Shown here one piece after another: positions 1 through 64,000 of a DNA stretch of 64,000 nucleotides. Numbering within the stretch: the first letter of the stretch is position 1; each line of letters opens with the position of its first letter. This stretch comes from Candidatus Campbellbacteria bacterium (GTDB taxonomy: Bacteria; Patescibacteriota; Minisyncoccia; Phycocordibacterales; GCA-2747955), in the NCBI GenBank assembly GCA_947311625.1, contig CAMZKW010000002.1, positions 19,013 through 83,012 of the forward strand. The letters run 5' to 3'. The notes below the pieces were generated by a model. It did no database searches. It saw only the letters and a list, made by a program, of their open reading frames with translations, and was not told the DNA's origin. A program made the position numbers and the translations under genes.

Positions 1-885
1 CTATGGAAGCCAATTCTTCCAAAGCCACAAAATTAGAAATAATTGCTTTTTTCTTTGCTAAAAGATGTGCTCCAATAGCCATGGTGACTGAAAGTACAGT
101 TGATAAAGCAACGGGGATTGAAGCAATTGCTAAAACCAAAGAAAAACTAAGAGTATCCACAAAAGATTTTCCTTCTATAAAATATAGATAAATAAAAGTT
201 ATAACTACCAAAACAGAAGATAAAATAATTAAAAACCTTCCAATGGATAAAATCGCTTTTTGAAAATGACTTTCTTCTAAATTTTCTGCTTTGGCAACAA
301 GGTGAGCTGCATTACCAATAAATGTGTCTTTTCCTATTTTAGTAACTTCCATAACCACAAGTCCTTTTTCTAAAATAGAAGATGCAAAAACTTCATCACC
401 TTTTTTTTTTCTACCGGAAGTGATTCTCCTGTAATAGTTGATTGATTAAAAAGAGTATCTTTTAATTCTAAAATCTTTCCATCTGCTGGAGCTATATCCC
501 CTATTGATAATTTTACAATATCTCCCGGAACCAACTCTCTAGCATCAATTTCAGAAAATTTTCCATTTCTTAAAACTATAGCCGTGGGGGCTAGATTTTC
601 TTTCAAAACATCAAGAGCTTTTTTTGCTTTTCTTTCTTGAAAAAAATCAACAGATAAATTTACTAAAAGTAAAATCAAAATTATTCAAAAATCAGACCAG
701 TGAGAAACTACGGCTGATAATAAAAGAGCAGTTTCTATCATTAAAGGTATTGGAGAAAATATTTTTTTAAATAATTTTCCTAAAAAAGTTTTTTCTTTTT
801 CTTTAATTTCATTGAAACCAAATTTTTTTTGAAGTTCTTTAACTTTCTCTGAATTTAATCCTTGATATTCTTTTTCATTAAACAT
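1..885 (-). CDS. P-type cation-transporting ATPase, N-terminal ~295 codons. It runs off the left edge and its frame is broken in an A10 homopolymer.
   Basis: ATG at 885-883 (MFNEKEYQGL...). N-terminal TM helices and the actuator motif TGESLPVEKK are present. There is one in-frame TGA (687-685). After the T10/A10 run at 401-410 the family-typical continuation GDEVFASSILEKG...IASIPVALSTVLSVTMAIGA reads in a shifted frame: the run has 10 A, and 11 or 8 would keep the frame. Confidence 0.8.
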
Positions 886-918
886 AAAATATATTATATC
901 ATTTTTAAATAAAAAAAA

Positions 919-1180
919 TTAAAATAAATTTTTTAGAAATTTTAATCTTTTTTTTTCTGGCATTTTTTTAATAGCGTAACGGAGAGCGATACGAGGAATT
1001 TTTTTATAGTTAGTGTGCAAAAATTCTTCGCAATTTTCCGCAAATCCGGAACACTTACACTAATAAAAATATCTCCTTTTCCGTATTCTCCCTTTCCAGT
1101 TTTAAAAAATCTTTCGTTAGCCTTTTTCTTTCTGGAGAGGAATATTTTTTTAGTTCTTTTTTAATTTTTTTAATTAACAT
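919..1180 (-). pseudogene. Remnant of a second AlkD-like DNA alkylation repair gene, with an N-terminal piece fused to a C-terminal piece plus a frameshift.
   Basis: The DNA is clearly homologous to both ends of the 3020-3751 gene. N-terminal side: ...ANERFFKTGKGEYGKGDIFISVSVPDLRKIA. C-terminal side, in another frame: EEFLHTNYKKIPRIALRYAIKKMPEKK. The middle ~150 codons are missing and there is a 1-nt deletion in an A run. Confidence 0.6.
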
Positions 1181-1360
1181 AAAATAATCTTAACATTATA
1201 AAAAAATATCTTAAACCTAAATTAATAAAATATTAATTTTATGTAAAAAAAAAACTTAACCGATATTTTTTTGATTTTCTTTATCACTCTCCAACAACAC
1301 TATTTTTAATCCTGTAAATCTATCATACAAATCATCTTTTTTAATAAAAACAAAATACAA

Positions 1361-1753
1361 CTCTATCAAAAAATAAATTATACATAAAGGAAATAGAAAA
1401 CACAAACCAAATAAAACTGATCCATATTTTAATCAAAATCTAAAAAATAAATTTCTATATACAATTATTTTTTTCTCATCTTCTTTTATACTAACTATTT
1501 TTAGCTTAACAAGCTTATAACCCAATGTTTGACCATCTTTAAAATAAAAAAATGTTTGAATCATAAAAATTATTATTGTTAATAACAAAGAAAAATAATA
1601 AATCATTGTAGATGTTTTAGAAGGTCCACTATTTGACAACCCACTTCCATCTAAAAACAAGCTTGAAATAATTAATATTATAAGAATAATAAAATATGGA
1701 GTAAAATCTATTAATCCGGCTTTTAATCTTTTTTTTAAAAAACTCTTTTTCAT
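1361..1753 (-). CDS. RDD-family small membrane protein
   Basis: ATG at 1753. The N-terminus RLKAGLIDF and the motif DGQTLGYKLVKLKIV resemble RDD domain proteins. Merged across TGA at 1435-1433 and 1366-1364; TAG stop at 1363-1361. Confidence 0.55.
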
Positions 1754-1815
1754 AAAAATATATTAACATAAAATACTCTATAATAAAAATTAAACCTTCT
1801 AATAAAATAAAATCC

Positions 1816-1838
1816 GAAATTTTGCTTCGCAAAATTTC
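1816..1838. terminator. GC-cored hairpin GAAATTTTGC-TTC-GCAAAATTTC (family 1)
   Basis: Perfect 10-bp stem directly 3' of the minus-strand gene 1867-2904, with a T-rich tract following on the minus strand. Confidence 0.7.
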
Positions 1839-1866
1839 TGCTTTTCAGATTTCCTATCCTAAAAAA

Positions 1867-2904
1867 TTATTTTATTTCCCCTTTTTCAATCAATAATTTT
1901 TTACCAACTGTGTTTTTTATTTTTGTATCCGTTGTATCTCCATGTTTTTTCAAAAATGTTTCTTCAAATTTTACAGTCCCACAAAATTGTGCAATTTTTT
2001 TAACTCCTCCTGGGTGAATAGGTAAGAACTTTGTAACATCATAAACATTTCCTTTATAAACCACTCAACAATCTGATTCGGAATTATGTTTTTTCAATTC
2101 ATCCTTAGTAATTACTCCATCTATTTCAGCTAACATTTCTTTTGCTTTTTTTCCTCCACCCATAGCCTCTTCTTCCATATGTTTTTTACCAGAATTAACT
2201 GCCTCTAACAACTGTGCCTCTGTGATATATTTTGGATTAAAATCACCACCAACTCTTTTTAGATTTCTATAAAATGCAGACATGTGATGTTTAGATTGTT
2301 TTAGCAAAGTACTATATGCTAACTTTAAATCTTTTTTATCAGTTACATTTCCATATTTTATTAAATTAGCCATATTTATATCTTCCACCATTGCTCCAAC
2401 TTCAAAAGCATCTTTATCTGATTTTTTACCTTTTTCTGTTAATTCTTTGTATAATTTTGTAAATTTAGTATTTGTAAAGACACCCTGTTCTGATTCATCT
2501 TTTACAGGATCTTCTAAATCATACCTATCAATCAACTGATCAAAAACATCCATGTGTCTATTTTCAGAAACTGGAATATTTACAAAAGCTTTTGATTTTG
2601 TAGTTTTTGATAATTCCCTATAAATATCTCTTGCCATTTTTTCTTCCTCTCTCATGTGAATAATAGCTAACTTTTCATCTTCTGTTAAAATTCCTTTTTT
2701 GAAAGTTGAAAAATCAACTGTATGTTCATCACCATGTTTATCTTTTTTTTCAAACATTTCCTCATGTTTTTCCATTGTTTCTATAGACACTTCTTTTATT
2801 TCTTCTTTTACAGAATCTACAAATTTTCCTTTGTAAGTTGAATTTCCAAAATACAATGCCGCCAAAGCAACTAAAACCACTACTACTAATATTAATTTTT
2901 TCAT
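1867..2904 (-). CDS. Membrane-anchored fusion of a DUF2202 (ferritin-like) domain and a C-terminal cytochrome b5-like heme-binding domain
   Basis: N-terminal hydrophobic anchor (LILVVVVLVALAALYF). The middle section resembles DUF2202 (EEEKMARDIY...ENRHMDVF...EVGAMVEDINM...KHHMSAFYRNL). The C-terminus HNSESDC[TGA]VVYKGNVYDVTKFLPIHPGG matches the cytochrome b5 signature (DCW...VYDVT.F...HPGG). Merged at TGA 2067-2065. Confidence 0.75.
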
Positions 2905-3019
2905 AATCTTTTTATTTAATTTATTTTTAATTTCTATTATTATAACATTTTTTTAAAAAAAATAAAATTTCTTAATATTAAAAAAACTAAATTTTTTTTT
3001 ATAAAAATTTTAGTCTTTT

Positions 3020-3751
3020 TTATTTTGGCATTTTTTCAATGGCATAGCGTAAAGTTGTTCTGGGAATTTTATTATAATTGATGTGCAAAAATGCTTCGCA
3101 TTTTTGTGCACTCCTTTCAGCTCTCTTCCAAACCCCTCTCAACATCCAACCAACTGCCTTATGAATTAAATCTTCTTTGTCTTCCAAAAGAATTTTTGAA
3201 ATTTTCAAAGTTTCTGAAAGTTTATTTTCCCTGATAAAAGCAAATGTTGAAATAATGGCAATTCTGCGATATCAAAGTTTTTTTGATTTTGCTAATTTTT
3301 CTAAAATTTCTTTTTTTTTCAAACCATCCAAAATAGCCTGTCCTAAAATCTTATGGGCCGAAATATCAACCAAATCTAAATTATTTACAAAAATTTTATT
3401 TTTCAAATAAAATTTCAAAATTCTTCTCTGATTTTTTAAATACAATGATTCCGGTGATACTCGGTATCTTGCAAAAAGATTTACAAGAAAAATAAGAGAT
3501 AAAAGTCGTTCCTCGCGTATCTTTGATGAAACTAATTTTTCTAAAACTGAAAAATCATTTTTTTTAATTTGAGAAAAAACCTCCGCGGAAAATTGATTTC
3601 CAATTTTCCGCAAATCCGGCACCCTAACCCTAACAAAAACATCCCCTTCTCCATATTATCCTTTTCCTAACTTAAAAAATATTTCGTTGGCCTTTTTTCT
3701 TTTAAGAGAAGAATATTTTTTTAGTTCTTTTTTAATCTTTTTTAATAGCAT
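3020..3751 (-). pseudogene. AlkD-like DNA alkylation repair protein (HEAT-repeat glycosylase family) with an in-frame TAA
   Basis: Full-length frame from ATG 3751: MLLKKIKKELKKYSSLKRKKANEIFFKLGKG*YGEGDVFVRVRVPDLRKIG...KAVGWMLRGVWKR...RYAIEKMPK. The TAA at 3658-3656 occupies the position where the paralog remnant at 919-1180 has GAA (GKGEYG). One TGA (Trp) lies at 3274-3272. Confidence 0.7.
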
Positions 3752-3784
3752 TGAATAATTTTAACAGATTTAAAAACAAAAATC

Positions 3785-3807
3785 GAAATTTTGCTCCGCA
3801 AAATTTC
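3785..3807. terminator. Hairpin GAAATTTTGC-TCC-GCAAAATTTC (family 1)
   Basis: Same stem as 1816-1838. It lies 3' of minus-strand gene 3890-4312 and a T run follows on the minus strand. Confidence 0.7.
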
Positions 3808-3889
3808 TACTTTTTTTTAATTTCCCTAAAATATTATTTTTTTAACTTTTTATCCTCACAAATAAACAAAAGACTTTCTTATTTTTTTT

Positions 3890-4312
3890 TTATTTTTTAT
3901 CCTTTATTAAACAAGCACAAGGACAATTTAGACCTTCAATTTTTCCAATTAATTCTCCATCATAATTTGTTTCGCCGAGAGTATTAAAAACTTCTCCACC
4001 TTTAGCTGCACAATCTTTTTCTTTTATTACATTTGTTGGCAATTCTATTGTATTACTTTTTATTGGTATAAAATCTAACTTTGGTTTAGACTCTGGACAT
4101 TTTGCAAATTTACAATTTGGACCAGTTCTACCTACAAAAGTACCATTGACACATAATTTTACTTCCTGTGTGCAAATTTTACCATTTCTTTGATTATCAT
4201 AACTGGTCTCATTATTATTAATAATTGGTTCTATCTGGTTATTATTTTTATAAATTAAATATCCGCTAATCAAAATTACCAATGCCACTAGTCCTAAAAT
4301 TATTTTTTTCAT
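3890..4312 (-). CDS. Small secreted or anchored Cys-rich protein (hypothetical)
   Basis: 140-aa uninterrupted ORF with an N-terminal hydrophobic segment and 9 Cys. An extended -10-like AGTTATAAT (4327-4319) sits 6 nt upstream of the ATG. Confidence 0.5.
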   Translation of the reverse strand: MKKIILGLVALVILISGYLIYKNNNQIEPIINNNETSYDNQRNGKICTQEVKLCVNGTFVGRTGPNCKFAKCPESKPKLDFIPIKSNTIELPTNVIKEKDCAAKGGEVFNTLGETNYDGELIGKIEGLNCPCACLIKDKK

Positions 4313-4350
4313 AAATTTATTATAACTTTTTTTAATTAAAAAACAAAAGC

Positions 4351-4402
4351 AGAAATTTTGCCCCCTGTCTGCATGTGACGCACAGGCAGGAGCAAAATTT
4401 CT
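4351..4402. repeat. Family-1 hairpin whose loop is replaced by a ~30-nt GC-rich imperfect palindrome
   Basis: Outer stem AGAAATTTTGC / GCAAAATTTCT. The insert CCTGTCTGCATGTGACGCACAGGCAGG shares ACAGGCAGG and CCTGTC with the hairpin beside the RAYT gene (13631-13647). Confidence 0.6.
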
Positions 4403-4411
4403 ACTTTTATT

Positions 4412-5050
4412 TTATTTTAAATCTAAATAAGATATTTTTTGAAATCCGTCTCTATTTTTATCAATAAAATCATTCAACAAAATGATATTTTCTACATCTT
4501 TTTCTCTATCTTTATTAAAACTTGATTTAGAATTTTTATCAAATTTACCAGGATGGAACAAAATAGTAACACTACCATCATCTAATTTAGAAACTAGCTC
4601 TTTAATTTCTTCAAAAGTTTTAAAGCTTCCAGTTATCTTTTTATGAGTAGTTGTTAATTTATTTTTATCACCATCCAGATTTCTATAAAAAATATTATTT
4701 TTTATAGAAAATTCTTTTATGGATTTTTGACCTTCCTCTCTATAAGAATATTTATGCATATCTAAAAATACTGGCTCAAAATCAAAGATTTCTATAAATT
4801 TTTTATATTGTCTTTCAATTTCGGAATAAAAACTTGTTTTTTTTAAATCAATATTTTCAAAATCAACATGTAACCCCAATCTGTTTGGATATTTTTTAAT
4901 TTTTTTAATCTGTTCTTTTTGATTATCTTGTATATAATCAATCATGATGGATACGCTATCAATTTTATTATCTTCTAATAAAAATAATATACTTTCATTA
5001 AATACTTTTGAATAACCAAAATCATCAGCGTTAATAATTATTTTTTTCAT
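4412..5050 (-). CDS. YdjC/ChbG-like carbohydrate deacetylase family protein
   Basis: The N-terminus MKKIIINADDFGYSKVFNESI matches the YdjC family start (iiNADDfG.s..vn). 212-aa intact ORF. TGTTATAAT (5065-5057) lies 6 nt upstream of the ATG. Confidence 0.65.
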   Translation of the reverse strand: MKKIIINADDFGYSKVFNESILFLLEDNKIDSVSIMIDYIQDNQKEQIKKIKKYPNRLGLHVDFENIDLKKTSFYSEIERQYKKFIEIFDFEPVFLDMHKYSYREEGQKSIKEFSIKNNIFYRNLDGDKNKLTTTHKKITGSFKTFEEIKELVSKLDDGSVTILFHPGKFDKNSKSSFNKDREKDVENIILLNDFIDKNRDGFQKISYLDLK

Positions 5051-5071
5051 ACTTTAATTATAACACTTAAA

Positions 5072-5100
5072 AAAAACAAAAGCATAAATTTTGCTCCGCA
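5072..5100. terminator. Hairpin GCATAAATTTTGC-TCC-GCAAATTTTATGC (family-1 variant)
   Basis: 13-bp stem with one mismatch, immediately 3' of the 5S rRNA on the minus strand. Confidence 0.65.
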
Positions 5101-5181
5101 AATTTTATGCTTTTCATATCTTTTATCTTTTCAAAGTTAATCATAATTTTTATTTTAATATAAAAATAAAAAAAAGCGACT

Positions 5182-5295
5182 TTGTGTCGGCGAATAGTTA
5201 CTTTCCCAATAAATAGTATCATCACCAGTACTGGACTTAACTTCTGTGTGCGAAATGAGAACAGGTGTACCCCCAGTCTCTAATCACCAACACAA
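5182..5295 (-). rRNA. rrf: 5S rRNA
   Basis: The terminal helix pairs TTGTGTTGGTGA with TCGCCGACACAA. An internal block CACACAGAAGTTAAGTCCAGTACTGG resembles the conserved 5S loop region. It lies ~150 nt downstream of the 23S 3' end. Confidence 0.85.
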
Positions 5296-5449
5296 AATAT
5301 CTTTTTTTTGAATCTATTGACTCAATGGTAAACTCAAATAAAATTTAAATTTACCATTGAATCAACAATTAAATATAACAAGTGCAGTTTGTATTCCAAC
5401 AAAAAGGTTACCAGAAAGTGAATCACTTTCTTGAAACTTTCTAATGAAA

Positions 5450-8856
<3,407 letters not shown>

Positions 8857-9186
8857 TTTCATCAGAAAATTTCAAAAATATGATTCTCAGTTTTAATAAA
8901 TTAAAACTGAATTAATAAGCCATCTAATCCGAAACCTGTATCAACTAAATAAATTTAATTGATAAGTTCTCTTACTTAAATGTTTATGTTTTTTTACGAG
9001 TAACCTTTTTGTTTTTTTTAACTGTTTTTTTTACTGTATGTAAAAATAATAATTATTTTTTCAAGTGTCCAATATATAAAATATATTATAATTAGACTCA
9101 ATGAAAATACAAATTGTTACCTGTTATATTCAATTGTCAAAGTTCAATACTCCAAATAAGAATTACTTCAAATTTGCAGTGGGAGT

Positions 9187-9215
9187 ATTATATATTTTTT
9201 CATTTTAAAAGTCAA
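9187..9215 (-). promoter_or_regulatory. Canonical sigma70-type promoter TTGACT-N17-TATAAT upstream of the 23S-5S unit
   Basis: Minus strand: TTGACT (9215-9210), a 17-nt spacer, then TATAAT (9192-9187). It lies about 330 nt upstream of the mature 23S 5' end with no gene in between. Confidence 0.6.
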
Positions 9216-9294
9216 ACATTTTTTAAATATTTTTTTTTAAATTGGGGATAACTTGTTAATACAAAATAATAAAATAGCACAGATGTCAACTGTA

Positions 9295-9936
9295 CTATTT
9301 TTCAATTTTTTTTATCCTGTAATGGCCCACTAATTCTGTTGGTCATATATCTATAATATCTGCTAATTGAACACCTCTGCCATGATTAGATATAACATAG
9401 GGAATGCCGTCACTTCTTCTCAGGGAGGATATAACTGCGATGTGATCTTTTCAAATAATCAAATCACCACCCTTTCATTCTTTTAAATATTTTTTGTCAA
9501 ATGATAAAGGTAAACTTTTTTCAAATCTTTTAAAATAAATATTTAAATTTTTTGCTCTTCTAAAATTTATATTTATATCTGGACTGTCTCTATATAATTT
9601 AGGATGTTTTTTAATATCATTAAAAACTTTTTTTCTTAAATCATAGCCTAAGGATTTTAATGCATCTCCAACTACATCTGTGCATACCCCAGTACTTTTA
9701 TCCAGTGGCCTACCGGAGTTATAATATCTCTGAGAAAAATCATAGGTTATAACTTTTCCAATTTGTTTCTTTGCTTCTCTTTCTAAAATATTTTTTGGTT
9801 CATTTTTGTATCTTATTTCTGTAAAATAGTTTATTATTTTATTTATTTTTTGTGGTTTTATATTAAAATAAGCAAAAGTAAGGACCCCGAATAATAAAAC
9901 AAATAAACCAATCATAAATAAAAATATTTTTTTCAT
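9295..9936 (-). CDS. DUF1287-like secreted or anchored protein
   Basis: N-terminal TM segment. Family-like blocks are GVCTDVVGDALKSLGYDL, INFRRAKNL and GDLII[TGA]KDHIAVIS...SNHGRG. Merged at TGA 9477-9475 and 9453-9451; TAG stop at 9297-9295. TGTTAAAAT (9951-9943) lies 6 nt upstream of the ATG. Confidence 0.6.
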
Positions 9937-10008
9937 AAAATAATTTTAACATATTAAAAAATATTTTTTAATAAAAAAAACATATATATGTTTTTTTTAT
10001 ATTTTTTG

Positions 10009-10090
10009 TACCCGCGAGAGGGCTCGAACCTCCATGGATTGCTCCACTGGTTCCTAAGACCAGCGCGTCTACCAATTCCGCCACACGGGC
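10009..10090 (-). tRNA. tRNA-Leu (anticodon UAG), long variable arm, no encoded CCA
   Basis: GCCCGTGTGGCGGAATTGGTAGACGCGCTGGTCTTAGGAACCAG...GGTTCGAGCCCTCTCGCGGGTA folds as a cloverleaf with anticodon loop CTTAGGA. Confidence 0.9.
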
Positions 10091-10152
10091 ATACAAAGTA
10101 AAAAGATTATAACATTAAATATTTAAAAATCAATATATGTTAAAATTACCTT

Positions 10153-10833
10153 ATGAATAAAAATATATTACATTCTGGAATTATATGAATAGCTTCAGGA
10201 ATATTATTTATAATCTATGAATTTTTAAATATATATTTCGATCTAAATATTCCTGGATTAAAAGAGATTATAAATTTACTTAATAACTCACCTGATTATT
10301 TAATTTTTATAATATCTTTTTTGGTTATGTTTATTGAAGGACTCTATATATTGGGAAACTTTTTTCCAGGCTCAAGTATTATTATTACAATAACATCTCT
10401 TAGTCAATACGATGGAAATGGAAAATTTATTTTAATAATTTTTATAATATTCCTATCATGAACATCGTCTGGCATAATAAATATGTGGATAGCTAAAAAA
10501 TATAAATATATTTTAGAAAAAAGATACCCTCCTAAAAAAAATAAAATATTTATGGTAAAAGATAATATTTTGGGTACATGGTTTCCATCATTTCGTTCTA
10601 ACTACGAGGTATCCCAAATACTTGAAGGCGGTATATTTTCTGAAGTATTAAAATCTTCTCTTCGTGTAAAGTTTTTTATTAGTATTATTATGGGTTTAAT
10701 ATCTTATTCCATTGCTATATTATGAGATGTGAAAAAAATTGATGATAATGAAGGATTAATTTTTACCATATTTATCTCTATAATTATGATAATCGTTGGG
10801 GTAAAAAAAATTAAAGATTATAAAAAATCTTAA
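10153..10833 (+). CDS. DedA/VTT-like polytopic membrane protein
   Basis: ATG at 10153. FIEGLYILGNFFPGSSII resembles the DedA motif. Merged at three in-frame TGAs (10186, 10459, 10723); TAA at 10831. Confidence 0.5.
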
Positions 10834-10871
10834 TTTTTTTATGGCAAAATAATTTTAGAATAAGAATAAAA

Positions 10872-11065
10872 TTTAGTTTTTTTCTTTGATGGAAAAATGC
10901 TCAAAAAGTTGAAGAGTTTATTTCACAGCCAGAGAAATATTTGATTTTAAAATCACCGCATCCATCACCCCTTGGAGATTACAGAGGTTTTTTTTTAGAA
11001 ATAAATATTTTTCTAAGACTAATGATTACTTAAAAAGTAAAAATAAAAAAATTATCAACTGATAG
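10872..11065 (+). pseudogene. ung: C-terminal remnant of uracil-DNA glycosylase (family 1 UNG), truncated and frameshifted
   Basis: FFL[TGA][35 protein letters not shown] aligns with E. coli VFLLWGSHAQKK...VLKAPHPSPLSAHRGFF. After a T9 run (10988-10996) the rest ([20 protein letters not shown][TGA]) continues in another frame, matching NHF..AN.WL......IDW. The catalytic N-terminal ~150 aa are absent. Confidence 0.7.
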
Positions 11066-11135
11066 TTTTTTATTTATTAATTTCATACTTAACTAGTAAA
11101 TCTAAATATTTTTTCTGAATATTATCTTTAAAATA

Positions 11136-11537
11136 TTAATTTTTTAATTTATCTATTTTTTTATCTTTTACAATGTCTTTCACTTCTCCAAGATAAAAAC
11201 CATCTGGTGTTGCAATAAATAATTTTGCAGTCCCTCAATATCCCTGTATTTCCCTAGCCACTGAAACTACTCCTCTTAGGTCAAGTCTATACTTTACCTC
11301 AATCAAACAAACTTCATGGGTCTTATTATTGACAACAACAAAATCAGGAGATTTTCTTAACAAATCTAATGTTTCTGTTTGTATTTTATTATCTGTTTTT
11401 AGAACCTCTGGTGTTGTGTGTTCGTAACCAAAACGTAAAACATTAAATAAGTATTTATTATCAAATTTTGCATTTCTAAACATTTGTTCAAATATTGTTT
11501 CTGCTATCCTACCTTTTATTAACATATCTGTATTCAC
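11136..11537 (-). CDS. Small PD-(D/E)XK nuclease-fold protein (hypothetical)
   Basis: 133 aa merged at TGA 11237-11235. The motif SPDFVVVNNKTHEVCLIEVKYR fits D...E-x-K of the restriction-endonuclease-like fold. Confidence 0.45.
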
Positions 11538-11653
11538 CCCTAAATTATATCAAAAAAGATGGGGTTTTTGAAGTAAAGACCTGATTTTTTTATCCTATAT
11601 TTTTATTATAAAACTGATAAGTTTAAAAAAAATAAATTTTAAATAAAAAACTA

Positions 11654-11740
11654 GAAAAATTTTATGCTGAGTGAGGAGAGAAAGTGAAATGTATAAATAT
11701 ACTTTGAACTTTCTCGACAAAACTCAGCTTAAAATTTTTC
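11654..11740. terminator. Long (87 nt) AT-rich compound hairpin 3' of lepA
   Basis: Outer stem GAAAAATTTTATGCTGAGT / ACTCAGCTTAAAATTTTTC (19 bp, 1 mismatch). Inner stem GAGAAAGT / ACTTTCTC. T runs lie on both sides. Confidence 0.5.
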
Positions 11741-11755
11741 GGTTTTTTGTTAAAA

Positions 11756-13555
11756 TTAATCATTTTTCATCATTTTAAGAAATACATCCTGTCCGATATC
11801 AACCTTACCCATCCCTTTCATCTTCTTTTTTCCTTTCTTTTGTTTTTCCAAAAGTTTTTTCTTCCTTGTAATATCTCCCCCGTAAAGTTTTCCCGTTACA
11901 TCCTTTCTATATGCCTTAACAGTTTTTGAAGATAAAATTCTACCAGAGACTTTTGCTTGAACTTTCATAACAAAGTTTTGTCTCGGTAAAACTGAATGAA
12001 GTTTTTCTACAGCTTTTTCCGCTTCTTCTTGCATTCTAACTGATGAAACAATTTTTGCAAAAGCTACAACTATTTCATCTGCTACTAAAATATCCATTCT
12101 TGTGACATCAGCCTTTCTGTAACCATCGGGTTCATAGGATAAAGAGGCATAGCCAGAAGTTTCTGATTTTAATTCATCAAAAAATCCTCTCATCAATTCT
12201 CTCAAAGGAACCTCTGCAATAATTTCAACTCTACCATCACCAAAATCTAAATTTGAAATCACTTGACCTTCGTGTCTATAAAATAATTGTGAAATTGTAC
12301 CAGAATAATCTCCCGGAGAAATTATTTTAGCCTTTACCCAAGGTTCCTCCACCACAGAAACATCTCCATGGTCTGGAAACAATGATGGATTATAAATTAT
12401 TTGTTCTTCCCCAGATTTTAATTTAATTTTATAAACAATGGTGGGCTGAGTAATTATTAAATTCATATCGTGCTCCCTTCTTAACCTTTCGGTGATAATT
12501 TCTAAATGAAGCATTCCTAAAAAACCACATCTATAGCCGCGACCAAGAGAACCAGAAGTTTCTTCTTCAAATGTTAAAGATGAGTCAGATAATTTTAATC
12601 TTAAAAGAGCCTGTCTTAAATTATCAAATTCATCTTGAGATTCTGGATAAAGAGAAGCTCAAACAACTGGTTTTGGTTTTTCGTATCCTTCCGTTGATTC
12701 CACTGGATTTTTAAAAGAAGTAATAATATCACCCACGGAAGCAATTCCTGGTTTTTTAATACCAGTTACTATATATCCAATTTCACCGGGACCTAATTTA
12801 TTAACTTCTTTTTCAAATGGGGTAAAAATACCAACTTCTCCAGATTTAAATTTTTGATTAGCAACTTTAAATAAAAGTTCTTCATTTTTTTTCACTTCTC
12901 CAGAAAAAATTCTAACAAAAACTATAATACCTTTATTATCATGGTAGGAAAAATCAAAAATCAAGGAATCTAATTTATCATCATTTTTTATTTCTGGTGC
13001 TGGGACTGACTTTATTATTTCACTAATTAAATCAGGGATACCTTCTCCAGTTTTTCCAGAAGTCTCAATTATATCTTCCATTTCTACATCAAGTAAAATT
13101 GCAATTTCTTCTTTTACTTCATCAACTCTTGCTATTGGAGAATCAACTTTTGACAAAGCTGGGATAATTTTTAATCCAGCTTTTTTTGCCATATCTAATG
13201 TTGTTAAAGTTTGAGCCTGAACCCCTTGAGTTGCATCCACCAAAAGAACTGCTCCTTCAACTGCTTTCATGGCTCTCGAAACTTCGTAGGAAAAATCAAT
13301 GTGCCCTGGAGTATCGATTAAATTTAAAATATAATCTTCACCATTTTCTTTATGCTCCATCCTTACTGGTTGCATTTTTATGGTTATACCTCTCTCCTGT
13401 TCCAATTCCATTGTATCTAAAACTTGGTCATGCATTTTTCTTTTTTCAACGGTATTTGTAGCGTCCAACATTCTATCGGATAAAGTAGATTTTCCGTGAT
13501 CAATATGGGCAATTATAGAAAAGTTTCTAATATTTTTAATATTCATATTTTTCAT
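11756..13555 (-). CDS. lepA: Elongation factor 4 (LepA)
   Basis: N-terminus IRNFSIIAHIDHGKSTLSDR, then DTPGHIDF and the C-terminal LepA domain (GYRCGFLGMLHLEII...GKLYGGDITRKKKLLEKQKKGKKKMK). Pieces 12659-13555 and 11756-12514 are in one frame, joined through TGA 12661-12659. Confidence 0.95.
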
Positions 13556-13622
13556 ACTATCATTTTTTATTTAAATTTACAATGAATAGTTTTTTTTAAA
13601 AAAACTAATTTTTTAATTTCCA

Positions 13623-13687
13623 AATTTTCAACAGGCAGGGCCTGTCCTTTTTTAATAAAAAAGGACAGGTCCTGCCTGTTGAAAATT
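13623..13687. repeat. 65-nt near-perfect hairpin (31-bp stem) abutting the RAYT stop codon
   Basis: AATTTTCAAC-AGGCAGGGCCT-GTCCTTTTTT / AAAAAAGGAC-AGGTCCTGCCT-GTTGAAAATT, with one G-T wobble and a 3-nt loop. Each arm also contains its own small palindrome (ACAGG..CCTGT). Confidence 0.85.
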
Positions 13688-14357
13688 ACCTTTCTAATTC
13701 GTTAAATTTTAAGTTATTGAAATCTTGATTATGTTTTTCAGAAAAATATTTTGATTTATTTTTTAAAAATTCTTTATACTCTTTAATCCCACCAATAGTA
13801 TCTAAGATATATTTAATTTCTTTTTGAGAGCAAATTTTATCCCCTTCTTCTTCTCCTAAAAATTCAAATAAAGATGTTTTTACTAAATCTTTTTTTATAT
13901 CATGATTATGATGTTTATAATTTAGATTTATATAAGCGGAAACAATTTCTCTACCCAATTCTCCATCAATATCTTTCGATTTAAATCTTCCTTGAAATAA
14001 AACACCGCTTCTTTCATATTTTTTATTAAAATATTTTGTATAAGAATTTGATATTTTAGACATAAATTTAGAAATACCATTTTCAACCTTCTGTTTTAGA
14101 ATAAAATGAAAATGATTTGGGAGTAAAGAGTAAGCAATAATTTCAACAAGTTTTTCATTATCTTTTTTATTTTCTTTTAAGATTCTTCTTTTTTTATTTC
14201 TTTCATTTGAATTCAAAGCCTCAACGGAATTAGCAATTTGAATTGCATCAAAAAAATAATACAAATCCCCCTTATCTTGAAAAATTATTCTTTTATCTAC
14301 ACCTCGATTATAAATGTGATAATATTTATTACTATAAAATTCTCTTTTTGTTGCCAT
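13686..14357 (-). CDS. IS200/IS605-like Y1 (HUH) transposase of the REP-associated (RAYT) type
   Basis: 223-aa intact ORF. YHIYNRGVDKRIIF, HUH motif LLPNHFHFILKQ and GVLFQGRFKSKDI are typical of COG1943/Y1_Tnp proteins. It is a single gene with no tnpB and is bracketed by hairpins at 13623-13687 and 14384-14448. Confidence 0.75.
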   Translation of the reverse strand: MATKREFYSNKYYHIYNRGVDKRIIFQDKGDLYYFFDAIQIANSVEALNSNERNKKRRILKENKKDNEKLVEIIAYSLLPNHFHFILKQKVENGISKFMSKISNSYTKYFNKKYERSGVLFQGRFKSKDIDGELGREIVSAYINLNYKHHNHDIKKDLVKTSLFEFLGEEEGDKICSQKEIKYILDTIGGIKEYKEFLKNKSKYFSEKHNQDFNNLKFNELER

Positions 14358-14383
14358 AGAAAAATCTTATCATATTTTTTCTA

Positions 14384-14448
14384 AATTTTCAACACCTTGA
14401 AGGTGTCCTTTTTATTTTAAAAAGGACACCTTCAAGGTGTTGAAAATT
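14384..14448. repeat. 65-nt perfect hairpin (30-bp stem) upstream of the RAYT gene, overlapping the stop codon of the tail-fibre-like gene
   Basis: AATTTTCAAC-ACCTTGAAGGT-GTCCTTTTT / AAAAAGGAC-ACCTTCAAGGT-GTTGAAAATT. The outer and inner stem segments match those of 13623-13687, while the 11-nt core is different and is compensated on both arms. Confidence 0.85.
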
Positions 14449-16336
14449 ATTTTTCTAATTTTTCTAATCTTCTTTCTAAATCGTTTAACCTTTTTTCCTG
14501 TTCCTTAATCTTTTTATCTTGTTCTTGTAAAAGATTTATCATTGGCACTGCTAATTTTGGATAATCAACAGCTAAAATTCCTTTATCATCTTTCTTTACA
14601 AATTCTGGGAAATATTTTTGAACTTCTTGGGCAATAATACCCACATCAGCTTTTCCATCTTTCTTTCAATTAAATCTTACAGCATTGATTTTTAAAATAT
14701 CTCTGTAATTTTCTAATTTTTTAATATTTTTCTTTAATCTTCTATCTGAATTATATACAAAAGAATCTGCTTTTACATTTCCATTAACTTGTAATTTTTC
14801 TCCTGGTGAAGTTGTTCCAATTCCGACATTATTAGACATATAAACATTTCCACCTGTAATATCTAATCTTGAAGCATTGTCTAAATGCAAATCAACTGTT
14901 GAAGAACCATTACCATAACCTAAATAAAAACCTCTCTTTCCATCATCCCTTCTTCCTTCAAAAATTCCATAATGATTATTGACTGTTGATTGAGCAGTAT
15001 GTCAATACCCGTCACCATTTATCATAGTTCTTCCATCAACTTGAAAACCACCATCTGCTCTTAGCATTTTATTTATATAAACATCCTTATTTCCAAAAGA
15101 TCTAATTCAAGTATTATCAGACATATTTCATCCACCACCATGATCTTGGAAATATAATCCATTACTCCCTTTTGTTCTAATTCATCCTGTGCTTTGGATA
15201 TCACCTATAACATCAAGTTTTTGAGATGGTGAAGTTGTTCCGATTCCGACATTACCACTAAAATAACTTTTATCAGAATAAATATTTAAATAAGTTAAAT
15301 TACCACCACCATAATTATATAAATTTAAATTACCCTTTCCTCCATTGGGGTGACCCGCACCTATAAATGTTCTCCCATCTGAATATTGAAAAAATGCACT
15401 GGCACTTCAATCAGAACTTGGGTTATCACTAAAAATATATTGTCCTTTTATATCTCCTGATACATCCAACTTCGCTGTTGGTGAAGTTGTTCCAATTCCA
15501 ACTTTACCATCTGTATAAACTGCATCAGCGGTACTTGTTCCATCAACAAATTTTCCACCTTTAAATAAAGAACCATTTTTGTATAGATCCCCTGAGAAAC
15601 TTATATTTCCATTTACATCCAACTTCGCTGTTGGTGAAGTTGTTCCGATTCCAACGTTACCATCTATATAAACTGCATCAGCGATATTTGTTCCATCGAC
15701 GAATTTACCTCCAAAATCAAGAAGAACCCCTGATTTATATAAATCTCCTGAGAAATTAATATCCCCTAAAACATCTAATTTTTTAGTTGGTGAAGTTGTT
15801 CCGATTCCCACTCTCTTTGTCCCCATATCAATAGTCATATTAAAATCATAACCATTAGCTAACCTATCTTTATCATAACCAAAGAAACCAAAATCATCAC
15901 CAAGACCACCAAGGTTAATAACATGTCCACTTGATGTTTTTTGCCTAATTAATGAATGATATCCACTAGTTGTTAACTGCGTTGACGATGTTATACCACC
16001 TGTTCCAGTTTTACCAGCAATTCACATACTTCCTGGAGCTGTAACTTTTAAATTACCATTAACATCCAATTTCGCTGATGGTGAAGTTGTTCCAATTCCA
16101 ACTTTAGAAGAACCAGAAGCATTACCTTGAAGTAGAATATCTGTTCCCACAAGTAAATTCTTCACACCGATACTACCATCTTTTGTTTGGGTTGATGTAG
16201 ATGTGTTTATGGGCGCTGAAACATTATTATTTGGAGCTGTCCCCGTAGGACCAACTCAGTTTTCGGCCATAGTTATACCTGCAAAAGTTGCCAAAACTGA
16301 AACCAAGATTATACTTATTATATTTTTTGTATTCAT
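14447..16336 (-). CDS. Secreted tail-fibre-like protein (629 aa) with repeated VGIGTTSPxxKLDV motifs and a C-terminal peptidase-S74-type intramolecular chaperone domain
   Basis: ATG at 16336 and a signal-like N-terminus (IISIILVSVLATFAGITMA). There are six copies of (V/R)GIGTTSP(S/T/G)xKL(D/Q)V. The C-terminus NSDRRLKKNIKKLENYRDILKINAVRFN[TGA]KKDGKADVGIIAQEVQKYFPEFV...AVDYPKLAVPMINLLQEQ plus a coiled coil matches the endosialidase/tail-fibre chaperone domain. I translated 15409-14888 by hand: only TGA interruptions. Confidence 0.8.
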
Positions 16337-16457
16337 ATTATTTTTGTTAGTTGCGAAGTTAAAAATAGGGAGCGAATGCGACCATATTTTTTTGAGCAAC
16401 GGATTATTTTTAATAACTTTATTTTAGCAAAAAAAGAAAAAAAAGAAAAGGGAAAAA

Positions 16458-16949
16458 TTAGTCGATTATTTCTCTATAGGGATCAACTATTCTTTCTTCT
16501 GCTTTTTTAACTATCACCTTATTAAATTTATCTTTAAATGATAGATTATCATCAGCTCTTTTTTCTATATCATCAATTAACTTTACAACTTCTTTATCAT
16601 CAACTTCTTTTTCTAAATTATCTATAAGTGCATGGCCTTCATCACTTACAACAATTTCTCTCACTTTTTTAAAAATTAATTCATCAACTTTTTTTGATAT
16701 TGTTGTAGCATTAGAATGACTAACTTGTAACTCTTCTTCTACGACTTTTACAAAATTATTTATAGAAATAATATTTAATAATGTTAATCCAACTATCCTA
16801 ATTAAATTATCTATTTTATCAATTCTTAAATTCAAATCTTTACCAATTTCACCACAACTATTCGCTACTCACACATCATCTAATATATCTCTTATATTAG
16901 CTGAACTTTTTTCATATGCTTTTTCTATTTCTTCCACTGTATATTCCAT
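16458..16949 (-). CDS. Acidic, probably helical 163-aa protein (hypothetical)
   Basis: ATG at 16949 (MEYTVEEIEKAYEK...). One TGA. It sits between the giant ORF and the tail-fibre-like gene on the same strand. Confidence 0.45.
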
Positions 16950-16989
16950 ACTTCCATTATAACAAATTTAAAAATAAAAAAATAGATTT

Positions 16990-19900
16990 TTAATCTACTT
17001 TTTCAGTATTAATATTAACAACGGTTGTATCTTTCTCTCTCGTATATAAGACAGAATCATTTTTTCATTTCTTATATTTTTCACTATCTTTATCAAAATC
17101 AATATAATAAAGAATATCAATCTTTGTTTTTTCAGTTAATCTTTTTCCCAGAGCGTTATTATCTTTAATAATATCGAAATATAATCAACCGCCACTAATT
17201 GGAACATATTTAGAAATAATATCTTCTCCAAAAACAACCCCCATATTATTTATTCCTGGTTCTAATTCATCCCCAATATCTCCCGTATAATCTGTAATAT
17301 TTACTAAAGCTGTTTTTTCATTTTCAAATAATTCTTTTAAAGAAGAATATTTTTCATCATTTTCAGGTTTTAAAACATCTACATATTTTAAAGATTTAAC
17401 ATCTTTATGGTTTACTTTCTCCCCAAAAGTCAAATGCATTCTATATAAGTAATTCTTATATTTATCATCAGTGCCTTTAAACAGTAAAGCAACTTTTTTA
17501 GCAAATGGAGGTATATAAACCTTATATGATTCTCATGATTTTCCATCTGATTCTACAGTTGTCTTATATTGTCCCTGTCCTTTTATACCATTGACAACAT
17601 TATCTCCCAATCCATCTGGATAAACAGCATAATGGTCCACGGATAAATTATAAGTATCATAGCTATATCAATCAAAATTACTTTGTTTATCGGGGTTGTA
17701 ATCAGTATGCTTTTCTACAGAACTAACATATGGCAAATAATATTTTCCCGTTTCTACATCCTTTTGACGATCTCTATCTAAAATAATTTCTGAACTTGAA
17801 ATAAAGAAATCTTTTCAATTATCAGTATTTGCATCGGGAGAAGCAGAAGGTGTATCTTCGGTCAAAATACTATTATATAGTTTATCAATATCTACTATAT
17901 TCATATCATTATCTGAACTAGAAGTATTAAAGTTTGTTGCTGTATAATTATAATCTTCTATAAGTTCATTTATCTCATAAGTCTTATTATTATCTAAAAT
18001 TAAAATATTTTCATAATCAAAGGCAAGAGATGCAATTCCATATCAACTTAAAGAATCTTCTATTTCCCCTTCTGTTACTCCAATAATTCCTCCATCATAA
18101 TCCCTTTTCGTTAATTCACCTCTACTTTTATTAAATTGTGTTAAATATATTTCAGCAGAAATCAAACCTCCTTTTTTTATTGGTTTTTCTAACGAGTAAT
18201 CAGTAATATGTCCATTTATAGTTTTTTCCATTTTTCTTGATTTAGACATATATATACCGAAAGCATCTCCTATCTTAGATGGCTCAAGAGCCCCCTCACC
18301 TTCAAAAATGGCAGATAAATCTTTTTGACTCTTTGCTTCTTCGATTAATTTAACTGCAGCTTCAGCTTTTTTCTTTCTTTCGGAGACATTCTTTAAACTC
18401 TTCTCTGCACTAGACATCCCCTTTACTGCTTGTTCATACTTACTTTCAATTTTTGAAATTACCGAATCCATAGTATCTTTTGTCAAGACAGAATATTTTG
18501 GATCATCTTCTGATTGTCGTCATTTTTTAGAATCTGATTCTAAATCATTTTTTCTTATGATTCACTTATCCTTTAGATCTAAAATGTAATTCAAAAATCT
18601 CTTATGTACTTCTACATTTTCTTTTCTAATTTTTTCTTCTATTACGAATGCTTCTGGATTATACATTTTTAATAATGATAATTTCTCAACATCTATATTT
18701 TTATCTTTTTCTTCCAAATCACTAGAATCAACACCTGCTAATCCCCCCTCAAAAGCATTAAATATTTTTTCCATTAATTGTGTTACCAAGGCACTTATTA
18801 ATTCATCAAACTCATCGGCTAAAAGCAAGTTTTCATTCTCCATACCTAGAACATCAGATACCTGATCTGAAATTACCTTACCCGGTGTAACATATTTACA
18901 TTTTTTCTTTCCCAAAGAAGAACTGGCACAACTTTTTGCACTTCTATTACAGGATTTTTTTGCAGAATCAGTTGTCGCTAATTTTAAACAATTCTTTAAT
19001 TTCTCTGCGCAAATTTTATTAGAAGATTTTTGTGAATATGTACCACTTTTTTCTCCTTCACATTTCTCAATGGACATAAATCCTTCACCTCTTTGAATAT
19101 CTTCTTTTTTATCAGCATTTTTTTTATCTATTGCTTTTTCTAAATCAGAAGATAATTTTATATAAGATCCATAAACATTATTATTTGAATTTGTTGTTTT
19201 CTTTAAAAAAGTATTTCAATATTTATTTGTATCAACCTTTCCATCACTAGTATAAAAATTTTTCACATCACCGAGGGCATTTTTTATATTTTGTTCTGCA
19301 CTAGAAAGTGTACACTCTGGAGCTTTAACATCTTCTGTTTTTAGTTTGCTTCCTTTTCCATAAAATTTCAAATTGATAGCAAATTTTAATGGTATTTTAA
19401 AATTTGAACATAAAAATTTAGTACTTTCACTATGAGAAATTATATCTCCTACAAATTTGTCAGTAGCATCTTGTAAAAACTGATTTGGATCAGAAATAAA
19501 AGTTGGCTTCCCTTCAAACCCCCCCTTTACTCATTCTGTGGTACTTTTCAAAATTCCATGAATTAAAGAATTTTTTAATTGATTTGCAGCATAGTCAAGA
19601 CCGCACTCTTTTGCTTGTCCTGCCCCATTAACCATTTTACTTCCAATATTGTTTACAGGGACTGATGCAATGTCAATTGCTTGAGCGGGGCCGGAAAATA
19701 TCGCACCCTGAGCAAAACAAACAGCGAATCCTATCGTAGCATTTTTTAAGATAGATCCTCAATCAATACCCGTATCATCATTGTTATAATCTTCTTGTCC
19801 ACCACTAATAGTTATGGAAAACTCTTTTATAAAATCAAATTTCCCGTCATTAACCCTAACCTTTACATTATACTGACCGTTAACAACACCTTCCTCATCT

Positions 19901-20535
19901 TTAACAATAAGTTTATCTTTTGATATTAAAAATGGTTGCATTACTTGAGCAACATCTGCAGTATTGTTATTCCCATCACCGCTGGTAGCTGTTGTATTAT
20001 CATCACCTAAGGTGTTACTAGGTTCACTTTCTTCATCTTTCACAATATTATATGTATAGACCCCATCTTCCCCATCATCTTCAACAATAAAATTACCAAC
20101 AATCCTATCTATGTCTTTCGACAAATCCACCTTTGTGGAGGTAATTTTTAAGTTTTTAACTTTTTCATTCAAATCATTAACATTTATATTTAGTATTTTT
20201 TCTTTATTAGTTGATTTTTCTATTACTTTTATTGAATAAATGCTTACTCTTTCAAAATCTATACTTGGAGTATTAACAATTAAATCTTTTTTATCTTTTA
20301 TTTTAAATCTGAAATTATCTACGAAACCATCTTCTAAAACAAACTCAGCTCCTACATTTCCCATATCTGAAAAAGTTCCGATTTTTGTCCCATTCTCAAC
20401 ATTTTCATTAACTGAATTATTATCTAATACAATACCATTATCAACATCTTCAGCGTATATAAAACCTGTAAAAATACCTGTAAATAACAATAAGGCAAAG
20501 AACAAAGATTTTTTTTTTTTAATTTTTTTTTTCAT
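16990..20535 (-). CDS. Giant secreted or surface protein (1181 aa). It has an N-terminal signal, cadherin-like repeat region, a hydrophobic segment, a Cys-rich region and a long uncharacterised C-terminal part.
   Basis: The four listed ORF pieces (19759-20535, 18562-19077, 18043-18486, 17185-17439) share one frame. I translated every gap by hand and found only TGA codons. The stop is TAA at 16992-16990. The N-terminus is KKKSLFFALLLFTGIFTGFIYA. Cadherin-like blocks include ENGTKIGTFSD...FRFKIKDKKDLIVNTPSIDFERVSIYSIKV. Confidence 0.8.
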
Positions 20536-20539
20536 ATTT

Positions 20540-21451
20540 TTATTTAATTTTTGATATTAAATTCAATAAAGAACTATAAAATATTGAATCTATTTCTTTA
20601 TAAACACCTAAAGCGATAACGAGAGATACTGGGTCTTTATCCACCTTGGAGTAATAATTCATAACTTCTATTTCTGCATTATAGGAATTAAGGTATTTTA
20701 AATAAATATCTGCCAAACTATCTGGAACCTCTATATTTTTTAATTCATCGAGATACTTTTTATGAATTTTTAAATTCTTTTCTATTTGAACTAAATATTT
20801 TGGATCTTTTCCTTCATTAAGATATTTATTTAGTAAAATAACCTCTTCTATTAATTTTTCATCCTTTAGTAGTTGTCACTTCCCCATCAGATCTTGTTTA
20901 AATTCTTTTCTATTGACATCTTTAATATTAAGATCTTTTTTACTAAATTTAGTCAAATCTATATCCACCTGACTCTCACCTATAATGGAATCTACTAGCT
21001 GATCTCTATTTCCTTTATTCAAACTCATATTAGAATTTTTTAATTTAACGCCTTCCTCTAAAAATCTATAAGTCACTCTGTCGGTATTTGTTAAATTAGG
21101 GTCGAATCTATAATCATAATTTAAGTGATCTATATTTTTAACAAGATCAATCTTCTTTTTTGCTTTATTTAAAGGGTCTAGAGGGTCACTTCCAGTTTTT
21201 ACTTCTAAAGCATCGGAAAATCCATCTCCATCAGTATCTTTTTTTGTTTTATCTGTTCCTGCTAATTCCTCTTCTCAATCTTCAAGACCATCCCCATCAG
21301 TATCAATTTTTTTGTTAATAATATCTGAAAATAAATCATTATTTTTTGATGTATTAAAAAAATTATTAAATACAAAATATAATATTATTGTGACTATCGG
21401 AATTATTAATATAGCAACAACTTTTTTACTCGGTAAATATTCTTTTCACAT
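20540..21451 (-). CDS. Membrane-anchored protein with thrombospondin-type-3-like Ca-binding repeats (303 aa)
   Basis: ATG at 21451 and a TM anchor (VVAILIIPIVTIILYFVF). DTDGDGLED[TGA]EEELAGTDKTKKDTDGDGFSDALEVKTGSDPLDP is a TSP3-like repeat. TAA stop at 20542-20540, 4 nt before the giant ORF start. Confidence 0.7.
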
Positions 21452-21487
21452 AAATTTATTTTACCTTATTTATAAAAAAAAACAAAA

Positions 21488-22267
21488 TTATTTTTTATAA
21501 TCTTGTTGTTTTTTTCATTCATACATTGCAATGGCACCCGCTACTGAAACATTCAGAGATTCCACCCCATTTTCCATTGGAATTGGAGTGATAAAATCAC
21601 ATTTTTCTAAAATCTTTTCTGAAATTCCATTCCCCTCTGACCCTAGAACAATAGCAGTATTTCCAGAAAAATTTTGTTCAAAAATATTACCTGCTGGATA
21701 TTCTCTTGTATCATCCATATCTATTCCATAAACTCAAAAATCATTTTTTTGTAAGTCTTCAATAATCCTATTTAAATTTAAATTATTTATAATATTGACT
21801 TTATTAGCATTTCCAGCAGAAGTTTTAAAAACCGTTCCATTAACTGGTGCTTGATTATTTTCTGGAACAAAAATTGCAGAAACACCAACAGCTGCCGCTG
21901 TTCTTATAATAGCTCCAAAATTTCCAACATCTTCAATTTTATCTAAAATTAAAACTAAATTTGATTCATTCTTTTTTAAATCTTGATTTAATCAATCATT
22001 ATATTTTTTGTATTGATATTTTTTTATTTTTGCTAAAATACCCTGAGAATTAACATCTCCAATTAAAAGTTTTGCCTTTTTTTCTTCAATAAAAGATACT
22101 CTTATTTTTTTTTCTGAAGATAAAGACTTCAAATCCCTCATATCTTTTGACATTCCGCCTTCTTGGTGAATAAAAATTATCTCTTCTATATTATTATAAT
22201 TTTCTTTAATTTGCTCTTCAACGGGTCTTTTTCCAAAAATTATTATTTCATTTTTTTCTTTTTTCAT
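21488..22267 (-). CDS. TrmH/SpoU-family RNA 2'-O-methyltransferase (RlmB-like)
   Basis: Family blocks are VGNFGAIIRTAAAVGV, IVLGSEGNGIS and IPMENGVESLNVSVAGAIAMYE. Pieces 21992-22267 and 21515-21718 are in one frame and merged across TGAs. Confidence 0.8.
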
Positions 22268-22325
22268 TTACAAATTATATCATATATTTATAAAAGAAAA
22301 ATTTATAAATTTTTTTTCTATATTT

Positions 22326-22334
22326 TGTTATAAT
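22326..22334 (+). promoter_or_regulatory. Extended -10 TGTTATAAT, 9 nt upstream of the recG ATG
   Basis: Sequence match. Part of the window-wide pattern described in the findings. Confidence 0.5.
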
Positions 22335-22343
22335 TAAAATATT

Positions 22344-24596
22344 ATGTTATTAGAAACTCCAATCTTAGAAACTGGTAGATTTACAGAGCATCAAAAAAAA
22401 GCACTGAAAAAACTAAAAATAGAAACTGTTGAAGATTTACTTTATCATTTCCCTGTTAGATATGGAGATTTCAACGAATTTACTTATATAAAAAATTTAA
22501 AATCTGGAGAACATGCCATTATCTACGGAAAAATTAAATCCATATCTGCAAAAAAAACCTTTAAAACAGGGTTGGCGATTACCGAGGCAATTCTAGAAGA
22601 ATCGACTGGAGATAATATAAAACTCATCTGGTTTTCCCAACCATATATTTCTAAAATTTTATCAACTGGTAGTTCAGCAAGATTTTCTGGAATAATTTCT
22701 GAAAGAAGTGGTAAATTATATATGACAAACCCAGAATTTGATGAAGTTGGAAAAAAAATACCATTAGAAAAAAGCGGTTCTCTTTTTGAGACCAACTCAT
22801 CGGAAGAATCACAAATTATCTTTCCAGTTTATAAAGAATCAAAAGGTATAACTTCAAAATGAATTTTTCATAAAATTAAAAAAATATTATCTGATAAAGA
22901 ATTTTTAGAAAAAACTAAAGATCCTATACCAAAAAATATTTTAAAAAAATACAATCTACCATCTTTTATATCTTCACTTATTTTTATTCATCTTCCTAAA
23001 AAAAAATCTGACTATCAATCTGCAAAAAAAAGATTTTCCTATGAAGAAATATTTTATATTCAACTCGTGAGAGGGATTGAAAAAAAAGAATATTCAAAAT
23101 CTGGGGCATATATTTTTGAACCAACAAAAATTAAAGAAGATAAAATAAAAAAGCAACTAGGATTTGAATTAACTTCGGCACAGAAAAAAGTTATGGAATC
23201 TATAAAAAAAGATTTAAAATCTAATATTCCAATGTCTAGGCTTTTGGAGGGAGATGTAGGTTCTGGAAAAACTGTCATAGCGGCTTTAACATCTTATTTT
23301 GCCGCAAGCACAAAACCAAAGGGGCAAAATTTTGGTCATAGCCAGGTTGCCTATATGGCTCCTACGGAAATTTTAGCAAAACAAATATTTTCTGAATTTA
23401 AAAAAATATTGGGACCTTTGGGTATATCTTTAGGATTATTAACTTCTAAAGATGTCAGAAAATTTCCATCAAAAATTTCCAATGAAGAAACTAAAATTTC
23501 TAAAAAAAAACTTTTGGACTGAATCTTAAATGGAGAAATACAAATAACAATTGGGACCCATGCTCTTATTTCAAAAAATGTTTTTTTTGAAAATCTTGGA
23601 TTAATTATAATTGATGAGCAACATAGGTTTGGTAAAAAGCAAAGAGCAACTCTGAGACAAAAATCTCAAGAGAAAAAAGATTCAGAAAAAATTCAGAAAA
23701 ATAAATCAAAAAAGATTCAGAAAAAAGGCCTCGTGGAAAATGATAATATACTCCCCCACATGCTATCTATGACGGCAACGCCAATACCAAGAACACTAGC
23801 CCTTACTATCTATGGAGATTTAGATATATCTGTTATGGACGAACTCCCCCCTGGGAGAAAAAAAATAGATACACAGGTTTATATAGATAATGAGGGGGAA
23901 AGAAAAAAAGTTTATTTTGAAGTTGAAAAAGAGCTAAAAAAAGAAAGGCAAATGTATGTAATCTGTCCTAGAATAGATGATCCAGACCCCGATAAAAAGA
24001 TGTCTTTAAATTTAAAGTCTGCTGTTTCTACCCAAAAACATTTTCAAAAACATCCATTGTTTAAAAAATACAATATAGGGCTCCTTCATTCAAAATTAAG
24101 TAAAGATGAAAAAAATAAAGTTATGGAGGATTTTGAAAAAGGAAAAATTGATATTTTAGTCTCCACTTCTGTGGTTGAAGTTGGAGTTTCAGTCGCAAAT
24201 GCTACGGTTATGATTATTGAAGGTGGAGAAAGATTTGGGTTATCACAGCTTCATCAATTTAGAGGTCGTGTTATGCGTTCCTCTCATCAACCATATTGTT
24301 ATATTTTTGCAAATACAAAAAATGAAAAATCCCTGGAAAGACTCTCGGCTTTAAAAAAAAGCTCCAATGGTTTTGAATTAGCAGAATATGATTTAAAATT
24401 CAGAGGGTCTGGAGAGATAATGGGAAATAAACAATCTGGAATATCTGATTTAGCCATGGAGGCAATATCTAATATAAAATTAGTTGAACTTGCGAGGAAT
24501 GAGGCTCAAAATTTAATAGAGGGTGATAAATGAAAAAAAGAAAAAAAAGTTGTTTTAAAATTAGAAAAAATTTCCAGAAAAGTTCATATGGAATAA
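22344..24596 (+). CDS. recG: ATP-dependent DNA helicase RecG
   Basis: Wedge-domain N-terminus, Walker A (GDVGSGKTVIAAL), DEQHRFG, and helicase motifs SMTATPIPRTL, VEVGVSVANATVMII and QLHQFRGRVMRS. Three pieces are in one frame joined at TGAs. It continues past TGA 24531 to TAA 24594. Confidence 0.93.
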
Positions 24597-24602
24597 AAAA
24601 AA

Positions 24603-24621
24603 TGGCGCGCTTCGCGCGCCA
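24603..24621. terminator. GC hairpin TGGCGCGC-TTC-GCGCGCCA (family 2), bidirectional context
   Basis: An A run lies before it and a T run after it. It sits between convergent recG and the 24627-25199 gene. Confidence 0.8.
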
Positions 24622-24626
24622 CTTTT

Positions 24627-25199
24627 TTATTCCAAGATAATACCATCAACTTTTAATAATTTATTTTCTAAAATATCTTCGTTAATTTCTCAAGAAAAAT
24701 TATTTTTTAAAAGAATTTTTATTTTTTCTGCATCTTTTTTATTTAAAACTTTAATAAGTATTTTTTTAATATAAACTATTTTTTTAAAAATATATTCTTC
24801 AGAATATTCTTCTATATTTAAATTTAAAAAAATATTTTTTAAAAACTTCTGAAAATCTTTTTCGGAAATATTTTTATCTTTTTTAAAAATAGTTTTTAAT
24901 TCTTTTTCATAATTTTCTTCACCACCAAAAGAATAAATTATTTTTTTATTTTTTTTTATAAAATCAAAAATATTTTTTGTATCTTTATTTACAAAAATAA
25001 ATTTTACATCTTTTAAATCTTTAAATTCTGGTTTTTCAAAATTATTTAAATTTCTAAAATCAAGGGATATCTCCAAACCTTTTTTTTTAGAAAAATTTCA
25101 TAATTTTGAAAGAAAAATCTTTTGATATTTTATTTTTTCTTTTTTAAAAAACTGAAAAGATTTTTCATCAGATTCAATTTTTATAATAAATTTTTTCAT
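24627..25199 (-). CDS. Lys-rich 190-aa hypothetical protein
   Basis: ATG at 25199 (MKKFIIKIESDEK...). Merged at TGA 25100-25098 and 24692-24690; TAA at 24629-24627. Confidence 0.4.
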
Positions 25200-25260
25200 A
25201 AAAGTATTATAGCAAAAAAATAAAAATGGTTAAAATTTTAAATATTTTTTAATAAAAAAA

Positions 25261-25281
25261 GTGGCGCGCTCCGCGCGCCAC
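25261..25281. terminator. GC hairpin GTGGCGCGC-TCC-GCGCGCCAC (family 2)
   Basis: 9-bp perfect stem. A T run follows on the minus strand, 3' of the 921-aa gene. It is the exact reverse complement of the hairpin at 60693-60713. Confidence 0.8.
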
Positions 25282-25320
25282 CACCAAACAAAAAATAAAT
25301 ATTTAAAATTATTATTTATA

Positions 25321-28086
25321 TTAACTATCAACACTTTCCGTATTAACAGATCTTGGAATATTATCTTTAGTTGGGTGTCTATTTTCTCTACCAGCAGCAA
25401 TATCCTCCAACCCTTCTTTTTCTTGTTGTTTATTTGCTTCAATTTTAGAATCAATTTTTTTCTTTGCTCCTTCGTAATCTTCTCTAACAGATTCAATCTC
25501 TTTATTCGCTTTAGCTTTAATTTCTGACATTCCAACCTCAGCCATCTCTTTAAATACTTTAGTAATTCTTTTAACATTAGAAGAATTCTGAATATCTTTA
25601 ATCTGATCATTAGTTAATTTAATCTGTTTTTCTAACAATCCAGCTTGTTTTTCGTCACCCTTTTTCAGAGCTTCCTTCAAACTTAATCTTTGTCCTTCTA
25701 TCTCATCTGTTAAAACATTAATAGTATTCATAGCTTTATTATATTCACTAACACCTTCTATTTTATTTGCTATTTTTTGAATTTCTGGAGCAATCCTGTT
25801 GTCAGTTTTTAGTTGTTCAATTAATGGATTAATATCAACAGATCCATTTTTCTTTAATATCTGACTCAAATCTAATTGTCCATTGTGATCTTTGTCTCAC
25901 ATTTTATTTCCTTTGGTAATCAAATTTTTAATATCAATTAAAGTTCCTTGAGTTTTTACAAACTCTTTTACTGGGTGCATATCTTTGTCTCTCTTAATTT
26001 CAACCTCTTGTTTCTTTTCTTGATACTTTTTAAACTCTTCTTTTTTATCAAGATCATAATCTTTTCTTTCTCCTTTTGATCGAGAAATAATCTTCTCTTT
26101 TTCTGCTAATTGTCTATTAGCTTCAATATTTTCATAAAATGGTAATTTAGCTCCCGCACCTCCGATAGCGGCCCCTGCTGCAGCTCCTATAGGACCAGCA
26201 ACGACACCACCTATAGCAGCTCCTACAGCAGCCCCAGAGCCATGTGATAAAAGTGAATTCATAACACTATTTTTTATTGATTTTTCATTCAAATAACCAA
26301 CATTATTTGTCAGATATTCTGCTTTTTTTACCGATCTTTTTTCATTCCATTTATTTTTTTTGTATTTCTGCTTATCTCCATCTGACAATTCTTGATATTT
26401 TTTATCTTTTTCCAAATCTTTTTCTATATCTTTAATGTCTTCTGGTGTAAGAGCAGCAAGGTTTTTATAAGCTTCATTCATTTTTTCATCTTTAAAAGGC
26501 TTAAAATGTTTTATATTTCCATCCGTATCTTTTTTATCTTTGTTAAAGTTAGTGCTAATATCTTGTGACCTCTTTAAAGTTCTTTCTTCCTTTGATAATC
26601 TTGCTTTTAACGACTCATCTTCTTTTCTTGCTCTTTCCACCTCTTCACTAAAAGACTGGCCAAATATTTTCTTTTCATAAAGAGAATCTTCACCTCTATG
26701 AGCAAGCTTAGCCCCATAATCTTTTATATGTTTAATTCCTCATGTATTCGCCCCTCATCCTTTTGGATTGTAAAGTGCCTTACCTATTCTCCCCGTTACT
26801 CTACTTCCAACACCAAGAGCCCCTCTTGCAGTTGTTCCCGTAAAAGTTTTCGCCGCTAATTTTGCTACACCAAACCCACTGGCAAAAGAAGCAACTTTTC
26901 CAAAAGTTCCAACTATACCTTTTCCTAAATCTCCATTTTCACACTGCTTTGATGAGTATTCTGTCAACATATTTAAAGCCTTATAAACGATGTAGGTTTT
27001 TATAAATAAAATAGTGATTAATTTTAATATGGTATCATCGGCTACACCATTTAATATAGTATTCATAGTTTCACTCGATAGAAAAGCTAATAATACTCAA
27101 ATACCCAATAGATAAGAAGTCATACAAAAAGCTTTTCCCGATATATCTCCTGCCCATTTATATAAATGTTGCCCACCGCCGGGTAAAAAATATAAAGCAA
27201 AATATGCCGGAGCTGTTATGATTAATTTTATTAGATGTATTGTTCTTGATACAAAATTAAAAGATCCTTTAAGGAGAGCTATAGACATCATTACCATAGT
27301 AATTATAAAAACTATATTCAATATAATTAGAGATTTTTTTATATAAATATCTTCAAGATTTTTATCTTTGATTTTTTCCTTAAAAGCTTTTTCACTATAA
27401 ATGTGATCTGGGTTAACAAAAAATATAAGAGCACTAGCTATGGATCTGTTTCCAAAATAAGGTTCTCAGTCTTTATTTTTTCCTAAAACAGCCTTAGAAA
27501 CTATCCATCTATCTACTAAACCTTCAACTTTTAAGTCATCTTTTGTAGCATCTCCTCTTTTTTCTGCTTCTTTTCCAGTTTTTACCGATGACATTGTATA
27601 AAATATAGCTGTGGTAAAATTACCAGCATCAATTATGACTCTAGCAAAAAACATAGAAAAATTCATTACAAAAGCAATTATAATTAAATGTCCCAGCATT
27701 GTTTTTCACTGGGTTCTACCAATGATCATAAAAATACCAATTATAATAATTCCAAAAATAAAAGCAATATTTGCCACATCTCTTATTATGGCCCAGCCTA
27801 ACTTTACCCAATCTGCATTATATAAATTAGTATAAATACTTATAGTTAATAAATTATCAAAGATGACACCTGTAATATAAACAAGATAGCTTGAAAGGTC
27901 TTTGAATACTCCTGTGATAAATATTATCACAGATAAAAATCCACTATAAACCATATCACCTAAACCAGCAAATACAAATAACGAAGGAAAAAATAAAAAT
28001 AAAGAAAATATTAAAACAAACTTTTTTGGATTTTTCCTCAAGTTAATTTTTAAAAAATTTGATATTTTTTTGATAGAATTATTCAT
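25321..28086 (-). CDS. 921-aa polytopic membrane protein. It has about 10 N-terminal TM helices, a Gly/Ala-zipper segment and a long Lys/Glu coiled-coil C-terminus.
   Basis: Six listed pieces (27706-28158, 27466-27699, 27097-27321, 26755-27066, 25897-26640, 25321-25869) share one frame. I translated all gaps by hand and found only TGA codons. The likely start is ATG 28086 (MNNSIKK), after the hairpin at 28137-28161. The Gly-zipper is GSGAAVGAAIGGVVAGPIGAAAGAAIGGAGA. Confidence 0.75.
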
Positions 28087-28136
28087 AATATATAAATAAA
28101 TAATATCATAGAAAAAATTCTTTTGCAAAGAAAAAA

Positions 28137-28161
28137 GGGGTGGCGGCTGCGCCGCCACCCC
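28137..28161. terminator. GC hairpin GGGGTGGCGGC-TGC-GCCGCCACCCC (family 3)
   Basis: 11-bp stem. A T run follows on the minus strand, 3' of rnhA. Confidence 0.8.
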
Positions 28162-28176
28162 AATTATTTAAAAAAA

Positions 28177-28680
28177 CTAAATCAAATAATTTTCTTTCAA
28201 ACCATTAAATAACTCCACGTCTCCACCTTCGGCAAAACCTCTCGCTATATCATCAACCCTCTCATTGAATTCTTCTCCATTGTGAGCTTTTACATGGGTA
28301 AAAATAAATTTATTTTTTTCTTCTAAAATTTTCTTTGGATTATAAATTCCTTCCCATAATTCTTTATTTAAAACTGGTTTTTTATCGGATTTTTTCCAAC
28401 CATTTTTTATCCAACCATAAATTCATTTTTCAGTTCCATCGATAACATATTTTGAATCAATCATAAATTCAATTTCATAATTTTCCACATTCTTTTTAGC
28501 CAATGTCTCCATGGCAATTTTTACAGCCATAAGCTCCATCTGATTATTTGTAACATCTTCATATTTTTTTCCCATCTCTAAAATTTTACCATTGCTTATA
28601 AAAATAATTCCTCAACCACCTTTTCCGGGATTCCCTAAGGAAGAACCATCTGTATAAATTTTCATTTTTTTTAATTTCAT
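28177..28680 (-). CDS. rnhA: Ribonuclease HI
   Basis: MKIYTDGSSLGNPGKGG[TGA]G..., NNQMELMAV, IDSKYVIDGTEK[TGA]IYGWIKNGWKKSDKKPVLNKELW and HVKAHNGEEFNERVDDIA align with E. coli RNase HI. It is not in the ORF track because of three TGAs. Confidence 0.9.
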
Positions 28681-28686
28681 ACTCAA

Positions 28687-28695
28687 ATTATAACA
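28687..28695 (-). promoter_or_regulatory. Extended -10 TGTTATAAT, 6 nt upstream of the rnhA ATG
   Basis: Reverse complement of ATTATAACA; the spacer TTGAGT is followed by the ATG at 28680. Confidence 0.5.
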
Positions 28696-28732
28696 AAAAT
28701 AAAAAAAACACCCTATATTTTATAAAGTATTT
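28694..28732. repeat. Left copy of a perfect 39-bp direct repeat flanking the R-M cassette
   Basis: CAAAAATAAAAAAAACACCCTATATTTTATAAAGTATTT is identical to 31897-31935. Confidence 0.9.
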
Positions 28733-28735
28733 CTA

Positions 28736-29764
28736 TTATTTTTTCTTCTCCACATACAACACCAAATCTTTCATAATAATTTTCTGAATCGCAGAAATTA
28801 AAATTTCCATTTTTTCATAATCTGGTTGAAAGTTTTTGGTTGGGAGGGAGATGTTATATTTTCTCAGTCGAGAAGCCGTATTTTTACCATACTCTACTTC
28901 TCTAATATTTGTATTTATAGAAGAGATAATAAACTTTGAATTTTGTTTATTTAAAAAATCACTTTTTAAAGTATAAACATTACTTCCTTGCTTTGAATAA
29001 AATGGTTTTTCTTGGTAATAAACTTTATTTAGGTGTGTAAATGCTGATATTGAATTTTCAGGAATTAAATTAAAATTATTTCCAATTTGTTCAGGAACTT
29101 TTTCAACAACCCCATTATTATCTTGATTTTGCATTACAAAATTATATTTCAAATCTCCTTTTTTTTGTAAATCTTCTTTGGAACGCTGTTTTCCATAATG
29201 TTGAATTTTAAATAAATCACCAATTATATACTCGCCCCACTCAAATTTCCCACTCTCAAAATCTTCCAGAATTTTCTGCTCTTTTTCAGTTAAAACATAA
29301 TCTTTTAAATTATTTTCTTCTAAATATTCATCAAGATTTTTTATTTTTTCTGCTTCCACCTCATCAATAAAATTTTCCATAAAATCAAAATCTATTTCTC
29401 CGTTTTTTGTTGGGAGAGATATTTTTGTTTCATCAAAACTCCCCATTCGGTATTGTTTTCCATAATTAAATTTATCACCAAGTCTTTTATTAATTAAACT
29501 CGTAACAAACTTCTTTACAGATACAGAAATTTCTTCTTTTTCAAATAAAACTAAAATATTATCATCTGCGGAATATATATAATCACGAAAAAATGTATTG
29601 CCAAACATATCTATAGTTATAGTATTTTCCGGAAAAATTTCTTGTTCCTGGTTTCCAATAAACTCTGCAACTCCAGTATTTTCATATCCTGCAGTAATTA
29701 AAGGTCTCCCACCTTTTATTCTTTTTTCTACCGTTAATCTTTTTCCTCTTTTTATATCAAACAA
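28736..29764 (-). CDS. Specificity (S/TRD) subunit of the R-M system; HsdS-like and similar in size to BcgI subunit B
   Basis: 342 aa with two target-recognition-like halves and conserved helical spacers (...KIKNLDEYLEE..., ...EKMEILISAIQKIIMKDLVLYVEKKK). There is no ATG. The frame is open back to 29848, so the start could be TTG 29764 or ATA at 29830/29827, overlapping the upstream stop. Confidence 0.75.
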   Translation of the reverse strand: MFDIKRGKRLTVEKRIKGGRPLITAGYENTGVAEFIGNQEQEIFPENTITIDMFGNTFFRDYIYSADDNILVLFEKEEISVSVKKFVTSLINKRLGDKFNYGKQYRMGSFDETKISLPTKNGEIDFDFMENFIDEVEAEKIKNLDEYLEENNLKDYVLTEKEQKILEDFESGKFEWGEYIIGDLFKIQHYGKQRSKEDLQKKGDLKYNFVMQNQDNNGVVEKVPEQIGNNFNLIPENSISAFTHLNKVYYQEKPFYSKQGSNVYTLKSDFLNKQNSKFIISSINTNIREVEYGKNTASRLRKYNISLPTKNFQPDYEKMEILISAIQKIIMKDLVLYVEKKK

Positions 29765-29826
29765 ATCTTTAAGAAAAATCTCTTCGCCCCACTCAACATT
29801 TTCTAACTTTTTATTGAGTGGGGCTA

Positions 29827-31869
29827 TTATTTTCCCAAGTCATCTGGGTTATCATTTCCTTTTAAAATATTCGTTACTTCCCAAGAAAGATAATCACTTA
29901 CTGTTTTTTTGAAATCTTTGAGTGTTGGTTTCGTGTCAATTGGCGCGGATTGATTCCAATCTGCCCCATTTTTTGGATCAATGGTGTTTTCATAAAATTC
30001 TTTTTCAGAAAAAATATTTAATTTACTTTTTCCAAATCGTACGAGATTTACGATTTCTTCATATCGTTCTTTTGCTTTATTAGTGTCTTTTAAATTATTA
30101 CTGGCTTTTTTACGACTGGTTCGCGTATATCCATCTTCAGAAAAATCTATAAATTTTACCATTTCTTCTGGATGATGTTTTTCTCCCACCTTAAAAACAT
30201 AAATATTTGTTTGCACACTCGACTTCCCAATAAAAATATCTATCGGCATTTTTATACTTGCCACCAGCGTATTTTTTTCTAAAATTCTTTGGTTAAAATC
30301 TTTGGCTTTTCCACTCCCCGCAGAGTTTTGAATGATAATTGCTGCATATCCTTTGTGCATCATTTCCAGTGCTTTTTCTACAAAAACCATTCCGTTTCCA
30401 TCGGCAGAATATGGCGGATTTAAAATAAAAGCGTCCGCGGGAAATTTTTCATCAGTTTTTCCAAATCCGTAATTTCCATCAAAATCAGTTAAAGAATCTT
30501 TATTCAAGATATTAGAGCTTCCATCTCCCATTAAAATCATATTAAGAATGGCAAGCATATAAACACTTGAAAGTAGCTCCAAACCAAGCAACTGTTCGGC
30601 TTTAATCTTAATTTGTTTTTGAGTAAGTTCTTCCGGTGATTTGATAGTCTTTTTTGCATCAATAAGCATTTCATTCATCGCTGCCACCAAAAGTCCTGCC
30701 GAACCAGTAGCAAAATCCCATACATAGGAATCCTTATTTACTCGTGAAAGCTTTACTAATAAATTTGAAACATAAGATGGAGTAAGCACCACATCATTTA
30801 GTTTATCTTGAGAAAAACCAAGTCAACCATACATTTCATTAAAAAGTTTTCCTGTAAAATCAGTGGTAAGCCCAATTTTATAATAAATTCCGATATCATC
30901 AATAATTTTAGAAAAAACTCTTTTTAGTTGTGTCTCTCCATCTTGTATTTTATTTATATTTTCTGCCAAAATTGTATTTGATAAAGTTCTTATGATTAAA
31001 TCTTTTTTATCTGTTGGAAGCTTTTTCTCTTCTAAAAAATCTTCAATTTTTCTAATAATTATTTTTCCATCAGTATTATTTCCTGTTTCATTTTCAGATT
31101 TTAAATCATCTTTTTCAAGAGGCTTTACTTTTCCAGCAACCCCCAAGGTTGCAATGATAGCAGCCGCTACGAGATAAACTCTGTCATTTTCTCCAAGCCC
31201 TTTTTCATTTTCATAAATATCATTATTTAATTTTGTAAGACTAACATCTATCTCTCTTTCTTTTTGATCTTTTATCCTCTCCAACTCTTCTTGAGATAAC
31301 TTTAAGTTTTTTACGGTTTCAATAAAAGAATCAAAATTTTCTGGTGCTAAAAAAGAAAAATCCGAAAATTCTCCCACTTTTTGTCCCACTCCGAAGTTAT
31401 CTTTTGAAACAAAATAGACTCCAATTTGATGATGTACTTTCCCAGAAATATCCTTATACCCCGTCATACCAATAGCGATAATATCGGCATAACTCGTATG
31501 GTGAAGAATTGCATTTGCATAATGAACTGCTCCATTTACAGCAAAATCTTTTATATTTTTATAATTGAGTTCATTTTTTGATGTTTTATTTTCTACTTCT
31601 TCATCTGTATTCAATTTTTCCAACTTCCCCTTAACTCCTTTATACTCAATAAGTATTGGAAAATCATTTAAATTTTTATCTCGCAATAATAATTTTGCAT
31701 CGGGACGATTTCCACCTTTCCCCCCTCCTTTTGATTCATAATCTTTAAGTGCTTTGTCTATTTCAGTATTTAAAGATTCTTGCTCTAATTTATAATCTAA
31801 TCCATAAGATTTCATCCATCCATTTGCAAGATCTGCGATATTTGGCTCTATTGATTTTATTTTATTCAT
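29827..31869 (-). CDS. Fused endonuclease-methyltransferase subunit (680 aa). It combines an N-terminal PD-ExK nuclease-like domain with a gamma-class N6-adenine DNA methyltransferase, like BcgI subunit A (Type IIB).
   Basis: Motif I is VWDFATGSAGLLVAA and motif IV is FILNPPYS. The N-terminus carries GNRPDAKLLLRD...FPILIEYKG (PD...ExK). The two pieces are in one frame joined at TGA 30825-30823. No separate HsdR is present. Confidence 0.75.
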
Positions 31870-31875
31870 AAAAAT

Positions 31876-31884
31876 ATTATATCA
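31876..31884 (-). promoter_or_regulatory. Extended -10 TGATATAAT, 6 nt upstream of the R-M subunit A ATG
   Basis: Reverse complement of ATTATATCA; the spacer ATTTTT is followed by the ATG at 31869. Confidence 0.5.
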
Positions 31885-31896
31885 TAAAGATAAATT

Positions 31897-31935
31897 CAAA
31901 AATAAAAAAAACACCCTATATTTTATAAAGTATTT
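31897..31935. repeat. Right copy of the perfect 39-bp direct repeat
   Basis: Identical to 28694-28732. It is contiguous with the duplicated tRNA-Glu 3' fragment. Confidence 0.9.
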
Positions 31936-31937
31936 TA

Positions 31938-31968
31938 TTGTTGTGACTTCACGGAGAATCGAACTCCG
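31938..31968 (-). repeat. Duplicated 3' fragment of tRNA-Glu (T arm plus acceptor 3' strand plus 5 nt of flank)
   Basis: TTGTTGTGACTTCACGGAGAATCGAACTCCG is identical to 32058-32088. No matching 5' half is adjacent. Confidence 0.85.
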
Positions 31969-32063
31969 CTTATGAGGCAACGAGCTGAATAAAAGAAGGA
32001 ATAAATTCCTGAAATTAAATTCAAACAAAAACACTTCATAAAATACAAAGTGTTCTGTTGTTG

Positions 32064-32135
32064 TGACTTCACGGAGAATCGAACTCCGATTTCAGGAATG
32101 AGAATCCCGCGTCCTAGCCGTTAGACGATGAAGCC
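32064..32135 (-). tRNA. tRNA-Glu (anticodon CUC), no encoded CCA
   Basis: GGCTTCA TC GTCT AACGGCT AGGAC G CGGGA TTCTCAT TCCTG AAAT CGGAG TTCGATT CTCCG TGAAGTC A folds as a cloverleaf. The D loop is of the Glu type. Confidence 0.85.
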
Positions 32136-32218
32136 ATGTTTATTCTCATCGCTAACGGCTAGGACAGATGAGTTGCAAGCAACACCAAATAGGCATTTTT
32201 CGCAAGCTCAAAAATCCA

Positions 32219-32248
32219 TAGCCGTTAGACGATGAAGCCATGTTATTT
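32219..32248 (-). repeat. Duplicated 5' fragment of tRNA-Glu (about 5 nt of upstream flank plus acceptor 5' strand plus D arm start)
   Basis: TAGCCGTTAGACGATGAAGCCATGTT is identical to 32115-32140. It is separated from the intact gene by an 84-nt structured spacer. Confidence 0.85.
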
Positions 32249-32292
32249 TTTTAATAAAAATATTTTAAAATTATATCATAAAAAAATAAAAA

Positions 32293-32301
32293 TGTTATAA
32301 T
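32293..32301 (+). promoter_or_regulatory. Extended -10 TGTTATAAT, 6 nt upstream of the ATG at 32308
   Basis: Sequence match; the spacer is AGCCAT. Confidence 0.5.
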
Positions 32302-32307
32302 AGCCAT

Positions 32308-33627
32308 ATGAAAAAAATAAAAAGCTCTGGAAAAATTTACGATTTAGCCATTATTGGTGCTGGTCCATCGGGGATGATGGCCGGGATAATTGCTGCAAAA
32401 AATGGAGCTTCCGTGGTTATTTTAGAAAAAAATGACAAAGTTGGAAATAAATTAAGAATTACCGGAGGTGGAAGATGTAATATAACAAATGCAACTTTTG
32501 ACAATAGAAAGTTTTTAGATAATTTCCCCGAAGCAAAAAAATTCTTATTTTCCCCTTTTTCAAAATTTTCAGCTCAAGATACATTTAATTTTTTTGAGTC
32601 AGTAGGTCTAGATTTGGTGACCGAAGCAAGAAATAGAGTCTTTCCAAAATCTCAAAAGGCTCTTGATGTGGTAAAAGCTTTAGAGAAAGAATTAAAAAAT
32701 AATGGAGTTGAAATTAGAACAAAATCAGAAGTTATTGATATGAGAAAAACATCCTGCGATAACGAAGAAGAAGATTGTAGCGATGGAAAAAGAGAAATAT
32801 CATCTGTTATTTTAAAATCCGGGGAAAAAATTTTAGCAAAAAATTTTGCCATTGCTACGGGAGGAATGGCTTCACCAAAAACTGGTTCTACGGGGGATGG
32901 TTTTAGATGATTAAAAAAATTAGGATTTAAAATAAAATCTCCAAATCCAAATATTGTTCCTCTAAAAACTGACTCGAAAATATTGCATAATATTTCTGGA
33001 ACAACCTGGTCGTTTATGAGAATAAAATTTATTCAGGATGGAAAAGTAAAATTAAAAAAGTTAGGTAAAATTCTTTTTACTCATTTTGGACTTTCCGCAC
33101 CATTAATTTTAAATTCATCTTTTGAAGTTAAAAAATTATTAAACCAAGGCAGAGTTTTTGCATCCATTGATTTATTTCCGGATACAGAAGAAAATGATTT
33201 AGACAAAAGAATATTAAAATTATTTGAAAAAAATAAGAATAAAAAACTGAAAAATATTTTACCAGAATTATTACAACAAAAATTATCTATTGCTATTTTA
33301 GAACACTATCCAAAAGTTTTTAAAGATAGAGAAGTCAACTCCATAACCAAAGAAGAAAGAAAAGATTTGGTTAAGTTAATAAAACAAATACCAATGGAAA
33401 TAACTGGTACTCTAGGTATGGACAAAGCAGTTATTGCTGACGGAGGTGCTCTCCTTGAAGATATAGATTTTTCCTCAATGGCTTCAAAAAAATATTCTAA
33501 CTTGTACTTGCTAGGAGATATTTTAAATATCAATAGACCTTCCGGTGGATACTCTTTACAAATGTGTTGAACTACAGGGTTTGTAGCTGGAGAAGACATT
33601 GCAAAAAAGATTAAAAAAGAAAAATAA
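32308..33627 (+). CDS. HI0933/BaiN-like FAD-dependent oxidoreductase
   Basis: N-terminal Rossmann motif YDLAIIGAGPSGMMAG and NKLRITGGGRCNITN are typical of the HI0933 family. Merged at TGA 32908 and 33568; TAA at 33625. Confidence 0.8.
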
Positions 33628-33643
33628 AAAACTAATTTTAAAA

Positions 33644-34096
33644 TTAGTCTTTTTTTTCTTCAGCAGCTTCTTCAGTGCTTGGTTCTTCAGTTTCAGTTTT
33701 TTCTTCTTCTTCAGCTTCTTCAGATTTTGCAGCTTCTTCTGCAGCAGCTTTTTCCTCTGCTTCTTTTGCAGCTTTAGCTTCAGCTTCTTCTTTAGCTTTT
33801 GCAATAGCCTCTTCATCAATTATTGGTGATTTTTTAGGTAAAACATTTTTCTTTTTACCTTCAATAATACCTTCTTTAACAAATAGATTAAATACTGAAT
33901 CAGTTGGTTGAGCACCCATTGATATTCAATGCTTTATTCTATCTTCTTTTAATTGTTTAGTTTTTCTAATAGCATCATAGTGTCCTAAAATTTCAACATG
34001 TTTGTTTGATTTTGGTCCAGTTCTTCTATCTGTAACTACAACTCTATATGATGGGTCGTGTTTTCTACCCACTCTTTGTAATTTAATTTTTAACAT
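33644..34096 (-). CDS. rpsP: Ribosomal protein S16 with a ~70-aa Ala/Glu/Lys-rich C-terminal extension
   Basis: MLKIKLQRVGRKHDPSYRVVVTDRR...IKH[TGA]ISMGAQPTDSV is the S16 core. The tail is ...AKEEAEAKAAKEAEEK...EEEKTETEEPSTEEAAEEKKD. Confidence 0.9.
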
Positions 34097-34279
34097 AAGT
34101 GTGAGTATTTTACTAAAAAATTATAAAAAAGTCAATTTTTTTATAAAAAATTATGTGTAATATTTGTGGAATAAATTTTTAATTAAAAACATTGCAAACT
34201 TGAAAAAATATTATTTTGTGGTATCATTCTTTTTATATTATTCTTTAATTTTAAGAGCAGTTTTTAAAGAAAAATATAT

Positions 34280-34351
34280 CCTCCCGTAGTTCAATGGATA
34301 GAACAAGAGACTTCTAATCTCTAGATCTAGGTTCGATCCCTGGCGGGAGGA
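34280..34351 (+). tRNA. tRNA-Arg (anticodon UCU)
   Basis: CCTCCCG TA GTTC AATGGATA GAAC A AGAGA CTTCTAA TCTCT AGAT CTAGG TTCGATC CCTGG CGGGAGG A. The acceptor stem is perfect. Confidence 0.85.
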
Positions 34352-34366
34352 CAAAAATAAAAAAGG

Positions 34367-34383
34367 TTGGCGCTACGCGCCAA
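34367..34383 (+). terminator. GC hairpin TTGGCGC-TAC-GCGCCAA followed by a T run
   Basis: Immediately 3' of tRNA-Arg. Confidence 0.75.
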
Positions 34384-34400
34384 TCTTTTTTTTTAATTAA

Positions 34401-36929
34401 TTAATAGGTAATTATTTCTTTTTTATTTTCAAAATAAATTTTTCCCATTTCATCACCATTTTTTAAATTAAAAACCCTATCTTTTTCATTGGAAATTGTA
34501 TGAATTACATCTCCTATTCTTAATGCTCGTTTTGCTTTTTCCTCTCACCCTTTTTCACTTTCTAAAAGAGAAATCTTTGAAATATTATTTTTTTCTAAAT
34601 TTAACAATATAACTCCTGTTTTATTATCTCTATAGTACAAGTTATCTGATTTACTTTTTTGATATAGAGTAACGGGGAAAGCCATAATATTTTTATTTTC
34701 AGAAATTAAAATTGCTTTATGGTTATTTAGAGCTTCTGAATAAGAATTATTACCACCTAAAACTATTGACTTTATTTCTCTAGGATTATCTCGAGAAATA
34801 TCAAAGAGAGTAACTTTTAAACCTCCATTTCTCTGATTACCATATTTATCTACATAAACATCCCTACCCAATCCAATCAATCTATCCTTAAAAACTGGAT
34901 GTAAATATTGTGAAAATCCATCTATCTTTAATTCCCCCAATAATTTTAACCTTTTTGGATTTGAAATATTAATATTAAATAAAGGGTCTGTTTGTTTAAA
35001 TGTAACCAAATATGCATGGTCTTTTACAAATCTAACTGATTTTATTCTTTCGCCTTTTGCTATTCCTTCAATTGAATCAAGATTTTTTAAATTTTTATCT
35101 AAAGAATATAAATTATTTTCAGATTTATTTACAGAAAAATTATTACCAATAAATCCTCTTAATTGTCATGGTAATCAATTCTCATTTTTAGTAGTTGCTA
35201 TAAAAAAGTTTTTATCACTATCTTCATGCATTGAAAATTGATTGAGTGTCAAACCTGAAACCTCTCCACTTGCTGTAGCTAAAATTTTTCCGTCATTCAA
35301 AGAAAATTTTTCAATTTTTGTTTTTTCAAAATTATCTTTATTTTTTATATAAAATTCTTTAACTACAACTTTTAATTCTTTTTTAAAATCTTCATCAATT
35401 TTATTTTTCTTACTTAATAGATTTTTTAAATTTTTGTCTTTTTCTTTTTGAGTATATTTTCTCACCGAACTATTTACAACAGATGAATTAAAGTTTTTGT
35501 CAATAATAATTTCTACCTCGTCAATTTCTGAATCATCAATAGTATATTCAATTTTACCATTACTTAAAATTTTTATATTTTCATTATCAAGTTTTTTTTC
35601 TCTATCCAAAAGTAAAGATGAAACTTTTTCATCTAATTTTTCATAAATTATATTTGTATTTATAAATTTATTATAAGTTAGATATAAATTATCTTTAGAT
35701 ATATAAATACTTCCTAAATTTGGCATTAAAATTCTTTTTGATGATATTTTAGATAAATCATCTAAATTTAAAGATGTAATTGAAGTTAAATTTTTATTAA
35801 TAAATGGTGTATCAATATAATAAAAACTATTCCCAAAATTATTTGTTGAAATTTTATTATCAATTCTTACCATTGGTAAAATAGAAATATTATCATTAAT
35901 TCATTTATTACTTACAAAGTATAAATGGTTTTTTATAATCCTGCTTTCTTTTAAAGAACCTTCAAAATCAACCTTTTTTACTTTGACAGGCCTCTTTGGG
36001 TCTGATATATCATAAACTTCAACTCTAGTAAAATAATCATTTATTATATACGGATGGGCTAATATTCTTTTTTTAAAATTATTGGAATTTTCTCAGTAAT
36101 TAGAAATTAAAATTAATTTATTTTTATGAAGATATATTTCTCTCATTGATTCATTTTTACTTGCATTTATTTTTGATACCACCCTCATACCCTTTGGATT
36201 TAATGCATCAAAGATAAATAATTTTTTTGATTTTGAAATAGTATATATATATTTTCCATCGGTTTTTGAAATATCTGATTCATCAACTCCATCTACCTGA
36301 TTATTTGTTCTTGAAAAATCTGATGAGCTTATTCCTTCCAATGAAATTTTATCTGAACTTCTTAATGAAGTATTTCTTTTTAAATAATTTTGTGGAGCAC
36401 TAATATTTTCTAAAATATTATCCCCTATTCCAAATACCAGATTATCACCAAAAGATAGTTTATTGTAATTTTTTGTTTTTTGAATAAAATCTATTAATGA
36501 TTTCTCGCCATAGGCAACTTTCAAATTTCCAGAAAATTTTTCATTTTTTTCAGAAGTTGATATTTTACTTCCACAAGAATCATTCAATAAAGCTCTAGTT
36601 TTAGGACCAACATAACCATCTTGAGTTGTTCCCAAAAACTTTTGTAATCTTAGAATGGCCCCTCTGGTTTTAGGTCCAATTATTCCATCCACTTTTCCAG
36701 CATTAAAGCCTAGTCTATTTAAATGTTTTTGAAGTATGTGAGCTTCTCTTACAATAGATTTTGTATACCCATTATATTTACCATTTTTGATATATCTTTC
36801 TCCTATTTTTGGAGCTTTTAAGTTTTGATGTAATATTAAATCATTAGAGCAAGAACCTTTTTTTAATTCTTCCGCTGAAACCCCTGTAAATATTAAACTT
36901 AAAATTATTATTTTTATTATTGTTTTCAT
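34401..36929 (-). CDS. Secreted protein (842 aa) with an N-terminal peptidoglycan-binding domain and a beta-propeller domain (COG4880/PF09826-like)
   Basis: The signal is MKTIIKIIILSLIFTGVSA. The PG_binding_1-like repeats are GKVDGIIGPKTRGAILRLQKFLG and DGYVGPKTRALLN. The beta-propeller family block is RTNNQVDGVDESDISKTDGKYIYT. Three pieces are in one frame; I translated both gaps by hand and found TGA only. TAA at 34403-34401. Confidence 0.8.
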
Positions 36930-36936
36930 TTTTTTA

Positions 36937-37197
36937 TTATAGCATTTTATTTTTAGAAAATTTTTCTTCTTCATCTTTAATTTTAGATTTTAAAAATTTA
37001 ATCTGTTCTTCTGTAATATTTTTAAATTTTGCAATTTTAATTAAATGTTTTCTTTTACATTGCTTACAATAGAGAGGCCCTTTCATTCCGTTATATAGAT
37101 GAAAGATTCTAAAATCTCCGGGTTCTATTTCTATGGATGGTGAAAAATCATATACATTACCTTTGTATCCACAACCAGGACAGGTTCTTTTTAACAT
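36937..37197 (-). CDS. Small zinc-ribbon protein (hypothetical)
   Basis: 86-aa intact ORF with CPGC...CKQC. Confidence 0.45.
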   Translation of the reverse strand: MLKRTCPGCGYKGNVYDFSPSIEIEPGDFRIFHLYNGMKGPLYCKQCKRKHLIKIAKFKNITEEQIKFLKSKIKDEEEKFSKNKML

Positions 37198-37267
37198 TAT
37201 TTTATTATAATAAAAAATATGCTAAAATAAAAGTAGGATATATAATTATCCTAATAATATAAAAAAT

Positions 37268-37702
37268 ATGAAAAATACAAATACAAGAAATATAATTTTA
37301 GTGATTTTAGGGATTGCAGTTATTGGTGCCGGAACACTATATTTCTCTTCAAATGATGCAGAAGAATTAAAAGAAAAAACTAGTGATGTTAAAATGGAAA
37401 AAGTTTTACCAGAATTTGGAGATTTAACTAATTTTGTTAAAAAAGATTTAGGCGTTGAAGAAAAAGAAAATTTAAAAATTATTTTAGAACAGAGAAAAGA
37501 TAGACAATTACAAATTAAAGAAATTTTAGATGAAGCTTATAAAAATGGAGATATGGAGAATGCTTGAATTGAGGTTGCTGCAATGAGAGAAAAATGTAAG
37601 GGAAGAATAACTCCTTATATATCTGAAGAAGCTAAAAATGATTTTGATAATTATTGTGCATCTTTGGGTGAAAAACTAGAATCAAACTATGTTCAAAAAT
37701 AG
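37268..37702 (+). CDS. Small anchored or secreted hypothetical protein (144 aa)
   Basis: N-terminal TM segment. Merged at TGA 37565; TAG at 37700. Confidence 0.45.
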
Positions 37703-37941
37703 TTTTTTTTAATAGAAAAAAGAGGGTGAACTAAGTATCATTTTTTTATTATCAATTTTTATATATTCGAATTTAGTTTTTTAAATTTTATATTTATTAG
37801 GCTATCTAGTTATTAAAATTTTTTTCTCAACTTATTTAAAATTAAAATTTCTTTTTAAGATAGTTATTCTATAAAAAATTCTAATGACAAAAAATATTAG
37901 TTAATTATTTATATTTTTGACCCATATGATATAATTAAAAA

Positions 37942-39186
37942 ATGGATTTATCAGTTTTAATAATTTATTTTGCTCTTTTTATTTCCTTGTATTTTGAGAT
38001 ATATCTACTTTTAACTTTTTTTGAACATAGAAAAGAGATAAAAGCTAAAAAAAATAAAAAAAATATTGATTTTTTTCCATCCACTACAATTATTGTTCCT
38101 TGTTGAAATGAAGAGGATACCATAGAAGGAACATTAAAATCTCTTTTAAATTTAGATTATCCAAAAGATAAATTAAAAATTATAGTAGTTGATGATGGTT
38201 CTACGGATAGCACAGCAGATAAGGTTGAAAAATTTTTACCTCATTCTCAGATAAATTTTATTCAAAAAGAGAATGGTGGAAAACATACGGCTATGAATAG
38301 AGCTTTAAAAGAGATAGATACAGTTTTAGTAGGTTCTTTGGATGCGGATTCATTTGTGGATAAAAATGCTTTAAAATTTGTGGCCGAACATTTTAAAAAT
38401 AAAAATATATCAGCTGTTACTTCAGTTATTAAATCTTTAGATAATAAAAATATTTGAGCTCAAATTCAAAAATCTGAATTTTTATTGTCAGCTAAGGTCA
38501 GAAAAATATTTGCTTTGTCAGGTTCTATTTTTATAACACCGGGTCCATTTTCTATAATGAGAGCTTTGGTGGTTAAAGAATTAGGTGGGTGAAAAAAGGC
38601 TCATAATACAGAGGATATGGAAATTGGTATTAGAATGCAAAGCCATAATTATATTATTGAAAATGAAGAGATGTCTATAATCTATACAAAACCTTTAACA
38701 ACTTTCAAGGCTCTGTATAAGCAGAGACTGAGGTGATTATATGGATTTTTAAGAAATACCTGAGATTATAGATTTATGTTTTTTAATAAAAAATATGGGA
38801 ATTTAGGGATATTTATTTTACCCTATTCTCTAATGGCTGTGGTGAGTGTGGTGATATTATTTTTGTTAATGATTTTTAAAATATATCTGTCGATTATCGA
38901 TTGAATTATTAAAATATCTGTAGTTGGTTTTAATTTTGATTGAGGTTGACCTAATTTAAAATGATTTTTTATAGATACTGGTCCTATTTTATGAATTATT
39001 TTTGTTATAATTATAATTACAATTGCAATTTTAATTTTTTCAAAAAAGATGGTAAATGAAGAAAAAGTTTATACAAAAGATATTCCAATATATTTAATCA
39101 TTTATGGTTTGATTGCACCATTATGATTATTGGCTGCTTTTTGAAAAGCTTTGTTTAAAATAGAATCAAAATGAGAAGATAATTAA
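37942..39186 (+). CDS. Family-2 glycosyltransferase of the processive synthase type (PgaC/NodC/cellulose-synthase-like), 414 aa with C-terminal TM helices
   Basis: It is absent from the ORF track because of 12 in-frame TGAs. Family blocks are IIVPC[TGA]NEE, VVDDGSTD, SLDADS, GG[TGA]KKAHNTEDMEIGIRMQ and the signature QRLR[TGA] (38722-38736). An extended -10 TGATATAAT (37927-37935) lies 6 nt upstream of the ATG. Confidence 0.8.
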
Positions 39187-39196
39187 TAATAAAAAT

Positions 39197-40144
39197 ATGA
39201 CAAAAATAAAAGAAACAAATAAAAGAAAAATTAATCTAAGAAAATATTTTTTAGTATTTTTAATAACTTTAACAATTTTTTTAATTGGTTTTTATATAGC
39301 AAATCAATTTAATAAAAAAAGAATTATTGATATAAAAGAAGTAGAGAATACTATGTCCACAGATATTCTTTCATCTGAAATACAATTTAGTCTTTTAGAA
39401 GAAGCAAGTTGTAAGGGAATTAACGAAAAAACAACTTTATCTCAGGAATTAAAAGATTTAGCAAAAAAACTTTCCTATATGGAAAAAAAAATGGGTTCTA
39501 AAAATAAAGAGGTTGAAGCTTTAAAGAAGAAATATACTTTATTACAAATTAAGGATATTCTTTTGATGAAAAAGATTTCTAAAAAATGTAAATTAAAACC
39601 AATAAATATTTTATATTTTTACTCTAATGATAAAAATGATGATGATTGTAAAAAAGAAGGCTATGTTTTGACAAGACTTTCTCAGGATAATCCTAGATTA
39701 AGAGTTTATACTTTTGATTATGATTTAGATTTAGGTGCTTTAAAAACTCTTATGTCTATTAAAAAAGTAAAAGGGGATAAATTACCAGTTTTAGTCATCG
39801 AAGATGAGGTTTATTCTGGTTTTCAATCTATTGAAAAAATTCAGAAATTACTTCCAAAGTTAAAAATTATTGATAAAAAATATTTAAAATATAGCAATGG
39901 AGATAATTCTGATATTGAAATTCAATGTGCAGAAAAAAAACAATGTAAGCTTGAAGAAAATATTATATCTTGTTATCCAACTGCAATGAATATAGAAAAT
40001 TCAAAAGAAAAAGTGGAAAAATATAATAAAAAAGAATCAATTATTTTAGAGACTATTGATAAAAATTGTGTATCTTTAAAAGAATTTGGAGATAAAGCTT
40101 TTTGTAACAAAGATAATATCTGTGAAGTTGAAGAAATAAAATAA
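39197..40144 (+). CDS. Membrane-anchored Cys-containing hypothetical protein (315 aa), 10 nt downstream of the GT2 gene
   Basis: Intact ORF with an N-terminal TM segment and no recognisable motif. Confidence 0.45.
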   Translation: MTKIKETNKRKINLRKYFLVFLITLTIFLIGFYIANQFNKKRIIDIKEVENTMSTDILSSEIQFSLLEEASCKGINEKTTLSQELKDLAKKLSYMEKKMGSKNKEVEALKKKYTLLQIKDILLMKKISKKCKLKPINILYFYSNDKNDDDCKKEGYVLTRLSQDNPRLRVYTFDYDLDLGALKTLMSIKKVKGDKLPVLVIEDEVYSGFQSIEKIQKLLPKLKIIDKKYLKYSNGDNSDIEIQCAEKKQCKLEENIISCYPTAMNIENSKEKVEKYNKKESIILETIDKNCVSLKEFGDKAFCNKDNICEVEEIK

Positions 40145-40174
40145 TTTTTTTATAAAAGTTATTTTTTAAAAATA

Positions 40175-40183
40175 TGTTAAAAT
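40175..40183 (+). promoter_or_regulatory. Extended -10 TGTTAAAAT, 6 nt upstream of the ATG at 40190
   Basis: ATATGTTAAAAT is identical to the element upstream of lysS. Confidence 0.5.
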
Positions 40184-40189
40184 AGAAAA

Positions 40190-40816
40190 ATGAATGAACA
40201 AATAATTTTAATTATAATTTTAATTTTTTCTGTAGTTATCCATGAAGTTTCTCATGGATTGGCAGCATATTTTCAAGGAGACAAAACGGCAGAGAATGCT
40301 GGGAGATTAACTTTAAATCCAATACCACATATTGATTTATTTGGATCTATAATTTTGCCAGGAATATTTTTACTTTCTGGAACCAATGCTTTTTTGGCTT
40401 GAGCTAAACCAGTACCCTACAATCCTAATAATTTAAAAAATAAAAAATGAGGGGAATTAATTGTTGCATTGGCCGGACCAATTTCAAATTTTATTTTAAT
40501 GTTGATATTTCTTCTCTTATTGGCTATAGTTAATTATTTTAATATATCTAATGAATTTATAATTGAAATATTAAAAATAGGGGGGTTTTTAAATCTATTT
40601 TTGGGTATTTTTAATCTACTCCCAATTGTCCCCTTAGATGGTTCAAAAATTCTTTTTGCTATTTTACCCAAAAATATTTCTTATAAAATGAGCAATTTTA
40701 TGGAAAAAAATTATCTTTATATTTTTATAATATTTTTATTATTTATTTTTAATACAAATTATATTTTTAATTTTGTATTTTTGATATTTAATCAAATTAC
40801 AAAATTTTTATTATAA
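40190..40816 (+). CDS. Site-2 protease family (M50) membrane metalloprotease
   Basis: The HExxH motif is VIHEVSHGLAAY. LA[TGA]AKPVPYNP matches the family GWAKPVP block, and ALAGPISNF is present. Merged at TGA 40400 and 40448. Confidence 0.8.
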
Positions 40817-40937
40817 TATATAATATAAATATAGATTTAAAATTTAATCCAAGAATATAAAAAAGTTATAAAAATAGCTTGAATTATATAGTAGAAGAAA
40901 AAGAAAAAATATTAATAATTAAAAAATATTTTTTTTC

Positions 40938-40966
40938 TTGCAAAAGTCTTATTTTTTTGGTAAAAT
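40938..40966 (+). promoter_or_regulatory. Sigma70-type promoter TTGCAA-N17-TAAAAT (with TGg extension) for rplS
   Basis: Exact 17-nt spacing. It predicts a leader of about 17-18 nt, unlike most genes here. Confidence 0.55.
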
Positions 40967-40990
40967 ACAGCAACTTAATTTAAAAATATT

Positions 40991-41521
40991 ATGAAAAAAA
41001 ATGTAATTAACACTCCCGTTGCAGATTTTACTTCTGTAAACACTGAGGAAAGAAAAGCTTTACAAATTAGAGCTGGTGATACTGTAAAAGTATGAGTAAA
41101 AATAAAAGAAAAAGATAATAAAGGGAAGGAGAAGTTTAGATTACAAGCTTTTGAAGGTCTTGTTGTTGGAACAAAACACGGAAATGAAGCAGGGGCAACA
41201 TTTACCGTTAGAAAAATTTCCTATGGTGTTGGTATGGAAAGAATATTTCCATTATTTTCACCAATGATTGATAAAATTGAAGTTTTGAAAAAAGGTTCAG
41301 TTAGAAAATCAAAATTATATTTTGTAAGAGAAAAAGTTACAAAAGAGATCAAGAGATTAACAAGAAGGGCAAAATTAGTTGGATTAACAACATCTTCAGA
41401 TATCGAAGAAACAGAAAAAAAAATTAGAGAGGCTGAAGAAGCTGCTAAAAAAGCTGAAGAAGAAGTAAAAGAAGGAGTTTCTGAAGAAAAAACTGAAACA
41501 ACTGAAGAAAAAAAAGACTAA
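40991..41521 (+). CDS. rplS: Ribosomal protein L19 with an acidic C-terminal extension
   Basis: RAGDTVKV[TGA]VKIKE...[11 protein letters not shown]...[41 protein letters not shown] is the L19 core. The tail is ...[30 protein letters not shown]. Confidence 0.9.
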
Positions 41522-41570
41522 TTTTTTAGTTTTTTTTTAAAAATAATTTTGTATTAAATAAGAGTGTGAT

Positions 41571-42230
41571 TAATTTTTAGATTAAAAATCAATAAAATAA
41601 ATAAGAGGATATGATTGGTAAAAATAAGTTATCAAAACCAAAAATTAGAATTATTTCAAAAAAGGTTAATAATAAACTTATTAAACTAAATTTAAATAGA
41701 GCAAATTTATCTGAAAAAATTCAAAAAATAATAAAAGTAGAAATAAAGTAAGAGAAAGAACCTAAAATAGTCTTTTGACTTCAGGGAAGTTTTTTCTTTC
41801 CTCATAACTTGCCAAAAATAGCAGCTAAGGCATCTGAGAAGGTTAAAACTAGCATTCCTACTAAAAATGGTAATATATTTTCTGGTAGTCAAATTCAAGA
41901 CATAATTCCAAGGGAAATTGGTGTTAATCATATTCCATAGGAAATTCTTTTTATGGAAAATACAGATTTAAAAAAAGGTGAATATTTACCAAGCCAAACT
42001 CCAATAAATAAAATTATTGCTGAAATTATTATTTCATTTTTTGTCATAAAAATTGGAGAAAGAGAAAAAATAACTCCAATTATGATATGAGGGACTTTTC
42101 TCAAAATTTCTTGATTGGTTTTTTTATTTTTATATTTTAAAAAATCAGAAATAAAAAGTGAGAAAATAACCAATAGAATTAAAATTATAATTTCTAAAAA
42201 ATTATTTTCTTGAAAAAAATTTTTTAACAT
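41571..42230 (-). CDS. Polytopic membrane protein of the CTP-transferase/polyprenol (dolichol/phytol) kinase-like superfamily
   Basis: FSDALAAIFGKL[TGA]GKKKLP[TGA]SQKTILGS resembles the gD..A...G...Gk.k....KT.eGs block. I translated it by hand from 42230 to TAA 41573-41571, with several TGAs. Confidence 0.5.
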
Positions 42231-42284
42231 AAAATAATTTTAACATATTTTTGATTAAATAATTTTCCTTGCCAGTTGAAAATA

Positions 42285-42293
42285 TGTTAAAAT
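42285..42293 (+). promoter_or_regulatory. Extended -10 TGTTAAAAT, 6 nt upstream of the lysS ATG
   Basis: Sequence match; the spacer is ATTAAA. Confidence 0.5.
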
Positions 42294-42299
42294 ATTAAA

Positions 42300-43988
42300 A
42301 TGAATGAAAAAATAACAAGGGAACAGGAGATAAAAAAATTAAGAATTGATAAAATTCAAAGATTAAAGGAAGTGGGGATGGAAGCCTATCCTGACCCGGC
42401 AGAAACAAAACCAAGTGCTACTTTAAAAGAGGTTGTGGATAATTTTTCTGATTGGGAAAAAGAAGAAAAAGAGTTGAATCTTGTGGGGAGGATCATTACA
42501 AAAAGAGGTGCGGGTAAAATTTCTTTCGCAAATATTTTTGATGGTACAGAAAATTTTCAAGTTGTTTTACAGGCAGATATTTTAGGTAAAGATAAAATGA
42601 AAATTTTTGATAAGTTATTTGATATGGGTGATTTTGCTAATTTTTCAGGAACTCTTTTTAAAACTCAAAAAGGTCAGGAATCATTAAAAGTTTCAGATTT
42701 TAAAATGGCTGGAAAAACTCTTTTACCAATGCCTGAAAAATGACATGGTCTTTCTGACAAAGAAGAAAAATATAGAAAAAGATATTTAGATTTAATTTCT
42801 GACAAGAGTACTTTTAAAAGATTTAAACTTAGAGCAAGTATTATTTCTGAAATTAGAAAAATTTTAGATGAAAAAGGGTTTTTGGAGGTTGAAACACCGA
42901 TTTTGCAAAGTCAGGCTTCGGGAGCAATGGCTGAAACTTTTAATACTCATCATAATGATTATAATATGGATATGGTTTTGAGAATTTCTCTGGAAGCTGA
43001 ACATAAAATGATTATGGCCGGTGGCTATCCTGCAGTTTATGAGATTGGAAAGAATTTTAGAAATGAAGGTTCTGATTCAACCCATATGCAGGAATTTACG
43101 ATGATTGAGTGGTATAAAGCATATGAGGGTTTAGAATATAATATGGATTTAACAGAAAAAATGTTAAAACAAATTGCTGAAAATGTCGTTGGAAAAACTA
43201 TTTTTAAAATGGAATCTGCCGGTGGAGATGAGGTTGAAGTTGATTTTGGTAAAACTTGAGAGAGATTAGAATTTAATGATTTAATAAGGGAATATGCAAA
43301 CATTAACCCAGAAACTGCCACAAGGGGAGAATTAGAAAATAAAGCCATTGAATTAGGTGAGGATAAAAATAATATTTCAAAGATGTCTGTTGGGAATATT
43401 TTAGATTCCATATGAAAAAAATCTGCTCGTAGAAAAATTATTCAGCCAACTTGAATTATGCATTACCCAGGTTCTTTAAAACCTTTGGCAATTCAAAATG
43501 AAAATGGAACTTCTGAAGTTGCTCAGCCGGTGGTAGCTGGATTTGAGCTTTCAAATCATTATGCTGAATTAGTTAATCCAATTAAACAAAGAGAACTCTT
43601 GGAGGAACAAGTTATGGCAAAAGAGGGTGGTGATGCTGAAGCTATGGATATGAATAATGAGTTCATAACTGCAATGGAGCATGGAATGCCACCAATGACT
43701 GGAACAGGTATTGGAATTGATAGGTTAGTGGGGATTTTTACTGAACAGGGAAATTTGAGAGATGCAGTATTTTTTCCAATTATGAAACCTATTGAGGAAA
43801 AATTATCAAAAAATAAATTGAAAAAGATGAGAGAACAGGAAAAAAAGAAAAAAGAAAATAATTTTTTAGATGAAAAACAAGATTTTGAAATTAATGAAAA
43901 TGGAGAAAAAATTGTTATCGAAAGAATGCCAGAGCCTGATAAATTAGATAGGGAAATTTTTAAAGAAGATAAAGCTGCTCTTGGGTAG
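42300..43988 (+). CDS. lysS: Lysyl-tRNA synthetase, class II, with a Lys/Glu-rich C-terminal extension
   Basis: OB-fold N-terminus, then PEK[TGA]HGLSDKEEKYRKRYLDL. Class II motifs are present (EVETPILQ, YEIGKNFRNEG, GIGIDRLV). Three pieces are in one frame. Confidence 0.93.
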
Positions 43989-44076
43989 TTTTTTAAATTT
44001 TAGATTAGTTAATAATAATTGATATTAATATAAAAAAATAAAATAATTTCTTTTTTTAAGAAATTATTTTATTTTA

Positions 44077-44085
44077 TGTTAAAAT
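44077..44085 (+). promoter_or_regulatory. Extended -10 TGTTAAAAT, 6 nt upstream of the gpmI ATG
   Basis: Sequence match; the spacer is TATTTT. Confidence 0.5.
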
Positions 44086-44091
44086 TATTTT

Positions 44092-45582
44092 ATGAAAAAA
44101 AATAAGGTAATTTTAGTTGTTCGTGATGGTTGAGGCCACAGAGAAGAATTAGAGAAAAATTTTGTTAAATTAGCTTTAACTCCGAATACCGATGAATTAG
44201 AAAAAAAATATCTAACTTTGTATATTGGAGCTTCCGAGGAATATGTAGGACTTCCAAAAGGCTTTGTTGGTAATTCAGAAGTTGGTCATATGACTTTAGG
44301 AGCTGGAGAAATTCTTTTTCAATCTCTTTCAAAAATAAATAAATCAATAGAAGGTGGTGATTTTTTTCAAAATAGAGAGATTTTAAAATCAATTCAGAAT
44401 GTAAAAAAGAATAAATCAAAACTTCATTTGATGATTTTAATGCAAGATGCTGGAGTTCATTCCCATATTTCTCATCTTTTTGCCATGATGGAATATGCTA
44501 AAAAGGAAGGTTTGGAAGGGGATGATATTTATTTACATTTAATTACCGATGGAAGAGATGAAAATCCAAAATCAGGAATTGAATTTTTAATTGAAGTTTC
44601 TGAAAAAATGTCTGAATTAAAACTTGGTAGGGTGGCAACTATTTCTGGAAGGTATTATGCCATGGATAGAAATAAAAATTGAGAGAGGACAGAGAAATAT
44701 TATGATGCTGTTGTTTCTGGGGTTTCCGATGAAATTTTTACTTGTGGAAAAGAAACAATCTTTAACTCATATGAAAATGATATCAGTGATGAATTTATTA
44801 TTCCAAGGGTTAAAGAAGGTTATGAAGGATTAAAAGATAACGACTCTTTAATATTTTTAAATTTTAGAAAGGATAGACCAAGACAAATAACTAAATCTTT
44901 AAATGAAGATAATTTTAATGGTTTTTTAAGAAAAGAAAAAAAAGAAATATATTTTCTTTCAATGACAAGATATTATAAGGAACAAAAAAGTCCAGTGATT
45001 TTTGAAGATGAGATTGTGGAAAATACCTTGGGTGAAATTTTGGAAAAGGATGGAAAGACTCAGTTGAGAATTGCAGAAACAGAAAAATTTGCCCATGTAA
45101 CTTTCTTTTTTGATGGTGGGGTAAAAAAAGATTTTCCTCATAAAAAAGAAATTATTATTCCTTCGCCGGATGTGGCAACTTATGATTTGAAGCCGGAAAT
45201 GTCAGCTTACGAGGTGGTAGAAAGACTTTTAAAAGAGATTGAAGAGAATGAACCAGATTTTATTTTGGTAAATTTTGCTAATACGGACATGGTTGGGCAC
45301 ACAGGAAAATTTGATGCTATTAAAAAGGCGGTGGAAGTAGTTGATGATTGTGTTGGAAAAGTTGTTGAAGATGGAGAAAAGAAAAATTATTCAATTATTC
45401 TAACTGCTGACCATGGAAATGTTGATGATAAGAGAGATGATACCTTAACAACCCATACCGTTAATAAAGTTCCTTTGACAATTATCACCGATAAAGAAAA
45501 TCTAGAAAAAATTGATTTGGATAAAATTAAGGGTTTATCGGACATAAAGGATATTATTTTGAAATTTATGGATTTGAAATAG
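44092..45582 (+). CDS. gpmI: 2,3-bisphosphoglycerate-independent phosphoglycerate mutase
   Basis: Family blocks are VRDG[TGA]GH, GNSEVGHMTLGAGE, SGRYYAMDRNKN[TGA]ER, ETEKFAHVTFFFDGG and NFANTDMVGHTG...TADHGN. Confidence 0.92.
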
Positions 45583-45644
45583 TTTTTTTTTTTGTTATAC
45601 TAATAATATATGTACAAAAAATACATAATATAGTTTTATAAAAT

Positions 45645-47096
45645 ATGAAAAGAATAACAATATACATAAGTATGATTTTAATTATACTTTTTGGAGTTGG
45701 ATTATTTTTTATGCAAGACATAATAAATTATTTAACAAAAGAGCCAGTAAAAGTTCAAAAATCAGATTTAACAAAGGATGATTTATATTCAGAAATTATT
45801 TCTGATAATTTATCAATTCAATTAAATAAGAAAGATTTTTTAGAAGGTTTTTGATATGAGGGACCAGATGGTTTAGTGTATTTTGATATTAATGCACTTT
45901 TAAAGTTTGGTTATTCTATGGATGAAATCAAGGCAATGATTAAAAAAATCAAAAAAGAAAAGATGTACAAAAAAGATAATATAGAAATATTATCGGAGGA
46001 TGAGTTGGATGATGATATAAAATTTTCCAATGTAATTTATGATTCGTCGCCTTTATTAAAAAATAATTATACTAAAATTAAAAAATCGTTGGAAGGAAAA
46101 AAACCTAAAAAATCTATAGATTATTATAGACTTTCAGAAATATATTCATTTGAAGGGGATTACAAAAAAAGTTCTAAATATCTAGATATCGCATGTAAAA
46201 AAGATAAGAAATATTGTAAAAAAAATAAAGTAGTAGTTTCTGGTGTAGTTGTTGGTTTAGATGGAAATTCACTAAAAGATGTAAAAGTTACCCTTTTGTC
46301 TTCCAATAAATCGACTTTTGTTGATAAAAATGGTAAATATCATTTGAATTTAAGTTTAGTGAAGTTAAAAAAAGAAAGACTTTCTTTTGAAAAAGAAGGG
46401 TATTCAACTGCATTTATATCTTTTTCAAATAATTCTGATTTGCAAAAAAAGATAACTGGTCTCAATGTTGAAATGGCAAAAGAGGATAAGGGATTTCTAC
46501 TAAATCTTAAAACTGGAGAAATTAAAAATGGACAAGGGGAATACAAGAATAATAAATTTATTTTAAAAACTAATCGTTCAATCTATTATATTCCTAAAAA
46601 TTCTTTTGTAGATGAAAATAATAGAAAATATGATGGAATTGTAAAAGCTTCTTTGTTTGAATTTAATGAAAAGAATGTTCCACAAAATTTATTGCATTTG
46701 GATTCATTTTCAAATGATAAAAACTTTTTAGGGACTTCTATGAAAACCTACGGGATGCCCTATATAATTTTTACTAAAGAAAAAGGAGAAAGATTGTATA
46801 TTAGGTCTTCAAATCCAATGATTTTAGAAACCAGGATTGATTATTTGAAAGTGTTATTTGCTTCCGAACGTTTAAGTAAAGATAAAAAAGAAGAAATTAT
46901 TTCTAAATCAAATAAAAATAAATTTTATTACAATATTGATAAAATAGATAAAGAATACACCCAATTAATACCTTATTGAGTTTTAGATCAAAAAACAGGA
47001 GTTTGAGCTAATGTAGGTTTTGATGTCGTAGATCCCATTAAAGGATTGATTAGAACTCAATTTTATACAACAAAATAGACTTAAAATTAAAATTTA
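45645..47096 (+). CDS. Membrane-anchored hypothetical protein (483 aa) with a carboxypeptidase-regulatory-like beta-sandwich segment
   Basis: N-terminal TM segment. VVVSGVVVGLDGNSLKDVKVTLLSSNKSTFVDKNGKYHL resembles a CarboxypepD_reg domain. Merged across TGAs at 45852, 46977, 47004 and 47046. Confidence 0.5.
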
Positions 47097-47128
47097 AAAA
47101 GTATAAAATATAAATATTATAAATTTAA

Positions 47129-47151
47129 GGGTGGCGGCTACGCCGCCACCC
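47129..47151. terminator. GC hairpin GGGTGGCGGC-TAC-GCCGCCACCC (family 3)
   Basis: Identical to 62807-62829. Confidence 0.75.
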
Positions 47152-47167
47152 ACTAACAAAAAACAAA

Positions 47168-48625
47168 ATGCAAAAAATTAAAAATTTTTTTAGTAAGAAA
47201 ATAAATATATTCGCTCTAGTCATTATTATAGCCGCACTATCTTTTGGTGGTTATAAATACATGACCAAGGCAAATGGAGATGATTATTGTTCCTATAATA
47301 CAAGAGTGTATGATTTATTGAGAGACCAGATAGTGACATCCTGTGCTGATATTAGTTGAGATAGCTGAGAATTAGATAAATCTACTAAGAATAAACCAAT
47401 TAGCGAACAAAAAATGGTTAGAAAAGGGACGGGAACAAAAACCATTATTGATTATAGAAAAAAGAAATTAGTTTATTCAAAGACTGAAAGTAGGTATGTT
47501 GGCGATGGACAGGCTTTTAATTTTTGTTTTGAACCTGTGGATGAAAATTGTAAAGGATTACCAGGTACATTGAATAACTATGATAAGGTAGGTAGTGACA
47601 GCTATAAGATATATGAAAAACATGCTGCATGTTATAATACTTTTGGATATATTGCTTACCTAAATTCTAGAAGAATAACTATAAAAGAAACTAAAGTTAA
47701 TAAAAAGACAGATCGAAATTTAAGAAATGATTCAACCGCCAATGTTTATCGAACAAATAAAGTTTGTCAAGTAAGGCAGACAGATGATCTTTGTAAAATT
47801 AAGCCGGAGACTGAAGGTTGTAATAGATGTAAAGCCGGTCCTTGAAGTCCTGACCCATCAACAAAATGTAAAGGAATCAAATTTACTCAAGATAATGATT
47901 GTGAAAAAAGAGATGCTATAGGAGCAAAAAAATGTGAACCTAATTATTGTAAATTATACCCAACAGCTTCAGAATGTGTTGTATGTAAAGCCGGTCCTTG
48001 AAGTCCTAACCCATCAACAAAATGTAAAGGAATCAAATTTACTCAAGATAATGATTGTGAAAAAAGATTTGATGTAGAAGGAACTAAAGAATGTGGTAAT
48101 AATTTCTGTGATTATCATCCAACCGATGAATCTTGTCAAAGCGATGATACAACTATTACAGAAGATGATGATGAAACAGCTGGAGATGATTTTGTAGAGA
48201 CAGATGCTGATGCTCAGGAAGAAAGTCATGAGAGAGTGCAAATTGATGCAGGTTTGGCATGATCTAAATCAAAATCAGGACCATGATCTACTGACTTTGA
48301 TAAATTAATTTTACTAAAAAGTAAAAAAGATTATATTTATATTAAAGTAACTCCGGAAGAGGGTGTAACATGTAATTGAGGTCCAAGTGATATATTTCCG
48401 TTATATGATTCCTCAATAGATATTCTTGGGATAAAAGAATATCTTGGAATTGATACAATAAAAACTAATACATCTGAAAATTTAATTTATATAAAACCAA
48501 CAAATAATGTCGAAAATGGAAAAGTGTATAAAGATGGAATAAAAGTTAATTATTGTGCTAGTCCAAATGATAATGAAAAAACTTTAAAATTTAAGGTTGT
48601 TGATATCGTTCAACAAGAAATTTAA
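47168..48625 (+). CDS. Secreted Cys-rich protein (485 aa) with an internally duplicated 52-aa module and an acidic linker
   Basis: N-terminal TM or signal segment and about 30 Cys. The repeat CKAGP[TGA]SP(D/N)PSTKCKGIKFTQDNDCEKR occurs twice. The GP[TGA] motif recurs. I read it through in one frame to TAA 48623. Confidence 0.65.
47827..48067 (+). repeat. Two 85-bp copies (47827-47911 and 47983-48067) differing at one base, with a 156-nt period
   Basis: Direct comparison: ATGTAAAGCCGGTCCTTGAAGTCCT(G/A)ACCCATCAACAAAATGTAAAGGAATCAAATTTACTCAAGATAATGATTGTGAAAAAAGA. Confidence 0.9.
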
Positions 48626-48722
48626 GAAAAAGTTTTTAAAAAATTGATTTTTATTGAAGAAAAATAAATTATTAAAAAAAATAACCTTTGGTTATTTTTT
48701 TTAATAATTTCATCCTATTTTG

Positions 48723-48807
48723 CGGTGGAGACAGGATTTGAACCTGCGGTACAATAATGTACACATCGTTTCCAACGATGCACCTTAAACCACTCAGACA
48801 CTCCACC
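48723..48807 (-). tRNA. tRNA-Ser (anticodon GGA), long variable arm
   Basis: GGTGGAGTGTCTGAGTGGTTTAAGGTGCATCGTTGGAAACGATG...GCAGGTTCAAATCCTGTCTCCACCG folds as a cloverleaf. Confidence 0.9.
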
Positions 48808-48854
48808 AATTAAAGAATTATATATAAAATAATAAAAAAAAACAAGAAAAAAAA

Positions 48855-50417
48855 TTAATTTAAATTAATTTTTTTCTTTTTTTCAAAATAAGCTTTAATT
48901 TTTCTTTTTGCAGTATTTGTTTTTACAAAATCTAATCACTTTATATTTGGAAGTGCATCTTTTTTTGATTGTATTTCTACGATATCACCATTTTCTAATT
49001 TTGTACTCAATGATTTAAAATCATTATTTATTAAAGCTCCTGTGATTTTAAAACCTAAATCAGTATGAACCATGAAGGCAAAATCTATCGGAGTTGATTC
49101 TTCTGGTAAATCTATAACATCTCCATTTGGTGTAAAAACAAAAATTCTATGGGTAAAGAAATCTTCTCCAAGTTCTGATTCAATTCTTTTCAAATCTGTG
49201 TCTAAATCATTTTCACTCGTTTCTGCTAGTTCAGATATTCATTGATGATTATTATTTTTAGAATTATTATTGCAACAATCTTTTTTTAATTTATTATCAT
49301 CTTCTTTTGTATTTTTAAAAATATTAATTAATTTATCAAATCAATCTTTTTCTCTAGATTTATTGTTTTCAGATTCATCTTTATATCCTATATGAGAAGC
49401 GGCTCCAAGTTCTGCTTCTTCATGCATTTCTTCAGTTCTTATTTGTATTTCTATAATATTTCCATCTCCAGTAAAAACTGTTGTGTGAATAGATTTATAG
49501 CCATTTGGTTTAGGGAAGGCAATATAATCTTTAATTCTTCCAGGCATCGGTCTATAATTCTGATGTATAATACCAAGAACTTCATAGCAATTTTTTATAT
49601 CCTTAACGACTATTCTCACGGCTGCGACATCATAAACCTTATTTAAATCCCATTTTTTTCTTTTTAGTTTTTTATATAAAGAATAAACTCCTTTTATTCT
49701 GTAGGTACTTTTGAAATCTATAATATTTGATTCTCCCAGTTTTCTCTTTATGGATTTGATTACTTTCTCTAATTTATTTAAAGTTTGTTTTTTTCTAATT
49801 TTTAAAATTTCATTAGTTTTTTTATATGCTTCTGGATAGACATGGGGGAATGATAAGTCTTCTAGTTTTTTAGAAAAAGTGGTTATTCCGAGTCTGTAGG
49901 CTAGAGGTGCATAAATATCTAGAGTTTCTGTAGCAATCCTCAATCTTTTTTCAGGACTAACGTATTTTAAAGTTTCCATATTGTGAATTCTATCGGCAAA
50001 TTTAATTATTGCCACTCTAATATCTTTTGATGTGGCAATAAAAAGTTTTTTTAAAGATTCGTTATGCCTCTTCATTCCTTGATATCTAACTTTTCCAAGC
50101 TTAGTGACTCCATCAACTAAAAAAGCAATTTCATCACTAAACTTTTCTTTTAATTCTTTCTCAGTGGCCACACCATCTTCTACAGAATCATGTAATATTC
50201 CAGCAGCAATGGTGGGTGCATCCATTTTTATTTCTGCCAAGTTTTTTGCAGTAGCAACAAGGTGTATAAAGTAAGGTTCTCCTGATTTCCTTTTTTGTTC
50301 TTTATGTGCCTCCTTGGCAAAAAAATAAGCTTTTTCAATGATTTTTTTATCTTCATTTTTTAAGTAAGATGCTATGGAAAAAATAGAATCTAAATCTTTT
50401 TCATTTTTAATTAACAT
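48855..50417 (-). CDS. RelA/SpoT-homolog (p)ppGpp synthetase/hydrolase: HD domain, synthetase domain and TGS domain
   Basis: The HD domain carries HLVATA...GILHDSVED. The synthetase domain carries YRIKGVYSLYKKL...DVAAVRIVV...GYKSIHTTV...EIQIRTEEMH. The TGS-like domain carries IFVFTPNGDVIDLPEESTPIDFAF. Pieces are in one frame across TGAs; TAA at 48857-48855. Confidence 0.88.
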
Positions 50418-50529
50418 ATATTTATAATAACAAAAATATTATAAAATTAAAAATAAAAATTTAGTTGATTTTTTTATTAAAATAAAGTATAATATGCACA
50501 CTATTTTAATAGATATTAAATAAAAATAT

Positions 50530-50796
50530 ATGGCAATTACAAAATCAGCAAAAAAAAGAATAAGATCTTCTGAAAAGAAAAGAGTTTTTAATTTGAGAAA
50601 ACTTAGATCAATGAAAGAATCTATAACTTCTTTTTTAAAAGATATAAAAGAAAAAAAAGTGGAGGATGCAGAAAAAAAATTACCAACTGTTTACAAAGCA
50701 ATTGATAAAGCTGCTCAAAGAGGTGTTATTAAAAAAAATAATGCTGCTAGAAAAAAATCAAGACTTACAAAAAAAGTTGTTGATTTAAAAAAATAA
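50530..50796 (+). CDS. rpsT: Ribosomal protein S20
   Basis: MAITKSAKKRIRSSEKKRVFN... is an S20-type N-terminus. 88 aa, intact. Confidence 0.88.
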   Translation: MAITKSAKKRIRSSEKKRVFNLRKLRSMKESITSFLKDIKEKKVEDAEKKLPTVYKAIDKAAQRGVIKKNNAARKKSRLTKKVVDLKK

Positions 50797-50810
50797 TCTT
50801 TTTAAAAAGA

Positions 50811-51026
50811 TTATTTTTTTTTCAAAAATTCTGTTTTTATAAAAATTTTTGCTTTTCCTTCTCTTACTTCTACATGGTCTTCATTGTCTTCATCTACTGA
50901 AATATTTTTAAATGATTTACCTTTTTTAAAATTAAGAGCTCCTTTTCCTTTTACTTTTAAATCTCTCGTTAATTGAACAGAATCTCCGTTAAAAAGTTCT
51001 GTTCCATTTGAATCTTTTACTGTCAT
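50811..51026 (-). CDS. PhnA/YjdM C-terminal-domain-like small protein
   Basis: VKDSNGTELFNGDSVQLTRDLKVKGKGALNFKKGKSFKNI resembles the YjdM C-terminal domain. The N-terminal zinc ribbon is absent. Confidence 0.6.
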   Translation of the reverse strand: MTVKDSNGTELFNGDSVQLTRDLKVKGKGALNFKKGKSFKNISVDEDNEDHVEVREGKAKIFIKTEFLKKK

Positions 51027-51065
51027 AATAATTTAATTATATCACATTATGATATAATTTATTAT

Positions 51066-51749
51066 ATGATTGACGATTTAAGTAATAAAAAAATTTTAAT
51101 ATTTTCTGACACTCATTTAAAATGTAAATTTGATAAAAAATGATTTGATAAAATTAAGTCTTTAATTATGGAAGCTGATAAAATTATTATTAATGGTGAT
51201 TTTTGAGAAAATATATCTTGTCCTTTTGATAAATTTATTAAAACAGAATATAGGGAAAAGCTTTTTCCTTTGTTAAAAAATAAAACTATTTTAATTCACG
51301 GTAATCATGATAGTGATAAGTATATAAAAAATAATGAGGATTTAAAATTATTTAGCTTAGAAAACTATAATTATTATGAATTTAAATCTGGTGATAAAAT
51401 ATTTCATTTAAGGCATGGACATATTTTAACTAAAAATTTTAAATCTTGAAGAAATGATATTATACTTTTTTTAAAATACAGGATTAAATGATTATATTTT
51501 TTCATTAAGAAAAGAGAAGGGTATTTTAGTTGGTTTTTAAATAAAATTGGATTGAAAGTAATAAATATATTTAAAAAATTCTCTTTAAAAAATTATCATA
51601 AAAATAAAATTTTTATTTTTGGTCATATTCATTTACCAAAACATAATTTAGATGATAATTTTTTAGTTTTAGGATCTTTTAAGTCTGGAGAGGCAAGATA
51701 TATCTTTATAGATAATGGAAAAGTAGAATTTCATAATGAAAAATATTAA
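51066..51749 (+). CDS. Calcineurin-like metallophosphoesterase
   Basis: Family blocks are ILIFSDTHL, INGDF[TGA]E, IHGNHD and GHIHLP. Merged across several TGAs. TGATATAAT (51050-51058) lies 7 nt upstream of the ATG. Confidence 0.75.
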
Positions 51750-51766
51750 AAAAATCTCAAATGAGA

Positions 51767-53011
51767 TTATTTATTTTTTTCTAAAATTCTATCAATGGCA
51801 ATTTTATGAGCGGCTAACCTTCAAGGAAGTTGTCTTTCTTCAGCTAAACTCTTTACTTCAAAATAAGCCTTCAAAATTTTATCCTTTAATTTTTGATTAA
51901 CTTCTTCCAGGCTTCAATGTTCATTTTTTAAATTCTGTTCTCATTCAAAAACAGAAACAATAACCCCTCCAGCATTAGCTAAAAGGTCTGGAATTATGGA
52001 AATATTTTTTTCTAATAAAATTTCCTCAGCTCTTGGACTAACTGGTCCATTAGCTAATTCTACAATTTCCTTTGTCTTAATTCTCTCTGCATTTTCAAAA
52101 GTTATAACATCTCCCAGAGCAGCTGGAATTAAAATATCAACTTCTAATTCCAATAATTTTTCATTGGAAATTTTTTCTTCATCTTGAATTTCTGAAAGTC
52201 TTTTTTTTCTTTCTTCTCTATAAACAAAATTATAAATTTTTTCAATATCTAAACCTTCTGAATTATAAATTCCAGTTTTTGAGTCTGAAACTGCAATAAC
52301 TGTGTATCCAATATTGTGTAAAAGTAGAGCAATGGTTCCGCCAGCATTTCCAAAACCCTGAACTGCAATTTTAATTTCTTGTTTATTTTTAACCTCTTTA
52401 TATTTTTCTTGAATAATATAAAATGCCCCCATAGCAGTGGATTTATCTCTTCCTTCTGAACCACCATCTTCAATTTTCTTTCCTGTAATAAATGCAGGGT
52501 TTTTACTTTCAGTAATTTTATCATATTCATCCATCATTCAACCCATTATTTCAGGGGTGGTATTAACATCGGGAGCTGGGACATCAATTTGTGGTCCTAA
52601 ATAATTAAAGAATTCTTTAACATAGCCACGGGATATTTTTTCTAATTCTGTTTTTGAATAATCTCTTGGGTTGATTTTAACTCCACCTTTAGCACCACCA
52701 AAATTCAAATCAGCCAAAGAATTTTTTAGAGACATAATAAAGGCTAATTCTGAAACTTCTGACAAATTTACATCCTGGTGGAAACGAATTCCTCCTTTTC
52801 CTGGTCCTCGGTTTCCATTGTAAAGAACTCTAAAAGCTTCAATAATTTCAATTTTTCCATCATCTCTAATAATAGGAAAATGAGCTTCTAAAATTCTACG
52901 AGGATTTTTAAAAATTTTTAATTTTTCTTCATCAACTAAATTTGTATTGTGTAATTTTTCTAATTCACTTTTGCAAGCAGGACAAATTACTTTATCTTTT
53001 TCTGTGTACAT
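51767..53011 (-). CDS. gdh: Glutamate dehydrogenase (Glu/Leu/Phe/Val dehydrogenase family)
   Basis: Family blocks are GPGKGGIRFH, GGAKGGV, PDVNTTPEIMG[TGA]MMDEY, VQGFGNAGG, NAGGVIVSVFE[TGA]EQN and H[TGA]SLEEV. Confidence 0.92.
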
Positions 53012-53065
53012 AATTTTTATATTATATACTTTTTTTTAAAAAAAAAATAGTATAATAATATTATT

Positions 53066-53872
53066 ATGAAAAATTTAAGTATAAAAGAAATCTTTTCTGT
53101 AGCTTGAAAAGATACTAAAAAAAATTGATTATTCTTTTTAGGTTTTTTGGTAGTTTATGTGATTATAGGTATTATAGATGGTATTTTTGGATATAGAATA
53201 GATCCTGTTACAAATATAAGTTATGGATCATCAATTTTAAGTATATTAATTCAGTTAATAATGGTCTATATAAGTGTGGGGTTAATATTAGAAACTTTAA
53301 AAATTGTTGATGGTAAAAGACCTTCTGTGAAGAATATTTTTAATTGACCAAAAGATTGAAAGCATTTATTAAGATATTTTGGAGGATATATTGTATATTC
53401 TTTAATTATTATCCTACCCATTATAATTTTATTGATTACTTTATTTAGTAAATTAAATTTTACAAAAGTAATCCCCGTAATGTTTATCGTTGGTGGTATT
53501 ATTTCTATAATAATTTCTGTGTATATGGGATTTGCTTATTATCTGATGGCTGAAAACAGAAATGGAATATTTTCAAATATTTTAAAATCTTTTAAAATGG
53601 TATCTGATAATTTATGAAAAGTTGTAAAATGATATATCTCTGCTATTTTAATATTTATACTGCCTCTAATTACTATCGGTGTAATTTCAGGGGGAATAAT
53701 ATCACTAACAGGTGGTTTTGGAAGATATCCATCATATTCTGAGATAGGAGTATTTCTTGTAGGCGGATTATTAATTTTGGTTTTATTTATAATTACTATT
53801 CCATGAATTATAGTTTCATTTGGTCATTTATATAGGAATATTGATTCAGAAGTAAAAAGAGTTGATGAATAG
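53066..53872 (+). CDS. Polytopic membrane protein (DUF975-like architecture), hypothetical
   Basis: 268 aa merged across about 9 TGAs. It has multiple TM helices and no catalytic motif that I recognise. Confidence 0.4.
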
Positions 53873-53880
53873 GCTTTTTT

Positions 53881-53942
53881 TTTTTGGAATTTTTTATGGA
53901 GGTGGTGGCTTCACCACCACCTCCATAAAAAATTCCCAAAAA
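53881..53942. terminator. 62-nt long hairpin (about 29 bp, one bulge) with GC core GGAGGTGGTGG / CCACCACCTCC
   Basis: TTTTTGGAATTTTTTATGGAGGTGGTGG-CTTCA-CCACCACCTCCATAAAAAATTCCCAAAAA, between two plus-strand genes. Confidence 0.7.
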
Positions 53943-53968
53943 GAAAAAAAAATGGTATAATTCTGACT

Positions 53969-55324
53969 ATGTTAAAAGAAAGAATTTTTAGTTTTTTGGC
54001 AATTATTCTAATTCTAATGTTAGGTTGATTTTATCTAGCAAAACCAGAAATAGATGCCAGAAAGGATTCTGTGATAACACAGGACGAAAAACCTCAATTA
54101 TTTAAATTAGGTTTAGATTTAGTTGGAGGTAGTCAATTAACCTACGATGCCGACATTTCAAAATTAGCAAAAGCCGATGTTTCAGATTCTATGAATGCTC
54201 TCAAGGAAACATTATCAAAAAGATTAAATCCTTTTGGTACTTCAGAGGTTTCAATAACCATCGAGGATGAATCTTTATTTTCAGAAAATAAAAACTCCAC
54301 AAAAAGAGTAATTATACAAATTCCAGGTGAATCAAATCCCGATGAAGCAAAAAAGAAAATTGGTAAATTACCAATAATGGAGTTTAAAATGCTTAGAAAA
54401 AAAGTTGATAAGGATGGTAAAGTAGCTTCTGAATGGGAAAATACTAAATTAACTGGAGCAAATATAGAAACAGCAAATTTAGTTTTTGATAATCAGACAA
54501 GTGAACCTGTAACCCAAGTTAAATTTAACGAAGAAGGGAAAAATATTTTTGCTGATTTAACAAAAAATAATATTGGGGAAGTTATCGGAATATTTTTGGA
54601 TGGAAGACTTATTTCAGATCCAGTTATCAGGAGTTCAATTCCAGGAGGAACAACAATTATTTCTTTTGGTTCAGAATCAGAACAAAAAAAATTAGAAGAA
54701 GCTAAAGATTTAGCAAAAAATTTAAAATATGGTGCTCTTCCAGTATCATTAACCCCTGTTTCTTCTAATGTGATTTCTGCATCTTTAGGTAAGGATATTT
54801 TAGAAAAAGGTTTGGTGGCAGGTTTTTGAGGATTAATAACCGTTATGTTATTTTTGATTTTATTTTATAGAGCCTCTGGTGTTTTAGCATCTATTGCTTT
54901 AATATCATATACAATATTAACTTTATCATTATTTAAATTATTTGGATTTGTATTTACCGCAGCAGGAATTGCTGGGTTTATAATTTCCATAGGTATGGCT
55001 GTAGATGCAAATGTTCTAATTTTTGAGATGGTAAAAGATGAATTAAGAAGCGGTTCAAAAATTCTTGAAGCTGTAAAAAATGGTTTTTCAAGAGCTTGAT
55101 TATCCATTAGAGACGGGAATATCTCTTCAATTTTAACAGCAATAATTTTATTCTACATGACTACATCATTGGTCCAAGGATTTGCTTTAACTTTTGGATT
55201 TGGAGTTTTGATATCTATGTTTTCAGCTATAGTACTTACCAGAACATTTTTGTTATCAATAGTTGGTAAAAAAAATACAGACAGAAGAAAAAAAATATTA
55301 TTAGGTAATTATAAAAAATATTAA
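53969..55324 (+). CDS. secD: Protein translocase subunit SecD
   Basis: Family blocks are LGLDLVGGSQLTY, GIFLDGRLISDPVI, YGALPV and GIAGFIISIGMAVDANVLIFE. Merged across TGAs. TGGTATAAT (53953-53961) lies 7 nt upstream of the ATG. Confidence 0.9.
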
Positions 55325-55325
55325 T

Positions 55326-56297
55326 ATGAAGATTTTAGAATATAAAAGAATATTTATAACTATTTCAACTATTGTTGTTATGGCTTCAATTGCAACTATT
55401 TTATTTTTTGGATTTAATTTAGGTATTGATTTTAAAGGTGGAACTGTTTATGAAATAAAATATAACGAATCAGCACCATTGATATCTTCTATAAAGAAAT
55501 CAGTCTTTGATGCTGGCATAGGAACTTCATCAGTTCAAAAACTTGGTGAAAGTTCATTTGTTATAAAAATACCAGAATTAGGAGATAATTTAAAAAATAC
55601 TCTTGATGATAAATTATCAATGAATGGAAAATATACTTTTAATGAAATTCAATTAAAAACAATTTCACCATCTGTTTCATCAGAATTTATAAATAAATCT
55701 ATTTGAGCAATTATTCTAGTATCTATAATAATAGTATTATTTATTGCTTATGTATTCTCAGGGGTTTCTAGACCCGTTAGCTCTTATAAATATGGTTTGA
55801 TTGCTATTATTGCATTAATTCACGATACCGTTCTTCCAACAGCTGTTTTTGCTGTTTTAGGTTCTATGTTTGTCGAATTTCAAATAGATGTATTATTTGT
55901 AACGGCAATATTGGCTATTTTAGGATACTCAGTTAATGACACAATAGTTGTTTTTGATAGAATTAGAGAAAATCTTAAAAAAGCTGGAAAAAATATTAAA
56001 GGAGTAAAGTTTGAGGAAGTTGTAGAGAAGTCTTTGAAGCAAACAATTAGAAGATCAGTTTTTACATCGATAACTACTTTAATAGTAATAGGCTTCTTGT
56101 ATTTTATGGGGGGAGAAAATACAAAACCTTTTGCTCTTGTTCTAGGGGTTGGTGTTATAGCAGGAACTTACTCATCAATATTTTTAGCATCTCCACTTTT
56201 GGTTTATGTTGAAAAATTTTGAAAATCAGCTCATAAAAAAGATAGGTCAGAAATGAATGAAGAGGAATTACAAAAAGAACTAACAAGGTTAGACTAA
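55326..56297 (+). CDS. secF: Protein translocase subunit SecF
   Basis: GIDFKGGTVYE and LGYSVNDTIVVFDRIREN are present, with C-terminal TM helices. It starts 1 nt after the secD stop. Confidence 0.9.
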
Positions 56298-56373
56298 AAG
56301 ACTTTGTTTTTTAAAAAATATATTAAAGAATATAATTTATAAAGTAAATTATTTTACTATTTTTAAATAAAAA

Positions 56374-56388
56374 ACCTAACTGTTAGGT
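56374..56388. terminator. Short hairpin ACCTAA-CTG-TTAGGT between an A run and a T run (bidirectional)
   Basis: Lies between convergent secF and dprA. Confidence 0.6.
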
Positions 56389-56394
56389 GTTTTT

Positions 56395-57267
56395 TTAAAA
56401 ATTTTTATAAATTTTTCCTAAAGATTCTTTTATCAATCCTTTAATTTCTAGAATTGAAATTTCTATTCCAAAAGTTCCTACATCTAAACCGCTTTCTTCT
56501 AGAAGTTCATTTTTTGTTTTTGGTTCTCCAAGTTTTTTTAAAATAATTTTTTGATTTTCCGATAAATCATCAAAATTTAATTTTTCCTGTTTTACTTCTC
56601 CCGTTAAATTTAAAATTTCTAAGATATCTTTACCAGAAAAAATTGGAATAGCACCTTCTTTCAAAAGTTTATTTGAACCAGCAGAATATTCTGAAAAAAT
56701 TGAATTGGGAATAACTGCTAAATCTTTGTTGTAATCTAGGGCTAAACGAGCAGTAATTAAAGTTCCAGATTTTTCCTGAGCTTCCACCACTAAAACCAAA
56801 TCAGCTATTCCGGCCATGAGTCTATTTCTTTGAGGAAAGAAGTAGGGCATTGTTTTGGCTGAATTTTCAAATTCTGAAACTAAAATCCCATCGTTTTCTA
56901 AAATATTTTTAGCTAAATTAAAATTTGATTTAGGGTATAAAACTTCTGGATTTAAACCGGAACCTGGAAAAGCGATGGTTTTTAAATTATTTTCCATGGC
57001 TTTTTCATGAGCCAATGTATCAATTCCCAAAGCTAAACCGGAAATAATAACAATAGGTTGGCCTGAAATTTCTTTAAAAATTTTTTCTAATGCATTTTTT
57101 GAATAGGAGGAGTGTCTTCTGGAACCAACAACGACAATAAATTTAAAATCATTTTTATTAAAAAGTTTTCCATTAAAATTTATTTTTTTTGGTAAGTCAG
57201 GTATTTCCAAAAGTGGTTCAAAAATAGTGTTTTTAAATTCTTCTTTTTTGATTTCTTGAATTTCCAT
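56395..57267 (-). CDS. dprA: DNA processing protein DprA
   Basis: Family blocks are VVGSRRHSSY, ISGLALGIDTLAHEKA and AQEKSGTLITARLALDYNKDLAVIPN. TGATATAAT (57282-57274) lies 6 nt upstream of the ATG. Confidence 0.88.
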   Translation of the reverse strand: MEIQEIKKEEFKNTIFEPLLEIPDLPKKINFNGKLFNKNDFKFIVVVGSRRHSSYSKNALEKIFKEISGQPIVIISGLALGIDTLAHEKAMENNLKTIAFPGSGLNPEVLYPKSNFNLAKNILENDGILVSEFENSAKTMPYFFPQRNRLMAGIADLVLVVEAQEKSGTLITARLALDYNKDLAVIPNSIFSEYSAGSNKLLKEGAIPIFSGKDILEILNLTGEVKQEKLNFDDLSENQKIILKKLGEPKTKNELLEESGLDVGTFGIEISILEIKGLIKESLGKIYKNF

Positions 57268-57365
57268 AAAAAAATTATATCATAAATATGCTATAATTTT
57301 TTTATGAAAAAAGAAAATTATATTATTTGGGTTTGTTTAGAATTAAAGCTTTATAAAAAAGAATT

Positions 57366-57824
57366 ATGAGAGAAGTAGGTAAAAAATTTATGAGTTTAGC
57401 TATAAAAGAAGCTGGGAAATCAATTTATCCATTTGGTGCAGTTTTAGTTAAAGATGGAAAGATAGTTACTAAATCAGGTTCTGGTGAAAATAATGAATTT
57501 GAGCCAGCAAATCATGCTGAAATTAATGTAATACGCAAAGCATTTCAAAAAAACAAGAATAGAGATTTAAAAGGGAGTATTTTGTATACAACTTGTGAGC
57601 CTTGTCCTATGTGTTTTTCAGCTTCTTGATATGCTGATATTGACAAAATAATTTATTTATTATCTATAGAAGAATCATCTAAATTGTTTTATCCAGAGAT
57701 AAAAATTAGTATTAATGAACTTAACAAAAAAGGAGATAATAAAATTAAAATTGAAAAATGCGGAGATCCTAATTTGAAAAAAGAAATTATAAAAATATAT
57801 AAAAAAGAATTATGGAAGAAATAG
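57366..57824 (+). CDS. CMP/dCMP-type zinc deaminase family protein (TadA- or guanine-deaminase-like)
   Basis: HAEINVI and TCEPCPMCFSAS[TGA]Y are present. The start is uncertain (57366 or 57390). Confidence 0.7.
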
Positions 57825-58468
57825 TAGAAAAAAAAATGGAAAAATTAAAAGATATAAAAAATATTATTTTTGATTTTGATGGAGTGATTTGTGAGAGCCA
57901 GAAATATCATTTGAATAAATTAAATGAAGTTTTTAATTTGGGATTTACAATGGAAGAATATGCAGGAGCTCATCATGAAAATGCTAACGAGGTGATGTTA
58001 GTTCAAGAAAAATGAAAAAAGGTTGATTGGAATAAATATCACGAAAAAATTGAAAAAGATTTTCCTTTGAAAAAAATCAGACCAGAGGTTAAAAAAACTT
58101 TGCAAGAATTAGGTCAAAAATACAATTTGTTTATAATTTCTTCTGGTCATAATCAGCATATTATTGATTTTTTGAAAAATAATGAAGTTTGAACTTTATT
58201 TAAAAAATCTTTATTTTTAGAAGATGCAAAATTGAAAGTAGATAAATTTAAAATGTTAGAAAATGAGTTTGGAGTTAGTCCAAAAGACACAGTTTTTATT
58301 ACTGACACCATTGGAGATGTTAGGGAGGCAAGGGGTACTGGTTATAAAAATTTAATTGGAATCACAACCGGTCATCATGATGAAGAAATTTTAACCTCTG
58401 ATGATAATAAAGAAAATGGAGAAGTAAAAATTATTCATTCACTTAAAGAATTAGAAAAATTTTTATAA
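57812..58468 (+). CDS. HAD-superfamily hydrolase
   Basis: Motif I is IIFDFDGVI; motifs III/IV are ...ITDTIGDVREA. Merged at two TGAs. It overlaps the upstream gene by 13 nt. Confidence 0.7.
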
Positions 58469-58502
58469 AAAAAATACCAAATGGTATTTTTTTTACAAAA
58501 GA

Positions 58503-58700
58503 TTAAGCTTTTGTAACTTCTACAGCTGATGGTCCTTTTTCACCATCTACAACTTTAAAATTAAGTGCATCACCTTCTTTTAAAGCTTCAAAGTCTCCAT
58601 CAAATTCATTGATGTGGAAGAATAAATCTTTATCTTCTCCTTCTCTAGAAATAAATCCAAAACCTCTATCTGTAATTTTTGCTACTGTTCCTGTTTCCAT
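58503..58700 (-). CDS. cspA: Cold-shock protein (CspA family)
   Basis: METGTVAKITDRGFGFISREGEDKDLFFH carries the RNP1/RNP2 motifs. Confidence 0.9.
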   Translation of the reverse strand: METGTVAKITDRGFGFISREGEDKDLFFHINEFDGDFEALKEGDALNFKVVDGEKGPSAVEVTKA

Positions 58701-58844
58701 ATTTTTATGTAATTAGGTTGATAATTTATCAAAACCAAATTATATAAAAAAGTAAAAAACAAGTTTATAAATTCAATTCGATAAACAAAGTATAACACAT
58801 ATTTTATATAAATGGTAGGTTAATTATTTATAATTTTATTTTTT

Positions 58845-58853
58845 TGATATAAT
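58845..58853 (+). promoter_or_regulatory. Extended -10 TGATATAAT, 6 nt upstream of the tgt ATG
   Basis: Sequence match; the spacer is ATAAAA. Confidence 0.5.
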
Positions 58854-58859
58854 ATAAAA

Positions 58860-60140
58860 ATGATAAAAAAAAGAAAGGATTTTTTTAATTTTAAAATTGA
58901 AAAAAAATTAAGAGATAAAAATGGAAAAGAATTTTTGGGTAGAGTGGGTGGATTTGAAACTGCTCATGGAATAATTAAAACACCAGCCTTCGCCACTGTG
59001 GGAACTAAGGCAGCCATTAAAGGTTTGACCGTAGAGCAGTTGAAGGAAATTAACCCAGAAATTTTTCTTGCTAACACCTACCATCTGTTTTTAAATCCTG
59101 GTCCGGAAATTATTAAAAATCATGGAGGACTTCATAAATTTTCTCGCTGGGATGGACCAATCATGACCGACTCAGGAGGTTTTCAAGCCTTTTCTCTAGG
59201 GGCTGCTTTTGGAAAAAATATTTCTAAAATTGCCAAAGATGACACTGATTTTATTCAGACTAAAAAAAATGAAAACAAAACCGGATTTGCTAAAATAACA
59301 GAAGATGGGGTGGCTTTTAGGAATTACAAAACAGGGGAGAAACTATTTTTCTCACCGGAAAAATCAATGCAAATTCAACAGGATTTAGGAGCAGATATCG
59401 CATTTGCTTTTGATGAGTGTACTTCGCCTCAAGCAACCTATGAATACCAAAAAGAAGCCATGGAGAGAACTCACCGTTGAGCTATTCGTTCTTTGGAAGA
59501 GCATCAGAAATGAGAAAAAAAGAAGGAAAGTTTTTTGGAAAAAATAAAAAACAAAATTCAAAAAAATGAAGTTTATCCCCAGGCACTTTTTGGAATTGTT
59601 CAAGGTGGTAGATATGAAGATTTAAGAAAAGAATCAGCAGAATTTATTGGAAGTTTAGATTTTGATGGATTTGGAATTGGTGGTTCTTTTGATAAGGATG
59701 ATATGGATAAGGCCGTAAGAGTCGTCAATGAAAAACTACCAGAAAATAAACCAAGACATCTTTTGGGAATTGGTGAACCCATTGATTTATTTATGGGTGT
59801 GGAAAATGGAGTAGATTTTTTTGACTGTGTTGCTCCAACTAGAATGGCAAGACACGGAGCACTTCATACAGAAAATGGAAGGTTGAATATAAAAAATGCT
59901 CAGTATAAAAATGATATGAAACCCATTGATGAAAAATGTCAGTGTTATACCTGTCAAAATTATACTCGTTCATATGTAAATCATTTAATTAGGGAAGGGG
60001 AGATGTTAGGTATGACTTTAACTTCAATTCATAATTTATATTTTATTGTAAATTTGGTTAAAAGAATAAGACAAAGTATTTTGGAAGATAATTTTTTTGA
60101 GTTTAAGGAAGAATTTTTGAAAAATTATTATAAAAAATAG
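58860..60140 (+). CDS. tgt: Queuine tRNA-ribosyltransferase
   Basis: Family blocks are TPAFATVGT, ANTYHL, MTDSGGFQ, FAFDEC, GIVQGG, GFGIGG and the zinc site CQCYTCQNYTRSYVNHL. Two pieces are joined via TGA 59478 and 59511. Confidence 0.93.
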
Positions 60141-60174
60141 TTTTTTTCTTTTTTAATTTTGTTATAATAAAAAA

Positions 60175-60657
60175 ATGAAAGTATTAGCAATTGACCCAGG
60201 TTATGAAAGGCTTGGAGTGGCGGTTATTGAGAAAGAAAACGGAAAAGAAAAATTAATTTTTTCTGATACATTTAAAACATCAAAGGAAGATAAATTTATA
60301 GATAGAATGTTTCAAATAGGGCGGGAAGTAGAAAAAGTGATTGAAAAATATCATCCAGAGTTTTTTTCCATTGAAAAATTATTTTTTAATAATAATCAGA
60401 AAACTGCAACAAATGTTTCAGAGGTGAGAGGTTCTTTAATCTACATTGCTCTAAAAAATAAAATGAAGGTTTGCGAATATACTCCTTTACAAATTAAAGC
60501 TGCAGTTACAGGGCAAGGTAGGGCAGATAAAAAGCAGGTAATGTTTATGATAGACAGACTTATTAAAATTGAAAAAGAAATTGAATATGATGATGAATAT
60601 GATGCCATAGCCTGTGGTTTAACTTTTTTTGCAACATACAGAGAAAATAATTTATAA
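60175..60657 (+). CDS. ruvC: Crossover junction endodeoxyribonuclease RuvC
   Basis: MKVLAIDPGYERLGVAV..., FSIEKLFF and DEYDAIACGL are present. TGTTATAAT (60160-60168) lies 6 nt upstream of the ATG. Confidence 0.88.
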   Translation: MKVLAIDPGYERLGVAVIEKENGKEKLIFSDTFKTSKEDKFIDRMFQIGREVEKVIEKYHPEFFSIEKLFFNNNQKTATNVSEVRGSLIYIALKNKMKVCEYTPLQIKAAVTGQGRADKKQVMFMIDRLIKIEKEIEYDDEYDAIACGLTFFATYRENNL

Positions 60658-60692
60658 TATTATTTTGAAATTTTTTCTGTTTTTTTAAAAAA

Positions 60693-60713
60693 GTGGCGCG
60701 CGGAGCGCGCCAC
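60693..60713. terminator. GC hairpin GTGGCGCGC-GGA-GCGCGCCAC (family 2; reverse complement of 25261-25281)
   Basis: Lies between convergent ruvC and rnr. A T run follows on the minus strand. Confidence 0.8.
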
Positions 60714-60725
60714 CACAATACAATT

Positions 60726-62738
60726 TTATTTAACCCCTTTTTTAAATTTTTCAGATGATTTTTTAGATTCTAATTTTCCAGTGTATTTTAAATCAATGGC
60801 TTTCATATTTAAATCAACTTTTTCAACTTCCGTTGTTATTCTATCCCCAAGTCTAAAAACTTTTCCAGTTCTTTCTCCAACTAAAGTCATATCTTTTTCA
60901 TTATATTTAAAGTAATCATCACCAATGCTTCTTGCAGGTATTAATCCTTGAGCCATATTTTCAGTATTTTCCACAAAGATACCAAATTTTTTAATTCCAG
61001 AAATAACTCCATTAAATTTTTCTCCAATTCTTACGGAATAATATTGAGCAAATTTAAATGCAATAGATGCTCGTTCTGCATCAACGGCTTTAACTTCCAT
61101 TTCCGAAGAATGTTTTGCATCGGAAGCAATTTGTTTTAATTCAGATTGAGGAATAATTTCGCCTTTTAAATATCTCCTTAGAAGTCTGTGGGCCACAAAA
61201 TCTGGATATCTTCTAATGGGTGAAGTAAAATGAGAATAGTAATCAAATGCTAAACCAAAATGCCCTCTGGCTTCAGTTGAATATTTTGCTTTTTCCATGG
61301 ACCTTAAAAGGGTTAGTGAAATAATACCTTCCTCATCAGTTCCTTTGTATTTTTCCATGGCTGAATTTATCTCTCGAGCATTCATAGAGCCATCATGGTT
61401 TAAATCAACATCATAGCCAACTTTTTTAAGAAATTCGATGGATTCATGCATTTTATCCTGTTTTGGTTTATCGTGAATTCTATAGATAAAAGGATTTTTT
61501 GTTTTTAAACCTGCTTTTAATGATGCTCTCATGGAGACCCTTTTATTATCTAAAAGCATAAATTCCTCAATAAGTTCCATGGTTCTCACATGAGGTTTTA
61601 CATAAATTTCCGTTGGAAATTTATCTTTATCTAGTTTGAATCTAACCTCCTTTGAGTTAAATTTTATGGAACCATTTTTATATCTTTTTTCTTCAAGTTT
61701 GTCTGCCATGTCCAGAAGAATTTTTAAATCATTGTACATGTCTCCAAAACCATCATCGAGAGTTTTTTGAGCCTGCATATAGTCATATCTTTTTTTAGAT
61801 ATAATAACAGCATCACCAAATCATTCATCAACAACTTCACCATCGGGTGTCATTTCAAAAAGTGATGAGAAGGTTAATTTTTCTTCATTGGCATTTAGAG
61901 AACATAAATCATTTGATAAAACCTCGGGAAGCATTGGTATTGTTCTATCAACTAAATAAATAGAGGTAGCTCTTTCTTTAGCTTCTTTATCGATTACAGA
62001 ACCTGGCTTCACAAAAAATGAAGGGTCGGCAATATGCACTCCAATTTCAATATTTCCATTTTCTAACTTTCTAGCTGAAAGGGCATCATCAAAATCTTTA
62101 GCATCGGAAGGATCAATGGTAAAAACATTTAAATGAGTTAAATCTCGTCTAATTTTTTTTTGCTCCTCGATCATTTTTACAGAATCTTTTTTTAGTTTTG
62201 CTGCTGCTTCTTCAACTTCATGGGGAAATCCCATAACCAAACCTCTATCATATACTGCCGCTGCCATTTCAGTTTCATTGTCTCCAACTTTTCCTAAAAC
62301 TTTTTGGATAATAACTTTAGCTGGATGTTGGGCATTTTTTCATTTATCTAATTTTATTACAATTTTTTGACCCTTTAAATTTTTGAATTTATCAAAGTTT
62401 GTTATTTCAACTTCAGGATAAAAACGAGAATTATCGGGAATAAATTTTAATTCTTTAATCTTTTTTGCACCATTATCTCCTTTTTTTGGTTTAATTGATT
62501 TTTCAACTTCATCAATTCTTCCAACAAATATCATTTTATTTCTTTTTGTGATTTTTAAAACAACACCAGTTTCTTCTTTTCATTTATTTTTTCCAGTAAT
62601 GGAAATTTCAACCGTATCTCTATCGAGAGCTTTATTTAAATCTTTTTTATCTATATTTACAAAGGAACCATCAGCTTTTTCAAAAAAACCATTTCCTTTT
62701 GCATTTGTTCTAATTGAACCAGTTAATGTTTTAGTCAT
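60726..62738 (-). CDS. rnr: Ribonuclease R (RNB family 3'-5' exoribonuclease with C-terminal S1 domain)
   Basis: The RNB domain carries FTIDPSDAKDFDDALS, YLVDRTIPMLPE, HFGLAFDYYSHFTSPIRRYPD and S1-like FNGVISGIKKFGIFVE. The pieces are in one frame. ATG at 62738, with TGTTATAAT (62753-62745) 6 nt upstream. Confidence 0.92.
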
Positions 62739-62806
62739 AAAATTATTATAACATTTTGAATGATAAAAACCGAAAATATTTTTTTAAATTTTAGTTTTTT
62801 ATTAGA

Positions 62807-62829
62807 GGGTGGCGGCTACGCCGCCACCC
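62807..62829. terminator. GC hairpin GGGTGGCGGC-TAC-GCCGCCACCC (family 3)
   Basis: Identical to 47129-47151. Confidence 0.75.
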
Positions 62830-62880
62830 AAAAATAATAAATAAATTTTTTCAAAAAAAAAGTAAGTAAAGCCAAAGGCT

Positions 62881-63057
62881 TTACTTAAGATATTTAGTTA
62901 TAAAACTAAATACTTTTTTAATATTTTTAAGATTAACTTTGACGATAAGATCTCTTGCAAGATCCCTTACATGAGAATTGTAATGGTCCTGAAACCTTAC
63001 AATGCTTTCGTAATCCAGTTTTCCCACTGGGATTTTCAAAGTGATATCTCTTGCCAT
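62881..63057 (-). CDS. Possible 58-aa ORF in a GC-enriched, highly self-complementary island (alternatively an ncRNA)
   Basis: ATG at 63057 preceded by AAGGAG (only 1 nt of spacing). It encodes MARDITLKIPVGKLDYESIVRFQDHYNSHVRDLARDLIVKVNLKNIKKVFSFITKYLK, with TAA at 62883-62881. It is below the ORF-track length cutoff. Confidence 0.3.
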   Translation of the reverse strand: MARDITLKIPVGKLDYESIVRFQDHYNSHVRDLARDLIVKVNLKNIKKVFSFITKYLK

Positions 63058-63399
63058 ACTCCTTATCTTAGAACAAGAAGAATTTTGAAACTCAAAAAGA
63101 GTTTCAAAGCCATATCTCTCCGGTGAAGAAAGAAACTCTCTTTATTCTTTTTTTAAATCTAAAAAAAATATATCCTTTAATATTTTCCATTTTGTCTCCG
63201 TAGACATTTTAATTTAACTCAGAAGATTTTAAAAAATCTCCACATTTTTTCCGTCTCTTACAACAACTCCAAAATTTTTTAAGATAAATATTTAATAAAA
63301 TATTCACCTTAAAAAGCTAGTCTAAGTATATTTAACCATTTTATTGATAAAAAGTCAGACTATTTTTTAATATTTTGTGGATAATTTGATTTTAGAAAA

Positions 63400-63420
63400 G
63401 GACGGCGCGTAGTGCCGTCC
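63400..63420. terminator. GC hairpin GGACGGC-GCGTAGT-GCCGTCC, 3' of topA
   Basis: 7-bp stem. T/A runs flank it, 14 nt from the topA stop. Confidence 0.7.
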
Positions 63421-63433
63421 TTTTAAATCATTT

Positions 63434-64000
63434 TTATTTTTTATCTACAACCCCATATTCTTTTTTTTCTTCATCGGAAAGCTTGTCCGGTCTATGCATG
63501 GGACAAGTTTTTACGGAACATCTTTCGGGAATTGTTTTTGTACCTTCCATCATTAACTTCCCACAAATGGGACATTTTTTTCCAGTGGGTTTAGTCTTTA
63601 TAGCATTTTTACAATCTGGGTAATTGGAGCAAGAATAAAATTCTCCAAATCGACCCTGTCTTTTTGTCATCATACCATCAGCACAATCAGTGCATTTAAT
63701 TCCAGTGGAATTTAATTTTTTCTGTTCTTCAGATTCTTCAATATATTTACAAGTGGGATATCGAGAACAGGAAATAAATTTTCCAAATTTTCCATCTCTT
63801 TCAACTAGAACTCCTAACTTTAAGTCTTTTTCTTTAAATTCAGGAATTTCTTTTCCAGCAGCATCTGCTTTTGCTTTTTTAATTTCTCATTTTTCTCTTC
63901 TATCTTTTTCCTTTTGAATTTTTTCCAAACCTTTTTCAGATTCTGCTCCACATTTTGGACAAGTTTTTCCTATCTCCTTTGGACCTTCTAACTCTTTTCC
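63434..64000 (-). CDS. topA: DNA topoisomerase I, C-terminal zinc-ribbon region (partial; continues beyond the right edge)
   Basis: Repeated C4 topoisomerase zinc-finger modules are present: GRFGEFYSCSNYPDCKN, GKFGKFISCSRYPTCKY and CPKCG... These are interrupted only by TGA. Confidence 0.85.

Follow-up and report, generated by a model that had tools for sequence, protein, structure and literature searches.

UGA is very likely read as tryptophan in a genome of the class Minisyncoccia (Patescibacteria)

The codon UGA is very likely read as tryptophan, as in genetic code table 4, in a genome of the class Minisyncoccia, with UAA and UAG still serving as stops. The window, the whole 64,000-nucleotide stretch of DNA that was analysed, has a GC content of ~28% and carries 122 in-frame TGA codons spread over 37 of its 47 ORFs (16,929 codons). 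When only TAA and TAG are taken as stops, ORFs of at least 100 amino acids cover 86.1% of the window, compared with 63.5% under table 11, and the longest ORF is 1189 instead of 375 amino acids long. The 46 complete ORFs are terminated by TAA (37) or TAG (nine) and never by TGA, and TGG is still used (27 codons), as an earlier note on this DNA had stated. TGG alone makes up 0.16% of the codons of the 47 ORFs and TGA plus TGG 0.88%, which is a normal tryptophan content; because TGG is nearly absent, the supply of tryptophan must come from TGA. Glycine already accounts for 6.4% of residues without TGA being counted. The code change is rare and real, yet it has already been published for this phylum, in April and May 2026.

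The protein-coding features discussed below are the following.

1..64000, no strand assigned: whole window, coding sequence with TGA as a sense codon and only TAA/TAG as stops
1867..2904, minus strand: protein with DUF2202 and cytochrome b5 domains (Pfam; solved domains)
11756..13555, minus strand: lepA (EF4; homologue search)
21488..22267, minus strand: SpoU-family RNA methyltransferase (Pfam)
28177..28680, minus strand: rnhA, RNase HI (PDB alignment)
33644..34096, minus strand: rpsP, ribosomal protein S16 (Pfam; ribosome structures)
37942..39186, plus strand: membrane GT2 glycosyltransferase (Pfam), with 13 TGA and no TGG codons
42300..43988, plus strand: lysS, class II lysyl-tRNA synthetase (homologue search)
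44092..45582, plus strand: gpmI, cofactor-independent phosphoglycerate mutase (PDB alignment)
48855..50417, minus strand: rel, with HD_4, RelA_SpoT and TGS domains (Pfam)
51767..53011, minus strand: gdh, glutamate dehydrogenase (five PDB GDH chains, E about 1e-104)
58860..60140, plus strand: tgt, queuine tRNA-ribosyltransferase (PDB alignment)
60726..62738, minus strand: rnr, RNase R (Pfam; distant homologues)

The identities of these and other proteins rest on Pfam for Cyt-b5, SpoU, RecG, S16, GT2, M50, RelA/SpoT, SecD, SecF, RNase R, DprA, TSP3_bac and PG_binding_1, on the PDB for gdh, gpmI, tgt and rnhA, and on homologue searches for LepA and LysS. RuvC, Tgt and TSP3-repeat proteins are encoded in the window, and a P-type ATPase gene at its left edge (2-918) looks frameshifted.

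Homology runs through the TGA codons in a single frame. The alignment of gdh to PDB chains covers residues 16-411 and crosses four TGAs, and those of gpmI, tgt and rnhA likewise cross TGAs without a change of frame, which bears out the statement that long genes are split only at TGA with all pieces in one frame. All ten TGA triplets for which coordinates had been given lie in the frame of the named gene. Approximately 25 TGA columns can be aligned to standard-code homologues; the commonest residue is Trp in 16, Phe or Tyr in six, and Met in one. A conserved Gly is found in none of them, in keeping with the earlier note, and several of the Trp-dominated columns reach 95-100% Trp. As controls, TGG codons of the window pair with W and its Gly codons with G in the same alignments. 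The six Phe/Tyr columns and the Met column count against the tryptophan reading.

The sites at which tryptophan had been predicted in gdh, rnhA (EK[TGA]IYGW), S16, tgt, the cytochrome b5 protein and gpmI (DRNKN[TGA]ER) do carry Trp in homologues. In the alignment to PDB chains, Trp stands opposite the TGAs at gdh residues 158 (52540-52538), 357 (51943-51941) and 366 (51916-51914), and Met opposite that at residue 397 (51823-51821). In rnhA, the TGA at residue 86 (28425-28423) corresponds to Trp and that at residue 23 (28614-28612) to Tyr. The TGA at residue 207 of tgt (59478-59480) is opposite Trp, and the one at residue 218 (59511-59513) lies inside a lineage-specific insertion with no alignable counterpart. 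In rpsP, Trp is opposite residue 57 (33928-33926) in all four ribosome-structure chains with alignments displayed, and in the cytochrome b5 protein the TGA at residue 280 (2067-2065) is matched by the tryptophan of D-C-W in three of three solved domains. Residue 197 of gpmI (44680-44682) is likewise Trp. Two further sites proved aromatic as had been claimed, but are not an invariant Trp: residue 14 of gpmI (44131-44133, DG[TGA]G) is Phe in solved enzymes of this type, and residue 385 of lysS (QPT[TGA]I) is mostly Phe among 100 homologues with <68% identity (F 83, W 11, Y 6). The same lysS homologues show W 80 at residue 148, W 100 at residue 320, and Y 49, F 41 and W 10 at residue 372.

The single TGA of lepA, at residue 299 (12661-12659), falls in a column with W 72, F 6 and Y 1 among 79 related LepA from GTDB genome loci, from which L001 is excluded; L001, a recoded relative, has TGA in this same column. 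RNase R has W opposite residue 133 (62342-62340) in 74 of 74 distant homologues and opposite residue 306 (61823-61821) in 70 of 74. Its residue 53 (62582-62580) belongs to an uninformative column of a variable loop: Gly is the most frequent residue among remote homologues, with 25 of 74, and closer relatives carry W, Y or F. In rel, Trp is opposite residue 494 (48938-48936) in five of five homologues, and the remaining two TGAs sit within a low-complexity linker. Residues 178 and 251 of the SpoU-family methyltransferase are Trp in two of two homologues each, and the TGA columns of an HI0933-like protein are W and F. In the GT2 glycosyltransferase, Tyr is opposite residue 55 in three of three PDB chains; the TGA of QRLR[TGA], at residue 265 (38734-38736), is in frame, lies outside the region spanned by the PDB alignments, and presumably occupies the W position of Q(Q/R)xRW, a motif known from textbooks. 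The TGA of the M50 protease (40400-40402) is also in frame.

The nearest relatives of LepA, LysS and RNase R are all proteins of Parcubacteria/Paceibacteria (GTDB class Minisyncoccia) MAGs, with up to 93% identity, and neither mollicutes nor proteobacteria occur among the best matches of these three proteins. Among GTDB genomes, the best 80 LepA loci carry titles of the Parcubacteria/Paceibacteria type or generic ones (Patescibacteria, "bacterium"), apart from a 2.75-kb contig filed under Nitrotoga. Placement by the identities of single proteins and by a neighbour-joining tree of LepA supports a CPR/Patescibacteria lineage in the class Minisyncoccia (Paceibacteria), neither mollicute nor insect symbiont, as the earlier note had proposed; by the same comparisons, the lineage is not close to JAEDAM01, the class that uses table 25. 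Among named genomes the nearest is GCA_002747955.1 (P0007 = PID83487.1; LepA 74%, LysS 66%), the genome that names the GTDB genus GCA-2747955. Two separate recoded groups appear in the LepA tree, one formed by the window, L122 and GCA_054047225.1, and the other by JALUMP01 and GCA_054008035.1. On single-protein identities, the source genome may be kin to genus GCA-2747955 or to family JAKLIH01, and each recoded group may correspond to one of the published lineages or to neither.

The peptidoglycan-binding, TSP3-repeat and dprA genes described earlier were recovered by Pfam, and the 23S rRNA gene is intron-bearing and unlinked to a 16S gene, as had been described. The RNA genes of the window are the following.

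5185-5291: 5S rRNA, after the 23S rRNA
5443..8861, minus strand: 23S rRNA, 3419 nt long (model length, 2925 positions)
10008..10090, minus strand: tRNA-Leu(TAG)
32063-32135: tRNA-Glu(CTC)
34280-34352: tRNA-Arg(TCT)
48722-48807: tRNA-Ser(GGA)

The 23S gene is interrupted, at the equivalent of position ~2594 of the E. coli 23S, by an insertion of ~470 nt (window 5736-6206), within which a group I intron core is found at 5744-5943. The 64-kb window contains no 16S rRNA gene and neither prfA nor prfB; tRNAs with anticodon UCA or CCA are likewise missing, even when the Rfam threshold is relaxed.

A tRNA with anticodon UCA and its identity elements had been named earlier as a check on the code; such a tRNA is seen in recoded relatives. 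These relatives include L122 (LepA 93%), L081 (GCA_054047225.1) and L129-L131 (LysS 78-80% identical), and in relatives from independent assemblies ORF coverage rises in the same way when TGA is sense. In L129, L130 and L131, a tRNA(UCA) lies directly 3' of lysS; the corresponding spacer of the window (43989-44091) consists of A and T only and lacks a tRNA gene. Over 68 nt, the tRNA(UCA) of the relatives shares 82-84% identity with the tRNA-Trp(CCA) of two Paceibacteria (L007, L017), whereas it gives only short matches of 13-19 nt to tRNA-Gly. It has A1-U72 and G73, and its anticodon stem has the normal 5 bp. The identity set of tRNA-Gly is G1-C72, C2-G71, G3-C70 and U73. Judged from its sequence, the tRNA(UCA) of these relatives belongs to the tryptophan and not the glycine type.

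UGA has very likely been reassigned from stop to tryptophan in the source genome, where it has largely displaced UGG as the Trp codon (122 against 27), as expected at 28% GC. In the proposed mechanism, a tRNA(UCA) like that of the relatives, charged by TrpRS, would decode it, its U34 accommodating UGA as well as UGG, and prfB, encoding release factor 2, would have been lost, as in the recoded Minisyncoccia of two 2026 papers, which report tRNA-Trp(UCA) and no prfB for them (PMC13092985; bioRxiv 10.64898/2026.05.24.727570). Since the window contains none of tRNA(UCA), tRNA-Trp(CCA), prfA and prfB, we infer the tRNA step and the RF2 loss for this very genome, where both are probable, with less assurance than the reading of UGA as Trp.

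An improbable alternative, and the best placed of those considered, is that UGA is read as Trp by a tRNA-Trp(CCA) acting as a near-cognate, such as the type with a 4-bp anticodon stem proposed for Zinderia, with no tRNA(UCA), UGA possibly keeping a context-dependent stop role. The lack of either kind of tRNA-Trp in the window and the empty site next to lysS would fit, and the 4-bp-stem route is documented in some bacteria (PMC13092985). Against it, the three recoded relatives have a tRNA(UCA) with a standard 5-bp stem, tRNA-Trp(UCA) is reported from the majority of recoded Minisyncoccia genomes (bioRxiv 10.64898/2026.05.24.727570), the ratio of 122 TGA to 27 TGG leads one to expect efficient cognate decoding, and no ORF in the window requires TGA as a stop.

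It is highly unlikely that UGA stands for glycine, the table-25 reading found in JAEDAM01 (Absconditabacterales, BD1-5), another class of Patescibacteria. The only known table-25 lineages do belong to the same phylum, and Gly is commonest in the variable RNase R column, but the other aligned columns, the 0.16% Trp that would be left, a relatives' tRNA(UCA) with Trp-type body and G73 that lacks the tRNA-Gly identity set, and nearest relatives in Paceibacteria contradict this assignment. A source in an organelle or in a classical table-4 lineage (Mycoplasmatales, reduced endosymbionts of insects or protists) is barely conceivable: low GC and UGA as Trp are typical there, but the best protein matches are Paceibacteria MAGs, and gene content and an intron-bearing 23S without an adjoining 16S fit CPR. 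That the TGAs reflect pseudogenes, sequencing errors, selenocysteine or occasional read-through is just as implausible, the apparently frameshifted P-type ATPase gene notwithstanding, and both the aligned columns and the codon composition contradict it: the 122 TGAs are all in frame at conserved aromatic columns, an independent relative shares the LepA TGA column, the jump in ORF coverage recurs in independent assemblies, and Trp must come via TGA where TGG is nearly missing.

The reading of UGA as tryptophan has close parallels. The combination of code and lineage that the earlier note called unusual is real but already described: UGA-to-Trp reassignment was reported for the Minisyncoccia family JAKLIH01 (Nucleic Acids Res, April 2026; PMC13092985) and for JAKLIH01 and genus GCA-2747955 (gTranslate preprint, May 2026; bioRxiv 10.64898/2026.05.24.727570), the two papers that first described the change in this phylum. 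The source genome resembles these lineages in phylum, class, reassignment and low GC, with tRNA-Trp(UCA) seen here in relatives. Similar to genus GCA-2747955 in the preprint, recoded genomes stand beside standard-code ones among its relatives; unlike the preprint's recoded GCA-2747955 genomes, which are from GlobDB, it is an NCBI record. Similar to the Mycoplasmatales (table 4), which decode with tRNA-Trp(UCA), it is an AT-rich reduced genome that prefers UGA to UGG. The Mycoplasmatales belong to another phylum (Bacillota), which implies an independent origin, and the window differs from them in its RuvC, Tgt and TSP3-repeat proteins, its intron-bearing 23S and its exclusively Paceibacteria best matches. 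JAEDAM01 (older "Gracilibacteria") shares the phylum, a sense UGA and reduced AT-rich genomes, but reads UGA as Gly via tRNA-Gly(UCA), in contrast to the Trp columns and Trp-type tRNA(UCA) found here. The stop-to-Trp change is also shared with Hodgkinia, Zinderia, Nasuia, Stammera, Organicella, Pinguicoccus, Fastidiosibacteraceae XS4 and Eggerthellaceae (PMC13462651), in which it is tied to genome reduction and/or RF2 loss. Those are Pseudomonadota, Verrucomicrobiota and Actinomycetota, mostly obligate intracellular symbionts, whereas the organism considered here is a CPR bacterium of environmental metagenomes.

In-frame TGA codons are frequent in this AT-rich window (GC ~28%), and homology runs through them. 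Under the standard bacterial code (table 11), 63.5% of the window lies in ORFs of 100 aa or more, and none is longer than 375 aa; with TAA and TAG as the only stops, the share is 86.1%, and the longest ORF reaches 1189 aa. ORF length alone is a weak argument, because opening TAA as a sense codon also lengthens ORFs in such AT-rich DNA. What counts is the continuity of homology across the TGA codons and the identity of the alignment columns in which they fall. Among the 47 ORFs used for codon counts (16,929 codons), 37 carry in-frame TGA, for a total of 122 such codons, and alignments to PDB chains and to homologues continue across them in a single frame. The alignment of GDH to PDB chains spans residues 16–411 and crosses four TGAs, and LepA ends at the same point as its homologues. 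All 46 complete ORFs terminate in TAA (37) or TAG (9), and none needs UGA as a stop. An earlier note on this DNA had proposed that UGA is a sense codon and that TAA and TAG terminate, and these counts bear out both points; the ten coordinates at which it had located TGA codons are all TGA, in the frame of the gene named for each. Pseudogenes, selenocysteine and read-through were rejected as the source of the TGAs.

Gene identities in the window were obtained as follows.

By Pfam: Cyt-b5, SpoU, RecG, S16, GT2, M50, RelA/SpoT, SecD, SecF, RNase R, DprA, TSP3_bac, PG_binding_1 with a beta-propeller, Y1 transposase, N6_Mtase
By PDB: GDH, iPGM, Tgt, RNase HI
By homologue searches: LepA, LysS, RNase R

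With TGA translated as X, the residue found in standard-code homologues was taken at each such column.

Table. Residues of standard-code homologues at the TGA columns of window genes
gdh (5 PDB chains): W, W, W, M
gpmI (PDB, iPGM): F, W
tgt (PDB): W; a second TGA lies within an insertion
rnhA (PDB): Y, W
cyt b5 domain: W, 3/3
S16: W, 4/4
GT2 (PDB; N-terminal catalytic half alone aligned): first TGA column Y, 3/3
LepA (79 related LepA sequences): W 72, F 6, Y 1
LysS (100 homologues <68% identity), four columns: W 80; W 100; Y 49/F 41/W 10; F 83/W 11/Y 6
RNase R (74 homologues <48% identity): W 74; W 70; one variable loop
SpoU: W, W
RelA: W
HI0933-like: W, F

Trp is the commonest residue at 16 of ~25 columns, Phe or Tyr at six and Met at one, and a further column, in a variable loop, is uninformative; none of the aligned columns is a conserved Gly. 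The variable column, in RNase R, holds G, N or D in remote homologues and W, Y or F in nearer ones. GT2 contains 13 TGA codons, and the PDB alignment of its catalytic half stops short of the QRLR[TGA] signature. As controls, TGG codons of the window fall on W and its Gly codons on G in the same alignments. Codon composition leads independently in the same direction: TGG makes up 0.16% of codons, TGA and TGG together reach 0.88%, which is normal for Trp, and Gly already stands at 6.4%. Many long proteins of the window have several TGA codons and no TGG. Taken together, the TGA columns and codon composition support a reading of UGA as Trp (table 4), as the earlier note had favored. A reading of UGA as Gly (table 25) was rejected on the same grounds, and the UCA-anticodon tRNA of related genomes, described below, resembles tRNA-Trp and not tRNA-Gly.

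A Cys-rich, secreted-looking protein at 47168–48625 (plus strand), for which there is no Pfam match, contains a repeated module, CKAGP[TGA]SP(D/N)PSTKCKGIKFTQDNDCEKR. It uses TGA for each of its seven Trp residues, and the repeated G-P-W-S-P core that results fits Trp at TGA once more.

The window encodes four tRNAs (Leu-TAG, Glu-CTC, Arg-TCT and Ser-GGA). Within these 64 kb, which are part of the genome only, neither a tRNA able to read UGA, at a relaxed Rfam threshold included, nor a release-factor gene with a GGQ motif was found. ARAGORN likewise returned no tRNA(UCA) in the loci of relatives gathered around LepA and RNase R (L001–L087 and L122–L128). Around lysS, such a tRNA is present in three recoded relatives, whose LysS proteins are 78–80% identical to that of the window.

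Table. tRNA-Trp(UCA) genes (72 nt) directly downstream of lysS in recoded relatives
L129, 6788–6859, minus strand
L130, 7211–7282, plus strand
L131, 12038–12109, plus strand

In these three loci, tRNA-Tyr(GTA) and tRNA-Arg(GCG) lie close by. The tRNA(UCA) folds into a regular cloverleaf with an anticodon stem of 5 bp, an A1-U72 pair and a discriminator G; bacterial Trp identity elements include G73 and A1-U72. Among ~165 Patescibacteria tRNAs, its best matches are the tRNA-Trp(CCA) of two standard-code loci, L007 and L017 (82–84% over 68 nt), and tRNA-Gly genes match in pieces of 13–19 nt only. The window's own lysS lacks this downstream tRNA cluster, and gene order around lysS has therefore changed; the spacer that follows it (43989–44091) consists of A and T alone and has no tRNA gene, so that the gene, if in this genome, lies elsewhere. 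A sequence close to aggcgattagtttaatggtaaaac..ggtcttcaaaacc..gttcgattc..catcgcctg would be expected for it. Decoding of both UGA and UGG by a tRNA-Trp(UCA) derived from tRNA-Trp, accompanied by RF2 loss, is the most likely mechanism; the tRNA part is seen in the relatives, and the RF2 part is taken from the literature on these lineages.

A metagenome scan for tRNA-Trp(UCA) with the pattern GGGNNNNTAGTTYARTGGTAGAACNNNNNNYTTCAAA returned 34 loci (L088–L121), most of them very AT-rich (GC about 0.19–0.27) and heavily TGA-recoded. In four of them (L089, L091, L094 and L102), gene-by-gene reading showed nad/cox-type mitochondrial genes; these four resemble protist mitochondria and are unrelated to the window, and no protein is common to the 34 loci and the window or the Patescibacteria loci compared. 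The pattern was too strict, since the relatives' tRNA starts with AGG and contains GGTAAAAC.

The marker genes place the window in the candidate phyla radiation (CPR). A scan of GTDB species-representative genomes with LepA gave, as its best 80 loci, matches of 50–69% identity with titles of Parcubacteria-type groups (Paceibacterota, Nomurabacteria, Zambryskibacteria, Wolfebacteria, Kaiserbacteria, Taylorbacteria, Azambacteria and Portnoybacteria) or generic ones (“Patescibacteria group”, “bacterium”); many TPA assemblies are labelled “uncultured Candidatus Saccharibacteria”. The lone exception is a 2.75-kb contig filed under Nitrotoga (59% LepA identity). Named neighbors by LysS and RNase R bear the titles “Campbellbacteria”, “Pacebacteria” and “Patescibacteria group”. 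The best LepA, LysS and RNase R matches include no mollicute or proteobacterial endosymbiont, and a table-4 origin in Mycoplasmatales or an insect endosymbiont was rejected, the best marker matches all lying elsewhere. In a large protein collection, the LepA of the window itself (P0001, 100%), from an NCBI contig of 115,984 bp, is followed by relatives at 93, 81, 78, 76 and 74%. The last of these, P0007, is PID83487.1 from contig PDQZ01000008.1 of GCA_002747955.1, a “Candidatus Campbellbacteria bacterium” whose LysS is 66% identical to that of the window. The GTDB genus GCA-2747955 takes its name from this genome. On these protein similarities, the window is assigned to the class Minisyncoccia (Paceibacteria) and does not lie near JAEDAM01, the Patescibacteria class that uses table 25.

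The RNA genes are likewise in keeping with CPR. The 23S rRNA is 3419 nt long and is followed by 5S; it carries an insertion of ~470 nt at E. coli position ~2594 (window 5736–6206, minus strand), with no room for a homing-endonuclease ORF. Within the insertion, a local search detects a group I intron core at 5744–5943 (E = 7e-11), which scores 47.3 bits against the Rfam gathering score of 50. No 16S is present in the window. The earlier note's picture of an intron-bearing 23S unlinked to 16S, and of a CPR/Patescibacteria rather than a mollicute or insect-endosymbiont lineage, thus agrees with both the RNA genes and the protein neighbors.

The genetic code of the relatives was judged by in-frame TGA and by the rise in ORF coverage once TGA was opened.

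Table. Genetic code of relatives of the window
L122 (ENA ERZ23486553; LepA 93%): recoded, coverage 0.70 to 0.93
L081/L127 (GCA_054047225.1): recoded, coverage 0.73 to 0.91
L001 (JALUMP010000037.1): recoded, coverage 0.73 to 0.96; LepA TGA column the same as in the window
L125 (GCA_054008035.1): recoded, TGA 25 vs TGG 4
L129–L131: recoded, coverage ~0.70 to 0.91–0.96
GCA_002747955.1: standard code, coverage 0.91 and 0.95
GCA_964608745.1: standard code
GCA_020628915.1 (L124): standard code
L123 (JGI contig): standard code

A neighbor-joining tree of LepA, which as a distance tree of a single gene is no more than suggestive, unites the window with L122, P0003 and GCA_054047225.1 in one recoded group; GCA_002747955.1 and GCA_964608745.1, both of standard code, fall in its sister group. 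JALUMP01 and GCA_054008035.1 make up another recoded group, which branches farther out than the standard-code L123 and L124. For proximity to the genus GCA-2747955, the proxies are this tree and the single-protein identities to GCA_002747955.1 (LepA 74%, LysS 66%). Recoded and standard-code genomes of this family-level Paceibacteria clade interleave at 69–78% LepA identity.

TGG codons are concentrated at 25321–31869, in a 921-aa membrane protein, rnhA, a 290-aa ORF and the N6_Mtase methylase. This block has 13 TGG and 9 TGA codons, against 14 and 113 in the rest of the window (Fisher p = 2e-6), and its GC content (0.297) is not different. It could be a recent island from a standard-code donor or a set of genes lagging in codon conversion. 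A more far-reaching proposal is that the recoded group of the window represents one more UGA-to-Trp reassignment of independent origin, or belongs to a succession of gains and losses, within one family-level Paceibacteria clade, with several stages of the code change caught and the block at 25.3–31.9 kb a recent import from standard-code donors; we consider this rather unlikely.

Several other loci were observed in the window.

13686–14357: IS200-like Y1 transposase gene without TGA
13623–13687 and 14379–14450: long near-perfect hairpins on both sides of the Y1 transposase
14447–16336 (minus strand) and 16990–20535 (minus strand): two large surface-type proteins with 8 and 11 TGA codons and no TGG
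2–918 (minus strand): P-type ATPase gene, as two overlapping ORFs in different frames (370–885 and 2–445), running past the left window edge

The hairpins appear in Rfam as spurious microRNA matches, and with the transposase they resemble the layout of a RAYT (REP-associated tyrosine transposase) or an IS200/IS605-type element. One of the surface-type proteins is tail-fibre-like: it ends in a Peptidase_S74 chaperone domain and also has VGIGTTSPxxKLDV repeats and a stretch resembling a shufflon; the other has 1181 aa. The frameshift in the ATPase gene is a pseudogene or an assembly error.

Genomes of this kind are mis-annotated under table 11, and table 25 would write every TGA-encoded Trp as Gly. 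A possible instance in the public record is HIP33188.1 (P0121), a 295-aa “GTP-binding protein” of a “Bacteroidia bacterium” MAG that clusters at 90% identity with P0002, the LepA of the recoded relative at 93%. Its length fits a table-11 call ending at an in-frame TGA (codon 299 of the window LepA), and from clustering and length it looks like a mis-binning combined with a table-11 truncation.

UGA-to-Trp recoding in Minisyncoccia is only months old in the literature. A new case was described in April 2026 for the family JAKLIH01 (order UBA6257, class Minisyncoccia), with tRNA(UCA) in 2/4 genomes and with RF2 and UGA stops absent (Nucleic Acids Research, PMC13092985). A May 2026 preprint on gTranslate (bioRxiv 10.64898/2026.05.24.727570) reports table 4 in 12 JAKLIH01 and 10 GCA-2747955 genomes, most with tRNA-Trp(UCA) and none with prfB. 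Only three other phyla are listed with a UGA-to-Trp change in a 2026 study of Eggerthellaceae (PMC13462651). The earlier note had called the combination of code and lineage unusual, which was sound from the sequence alone; its novelty does not stand, this recoding having been published months ago for the very neighborhood of the window. The window is supported as a further case of this very recently described recoding, an independent and well-supported example from an NCBI-deposited genome; the present analysis also contributes the sequence of an actual tRNA-Trp(UCA) and its position beside lysS in recoded relatives. No bacterial phylum other than Patescibacteriota is known so far to use three codes (tables 11, 4 and 25). 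Because recoded and standard-code genomes occur together at such close LepA identity, the clade is well suited to the study of stop-codon capture. Within the genus GCA-2747955, the preprint places three code-11 genomes side by side with the recoded ones, and the LepA tree obtained here agrees.

Follow-up and report, generated by a model that had tools for sequence, protein, structure and literature searches.

Extended -10 boxes at a fixed distance before ATG suggest leaderless mRNAs in a Parcubacteria-type bacterium without anti-Shine-Dalgarno sequence

Genes and box sites in the window

The window is a stretch of 64,000 nucleotides from the genome of a Parcubacteria-type CPR bacterium. The genome analysed (~0.62 Mb, 624 kb; 92.6% complete) has a GC content of 27%, and UGA encodes Trp in its genetic code. 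On both strands of the window, genes are preceded by a box of the type TGNTANAAT (TGnTAnAAT) or a variant of it, at the following sites:

883..901, minus: P-type ATPase N-terminal fragment (370-885), TGATATAAT-N7-ATG, ATG at 885
1751..1768, minus: RDD-family protein (1256-1753), TGTTAATAT-N6-ATG, imperfect -10
3749..3766, minus: DNA alkylation repair gene, in-frame stop after codon 31, TGTTAAAAT-N6-ATG
4310..4327, minus: hypothetical 140 aa, AGTTATAAT-N6-ATG, imperfect (no TG)
5048..5065, minus: YdjC-like protein (4412-5050), TGTTATAAT-N6-ATG
9934..9951, minus: DUF1287 protein (9295-9936), TGTTAAAAT-N6-ATG
10091..10114, minus: tRNA-Leu(UAG), TGTTATAAT box 15 nt upstream of the mature 5' end
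10138..10155, plus: hypothetical 226 aa (10153-10833), TGTTAAAAT-N6-ATG
11535..11552, minus: hypothetical 133 aa, TGATATAAT-N6-GTG
14355..14372, minus: IS200-like Y1 transposase, TGATAAGAT-N6-ATG, degenerate -10
16947..16964, minus: hypothetical 163 aa, TGTTATAAT-N6-ATG
21449..21466, minus: TSP3-repeat surface protein, AGGTAAAAT-N6-ATG, no TG
22265..22282, minus: SpoU/TrmH rRNA methyltransferase, TGATATAAT-N6-ATG
22326..22346, plus: RecG helicase, TGTTATAAT-N6-ATT-ATG, spacer 9, predicted 3-nt leader AUU
25197..25214, minus: hypothetical 190 aa, TGCTATAAT-N6-ATG
28678..28695, minus: RNase H, TGTTATAAT-N6-ATG
31867..31884, minus: N6 DNA methylase (R-M), TGATATAAT-N6-ATG
32293..32310, plus: HI0933-like flavoprotein, TGTTATAAT-N6-ATG
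36927..36944, minus: beta-propeller / PG-binding protein, TGCTATAAT-N6-ATG, the box picking the second in-frame ATG (36929)
37927..37944, plus: family-2 glycosyltransferase, TGATATAAT-N6-ATG
40175..40192, plus: M50 peptidase, TGTTAAAAT-N6-ATG
42228..42245, minus: hypothetical 217 aa, divergent partner of the LysRS promoter, TGTTAAAAT-N6-ATG
42285..42302, plus: lysyl-tRNA synthetase, TGTTAAAAT-N6-ATG
44077..44094, plus: cofactor-independent phosphoglycerate mutase, TGTTAAAAT-N6-ATG
50415..50432, minus: RelA/SpoT, TGTTATTAT-N6-ATG, imperfect -10
51050..51068, plus: metallophosphoesterase, TGATATAAT-N7-ATG, T before ATG (51066)
53009..53029, minus: glutamate dehydrogenase, GTATATAAT-N6-ATT-ATG, spacer 9
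53048..53068, plus: hypothetical 268 aa, TAGTATAAT-N6-ATT-ATG, spacer 9
53953..53971, plus: SecD, TGGTATAAT-N7-ATG, ATG at 53969
57265..57282, minus: DprA, TGATATAAT-N6-ATG
57289..57306, plus: 24-codon small ORF overlapping the dCMP deaminase ATG (57366), TGCTATAAT-N6-ATG
58845..58862, plus: tRNA-guanine transglycosylase, TGATATAAT-N6-ATG
60160..60177, plus: RuvC, TGTTATAAT-N6-ATG
62736..62753, minus: RNase R, TGTTATAAT-N6-ATG

All 19 sites listed in the preliminary description of this DNA are present at the coordinates it gave; the boxes at 1768-1760 and 4327-4319 are the imperfect ones, and three sites have a 7-nt spacer (ATG at 885, 51066 and 53969). The boxes of DprA and of the small ORF stand back-to-back, 6 nt apart. 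The coupled gene secF, which starts 1 nt past the SecD stop, has neither box nor Shine-Dalgarno (SD) sequence.

Several genes of the window have promoters of another layout:

9187..9215, minus: 23S-5S rRNA unit, TTGACT-N17-TATAAT, about 320 nt upstream of the unit
34094..34135, minus: rpsP, TTGACT-N17-TAAAAT just 10 nt before ATG, predicted leader about 4 nt
40938..40993, plus: rplS, TTGCAA-N17(tGg)-TAAAAT, leader about 18 nt, no SD
50465..50532, plus: rpsT, TTGATT-N17-TATAAT, leader about 30 nt, no SD
58698..58744, minus: cspA (58509-58700), TATAAT, leader about 32 nt

All five had been named as leadered exceptions. The 23S unit, rplS, rpsT and cspA stand as such; rpsP is no real exception because of the shortness of its predicted leader.

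Frequency of the box and its distance to ATG

In the window, TGNTANAAT-N6-ATG occurs 21 times, as compared with 0.51 +/- 0.78 (maximum 4) in dinucleotide-preserving shuffles. The box taken without ATG is found 68 times with 30 expected, so the surplus consists essentially of copies linked to ATG. Throughout the 624 kb, the exact box stands at spacer 6 before 152 of the 512 first ATGs of long ORFs (15, 8 and 27 have it at spacers 7, 8 and 9, respectively) and before just 1 of 2327 internal in-frame ATGs. The spacing peak thus lies far above the AT-rich background against which the preliminary description had proposed to check it. The genome holds 695 exact boxes on both strands (about 390 are expected from base composition alone). 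ATG follows at spacer 6 in 192, and 164 of these ATGs start an ORF with 100 or more codons, vs 11.7% for random ATGs. The reversed pattern is absent from this genome.

A position weight matrix, the scores of which are sharply bimodal, places 243 of 551 ORFs of at least 100 codons (44%) above threshold, with the box 4–11 nt before the start, vs 0.25% of internal ATGs. Among genes with upstream space of their own the strong-box share reaches 52–67%. A strong box is found only farther upstream in 10% of ORFs, and 22% fall in no class; part of both may reflect wrong start calls or spurious ORFs, which gives the true leaderless proportion wide margins, perhaps about 44–60% of genes. About 83% of recognisable promoters are predicted to be leaderless or to have a leader of at most 5 nt. 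The word "near-universal", used previously for this arrangement, is too strong for these shares, the more so as the box is found at just 3 of the 63 genes that follow a gene of the same direction at less than 15 nt.

In a genus relative the box is kept in 14/20 orthologues of box genes vs 1/7 for genes without box. The pattern is counted 43–111 times in genus relatives and 36–75 times in family relatives (reversed control 0–5).

The box as a promoter

The logo is wTaTGnTAtAAT, in agreement with the consensus of the sigma-70 extended -10, and hardly any -35 is seen; the primary sigma factor of the genome is complete (regions 1.2, 2, 3 and 4). Of the 32 tRNA/tmRNA genes, 17 have the box in the 60 nt before them, where about 4% per gene (about 1.3 genes) is expected, in many cases 8–16 nt from the mature 5' end. 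The operon-internal genes, in which TAA precedes ATG by 1–14 nt, have no SD. The box is a promoter rather than a ribosome-binding site, since it is found before tRNA genes (tRNA-Leu(UAG) in the window), is missing from coupled internal genes and is followed at the proper distance by a start element. The latter is T-A-T (Y-R-Y) and falls 7–8 nt past the -10. Of the promoters, 86% have A as the 7th base beyond the -10, and 60% have T just before that position. When a Y-R-Y is centred 7 or 8 nt past the -10 in E. coli, it captures the transcription start site (TSS) in 93% and 79% of cases, respectively (Kuo et al. 2025, PMC12641261). Judging by this geometry, the A of ATG would be +1.

The longer spacers fit the same register. 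In the spacer-7 class of the first-ATG set the extra base before ATG is T in 17/17 cases, a purine in none. In the spacer-8 (AT-ATG) and spacer-9 (ATT-ATG; 22/35) classes a purine again occupies the 7th position.

The 16S tail and initiation signals

The 3' tail of 16S rRNA is GGAUUAUUUCAAAG; CCUCC is absent and the anti-SD is therefore lost, as the check proposed in the preliminary description reveals. The tail is identical in 3 of 4 genus relatives with 16S, the remaining one having a single change, outside the tail, and CCUCC is missing from all 23 order-level tails read, this genome among them. At the class level, in a small sample, anti-SD loss does not track motif count, and some anti-SD-less genomes have few sites.

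No SD-like 4-mer is found in positions -20 to -3 before any of the 192 exact-box genes, in agreement with the claimed lack of SD. This claim does not extend to about 36 foreign-looking genes elsewhere in the genome, which have a strong SD (AAAGGAG) despite the missing anti-SD; these sites may be accounted for if the genes are recent imports and are otherwise unexplained. The spacing peak, the lack of SD at exact-box genes and the anti-SD loss all support the leaderless reading put forward earlier, in which the TSS itself is placed by deduction.

GTG starts only 2 of the 192 exact-box ORFs genome-wide (one at 11535..11552). Counted from the box-defined ATG, the Pfam domain begins at residue 3 in RuvC, 4 in RNase H, 3 in YdjC and 5 in iPGM; the alignment of LysRS with solved LysRS begins at residue 13.

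Alternative explanations

An origin of the pattern from AT-rich composition as such, or from a duplicated promoter cassette copied around the genome, is hardly credible at all. At 27% GC the box is indeed expected many times by chance, but composition is refuted by the shuffles, the internal ATGs and the reversed pattern, and the sites are not repeats, since flanks and spacers differ between copies, which have neither a -35 nor a common upstream sequence. Very improbable, and largely refuted already, is the idea that mRNAs have leaders in which the box acts as a non-SD ribosome-binding site, evolved jointly with the changed 16S tail. Six of seven positions could pair between mRNA UGAUAUA and rRNA 5'-UAUUUCA-3', the 6-nt distance is compatible with SD spacing, and genomes with non-SD motifs make up GeneMarkS-2 group B. 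However, tRNA and tmRNA genes are not translated and still have the box, its lack at operon-internal genes is contrary to the definition of group B, and the box equals the universal sigma-70 consensus. Moreover, the motif stays TGnTAnAAT in relatives with other 16S tails (GGAAUUCUUCCGAA, GGAACAAUUUCAU, GGAGUUUCAAUUU), and the spacing (165/192 at exactly 6 nt) is far tighter than that of SD.

Somewhat less improbable, though still unlikely, is that the boxes are real promoters with a variable start near the A, most leaders being 1–5 nt long or transcription starting within the codon, and that translation relies on a different signal, e.g. an A-rich stretch downstream. RNA polymerase is not absolutely strict in its choice of TSS (PMC12641261), and the 47 genes with spacers 8–11 and a purine at the 7th position have predicted leaders of 2–5 nt. 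Against this, 177 of the 243 matrix-defined boxes have spacer 6 and 18 spacer 7, which puts Y-R-Y on the A of ATG, and the invariable T of the spacer-7 class leaves no 1-nt purine leader.

Proposed mode of initiation

Most probably (we estimate about 85%), the box is the housekeeping sigma-70 extended -10, mRNAs begin at or near AUG, and initiation is SD-free. TGnTAtAAT would thus serve as the housekeeping promoter of the organism, from which in about 44% of genes RNA polymerase would start 7–8 nt past the box, on the A of ATG. Since the T-A-T element lies on this A, the 5' end of the mRNA is predicted to be AUG itself, with a minority having a leader of at most 3–5 nt (AU-AUG, AUU-AUG).

SD pairing is unavailable because the 16S lacks the anti-SD, and we infer three routes of ribosome loading. 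Direct capture of the 5'-terminal AUG would follow the 70S/IF2/fMet-tRNA route described in E. coli, mycobacteria and Deinococcus. Operon-internal genes, with ATG 1–14 nt past the upstream TAA, would be served by termination-reinitiation. The few strongly expressed genes with full -35/-10 promoters (rRNA, rplS, rpsT, cspA) would have A/U-rich, SD-less leaders loaded probably through protein S1. Leadered initiation is not abolished, since IF3 and S1 with three domains are kept.

Comparison with known systems

The leaderless mechanism is known from other phyla; its dominance and regularity here are unusual. In consensus (wTaTGnTAtAAT) and dispensable -35 the box is like the "-16 region" or extended -10 promoters (TRTGnTATAAT) of the Gram-positive B. 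subtilis and S. pneumoniae, which, unlike those described here, drive leadered, SD-containing mRNAs.

As in the TA-led or GeneMarkS-2 group C genomes of Actinobacteria and Deinococcus-Thermus, where frequencies of 25–50% of operons have been reported (Zheng et al. 2011, PMC3160421; Lomsadze et al. 2018, PMC6028130), a Pribnow-type -10 box stands 6–8 nt before operon-first genes, not internal ones, and is read as leaderless transcription. In contrast to group C, the extended -10 is near-invariant here (TG 97–99%) without -35 in a 27% GC genome, the predicted leaderless share (44% of ORFs, about 83% of recognisable promoters) equals or exceeds the highest values reported for bacteria, and starts are almost exclusively ATG. 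The remaining genes of group C use SD, whereas the present genome has neither an anti-SD in its 16S nor SD before internal genes.

The transcriptome of Haloferax volcanii is mainly leaderless, and SD is lacking from most of its leadered transcripts (PMC3986360), which resembles the layout predicted here; haloarchaea differ in their TATA/BRE promoter about 26 nt upstream, archaeal initiation factors and a 16S with the anti-SD kept.

Also comparable are the Parcubacteria of the anti-SD-less, uL1-lacking subgroup, for which the rRNA loss was reported by Tsurumaki et al. (2022, RNA, PMC9297842). The present genome shares with them the CCUCC-less tail; neither uL1 nor uL30 was found in this 92.6%-complete genome, and the sole bS21 match was below threshold. 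In several other anti-SD-less genomes of the small class-level sample the leaderless layout is much weaker. We found no paper tying anti-SD loss in Parcubacteria to a TA-led or leaderless layout. The mode of initiation is left open in PMC9297842, where the word "leaderless" does not occur; going beyond that work, this genome offers a concrete candidate mechanism for initiation without anti-SD.

Genome, genetic code and gene calls

The source assembly (Candidatus Campbellbacteria bacterium, GCA_947311625.1; G000 hereafter, with contigs C1, C2 and so on) comprises 624 kb in 22 contigs, has 27.4% GC and is 92.6% complete. Table 11 leaves the genes of the window fragmented, and the coding density rises from 0.66 to 0.88 once TGA is read as sense. 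UGA-to-Trp reassignment was published in 2026 for two Minisyncoccia (Parcubacteria) lineages (PMC13695967). Code 25 (TGA = Gly) was ruled out for the window because tRNA(UCA) at C1:62943-63014 is Trp-like, with the A1:U72/G73 acceptor and the anticodon stem of the adjacent tRNA-Trp(CCA), and because the four TGA codons of the lysyl-tRNA synthetase (LysRS) gene align to W, F or Y in solved LysRS structures. By this evidence TGA is Trp, not Gly. Calling ORFs from stop to stop, with TGA read as sense and a minimum of 100 codons, gave 566 non-overlapping ones; these are simple ORF calls made without a trained model, and the genome-wide counts leave out genes of less than 100 codons. The 1181-aa ORF at 16990-20535 was rejected as RpoB, its product being a surface protein.

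The 23S-5S unit (window 5185-9215, minus strand) has its own promoter and is unlinked from the 16S gene (C14:33686-35257). The 23S gene is 3419 nt long against a model of 2925 nt, which corresponds to about 500 nt of insertions. Neither uL1 nor uL30 had a Pfam match in the 92.6%-complete genome, in which the controls matched; the incompleteness of the genome makes this absence no proof. Apparent lack of uL1 and uL30, insertions in 23S and its separation from 16S are typical CPR traits.

Spacing between the box and the start codon

The preliminary description listed 19 sites at which a TGnTAnAAT-like extended -10 element (the box) ends 6-7 nt before an ATG. All are present, two of them with imperfect boxes and three with a spacer of 7 nt between box and ATG. 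In the window there are 21 copies of TGNTANAAT-N6-ATG, where dinucleotide shuffles give 0.51 +/- 0.78; copies of the box by itself number 68, with 30 expected. Among 512 ORFs an exact box precedes the first ATG with a spacer of 6 nt in 152 cases, 7 nt in 15, 8 nt in 8 and 9 nt in 27, and only 1 of 2327 internal in-frame ATGs has an exact box at such spacing. The 6-nt peak, for which AT-rich composition had been named as a possible source, thus lies beyond that background. The same holds for a -10-like TANNNT motif, which is sharply localised 6-8 nt 5' of the start codons. Alignment of the 60 nt 5' of the first ATGs gives T-15, G-14 (38% vs 13% background), T-12, A-11, A-9, A-8 and T-7, with T at -1 in 70%.

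A weight matrix, refined on the data themselves, places 243 of 551 ORFs (44%) above threshold vs 0.25% of controls. This count barely moves between thresholds of 4 and 10, so the boxes are either near-perfect or absent. In the whole genome, 192 of the 695 boxes have an ATG at spacer 6, and an ORF of 100 codons or more begins at 164 of those 192 ATGs (random ATGs, 11.7%). Boxes without a linked ATG number about 420 vs about 390 expected from composition; nearly all the excess boxes are therefore ATG-linked. Box-defined ATGs make good protein starts: in 178 of 192 cases the ATG is the first of its ORF, and Pfam domains start within a few residues of such ATGs.

Two genes of the window have a predicted leaderless start and an unusual coding part:
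3020-3766, minus strand: DNA alkylation repair gene behind a perfect leaderless box, with an in-frame stop after codon 31.
370-885, minus strand: leaderless gene whose 171-aa product covers just the N-terminal part of a P-type ATPase; a separate ORF comes next (2-358, minus strand).
The Pfam match of the former picks up directly past the stop, which could point to a pseudogene, a read-through site or a fault in the assembly. The latter may have been split or be in decay.

Promoter or ribosome-binding site

The preliminary description proposed inspecting the 16S 3' tail for an anti-Shine-Dalgarno (anti-SD) sequence. The tail reads GGAUUAUUUCAAAG in place of the usual bacterial GGAUCACCUCCUUU, and CCUCC is absent from it as well as from the next 180 nt. 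As this new tail is partly complementary to the box, an SD-like ribosome-binding site pairing with an altered 16S tail had to be taken as a serious rival to a promoter. The distribution of the box argues against such pairing. It is found within 60 nt 5' of 17 of the 32 tRNA and tmRNA genes (about 4% per gene expected), and in only 3 of the 63 genes lying less than 15 nt behind a co-directional gene, against 52-67% of the genes with upstream space of their own. The logo, wTaTGnTAtAAT, is that of the universal sigma-70 extended -10 (TRTG type) with no -35, it is unchanged in relatives with different 16S tails, and the box-ATG spacing is much tighter than SD spacing. The pairing explanation was therefore rejected. 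The motif is confined to the first genes of operons and is nearly absent before internal ones. GeneMarkS-2 separates promoters (group C) from non-SD ribosome-binding sites (group B) by the absence or presence of the motif before internal genes (PMC6028130). In group B (Bacteroidetes type) the same motif stands inside leaders before both first and internal operon genes, which is not the case in G000.

In the leaderless promoters T (0.98) and G (1.00) occupy -15/-14. A search of these promoters for a -35 element gave matches no better than an off-register control, apart from a slight preference for T at -35/-34. In the primary sigma factor (C6:10380-11468) Sigma70 r1.2, r2, r3 and r4 are all present; region 3 is the contact for the extended -10 TG. 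In tRNA genes the box often lies 8-16 nt from the mature 5' end, so precursors with 5' leaders of 1-9 nt for RNase P are predicted; an example is the following:
10091-10114, minus strand: box 15 nt from the mature 5' end of tRNA-Leu.
Judged by its sequence and distribution, the box is a sigma-70 extended -10 promoter, made of TGn and a TATAAT-like hexamer, in which -35 is dispensable and which serves noncoding RNA and protein genes alike.

Predicted transcription start

The seventh base 3' of the box is A in 86% of promoters, and the preceding base is T in 60%. All 17 promoters of the spacer-7 class have T as their additional base, leaving a pyrimidine as the seventh base and the A of ATG as the eighth; a one-base purine leader was never seen in this class (0/17). 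The seventh base is a purine in the spacer-8 class (AT-ATG in 10 of 12) and in the spacer-9 class (ATT-ATG in 22 of 35), which forms an in-frame secondary peak; leaders of 2-3 nt are therefore predicted for both. Examples of the spacer-9 class in the window are:
22326-22346
53009-53029
53048-53068
Its ATT-ATG may be read either as a leader of 3 nt, AUU, or as an AUU start with Met as the second residue, and the data fit both alike. The Y-R-Y start element of E. coli captures the transcription start site in 93% and 79% of cases when centred 7 and 8 nt past the -10, respectively (Kuo et al. 2025, PMC12641261), and T-A-T(G) of G000 sits exactly at that position. Most probably, spacer-6/7 genes are transcribed from the A of their ATG.

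Completeness of the pattern and exceptions

Upstream arrangement of 551 ORFs, sorted into seven classes
Strong box, spacer 6-7: 195 ORFs
Strong box, other spacers: 48 ORFs (47 at 8-11, 1 at 4-5)
TAnAAT without TG, spacer 5-10: 35 ORFs
Coupled to the upstream gene: 60 ORFs
SD-like sequence: 36 ORFs
Strong box further upstream only (leaders of 6-237 nt; part by chance): 55 ORFs
No class: 122 ORFs

Among the 333 units with a recognisable promoter, 278 (83%) are predicted to be leaderless or nearly so. Thus the earlier view of mRNAs as predominantly leaderless stands, and that of a near-universal layout falls. Of the genes set apart there as having real leaders, the 23S unit, rplS, rpsT and cspA indeed have -35/-10 promoters. 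The first lies about 320 nt upstream (TTGACT-N17-TATAAT), and A/U-rich SD-less leaders of 18-32 nt are predicted for the other three. The fifth one, rpsP, does not belong with them: its -35/-10 promoter is just 10 nt from the ATG, and its predicted leader is therefore only about 4 nt long.

Coupled genes have TAA 1-14 nt 5' of the ATG (mode 4 nt) and no SD, and therefore fit termination-reinitiation. About 36 genes are SD-led, with a canonical AAAGGAG 5-9 nt before the ATG, no in-frame TGA and a higher GC (0.30-0.42); examples are C1:26683, C2:89201, C5:37313 and contig C12. They are present though the 16S lacks an anti-SD, and they look like recent imports from standard-code donors.

Small and divergent units occur in the window as follows:
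57289-57378, plus strand: perfect box-N6-ATG opening a 24-codon ORF (MKKENYIIWVCLELKLYKKELWEK), the end of which overlaps the dCMP deaminase ATG (57366).
57265-57306: divergent back-to-back leaderless promoters of DprA and the small ORF, boxes 6 nt apart, 36 nt from ATG to ATG.
42228-42302: divergent leaderless promoters at the LysRS pair, 69 nt from ATG to ATG.
The dCMP deaminase gene has no box of its own, and the 24-codon ORF may be a leaderless upstream ORF that brings ribosomes to it by coupling. Across the genome there are about a dozen tiny ORFs of this sort.

Relatives

The 16S tail is shared by genus, family and order relatives. None of the 23 readable order-level tails (G000 and 22 relatives) has CCUCC, which is kept in 8 of 19 of the class-level sample. 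These counts agree with Tsurumaki et al. 2022 (PMC9297842), who found the anti-SD in only 48% of Parcubacteria, with its lack overlapping the group without uL1, and did not settle how initiation works.

Exact pattern counts in G000 and its relatives
G000: 192
Genus relatives: 43-111
Rest of family: 36-75
Other families of order: 2-38
Class sample: 2-27
Reversed-pattern control: 0-5

Samples of 60-200 kb show a clear spacer-6/7 peak in a family member (about 30% of starts), a weaker one in two other genomes without an anti-SD and none in one genome that has it. Among orthologues of the box genes of G000, 14 of 20 (70%) have a box in a genus relative, 17 of 55 have one in a family relative, and none of 15 does in a class member with an anti-SD. 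Given small samples and a matrix trained on the AT-rich G000, the figures for relatives are indications only. Taken together, they suggest that the leaderless layout occurs widely in the class, though at a low level, and has undergone a strong expansion in this family.

Reading TGA as sense brings no gain in coding density in the genus relative G005 (C1:1-60000), which thus seems to use the standard code, yet its box-N6-ATG sites number 111; the layout accordingly appears not to depend on the code change. Anti-SD loss fails as a predictor of the motif count in the class sample of 40 genomes, hence leaderless initiation is no general explanation for all anti-SD-less Parcubacteria.

Initiation without Shine-Dalgarno pairing and comparison with known systems

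It is possible, with a probability that we put slightly under one half (about 0.45), that this lineage initiates translation without any SD pairing. An 18-nt module (extended -10, 6 nt, ATG) would then be promoter, ribosome entry and start codon for first genes, with stop-proximal reinitiation for downstream genes. [quoted passage not shown] On that reading it would be the first clade of bacteria with gene expression organised like that of haloarchaea. The leaderless layout in itself offers a concrete candidate answer to a question left open in the literature, namely how translation starts in Parcubacteria without a 16S anti-SD. It also allows start codons and transcription units to be called by a sharp, almost yes-or-no rule in these recoded, poorly annotated genomes, on which standard gene finders, expecting SD sites and code 11, perform badly. 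Divergent genes with only 36 nt between their ATGs, each with its own promoter, show how tightly intergenic DNA can be packed, and so compact a module might serve as an expression tool for CPR co-cultures or cell-free systems.

Genes recognised as leaderless from a -10 box adjoining the start codon are an established kind (Zheng et al. 2011, PMC3160421). Group C comprises 1028 of 4769 bacteria, in which 25-50% of the operons are leaderless (Lomsadze et al. 2018, PMC6028130). In the open-access literature no paper on leaderless mRNAs in Parcubacteria was found, nor anything relevant on leaderless genes in CPR, Patescibacteria or Gracilibacteria, an absence that is no proof. With the anti-SD-less Parcubacteria subgroup G000 shares the 16S tail without CCUCC(U) and the failure to find uL1 and uL30. 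With group C it shares the -10 box next to the start, before operon-first genes only, as an extreme case. The remaining genes of group C use an SD-type ribosome-binding site (dual model), whereas in G000 internal genes lack SD and the 16S lacks the anti-SD. By its sequence, G000 is thus placed as a new, extreme member of the leaderless-rich genomes, one without an SD system for its other genes.

What the first reader, a model, noticed from the sequence alone, without database searches (positions are those of the whole stretch)
13623..14448. RAYT-type Y1 transposase bracketed by two 65-nt hairpins with identical stems but different, compensated cores
The single-gene HUH/Y1 transposase (13686-14357) is flanked by two long perfect or near-perfect hairpins. 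Both read AATTTTCAAC-[11-nt core]-GTCCTTTTT on one arm and the complement on the other. The core is AGGCAGGGCCT in the left copy and ACCTTGAAGGT in the right copy, and in each copy both arms carry the matching change. Structure is therefore conserved while the core sequence is free. That is what one expects of DNA hairpins recognised by a Y1 transposase on single-stranded DNA, as in REP/RAYT or IS200 ends. Each hairpin also overlaps the TAA stop of a gene (the RAYT gene itself and the tail-fibre-like gene), so they probably double as terminators. The motif ACAGGCAGG/CCTGTC from the left core reappears inside an otherwise standard terminator hairpin at 4351-4402, which hints at dispersal.
Basis: partly seen in the sequence, partly recalled or inferred. 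Interest (0 to 1): 0.6.

Follow-up and report, generated by a model that had tools for sequence, protein, structure and literature searches.

The report
RAYT-like gene between nested hairpin doublets
A single-copy gene for a hairpin-cutting (HUH/Y1, RAYT-like) enzyme in a tiny-genome Patescibacteria bacterium sits between two 65-base DNA palindromes, each an inverted pair of small hairpins, and this gene-plus-own-hairpin layout, known from other bacteria, recurs in over 100 related gene loci from other Patescibacteria.

Summary
Two 65-nt palindromes (13623-13687, 14384-14448) bracket a 223-aa Y1/HUH gene (13686-14357, minus strand). They share invariant outer and inner segments and differ in an 11-nt core that changes on both arms.

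New points:
- Each core is itself a small palindrome, so each 65-mer is an inverted doublet of a 15-nt hairpin plus T-run, like a REPIN.
- The left-type core AGGCARGRCCT is a hairpin tip shared by Y1-flanking hairpins of at least 9 other Patescibacteria loci, so it is not free sequence.
- Left-type copies occur at 3-4 further intergenic sites in this 624-kb genome. The right-type is unique.
- The right hairpin is orthologous in two relatives at 82-83% protein identity. Their frame is identical and their cores differ.

Across relatives, 23/38 and 57/78 homologous genes share an exact word of 12 nt or more between their two flanks, against 0/30 and 0/32 controls. Paralogs are diverged, and each has its own small dispersed hairpin family.

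The best fold match is E. coli TnpA-REP. The sequence motifs fit TnpA-Y1 subclass 2.1 (TIRYT).

Verdict: a REPtron/TIRtron-type module, a new variant of a known kind. The half-hairpins also look like terminators and supply the -35 of the gene's promoter. This scan has noted the same layout in many other Patescibacteria genomes.

The parts
13623..13687 (.). Left 65-nt palindrome ('L-type'): an inverted doublet of the unit CAAC-ACAGGC-ARG-GCCTGT-CCTTTTTT. Its last 2 nt are the AA of the Y1 gene's TAA stop. It lies 67 nt upstream of the lepA start.
   Evidence: -34.6 kcal/mol, z -12.6. L-type half-sites also occur on C8, C10, C11 and C15. The tip AGGCARGRCCT is shared with hairpins of other family members.
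13631..13654 (+). Small hairpin ACAGGC-AGG-GCCTGT followed by CCTTTTTTA. It is terminator-like for plus-strand transcripts.
   Evidence: terminator scan: 6 sites found, 0.2 expected. (-5.3 kcal/mol on its own).
13656..13679 (-). Mirror small hairpin ACAGG-CAGGA-CCTGT followed by CCTTTTTTAT. It is terminator-like for minus-strand transcripts leaving the Y1 gene.
13686..14357 (-). Y1/HUH endonuclease gene, 223 aa, RAYT-like. HUH = H82/H84 (PNHFHFIL), LFQGRFK motif, catalytic Tyr142 (SAYINLNY). It contains no TGA codon and no in-frame hairpin copy.
   Evidence: (dN/dS 0.14-0.28).
14364..14392 (-). Promoter-like site TTGAAA-17-TAAGAT with TG. The -35 is the foot of the right palindrome, and the -10 ends 6 nt before the ATG (leaderless-type spacing).
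   Evidence: The same arrangement is seen in L055, L142 and L145 and in about half of 18 other loci.
14384..14448 (.). Right 65-nt palindrome ('R-type'): an inverted doublet of CAAC-ACACCT-TGA-AGGTGT-CCTTTTT. Its last 2 nt are the AA of the tail-fibre-like gene's TAA stop. It has no other copy in the genome. It is orthologous to the hairpins in L055 and L056.
14392..14414 (+). Small hairpin ACACCT-TGA-AGGTGT plus CCTTTTTATT (terminator-like, plus strand).
14418..14440 (-). Mirror small hairpin plus CCTTTTTAAA. It is terminator-like for minus-strand transcripts leaving the tail-fibre-like gene.
14447..16399 (-). Context: upstream neighbour, a tail-fibre-like gene with a C-terminal coiled coil. 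The same neighbour precedes the hairpin and the Y1 gene in L055 and L056.
11756..13555 (-). Context: downstream neighbour lepA, with one in-frame TGA.

Best explanation
This is a REPtron/TIRtron-type module. A vertically kept, single-copy Y1/HUH single-strand DNA endonuclease (RAYT-like, TnpA-Y1 subclass 2.1-like) sits together with its cognate DNA hairpins.

The recognition unit is the small 15-nt hairpin AC-NNNN-loop-NNNN-GT, framed by CAAC and GTCC. In this lineage two such units face each other across a T/A-rich spacer. They form a 65-nt perfect palindrome, a REPIN-like doublet.

By analogy with E. coli TnpA-REP and IS608 TnpA, the enzyme would bind the hairpin when it is extruded on single-stranded DNA and cut and rejoin next to the conserved foot. 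That would occasionally copy the doublet to other intergenic sites, 3-4 of which exist here.

The doublets have also been put to use by the host or the gene. Each half is a small hairpin plus T-run, a terminator facing each direction. The foot of the upstream doublet is the -35 of the enzyme's own, probably leaderless, promoter.

Shown:
- the anatomy;
- the enzyme's family, fold and intact catalytic residues;
- family-wide linkage of each gene to its own hairpin;
- dispersed solo copies;
- purifying selection and conserved position.

Inferred:
- binding and cleavage of these hairpins by this protein;
- mobilisation of the hairpins;
- terminator and promoter activity.
For: Enzyme:
- Pfam Y1_Tnp scores 40.9 bits.
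- The best NCBIfam match is the REP-associated tyrosine transposase model.
- H82, H84, Y142 and LFQG are invariant in 53 homologs.
- The AlphaFold model has pLDDT 94. Its best PDB match is 4er8, TnpA-REP bound to a REP hairpin (E 3.4e-5), ahead of ISDra2 and IS608.
- The motifs NHFH / FQ / YxNLN match subclass 2.1 in Table 1 of PMC6006769.

Linkage:
- Homologs are present in 40 of 61 genomes searched (G000 and 60 relatives), with 1-13 matches per genome.
- 23/38 loci (control 0/30) and 57/78 named Patescibacteria loci (control 0/32) share an exact word of 12 nt or more, mostly palindromic, between the two gene-proximal flanks.
- The sequences differ between paralogs.

Not an insertion sequence:
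- There is one copy in this genome.
- Paralogs within other genomes are at most 55-79% identical.
- The neighbour is the same in L055 and L056, and dN/dS is 0.14-0.28.

Dispersal:
- L-type half-sites occur on C8, C10, C11 and C15.
- Relatives have 11, 4, 11 and 14 loci for four cognate hairpins, with 0 hits for the reversed controls.

Nested structure:
- Long hairpin: 98.1% of cells paired, and 11 of 26 pairs changed on both sides.
- Small hairpins: 97.2% paired, and 8 of 12 pairs changed on both sides.
- Shifted controls give 20.8-58.1%.

The L-type tip recurs in at least 9 other Y1 loci on different lower stems.

Terminator-like sites: 6 found against 0.2 expected. A promoter-like site overlaps the hairpin foot.
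Against:
- The family in this genome is tiny: 5-6 loci including the two gene-flanking copies, and one of them (C8) is degenerate.
- The R-type has no solo copy.
- The closest relative (L055) has no downstream hairpin within 77 nt, so 'bracketing' is not constant in this sub-clade.
- The protein scores below the curated RAYT cut-off (32.9 versus 80 bits), the P of the Y---NP motif is replaced by Y, and there is no GTAG foot.
- The conservation pattern (free, compensated stem plus invariant T-run) is also what selection on a terminator alone would give.
- Empty-site comparisons failed because gene order is not conserved in the genus.
Confidence: 0.7

Rival explanations
1. Transcriptional punctuation only. 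The 65-mers are face-to-face intrinsic terminators plus a promoter -35 that insulate the tail-fibre-like gene, the Y1 gene and lepA. Their palindromy is kept by template-switch homogenisation, and the enzyme does not act on them.
For: - Small hairpin plus T-run sites occur on both strands of both palindromes, 6 against 0.2 expected.
- Both overlap stop codons.
- The invariant parts are the T-run and the stem base, and the variable part is the compensated stem top.
- The hairpin foot serves as a -35 with a conserved TGnTAnnAT -10.
Against: - Hairpins flanking homologs in other families have no T-run, yet they are just as tightly linked to the gene.
- The genome's ordinary terminators are a different type: GC stems with GAAG/TTCG loops.
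- The C8 and C15 copies lie upstream of genes, not at 3' ends.
- The second arm of R would terminate only antisense transcription.
- The L-type tip is conserved across distant family members, which a terminator stem need not be.
Confidence: 0.12
2. The enzyme is a domesticated hairpin-binding or hairpin-nicking protein with a host role, such as autoregulation at its own promoter or processing of hairpins at replication forks. The solo copies are static binding sites rather than products of mobilisation.
For: - The gene is single-copy, under purifying selection and kept in the same position.
- The upstream hairpin overlaps the promoter in many loci.
- Copy numbers are very low compared with classical REPs.
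- RAYTs are generally argued to be co-opted genes (PMC5581495, PMC8266576).
Against: - Ten of 11 copies in G007 and 9 of 11 in G052 are letter-perfect at scattered sites. That is easier to explain by recent copying than by independent conservation.
- The hairpin sequence is species-specific even within the genus, implying turnover.
- The catalytic HUH and Tyr are invariant.
Confidence: 0.13
3. An autonomous IS200-type insertion sequence whose left and right ends are the two hairpins.
For: - The hairpin-gene-hairpin unit is about 826 bp, close to IS200 in size.
- The IS200/IS605 transposases are the next-best structural matches.
- In many relatives the two flank hairpins are in direct orientation, as IS608 ends are.
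Against: - There is one copy in the genome, and no near-identical paralogs occur in any relative examined.
- The genomic position is the same in three lineages separated by dS 0.26-0.48.
- The IS200 model scores 14.6 bits against a cut-off of 55.
- The Y motif is Y---N-, not Y---Q.
- The two 'ends' have different histories, and L055 lacks one of them.
Confidence: 0.05

Closest known systems
TIRYT / TIRtron (Di Nocera et al. 2013, PMC3733652), equivalent to TnpA-Y1 subclass 2.1 (Quentin et al. 2018, PMC6006769) and RAYT Group 1 (Bertels et al. 2017, PMC5581495)
   Same: - Protein motifs NH[YF]H, FQ and Y[IV]xLN, and a length of about 220-240 aa.
- Low copy number with diverged paralogs.
- The gene is flanked by inverted repeats that can be wholly self-complementary ('double palindromic TIRs') and that form only moderately abundant families.
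   Different: - Quentin et al. found no REP-like hairpins for subclass 2.1. Here, and across Patescibacteria, the flanks are short perfect palindromes that are also dispersed.
- The GGGGWSAS TIR consensus is absent.
- The P of the Y motif is replaced by Y.
- No C-terminal HTH family was detected by Pfam.
REPtron: RAYT/TnpA-REP with cognate REPs (E. coli YafM, PDB 4er8; the Stenotrophomonas and Marinomonas perfect-palindrome group, PMC8266576)
   Same: - It is the best structural match.
- Each gene has its own cognate palindrome.
- Perfect-palindrome REPs of about 23 nt with a 1-3 nt loop resemble those of the Stenotrophomonas group.
- Solo copies are intergenic.
- The gene behaves like a housekeeping gene.
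   Different: - There is no GT[AG]G foot; the foot is CAAC here and ACTTRG in many relatives.
- Copy numbers are 4-14, not more than 100.
- The NCBIfam RAYT cut-off is not reached.
- The flanking copies are often in direct rather than inverted orientation.
REPIN (Bertels and Rainey 2011, PMC3116915)
   Same: Two inverted REP units separated by a short spacer fold into one long hairpin. The doublet, not the singlet, is the repeated unit in this genome.
   Different: - The population here is only about 4-5 doublets.
- The arms are perfectly matched.
- The spacer is a T/A run that makes each half terminator-like.
IS200/IS605 TnpA with subterminal hairpins (IS608, ISDra2, IS200)
   Same: The HUH/Y1 fold, a coding sequence bordered by palindromes, and probably a single-strand DNA hairpin substrate.
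   Different: It is not multi-copy, it has no Y---Q motif, it scores below the IS200 model cut-off, it is 223 aa rather than about 150 aa, and its position is inherited vertically.

Membership tests
HUH/Y1 endonuclease superfamily (Pfam PF01797 Y1_Tnp) | Pfam score above the gathering threshold | tested here: met
   40.9 bits against a cut-off of 23, E 2.7e-10.
HUH/Y1 endonuclease superfamily (Pfam PF01797 Y1_Tnp) | HUH metal-binding motif and a single catalytic Tyr | tested here: met
   H82 and H84 (PNHFHFIL) and Y142 are invariant in 53 homologs.
HUH/Y1 endonuclease superfamily (Pfam PF01797 Y1_Tnp) | TnpA-type fold | tested here: met
   The model has pLDDT 94. The Foldseek top hits are 4er8, 2xma, 2a6m and 2vjv, each with probability 1.00.
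IS200/IS605 TnpA (subclass 1.1) | Curated model NF033573 cut-off | tested here: not met
   14.6 bits against a cut-off of 55.
IS200/IS605 TnpA (subclass 1.1) | Y---Q catalytic motif | tested here: not met
   The motif here is YINLNY. The definition comes from Table 1 of PMC6006769.
IS200/IS605 TnpA (subclass 1.1) | Several near-identical copies per genome | tested here: not met
   There is one copy in G000. Paralogs in relatives are at most 55-79% identical.
Canonical RAYT / TnpA-REP (NCBIfam NF047646; REPtron) | Curated equivalog cut-off | tested here: not met
   32.9 bits against a cut-off of 80.
Canonical RAYT / TnpA-REP (NCBIfam NF047646; REPtron) | Gene flanked by its cognate palindromes | tested here: met
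Canonical RAYT / TnpA-REP (NCBIfam NF047646; REPtron) | 5' GT[AG]G tetranucleotide at the hairpin foot | tested here: not met
   The foot is CAAC here and ACTTRG in many relatives.
Canonical RAYT / TnpA-REP (NCBIfam NF047646; REPtron) | Cognate palindrome dispersed at high copy number (>100) | tested here: not met
   There are 5-6 loci in G000 and 4-14 loci in relatives.
Canonical RAYT / TnpA-REP (NCBIfam NF047646; REPtron) | Y---NP motif | tested here: inconclusive
   The Y142 and N146 positions fit, but the P is replaced by Y147. The consensus in this clade is YVNLNY.
Canonical RAYT / TnpA-REP (NCBIfam NF047646; REPtron) | Specific cleavage of the single-stranded cognate hairpin | not testable with these tools
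   This needs purified protein and oligonucleotide assays.
TnpA-Y1 subclass 2.1 / TIRYT-TIRtron | Key motifs NH[YF]H, FQ and Y[IV]xLNP, with a length of about 238 aa | tested here: met
   NHFH, LFQG and YINLN(Y), at 223 aa, compared against Table 1. This is a motif-level comparison only. No subclass HMM was available.
TnpA-Y1 subclass 2.1 / TIRYT-TIRtron | C-terminal HTH-like domain (Bac_DnaA_C / HTH_23 / HTH_28) | tested here: inconclusive
   Pfam finds nothing at E <= 0.1. The model shows a helical C-terminal part at residues 163-222, which was not compared separately.
TnpA-Y1 subclass 2.1 / TIRYT-TIRtron | Gene flanked by terminal inverted repeats, some self-complementary | tested here: met
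   The definition is given.
REPIN | Two inverted REP units with a spacer, folding into one long hairpin | tested here: met
REPIN | A replicating population of tens to hundreds of copies | tested here: not met
Intrinsic (Rho-independent) terminator | GC-containing stem-loop followed directly by a T-run | tested here: met
   Six sites found against 0.2 expected. This is a consensus match only. Termination itself was not tested.

The most novel reading that the evidence does not exclude
The 11-nt palindromic core is a swappable 'address'. The enzyme cuts at the invariant CAAC and GTCC junctions and exchanges or re-templates the hairpin tip. This would explain why the orthologous hairpin keeps a letter-perfect frame in three lineages while its core differs at 6-9 of 11 positions, more than synonymous sites do, with all four half-stems changing together. 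In the tiny genomes of Patescibacteria these enzyme-maintained doublets would also serve as combined terminator-promoter punctuation.
Probability: 0.1. Interest if true: 0.75.

Novelty: new variant of a known kind. Interest (0 to 1): 0.5.

Why it matters
REP/RAYT systems are known mainly from Proteobacteria and a few other phyla, as high-copy repeats served by a domesticated transposase. The subclass closest to this protein (2.1/TIRYT) was reported to have no REP-like hairpins.

Here, and in more than 100 related loci, ultra-small Patescibacteria genomes keep up to about 13 diverged RAYT-like genes. Each has its own perfect palindrome and a small dispersed family of that palindrome.

This extends the REPtron idea to a large uncultured radiation. 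It also offers very compact enzyme-hairpin pairs (223 aa; hairpin units of 15-23 nt), with natural specificity variants, for studying how HUH enzymes read hairpins.

This window adds a clear case of nested symmetry with a conserved frame and a fast-changing core. It also adds an apparent second use of the hairpins as terminators and as the gene's own promoter.

The kind of system itself is already known, and no activity has been shown.

Tried and rejected
- Dispersal hint at 4351-4402: only the 9-mer is shared, about 0.4 copies are expected by chance, and the hairpin there is different. Rejected.
- The 87-nt hairpin downstream of lepA (11654-11740): no CAAC/GTCC frame. Unrelated.
- Empty-site test upstream of lepA in five same-genus genomes: no shared neighbours.
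- Empty-site test for the C10 solo copy, upstream of alaS: no synteny in the genus.
- The same hairpin sequence in genus relatives: none within 3 mismatches.
- PDB sequence searches with the protein and with a 53-sequence profile: nothing meaningful, only RNase A noise. The fold search was needed.
- Joining C11 and C15 as one locus: the identical hairpin at both contig ends suggested it. However, atpA on C11 is not followed by the expected neighbour on C15, so I leave it open. The palindromic tail of C11 is an assembly fold-back.
- In-frame hairpin copy inside the gene, as seen in relatives: none in G000.
- Literature search for RAYT or tyrosine transposase in Patescibacteria, Parcubacteria or CPR: nothing relevant in the held library.
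Full report
**Setting**

- The window is contig C2:19013-83012 of a 624-kb, 22-contig genome with about 27% GC.
- Relatives found through the protein are Patescibacteria (Nomura-, Moran-, Giovannoni-, Saccharibacteria and similar MAGs).
- TGA is a sense codon. It aligns with Trp in relatives at 7 of 10 positions.
- The gene in question contains no TGA.

**Observation**

The two palindromes are exactly as described.
- Left: arms 13623-13654 and 13656-13687, 32 nt, with one G/A difference.
- Right: arms 14384-14414 and 14418-14448, 31 nt, perfect.
- Both read AATTTTCAAC-[11 nt]-GTCCTTTTT. The cores are AGGCAGGGCCT and ACCTTGAAGGT, mirrored on the second arm.
- As single-stranded DNA they fold at -34.6 and -34.5 kcal/mol, 12-14 standard deviations below shuffles.
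- They bracket a 223-aa ORF (13686-14357, minus strand) and overlap two TAA stops by 2 nt each.

- Each core, with its flanking AC and GT, is itself a small palindrome: ACAGGC-AGG-GCCTGT and ACACCT-TGA-AGGTGT.
- Each small palindrome is followed by CCTTTTT(T).
- The terminator scan picks out exactly these four half-sites, on both strands. It finds 6 sites where 0.2 are expected.
- Each 65-mer is therefore an inverted doublet of a 15-nt hairpin plus T-run, which is the architecture of a REPIN.

I aligned six copies: G000 L, R, C10 and C11, plus the orthologous hairpins of two relatives. Both levels of pairing are kept through double changes.

| Structure | Cells paired | Pairs changed on both sides | Slid controls |
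|---|---|---|---|
| Long hairpin | 98.1% | 11 of 26 | 40.4-58.1% |
| Small hairpins | 97.2% | 8 of 12 | 20.8-45.8% |

All variation lies in the 11-nt core. The outer TCAAC/GTTGA and the inner GT/AC plus T/A-run are invariant; the CC/GG pairs between them break only in the second arm of C10 and L055.

**The protein**

- It matches Pfam Y1_Tnp (40.9 bits).
- Its best NCBIfam match is the REP-associated tyrosine transposase model, but at 32.9 bits it is well below the 80-bit cut-off. The IS200 model scores 14.6 against a cut-off of 55.
- In 53 homologs the HUH histidines (H82, H84), LFQG and Tyr142 are invariant.
- The AlphaFold model is confident (pLDDT 94).
- Its best PDB match is 4er8, E. coli TnpA-REP bound to a REP hairpin (E 3.4e-5). 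ISDra2 and IS608 transposases follow.
- The motifs NHFH, FQ and YxNLN, and the length, match TnpA-Y1 subclass 2.1 in Table 1 of Quentin et al. 2018. That subclass corresponds to Bertels' Group 1 and to the TIRYT proteins of Di Nocera et al. 2013.

**The hairpins belong to the gene: family-wide evidence**

- Homologs occur in 40 of 61 genomes searched in the order (G000 included), with 1-13 matches per genome.
- In 45 loci from these genomes, nearly every gene has a palindrome within about 60 nt of its start and about 25 nt of its stop.
- These palindromes are near-identical within a locus and different between loci, including between paralogs of one genome.

The exact-word test gives the same result in two independent samples.

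| Sample | Loci sharing an exact word of 12 nt or more between flanks | Displaced control |
|---|---|---|
| Relatives in the order | 23 of 38 | 0 of 30 |
| Named Patescibacteria MAGs | 57 of 78 (37 clearly palindromic) | 0 of 32 |

- About a third of the hairpins have the foot ACTTRG...CYAAGT.
- In this genus the foot is CAAC...GTTG.
- Several loci, like this one, pair the same foot with different tops at the two flanks: L003, L013, L014 and L057.

**Not an active insertion sequence**

- G000 has one copy.
- Paralogs within other genomes are at most 55-79% identical. Subclass 1.1 (IS200) copies are about 99% identical within a genome.
- The two closest relatives are L055 (an ENA contig, 82%) and L056 (a JGI contig, 83%). 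They have the same upstream neighbour, the tail-fibre-like gene's C-terminus, followed by hairpin and then gene.
- dN/dS is 0.14-0.28 at dS 0.26-0.48.

**Dispersal**

In G000, L-type half-sites (CAACAGGCARGRCCTGTYC) occur at these places:
- the left palindrome;
- C10:12789-12856, a full doublet;
- C8:11138-11186, with one arm degenerate;
- the ends of C11 and C15, where the perfect palindrome evidently broke the assembly.

Other points:
- All are intergenic, and not all lie at 3' ends.
- The R-type is unique.
- None of these sequences occurs in five same-genus genomes.

In relatives, four cognate hairpins were counted.

| Genome | Loci | Letter-perfect |
|---|---|---|
| G007 (complete) | 11 | 10 |
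| G007 (complete) | 4 | 1 |
| G052 | 11 | 9 |
| G052 | 14 | 7 |

The reversed-pattern controls gave no hits. These are small REP-like families.

**The cores are not simply 'free'**

- The L-type core AGGCA(A/G)G(G/A)CCT is the tip of Y1-flanking hairpins in at least 9 other loci from diverse Patescibacteria. Examples are ACTTGG-AGGCAAGACCT-CCAAGT, CCCT-AGGCAAGGCCT-AGGG and GTTCG-AGGCAAGGCCT-CGAAC.
- The same G/A variants appear there on different lower stems.
- So the small hairpin is a family-typical recognition hairpin.

The R position behaves differently. The orthologous hairpin keeps a letter-perfect frame in G000, L055 and L056, but the cores differ at 6-9 of 11 positions:
- G000: ACCTTGAAGGT
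- L055: GGCCCGGGTCC
- L056: ACCCCTGGGGT

Synonymous sites differ at only 22-35%. The numbers are small and the positions are not independent. Still, the core appears to turn over faster than neutral sequence while the frame is frozen.

More distant clade members show the same nested design with yet other cores:
- L145: TTTTCCAAC-ATCCCAGGGAT-...
- L026: CCAAC-AAGTCCGACTT-...
- L142 has the L055 core.

In L055, L145 and L026 only the upstream doublet is present. The downstream L-type doublet of G000 was therefore either gained here or lost there.

**Secondary functions (inferred)**

- Each half-unit matches the terminator consensus.
- On the minus strand the foot GTTGAAAA supplies TTGAAA. Seventeen nucleotides later comes TG-n-TAAGAT, which ends 6 nt before the ATG.
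- The same TGnTAnnAT element, 6 nt before the ATG, is present in L055, L142, L143 and L145.
- The same -10-to-ATG spacing of 5-7 nt occurs in about half of 18 other loci. This suggests a leaderless transcript whose promoter overlaps the hairpin.
- By my reading of the sequence, lepA has a similar spacing. Leaderless spacing may therefore be general in this organism.

**Mechanism**

By homology with TnpA-REP and IS608 TnpA, the enzyme most likely binds the small hairpin on single-stranded DNA. It would then cleave and rejoin beside the conserved foot.

For perfect-palindrome REPs, cleavage depends on the foot motif, on one loop base and on an uninterrupted stem. Stem sequence matters less (PMC8266576). 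That agrees with the pattern 'conserved foot and tip class, compensated stem' seen here.

No step of binding, cleavage or mobilisation is shown for this protein.

**Comparison and novelty**

- The closest known categories are TIRtron/TIRYT (subclass 2.1) and REPtrons with perfect palindromes. The doublets are REPIN-like.
- Differences: no GTAG or GGGGWSAS motif, very low copy number, nested perfect symmetry with a T/A spacer, promoter and terminator overlap, and occurrence throughout Patescibacteria.
- Quentin et al. reported no REP-like sequences for subclass 2.1.
- I found no paper describing RAYT-like systems in Patescibacteria in the held library.
- This scan has already noted the same gene-plus-hairpin layout in many other Patescibacteria genomes. 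Those notes agree with my reading but are not independent evidence.

**Limits**

- Empty-site comparisons failed for lack of synteny.
- The subclass assignment rests on motifs, not on the authors' HMMs.

Noticed in passing
G000 contigs C1:62570-62633, C14:12051-12100, C4:1655-1704, C6:13470-13517, C6:31622-31663, C6:35803-35846 (outside the window); L004:1335-1393: A second palindrome family has the opposite design: a conserved AT-rich top, ATAAATTGCTATAGCAATTTAT, on locus-specific, compensated outer stems. There are six loci in G000 and no associated Y1 gene. A similar AAAATTGC-TAT-GCAATTTT-topped 59-nt palindrome lies 118 nt upstream of the Y1 gene in same-genus genome G003.
   Followed up: no
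G007:C1 solo hairpins at 56937, 156799, 614592 (L046, L048, L052); G000 C10:12784-12861: Several solo hairpin copies sit exactly at the centre of a local, locus-specific palindrome: AGCCCTCC|..|GGAGGGCT, GATCCCCC|..|GGGGGATC, and GCAAG|..|CTTGC in G000 C10. It looks as if they were inserted into the loop of an existing terminator hairpin.
   Followed up: partly
G007:C1:284301-284323 and 324435-324457; L008:1434-1464; L013:1660-1692: In several relatives a further copy of the cognate hairpin lies inside the Y1 reading frame. The G000 gene has none.
   Followed up: partly
window 11756-13555 (lepA) and G000 C10:12904-14715 (alaS): In-frame TGA codons align with Trp at 7 of 10 positions in relatives that lack TGA there (the others are F, Y and G). 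The recoding therefore looks like TGA=Trp (table 4-like) rather than TGA=Gly (table 25).
   Followed up: partly
G001:C71:8103-8902 (L022): The lepA gene of a same-genus genome is interrupted after about residue 70 by roughly 800 bp. This could be an intron, an intein or an insertion; it was not examined.
   Followed up: no
G000 contig ends C11:28896-29005, C15:26427-26468, also the C1 end, C20 end and C22 start: Contigs end inside perfect palindromes, and the last 26 nt of C11 are a fold-back of its own sequence. Assembly breaks at such hairpins, so hairpin copy numbers in this and similar MAGs are probably underestimated.
   Followed up: partly
L058 (OZ244962.1), L059, L060: In the named genome collection, the closest homologs (46-51% identity) are labelled Gammaproteobacteria or Candidatus Thioglobus MAGs. 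One is a 1.5-Mb chromosome, and its flanks carry the AGGCAAGGCCT-tipped hairpins. This is either a mislabelled or misbinned record or a case of transfer outside Patescibacteria.
   Followed up: no

What the first reader, a model, noticed from the sequence alone, without database searches (positions are those of the whole stretch)
14447..21451. Co-directional four-gene cluster of large surface proteins: a candidate host- or cell-attachment module
Four minus-strand genes are packed with gaps of 4-120 nt.
- A TM-anchored protein with TSP3 Ca-binding repeats (21451-20540).
- An 1181-aa signal-peptide protein with cadherin-like repeats, a hydrophobic segment and a Cys-rich region (20535-16990). Its start is only 4 nt from the upstream stop.
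- A 163-aa acidic protein (16949-16458).
- A 629-aa tail-fibre-like protein (16336-14447).

None has an enzymatic motif I can recognise. Together they occupy 7 kb, about 11% of the window, in a genome that otherwise looks streamlined. The cluster ends at the RAYT element. For a reduced, possibly episymbiotic organism this kind of investment suggests an adhesion or host-interaction apparatus. I cannot match the combination to any named system.
Basis: inference. Interest (0 to 1): 0.68.

Follow-up and report, generated by a model that had tools for sequence, protein, structure and literature searches.

The report
Accessory genes of CPR type-IV secretion
Three of the four genes belong to unnamed protein families that sit in the conserved type IV secretion operon of ultra-small CPR/Patescibacteria bacteria, which is split up in this genome, while the fourth gene is an unrelated tail-fibre-like surface protein.

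Summary
The four minus-strand ORFs exist exactly as described, but only when TGA is read as Trp (code 4, not 25).

Genes A (TM + TSP3), B (1181 aa) and C (163 aa) form a real, conserved module. The order TrmH–A–B–C–LepA recurs in four TGA-recoded relatives. In 80 metagenomic loci the same three families sit in a fixed operon: A→B→TrbL/VirB6→C-family→PrgI/VirB3→TrsD-like→VirB4. Counts, where the contig is long enough: A 63/64, VirB6 52/53, C 33/36, VirB4 27/27.

This is the Patescibacteria T4SS described in 2023–2025. In the text and held supplements I searched, those papers do not mention the A, B or C families.

In the window the operon is split. The VirB6-like gene lies 4 kb upstream (25321–28086). 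No VirB3, TrsD or VirB4 lies within the 64 kb.

B is not an orphan. Its all-helical core (aa ~265–610) defines a family of more than 3,000 clusters. The family shares an N-terminal TrbJ/DUF4141-like motif, but full-length VirB5 homology could not be shown. C has no signal peptide or TM segment, so it is probably cytoplasmic rather than a surface protein.

D is a Sec-exported tail-fibre-like protein with an S74 chaperone domain. It is absent from all operon loci and from the syntenic relatives, so it is a separate insertion next to the RAYT.

Verdict: partly supported; moderately interesting.

The parts
20540..21451 (-). Gene A (303 aa). Bitopic membrane protein with an N-terminal anchor (aa 5-34), two Ca-binding TSP3 repeats (aa 50-61 and 72-83) and a ~200-aa helical ectodomain with no known relative. 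It belongs to the family encoded first in the CPR T4SS operon.
   Evidence: Pfam TSP3_bac E 7e-13. The HMM of the operon's first gene matches the full length, E 7e-45. The family lies directly upstream of B in 63/64 loci. The PDB profile search hits only the Ca-binding region.
16990..20535 (-). Gene B (1181 aa). Secreted multidomain protein, the second gene of the CPR T4SS operon.
   Evidence: 100% identical to NCBI protein P0001. The family HMM matches with E 1e-73. The exhaustive phmmer search finds 3,029 related cluster representatives.
19966..20454 (-). B aa 28-190: lineage-specific N-terminal cadherin-like module, placed between the signal peptide and the conserved core.
   Evidence: It matches the repeats of giant proteins that are Pfam Cadherin PF00028 proteins. 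It is absent from typical family members, and from the close orthologues L081_B and L082_B.
18706..19743 (-). B aa ~265-610: conserved all-alpha core with motifs W-x-x-x-G-F-x-G-x-P-x-F, G-x-G-F-x-S, T-P-G and L-A-D-E, plus four near-invariant Cys.
   Evidence: Alignment A1. AF2 model with pLDDT 69, all helical. No PDB hit by sequence or by fold. 12 of 88 family members hit DUF4141, and a few hit TrbJ models at the N-terminus.
16993..18705 (-). B aa 611-1181: coiled-coil region plus a C-terminal extension shared only with close relatives. This is the variable, probably target-binding end of the protein.
   Evidence: Only P0137, P0139, P0141, P0142 and P0146 match this region. Other family members carry F5/8 type C, Ig-like or SprB/Big_7 domains instead.
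16458..16949 (-). Gene C (163 aa, pI 4.7). No signal peptide or TM segment. It has a ~100-aa helical N-domain, an acidic linker and an invariant C-terminal DPYRE motif. It belongs to the family encoded fourth in the operon, right after VirB6.
   Evidence: The family HMM matches with E 7e-21. DPYRE is invariant in alignment A5. The family is present in 33/36 operon loci. No Pfam or PDB relative.
25321..28086 (-). TrbL/VirB6-like polytopic membrane protein (921 aa). It is the third operon member, displaced here about 4 kb upstream of A by RecG (+ strand), TrmH and a 190-aa ORF.
   Evidence: tblastn with the L085/L088 TrbL proteins. The family HMM matches with E 7e-60. The L085 and L088 counterparts carry Pfam TrbL and TrbL_3.
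14447..16336 (-). Gene D (629 aa). Sec-exported tail-fibre-like protein with six VGIGTTSPxxKLDVxG(N/D) repeats, a C-terminal Peptidase_S74 intramolecular chaperone (aa 530-581, nt 14594-14749) and a terminal coiled coil. It is not part of the T4SS module.
   Evidence: Pfam S74 E 4e-14 and Shufflon_N E 1e-8. PHROG tail fibres. PDB MYRF ICA 7dc3 and phage S16 fibre 6f45. None in the 80 operon loci. Absent at this position in L081-L084.
14390..14442 (.). Inverted doublet of a REP-like hairpin (ACACCTTGAAGGTGTCC) between D and the RAYT. It scores as a bidirectional terminator and ends the D transcript.
13686..14357 (-). RAYT / IS200-like Y1 transposase. A second hairpin doublet follows it at 13631-13679.
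   Evidence: Pfam Y1_Tnp E 3e-10. Hairpins.

Best explanation
**Claim.** A, B and C are accessory components of the Patescibacteria (CPR) type IV secretion system, a machine related to monoderm conjugation systems. The neighbouring gene D is an unrelated trimeric surface fibre.

**Shown.**
- The three families are co-encoded, tightly spaced and in a fixed order with VirB6, VirB3/PrgI, a TrsD-like protein and VirB4 across diverse CPR contigs.
- In this TGA=Trp lineage the operon has been broken. A-B-C sit between TrmH and LepA. VirB6 lies 4 kb upstream. The ATPase module is not within the window.

**Inferred mechanism.**
- A is anchored in the membrane by its N-terminal helix. It presents Ca-stabilised TSP3 repeats and a helical ectodomain outside the cell.
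- B is exported by Sec. Its conserved disulfide-containing helical core docks on the VirB6 channel, possibly with A. That would be the position VirB5/TrbJ holds in diderm systems.
- B's lineage-specific modules (here a cadherin-like N-terminal module and a 570-aa C-terminal extension) contact the host or target cell.
- C stays in the cytoplasm. It probably binds the machine through its invariant C-terminal DPYRE peptide, as an adaptor or regulator.
- D is secreted separately. It trimerises with the help of its self-cleaving S74 chaperone domain and forms an independent fibre.
For: **Local synteny.** TrmH-A-B-C-LepA is found in four relatives, L081-L084.

**Operon statistics.** In 80 metagenomic loci the order is A->B->TrbL->C-family->PrgI->TraC/TrsD-like->VirB4. 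The counts are 63/64, 52/53, 33/36, 34/35, 32/33 and 27/27. The median gaps are 5 nt (A->B) and 6.5 nt (B->TrbL).

**Named genomes.** The same order occurs in L085 (Ryanbacteria) and L088, where Pfam labels TrbL, PrgI, TraC-like and P-loop_TraG are on record.

**Window proteins match the family HMMs.** A scores 7e-45, B 1e-73, TrbL 7e-60 and C 7e-21.

**Topology.** A has a TM anchor and B has a signal peptide. C has neither.

**Core of B.** It has four near-invariant Cys. The domains attached to it vary across the family: F5/8 type C, Ig-like, SprB and cadherin.

**VirB5 lead.** DUF4141 hits 12 of 88 family members and TrbJ models hit 4 of 88. The best plasmid matches fall on trbJ, DUF4141 and a VirB5-position gene, all lying between VirB4 and VirB6.

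**Literature.** A CPR T4SS exists, mostly lacks a relaxase, and is essential for epibiosis in Southlakia (PMC12102498, PMC10633639, PMC12857230).

**D as a separate fibre.**
Against: - No VirB4, PrgI or TrsD-like gene lies in the 64-kb window. Whether this genome still has a complete T4SS is unknown.
- In this lineage A-B-C are not adjacent to VirB6.
- The similarity to VirB5/TrbJ covers only about 27 columns (hhalign probability 22%), and the window's own B matches that motif poorly.
- Foldseek finds no VirB5-like or any other fold. The model has low pTM, 0.35.
- The roles proposed for A and C rest only on topology and gene position.
- The 80 loci were chosen by similarity to typical B cores, so they may over-represent one operon type. 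Moranbacteria loci L086/L087 have an A homologue followed by a short 354-aa protein with B-like motifs, and no adjacent T4SS genes.
Confidence: 0.72

Rival explanations
1. A-B-C work as a stand-alone surface adhesion module in this lineage. After the operon broke up, the ATPase part of the T4SS was lost or became irrelevant. A and B were kept, and B was enlarged, purely as adhesins.
For: VirB4, PrgI and TrsD are absent from the window. The TrmH-A-B-C-LepA arrangement is conserved in four relatives without other T4SS genes on those 11-16 kb contigs. B has gained a cadherin-like module and a long C-terminal extension. L086/L087 show an A homologue followed by a short B-like protein, with no adjacent T4SS genes.
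Against: An intact 921-aa VirB6-like gene is kept only 4 kb away. Cytoplasmic C, which makes little sense for a pure adhesin, is retained with its invariant DPYRE motif. Only 64 kb of a larger genome was visible. The literature notes that T4SS genes can be dispersed (PMC12102498).
Confidence: 0.18
2. One reading: all four genes, including the fibre D, form one dedicated host-attachment apparatus that matches no named system.
For: The genes are co-directional and closely spaced. No terminator-like site lies between A and D, and a strong one follows D. A, B and D have export signals.
Against: D is missing from the same position in all four syntenic relatives and from all 80 operon loci. A 121-nt AT-rich spacer with a promoter-like site precedes D. 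A, B and C do match a named system. C is not exported.
Confidence: 0.06
3. D and the RAYT are remnants of a prophage or mobile element, and the whole region is a recently acquired island rather than a cellular system.
For: D matches many phage tail-fibre PHROGs. A RAYT with REP-like hairpins is adjacent. D-like genes and RAYTs recur upstream of LepA in several other Paceibacteria.
Against: No other phage gene is nearby. D carries a Sec signal peptide. GC content is uniform across the region. A, B and C are vertically conserved at this locus in relatives. The hairpin doublets bracket only the RAYT, not D.
Confidence: 0.04

Closest known systems
Patescibacteria/CPR type IV secretion system (MPF-FATA-like; Quinonero-Coronel et al. 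2025, PMC12102498; Wang et al. 2023, PMC10633639)
   Same: The A, B and C families are encoded in one tightly packed operon with VirB6, VirB3/PrgI, a TrsD-like protein and VirB4. The window has the VirB6-like member. In L085 and L088 the chromosomal context includes KsgA, as that paper reports near virB4.
   Different: Those papers list VirB1/2/3/4/6/8, TrsD, PrgF and T4CP, and state that no adhesins were found. I found no mention of the A, B or C families in the text or in the held supplements. In the window the operon is split and the ATPase module is not visible. The Southlakia locus has pilins and an NTF2-like protein, and nothing there is annotated like A or B.
VirB5 / TrbJ / Bacteroidales TraI (DUF4141): secreted helical T4SS subunit encoded next to VirB6
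   Same: B is Sec-exported and helical, and is encoded immediately beside VirB6. Many family members share the post-signal-peptide motif V-x-D-x-x-N-x-x-Q-N with TrbJ and DUF4141.
   Different: The detectable similarity covers only about 27 columns. B cores are roughly 350 aa against roughly 230-260 aa for these proteins. There is no fold match. The window's B has a degenerate version of the motif. Published work found no VirB5-like protein in the Gram-positive pCF10 T4SS (10.64898/2025.12.18.695078).
Surface adhesins of Gram-positive conjugation systems (PrgB, PrgC, TraO)
   Same: Exported proteins, encoded with a monoderm-type T4SS, that would mediate cell-cell contact. The adhesin-type domains vary.
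   Different: No sequence relationship was detected. A and B have no LPXTG or sortase signal in the sequences read. The CPR survey found no PrgB homologues (PMC12102498).
Phage tail fibres and endosialidases with a C-terminal intramolecular chaperone (Peptidase_S74), and the MYRF ICA domain. This applies to gene D only.
   Same: The S74 domain scores above the Pfam cut-off (53 bits against 22). The SDRRLK motif sits at the domain start. A repetitive Gly-rich shaft precedes the domain, and a C-terminal coiled coil follows it.
   Different: D has a Sec signal peptide, no phage neighbours, and a chromosomal location beside housekeeping genes.

Membership tests
Patescibacteria T4SS gene cluster | Genes are homologous to families that are syntenic with virB4 in other Patescibacteria | tested here: met
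   The A, B and C families lie in one operon with VirB4 in 27/27 loci that are long enough. The window proteins match those family HMMs at 7e-45, 1e-73 and 7e-21.
Patescibacteria T4SS gene cluster | A VirB6/TrbL-like polytopic membrane protein is present | tested here: met
   Window 25321-28086 (minus strand). HMM E 7e-60, plus tblastn hits to the L085/L088 TrbL proteins.
Patescibacteria T4SS gene cluster | The signature VirB4 ATPase is encoded nearby (within about 20 genes) | tested here: not met
   No VirB4 hit anywhere in the 64-kb window by tblastn or HMM. The rest of the genome could not be examined.
Patescibacteria T4SS gene cluster | VirB3/PrgI and TrsD-like (TraC-like) genes are present | tested here: not met
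   No hit better than E 0.036 in the window ORFs.
VirB5 / TrbJ family | Signal peptide followed by the conserved V-Y-D-P-x-N-x-x-Q-N type motif | tested here: inconclusive
   Across the B family, DUF4141 hits 12 of 88 members and TrbJ NCBIfam models hit 4 of 88, best E 5e-7. The window's B reads ...SVPVNNIGSKMVNG..., which is a poor match.
VirB5 / TrbJ family | Homology along the whole protein | tested here: not met
   hhalign of A1 against six TrbJ sequences aligns 27 columns at probability 22%. The PDB profile search gives no VirB5, TraC or TrwJ hit.
VirB5 / TrbJ family | Elongated helical-bundle fold like the solved VirB5 homologues | tested here: inconclusive
   The model is all-alpha, but pTM is 0.35. 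Foldseek against the PDB gives no match with E below 1.
VirB5 / TrbJ family | Gene adjacent to virB6 | tested here: met
   Met at family level: B is followed by TrbL in 52/53 loci, with a median gap of 6.5 nt. In the window itself the two genes lie 4.8 kb apart.
Bacterial TSP3 repeat proteins (PF18884) | Score above the Pfam gathering threshold | tested here: met
   A scores 48.6 bits against a cut-off of 25, with two repeats. The DxDxDGxxDxxE motifs lie at aa 50 and 72.
Tail-fibre / endosialidase proteins with an intramolecular chaperone (Peptidase_S74) | C-terminal S74 domain above threshold, with the Ser-Asp-x-Arg-x-Lys start motif | tested here: met
   D scores 53 bits against a cut-off of 22 at aa 530-581. 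SDRRLK lies at the domain start. PDB matches are MYRF ICA and phage S16 gp37. That this motif marks the cleavage site is from my own knowledge of the family.
Tail-fibre / endosialidase proteins with an intramolecular chaperone (Peptidase_S74) | Encoded within a phage or prophage structural module | tested here: not met
   The neighbours are C, the RAYT and LepA. No other ORF in the region has a phage-family hit.

The most novel reading that the evidence does not exclude
The B-core family (more than 3,000 clusters, all unnamed or 'hypothetical') is the long-sought VirB5-equivalent of monoderm-type T4SSs. On this reading it is a secreted helical cap that sits on VirB6 and carries exchangeable host-binding modules. 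The TSP3 protein A and the cytoplasmic DPYRE protein C would then be two further, undescribed core parts of the machine that CPR bacteria use to engage their hosts. The cadherin-bearing, enlarged B in this TGA-recoded lineage would be a host-specificity determinant.
Probability: 0.25. Interest if true: 0.75.

Novelty: new variant of a known kind. Interest (0 to 1): 0.5.

Why it matters
The CPR T4SS is essential for epibiotic growth in the one lineage where it has been tested. What it touches on the host, and which parts of it face outward, are unknown. The published survey found no adhesins.

This analysis shows that a membrane-anchored Ca-binding protein, and a secreted protein with a conserved core and swappable adhesin-type domains, are almost always the first two genes of the operon in many CPR lineages. 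A cytoplasmic protein with an invariant C-terminal peptide is the fourth gene.

That gives concrete candidates for the host-contact and regulatory parts of the machine. They can be tested by complex prediction, by localisation, and by Tn-seq in cultivable CPR bacteria.

Tried and rejected
- **Code 25 (TGA=Gly).** Rejected. TGA aligns with invariant Trp columns and never with a conserved Gly column.
- **B as an orphan.** The word-indexed search found only B itself. The exhaustive phmmer search overturned this.
- **Single-sequence AF2 of B.** Unusable, pLDDT 32.
- **Alignment-based model of the B core.** pLDDT 69. Foldseek found nothing in the PDB or BFVD.
- **PDB profile searches.** For the B core, only coiled-coil noise. 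For A, only the Ca-binding repeats. For C, nothing.
- **LepA-anchored synteny in 80 GTDB species genomes.** None of them has A, B or C beside LepA. The closest LepA is only 69% identical, and that relative (L001) has FtsZ upstream instead. Synteny became visible only through the contigs that encode A homologues.
- **The look-up of encoding contigs for P0001.** Not on record.
- **Alignment A1 as a locus-scan query.** Too diverse. The narrower A2 worked.
- **Guessed accessions for RP4, pTiC58 and R388.** Not in the collection. TrbJ sequences were obtained through tblastn hits instead.
- **VirB5/TrbJ membership of B.** Not established.
- **B as a VirB1-like cell-wall hydrolase.** Considered, but nothing supports it: no Pfam or PDB hit and no fold match to any solved structure.
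- **REP copies between C and D, as a sign of REP-mediated insertion of D.** None found.


Full report
**1. The observation**

Under the standard bacterial code the region breaks into many short ORFs, and even LepA is split. Every interruption is a TGA.

| Gene | Coordinates | Length |
|---|---|---|
| A | 20540-21451 | 303 aa |
| B | 16990-20535 | 1181 aa |
| C | 16458-16949 | 163 aa |
| D | 14447-16336 | 629 aa |

The gaps between them are 4, 40 and 121 nt.

The codon means Trp, not Gly:
- TGA sits at conserved Trp positions of RNase H, iPGM and Tgt.
- Within the families studied here, TGA aligns with invariant Trp columns: B aa 335 has W in 80/80 members, B aa 440 in 78/80, and A aa 59 in 60/63. 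It never aligns with a conserved Gly column.
- NCBI's own protein for B is identical to the code-4 translation.

LepA neighbours place the organism in Paceibacteria/Parcubacteria.

**2. What each protein is**

*Protein A.* It has one N-terminal hydrophobic anchor, two TSP3 Ca-binding repeats (Pfam E 7e-13), and a ~200-aa helical C-terminal domain that matches nothing in Pfam or the PDB.

*Protein B.* It has a signal peptide. Its N-terminal module (aa 28-190) matches the cadherin repeats of giant surface proteins.
- B looked like an orphan in the word-indexed search. The exhaustive search found 3,029 related cluster representatives, all sharing its central part, aa ~265-610.
- This core is all-helical in an alignment-based model (pLDDT 69, pTM 0.35).
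- It has four near-invariant cysteines and several strict motifs.
- It has no relative in Pfam, the PDB or BFVD. Public sources leave the family unnamed or call it hypothetical.
- Typical members are 450-600 aa. They carry different C-terminal domains: F5/8 type C, Ig-like, SprB.
- The window's B is unusually large. It has both the N-terminal cadherin-like module and a 570-aa C-terminal extension shared only with close relatives.

*Protein C.* It is acidic (pI 4.7) and has no export signal.

*Protein D.* It has a signal peptide and six VGIGTTSPxxKLDVxG repeats. It has a Peptidase_S74 intramolecular chaperone domain (E 4e-14) and a terminal coiled coil. It matches many phage tail-fibre families, the MYRF chaperone domain and a phage fibre tip.

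**3. Synteny**

Anchoring on LepA in 80 species genomes showed none of A, B or C nearby. Those relatives are distant, with LepA at most 69% identical.

The contigs that encode close homologues of A were more informative. All four (L081-L084) show TrmH -> A -> large B-like protein -> C -> LepA. All four also carry in-frame TGAs. D and the RAYT are absent from that position in every one.

**4. The link to type IV secretion**

Distant A homologues in a Ryanbacteria genome (L085) and in a second NCBI genome assembly, GCA_034680565.1 (L088), are followed by this series:
- a B-like protein
- a TrbL/VirB6 protein
- a 340-399-aa protein
- PrgI (VirB3)
- a TraC-like protein, which by its position between VirB3 and VirB4 I take to be the TrsD of the 2025 survey
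- a VirB4-type ATPase

I then collected 80 metagenomic loci that carry a typical B core and labelled their ORFs by iterative profile search. The order is invariant: A -> B -> TrbL -> fourth gene -> PrgI -> TrsD-like -> VirB4. Counting only contigs long enough to show each position:

| Operon member | Present |
|---|---|
| A (upstream of B) | 63/64 |
| TrbL/VirB6 | 52/53 |
| Fourth gene (C family) | 33/36 |
| PrgI | 34/35 |
| TrsD-like | 32/33 |
| VirB4 | 27/27 |

The median gaps are 5 nt (A->B) and 6.5 nt (B->TrbL).

HMMs built from these loci recognise the window's proteins:
- A at E 7e-45
- B at E 1e-73
- the 921-aa multi-TM protein at 25321-28086 at E 7e-60
- C, as the fourth gene, at E 7e-21

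C also shares that family's invariant C-terminal DPYRE motif.

No PrgI, TrsD-like or VirB4 gene is present in the window. So this lineage has a split operon. VirB6 comes first, then a 190-aa ORF, RecG on the opposite strand, TrmH, and then A-B-C.

**5. What is known**

The Patescibacteria T4SS was characterised recently. It is related to monoderm conjugation systems, usually lacks a relaxase, and is essential for epibiotic growth of Southlakia (PMC12102498, PMC10633639, PMC12857230).

The survey lists VirB1/2/3/4/6/8, TrsD, PrgF and T4CP homologues. It states that no adhesins were detected. I found no mention of a TSP3 protein, a TrbJ/DUF4141-like protein or the C family in its text or in its held supplements. 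The Southlakia locus has no gene annotated like A or B.

So the system is known. These three conserved components appear to be undescribed, with one caveat: unnamed 'CPR profiles' in that study may include them.

**6. Is B a VirB5?**

Evidence pointing that way:
- 12 of 88 B-family members hit DUF4141 at the N-terminus. A few hit TrbJ models, best E 5e-7.
- A family member searched against 7.3 Gb of plasmids lands on annotated trbJ genes, on Bacteroidales DUF4141 genes, and on the gene in the VirB5 position of a Xanthomonas plasmid virB cluster. The E-values are weak. Each of the eight matched genes I inspected follows the VirB4 homologue, and a VirB6 homologue (trbL or traJ) lies just downstream wherever one is annotated. 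This is the same neighbourhood that B occupies.

Evidence limiting the claim:
- Profile-profile comparison aligns only about 27 columns, namely the signal-peptide end plus the V-x-D-x-x-N-x-x-Q-N motif, at probability 22%.
- The window's B has a degenerate version of the motif.

I therefore treat 'works like VirB5' as a reasoned hypothesis, and 'is a VirB5' as unproven.

**7. Gene D and the RAYT**

D-like genes are absent from all 80 operon loci and from the syntenic relatives. D is preceded by a 121-nt AT-rich spacer with a promoter-like site. It is followed by a strong hairpin terminator.

That terminator is half of a REP-like hairpin doublet. A second doublet follows the RAYT. The doublets bracket only the RAYT, and D lies outside them.

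D is best read as an independently acquired, Sec-exported trimeric fibre. It may well be an adhesin, but it is not part of the A-B-C module.

**8. Mechanism: shown versus inferred**

Shown:
- family membership
- operon co-encoding
- topology signals
- variable domain architecture
- the split arrangement in this lineage

Inferred:
- A and B form the outward-facing part of the T4SS on VirB6.
- B's variable modules bind the host.
- C acts inside the cell through its C-terminal peptide.

Confidence that A, B and C belong to T4SS-operon families is about 0.9. Confidence that they function with the machine is about 0.7. Confidence that B is the VirB5-like cap or adhesin is about 0.3.

The main rival is that in this lineage they act without the ATPase module. 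That cannot be excluded from a 64-kb window.

**9. Verdict**

Novelty is moderate. This is a new variant, and a set of apparently undescribed components, of a known system.

Noticed in passing
whole window; e.g. TGA codons in B at aa 335 and 440, and in A at aa 59: The genome reads TGA as Trp (code 4), although it is a Paceibacteria/Minisyncoccia CPR bacterium. Relatives L001 and L081-L084 do the same. A May 2026 preprint (gTranslate, 10.64898/2026.05.24.727570) reports the first UGA-to-Trp cases in Patescibacteriota, in class Minisyncoccia (family JAKLIH01 and genus GCA-2747955). This window probably belongs to one of those lineages. No tRNA-Trp(UCA) gene lies in the window.
   Followed up: yes
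window 13631-13679 and 14390-14442: The RAYT gene (13686-14357) is bracketed by two inverted doublets of REP-like hairpins, ACAGGCAGGRCCTGTCC and ACACCTTGAAGGTGTCC. Each doublet is framed by TTTTCAAC...GTTGAAAA and also scores as a bidirectional terminator. No further copies of either hairpin occur in the 64 kb.
   Followed up: partly
window 5443-8861: The 23S rRNA gene spans 3,419 nt against a 2,925-nt model, so it carries roughly 500 nt of insertions. From my own knowledge of CPR rRNA genes, these may be introns.
   Followed up: no
L082 10804-11778 and L083 10666-11640: In two close relatives a second paralogue of the A family (324 aa) follows gene C, where the window has the fibre gene D.
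   Followed up: no
L019, L031, L037, L044, L049, L058 (within 10 kb upstream of LepA): D-like fibre genes and RAYT genes recur upstream of LepA in several standard-code Paceibacteria. This may be a hotspot, or it may only reflect how common these genes are.
   Followed up: partly
window 34401-36974 (minus strand): A gene for an 857-aa secreted protein with a peptidoglycan-binding domain and a Beta_propel (PF09826) domain, E 9e-123.
   Followed up: no
window 22344-24596 (+ strand): RecG sits between the VirB6-like gene and TrmH-A-B-C. The 2025 survey notes that recG is commonly found near T4SS genes in the ABY1 class.
   Followed up: no
window 19759-19761 (B codon 259): One of B's TGA codons falls exactly at the junction between the added cadherin-like module and the hydrophobic helix that begins the conserved core. 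Under the standard code this would end a 258-aa ORF. It is probably a coincidence in a code-4 genome.
   Followed up: partly
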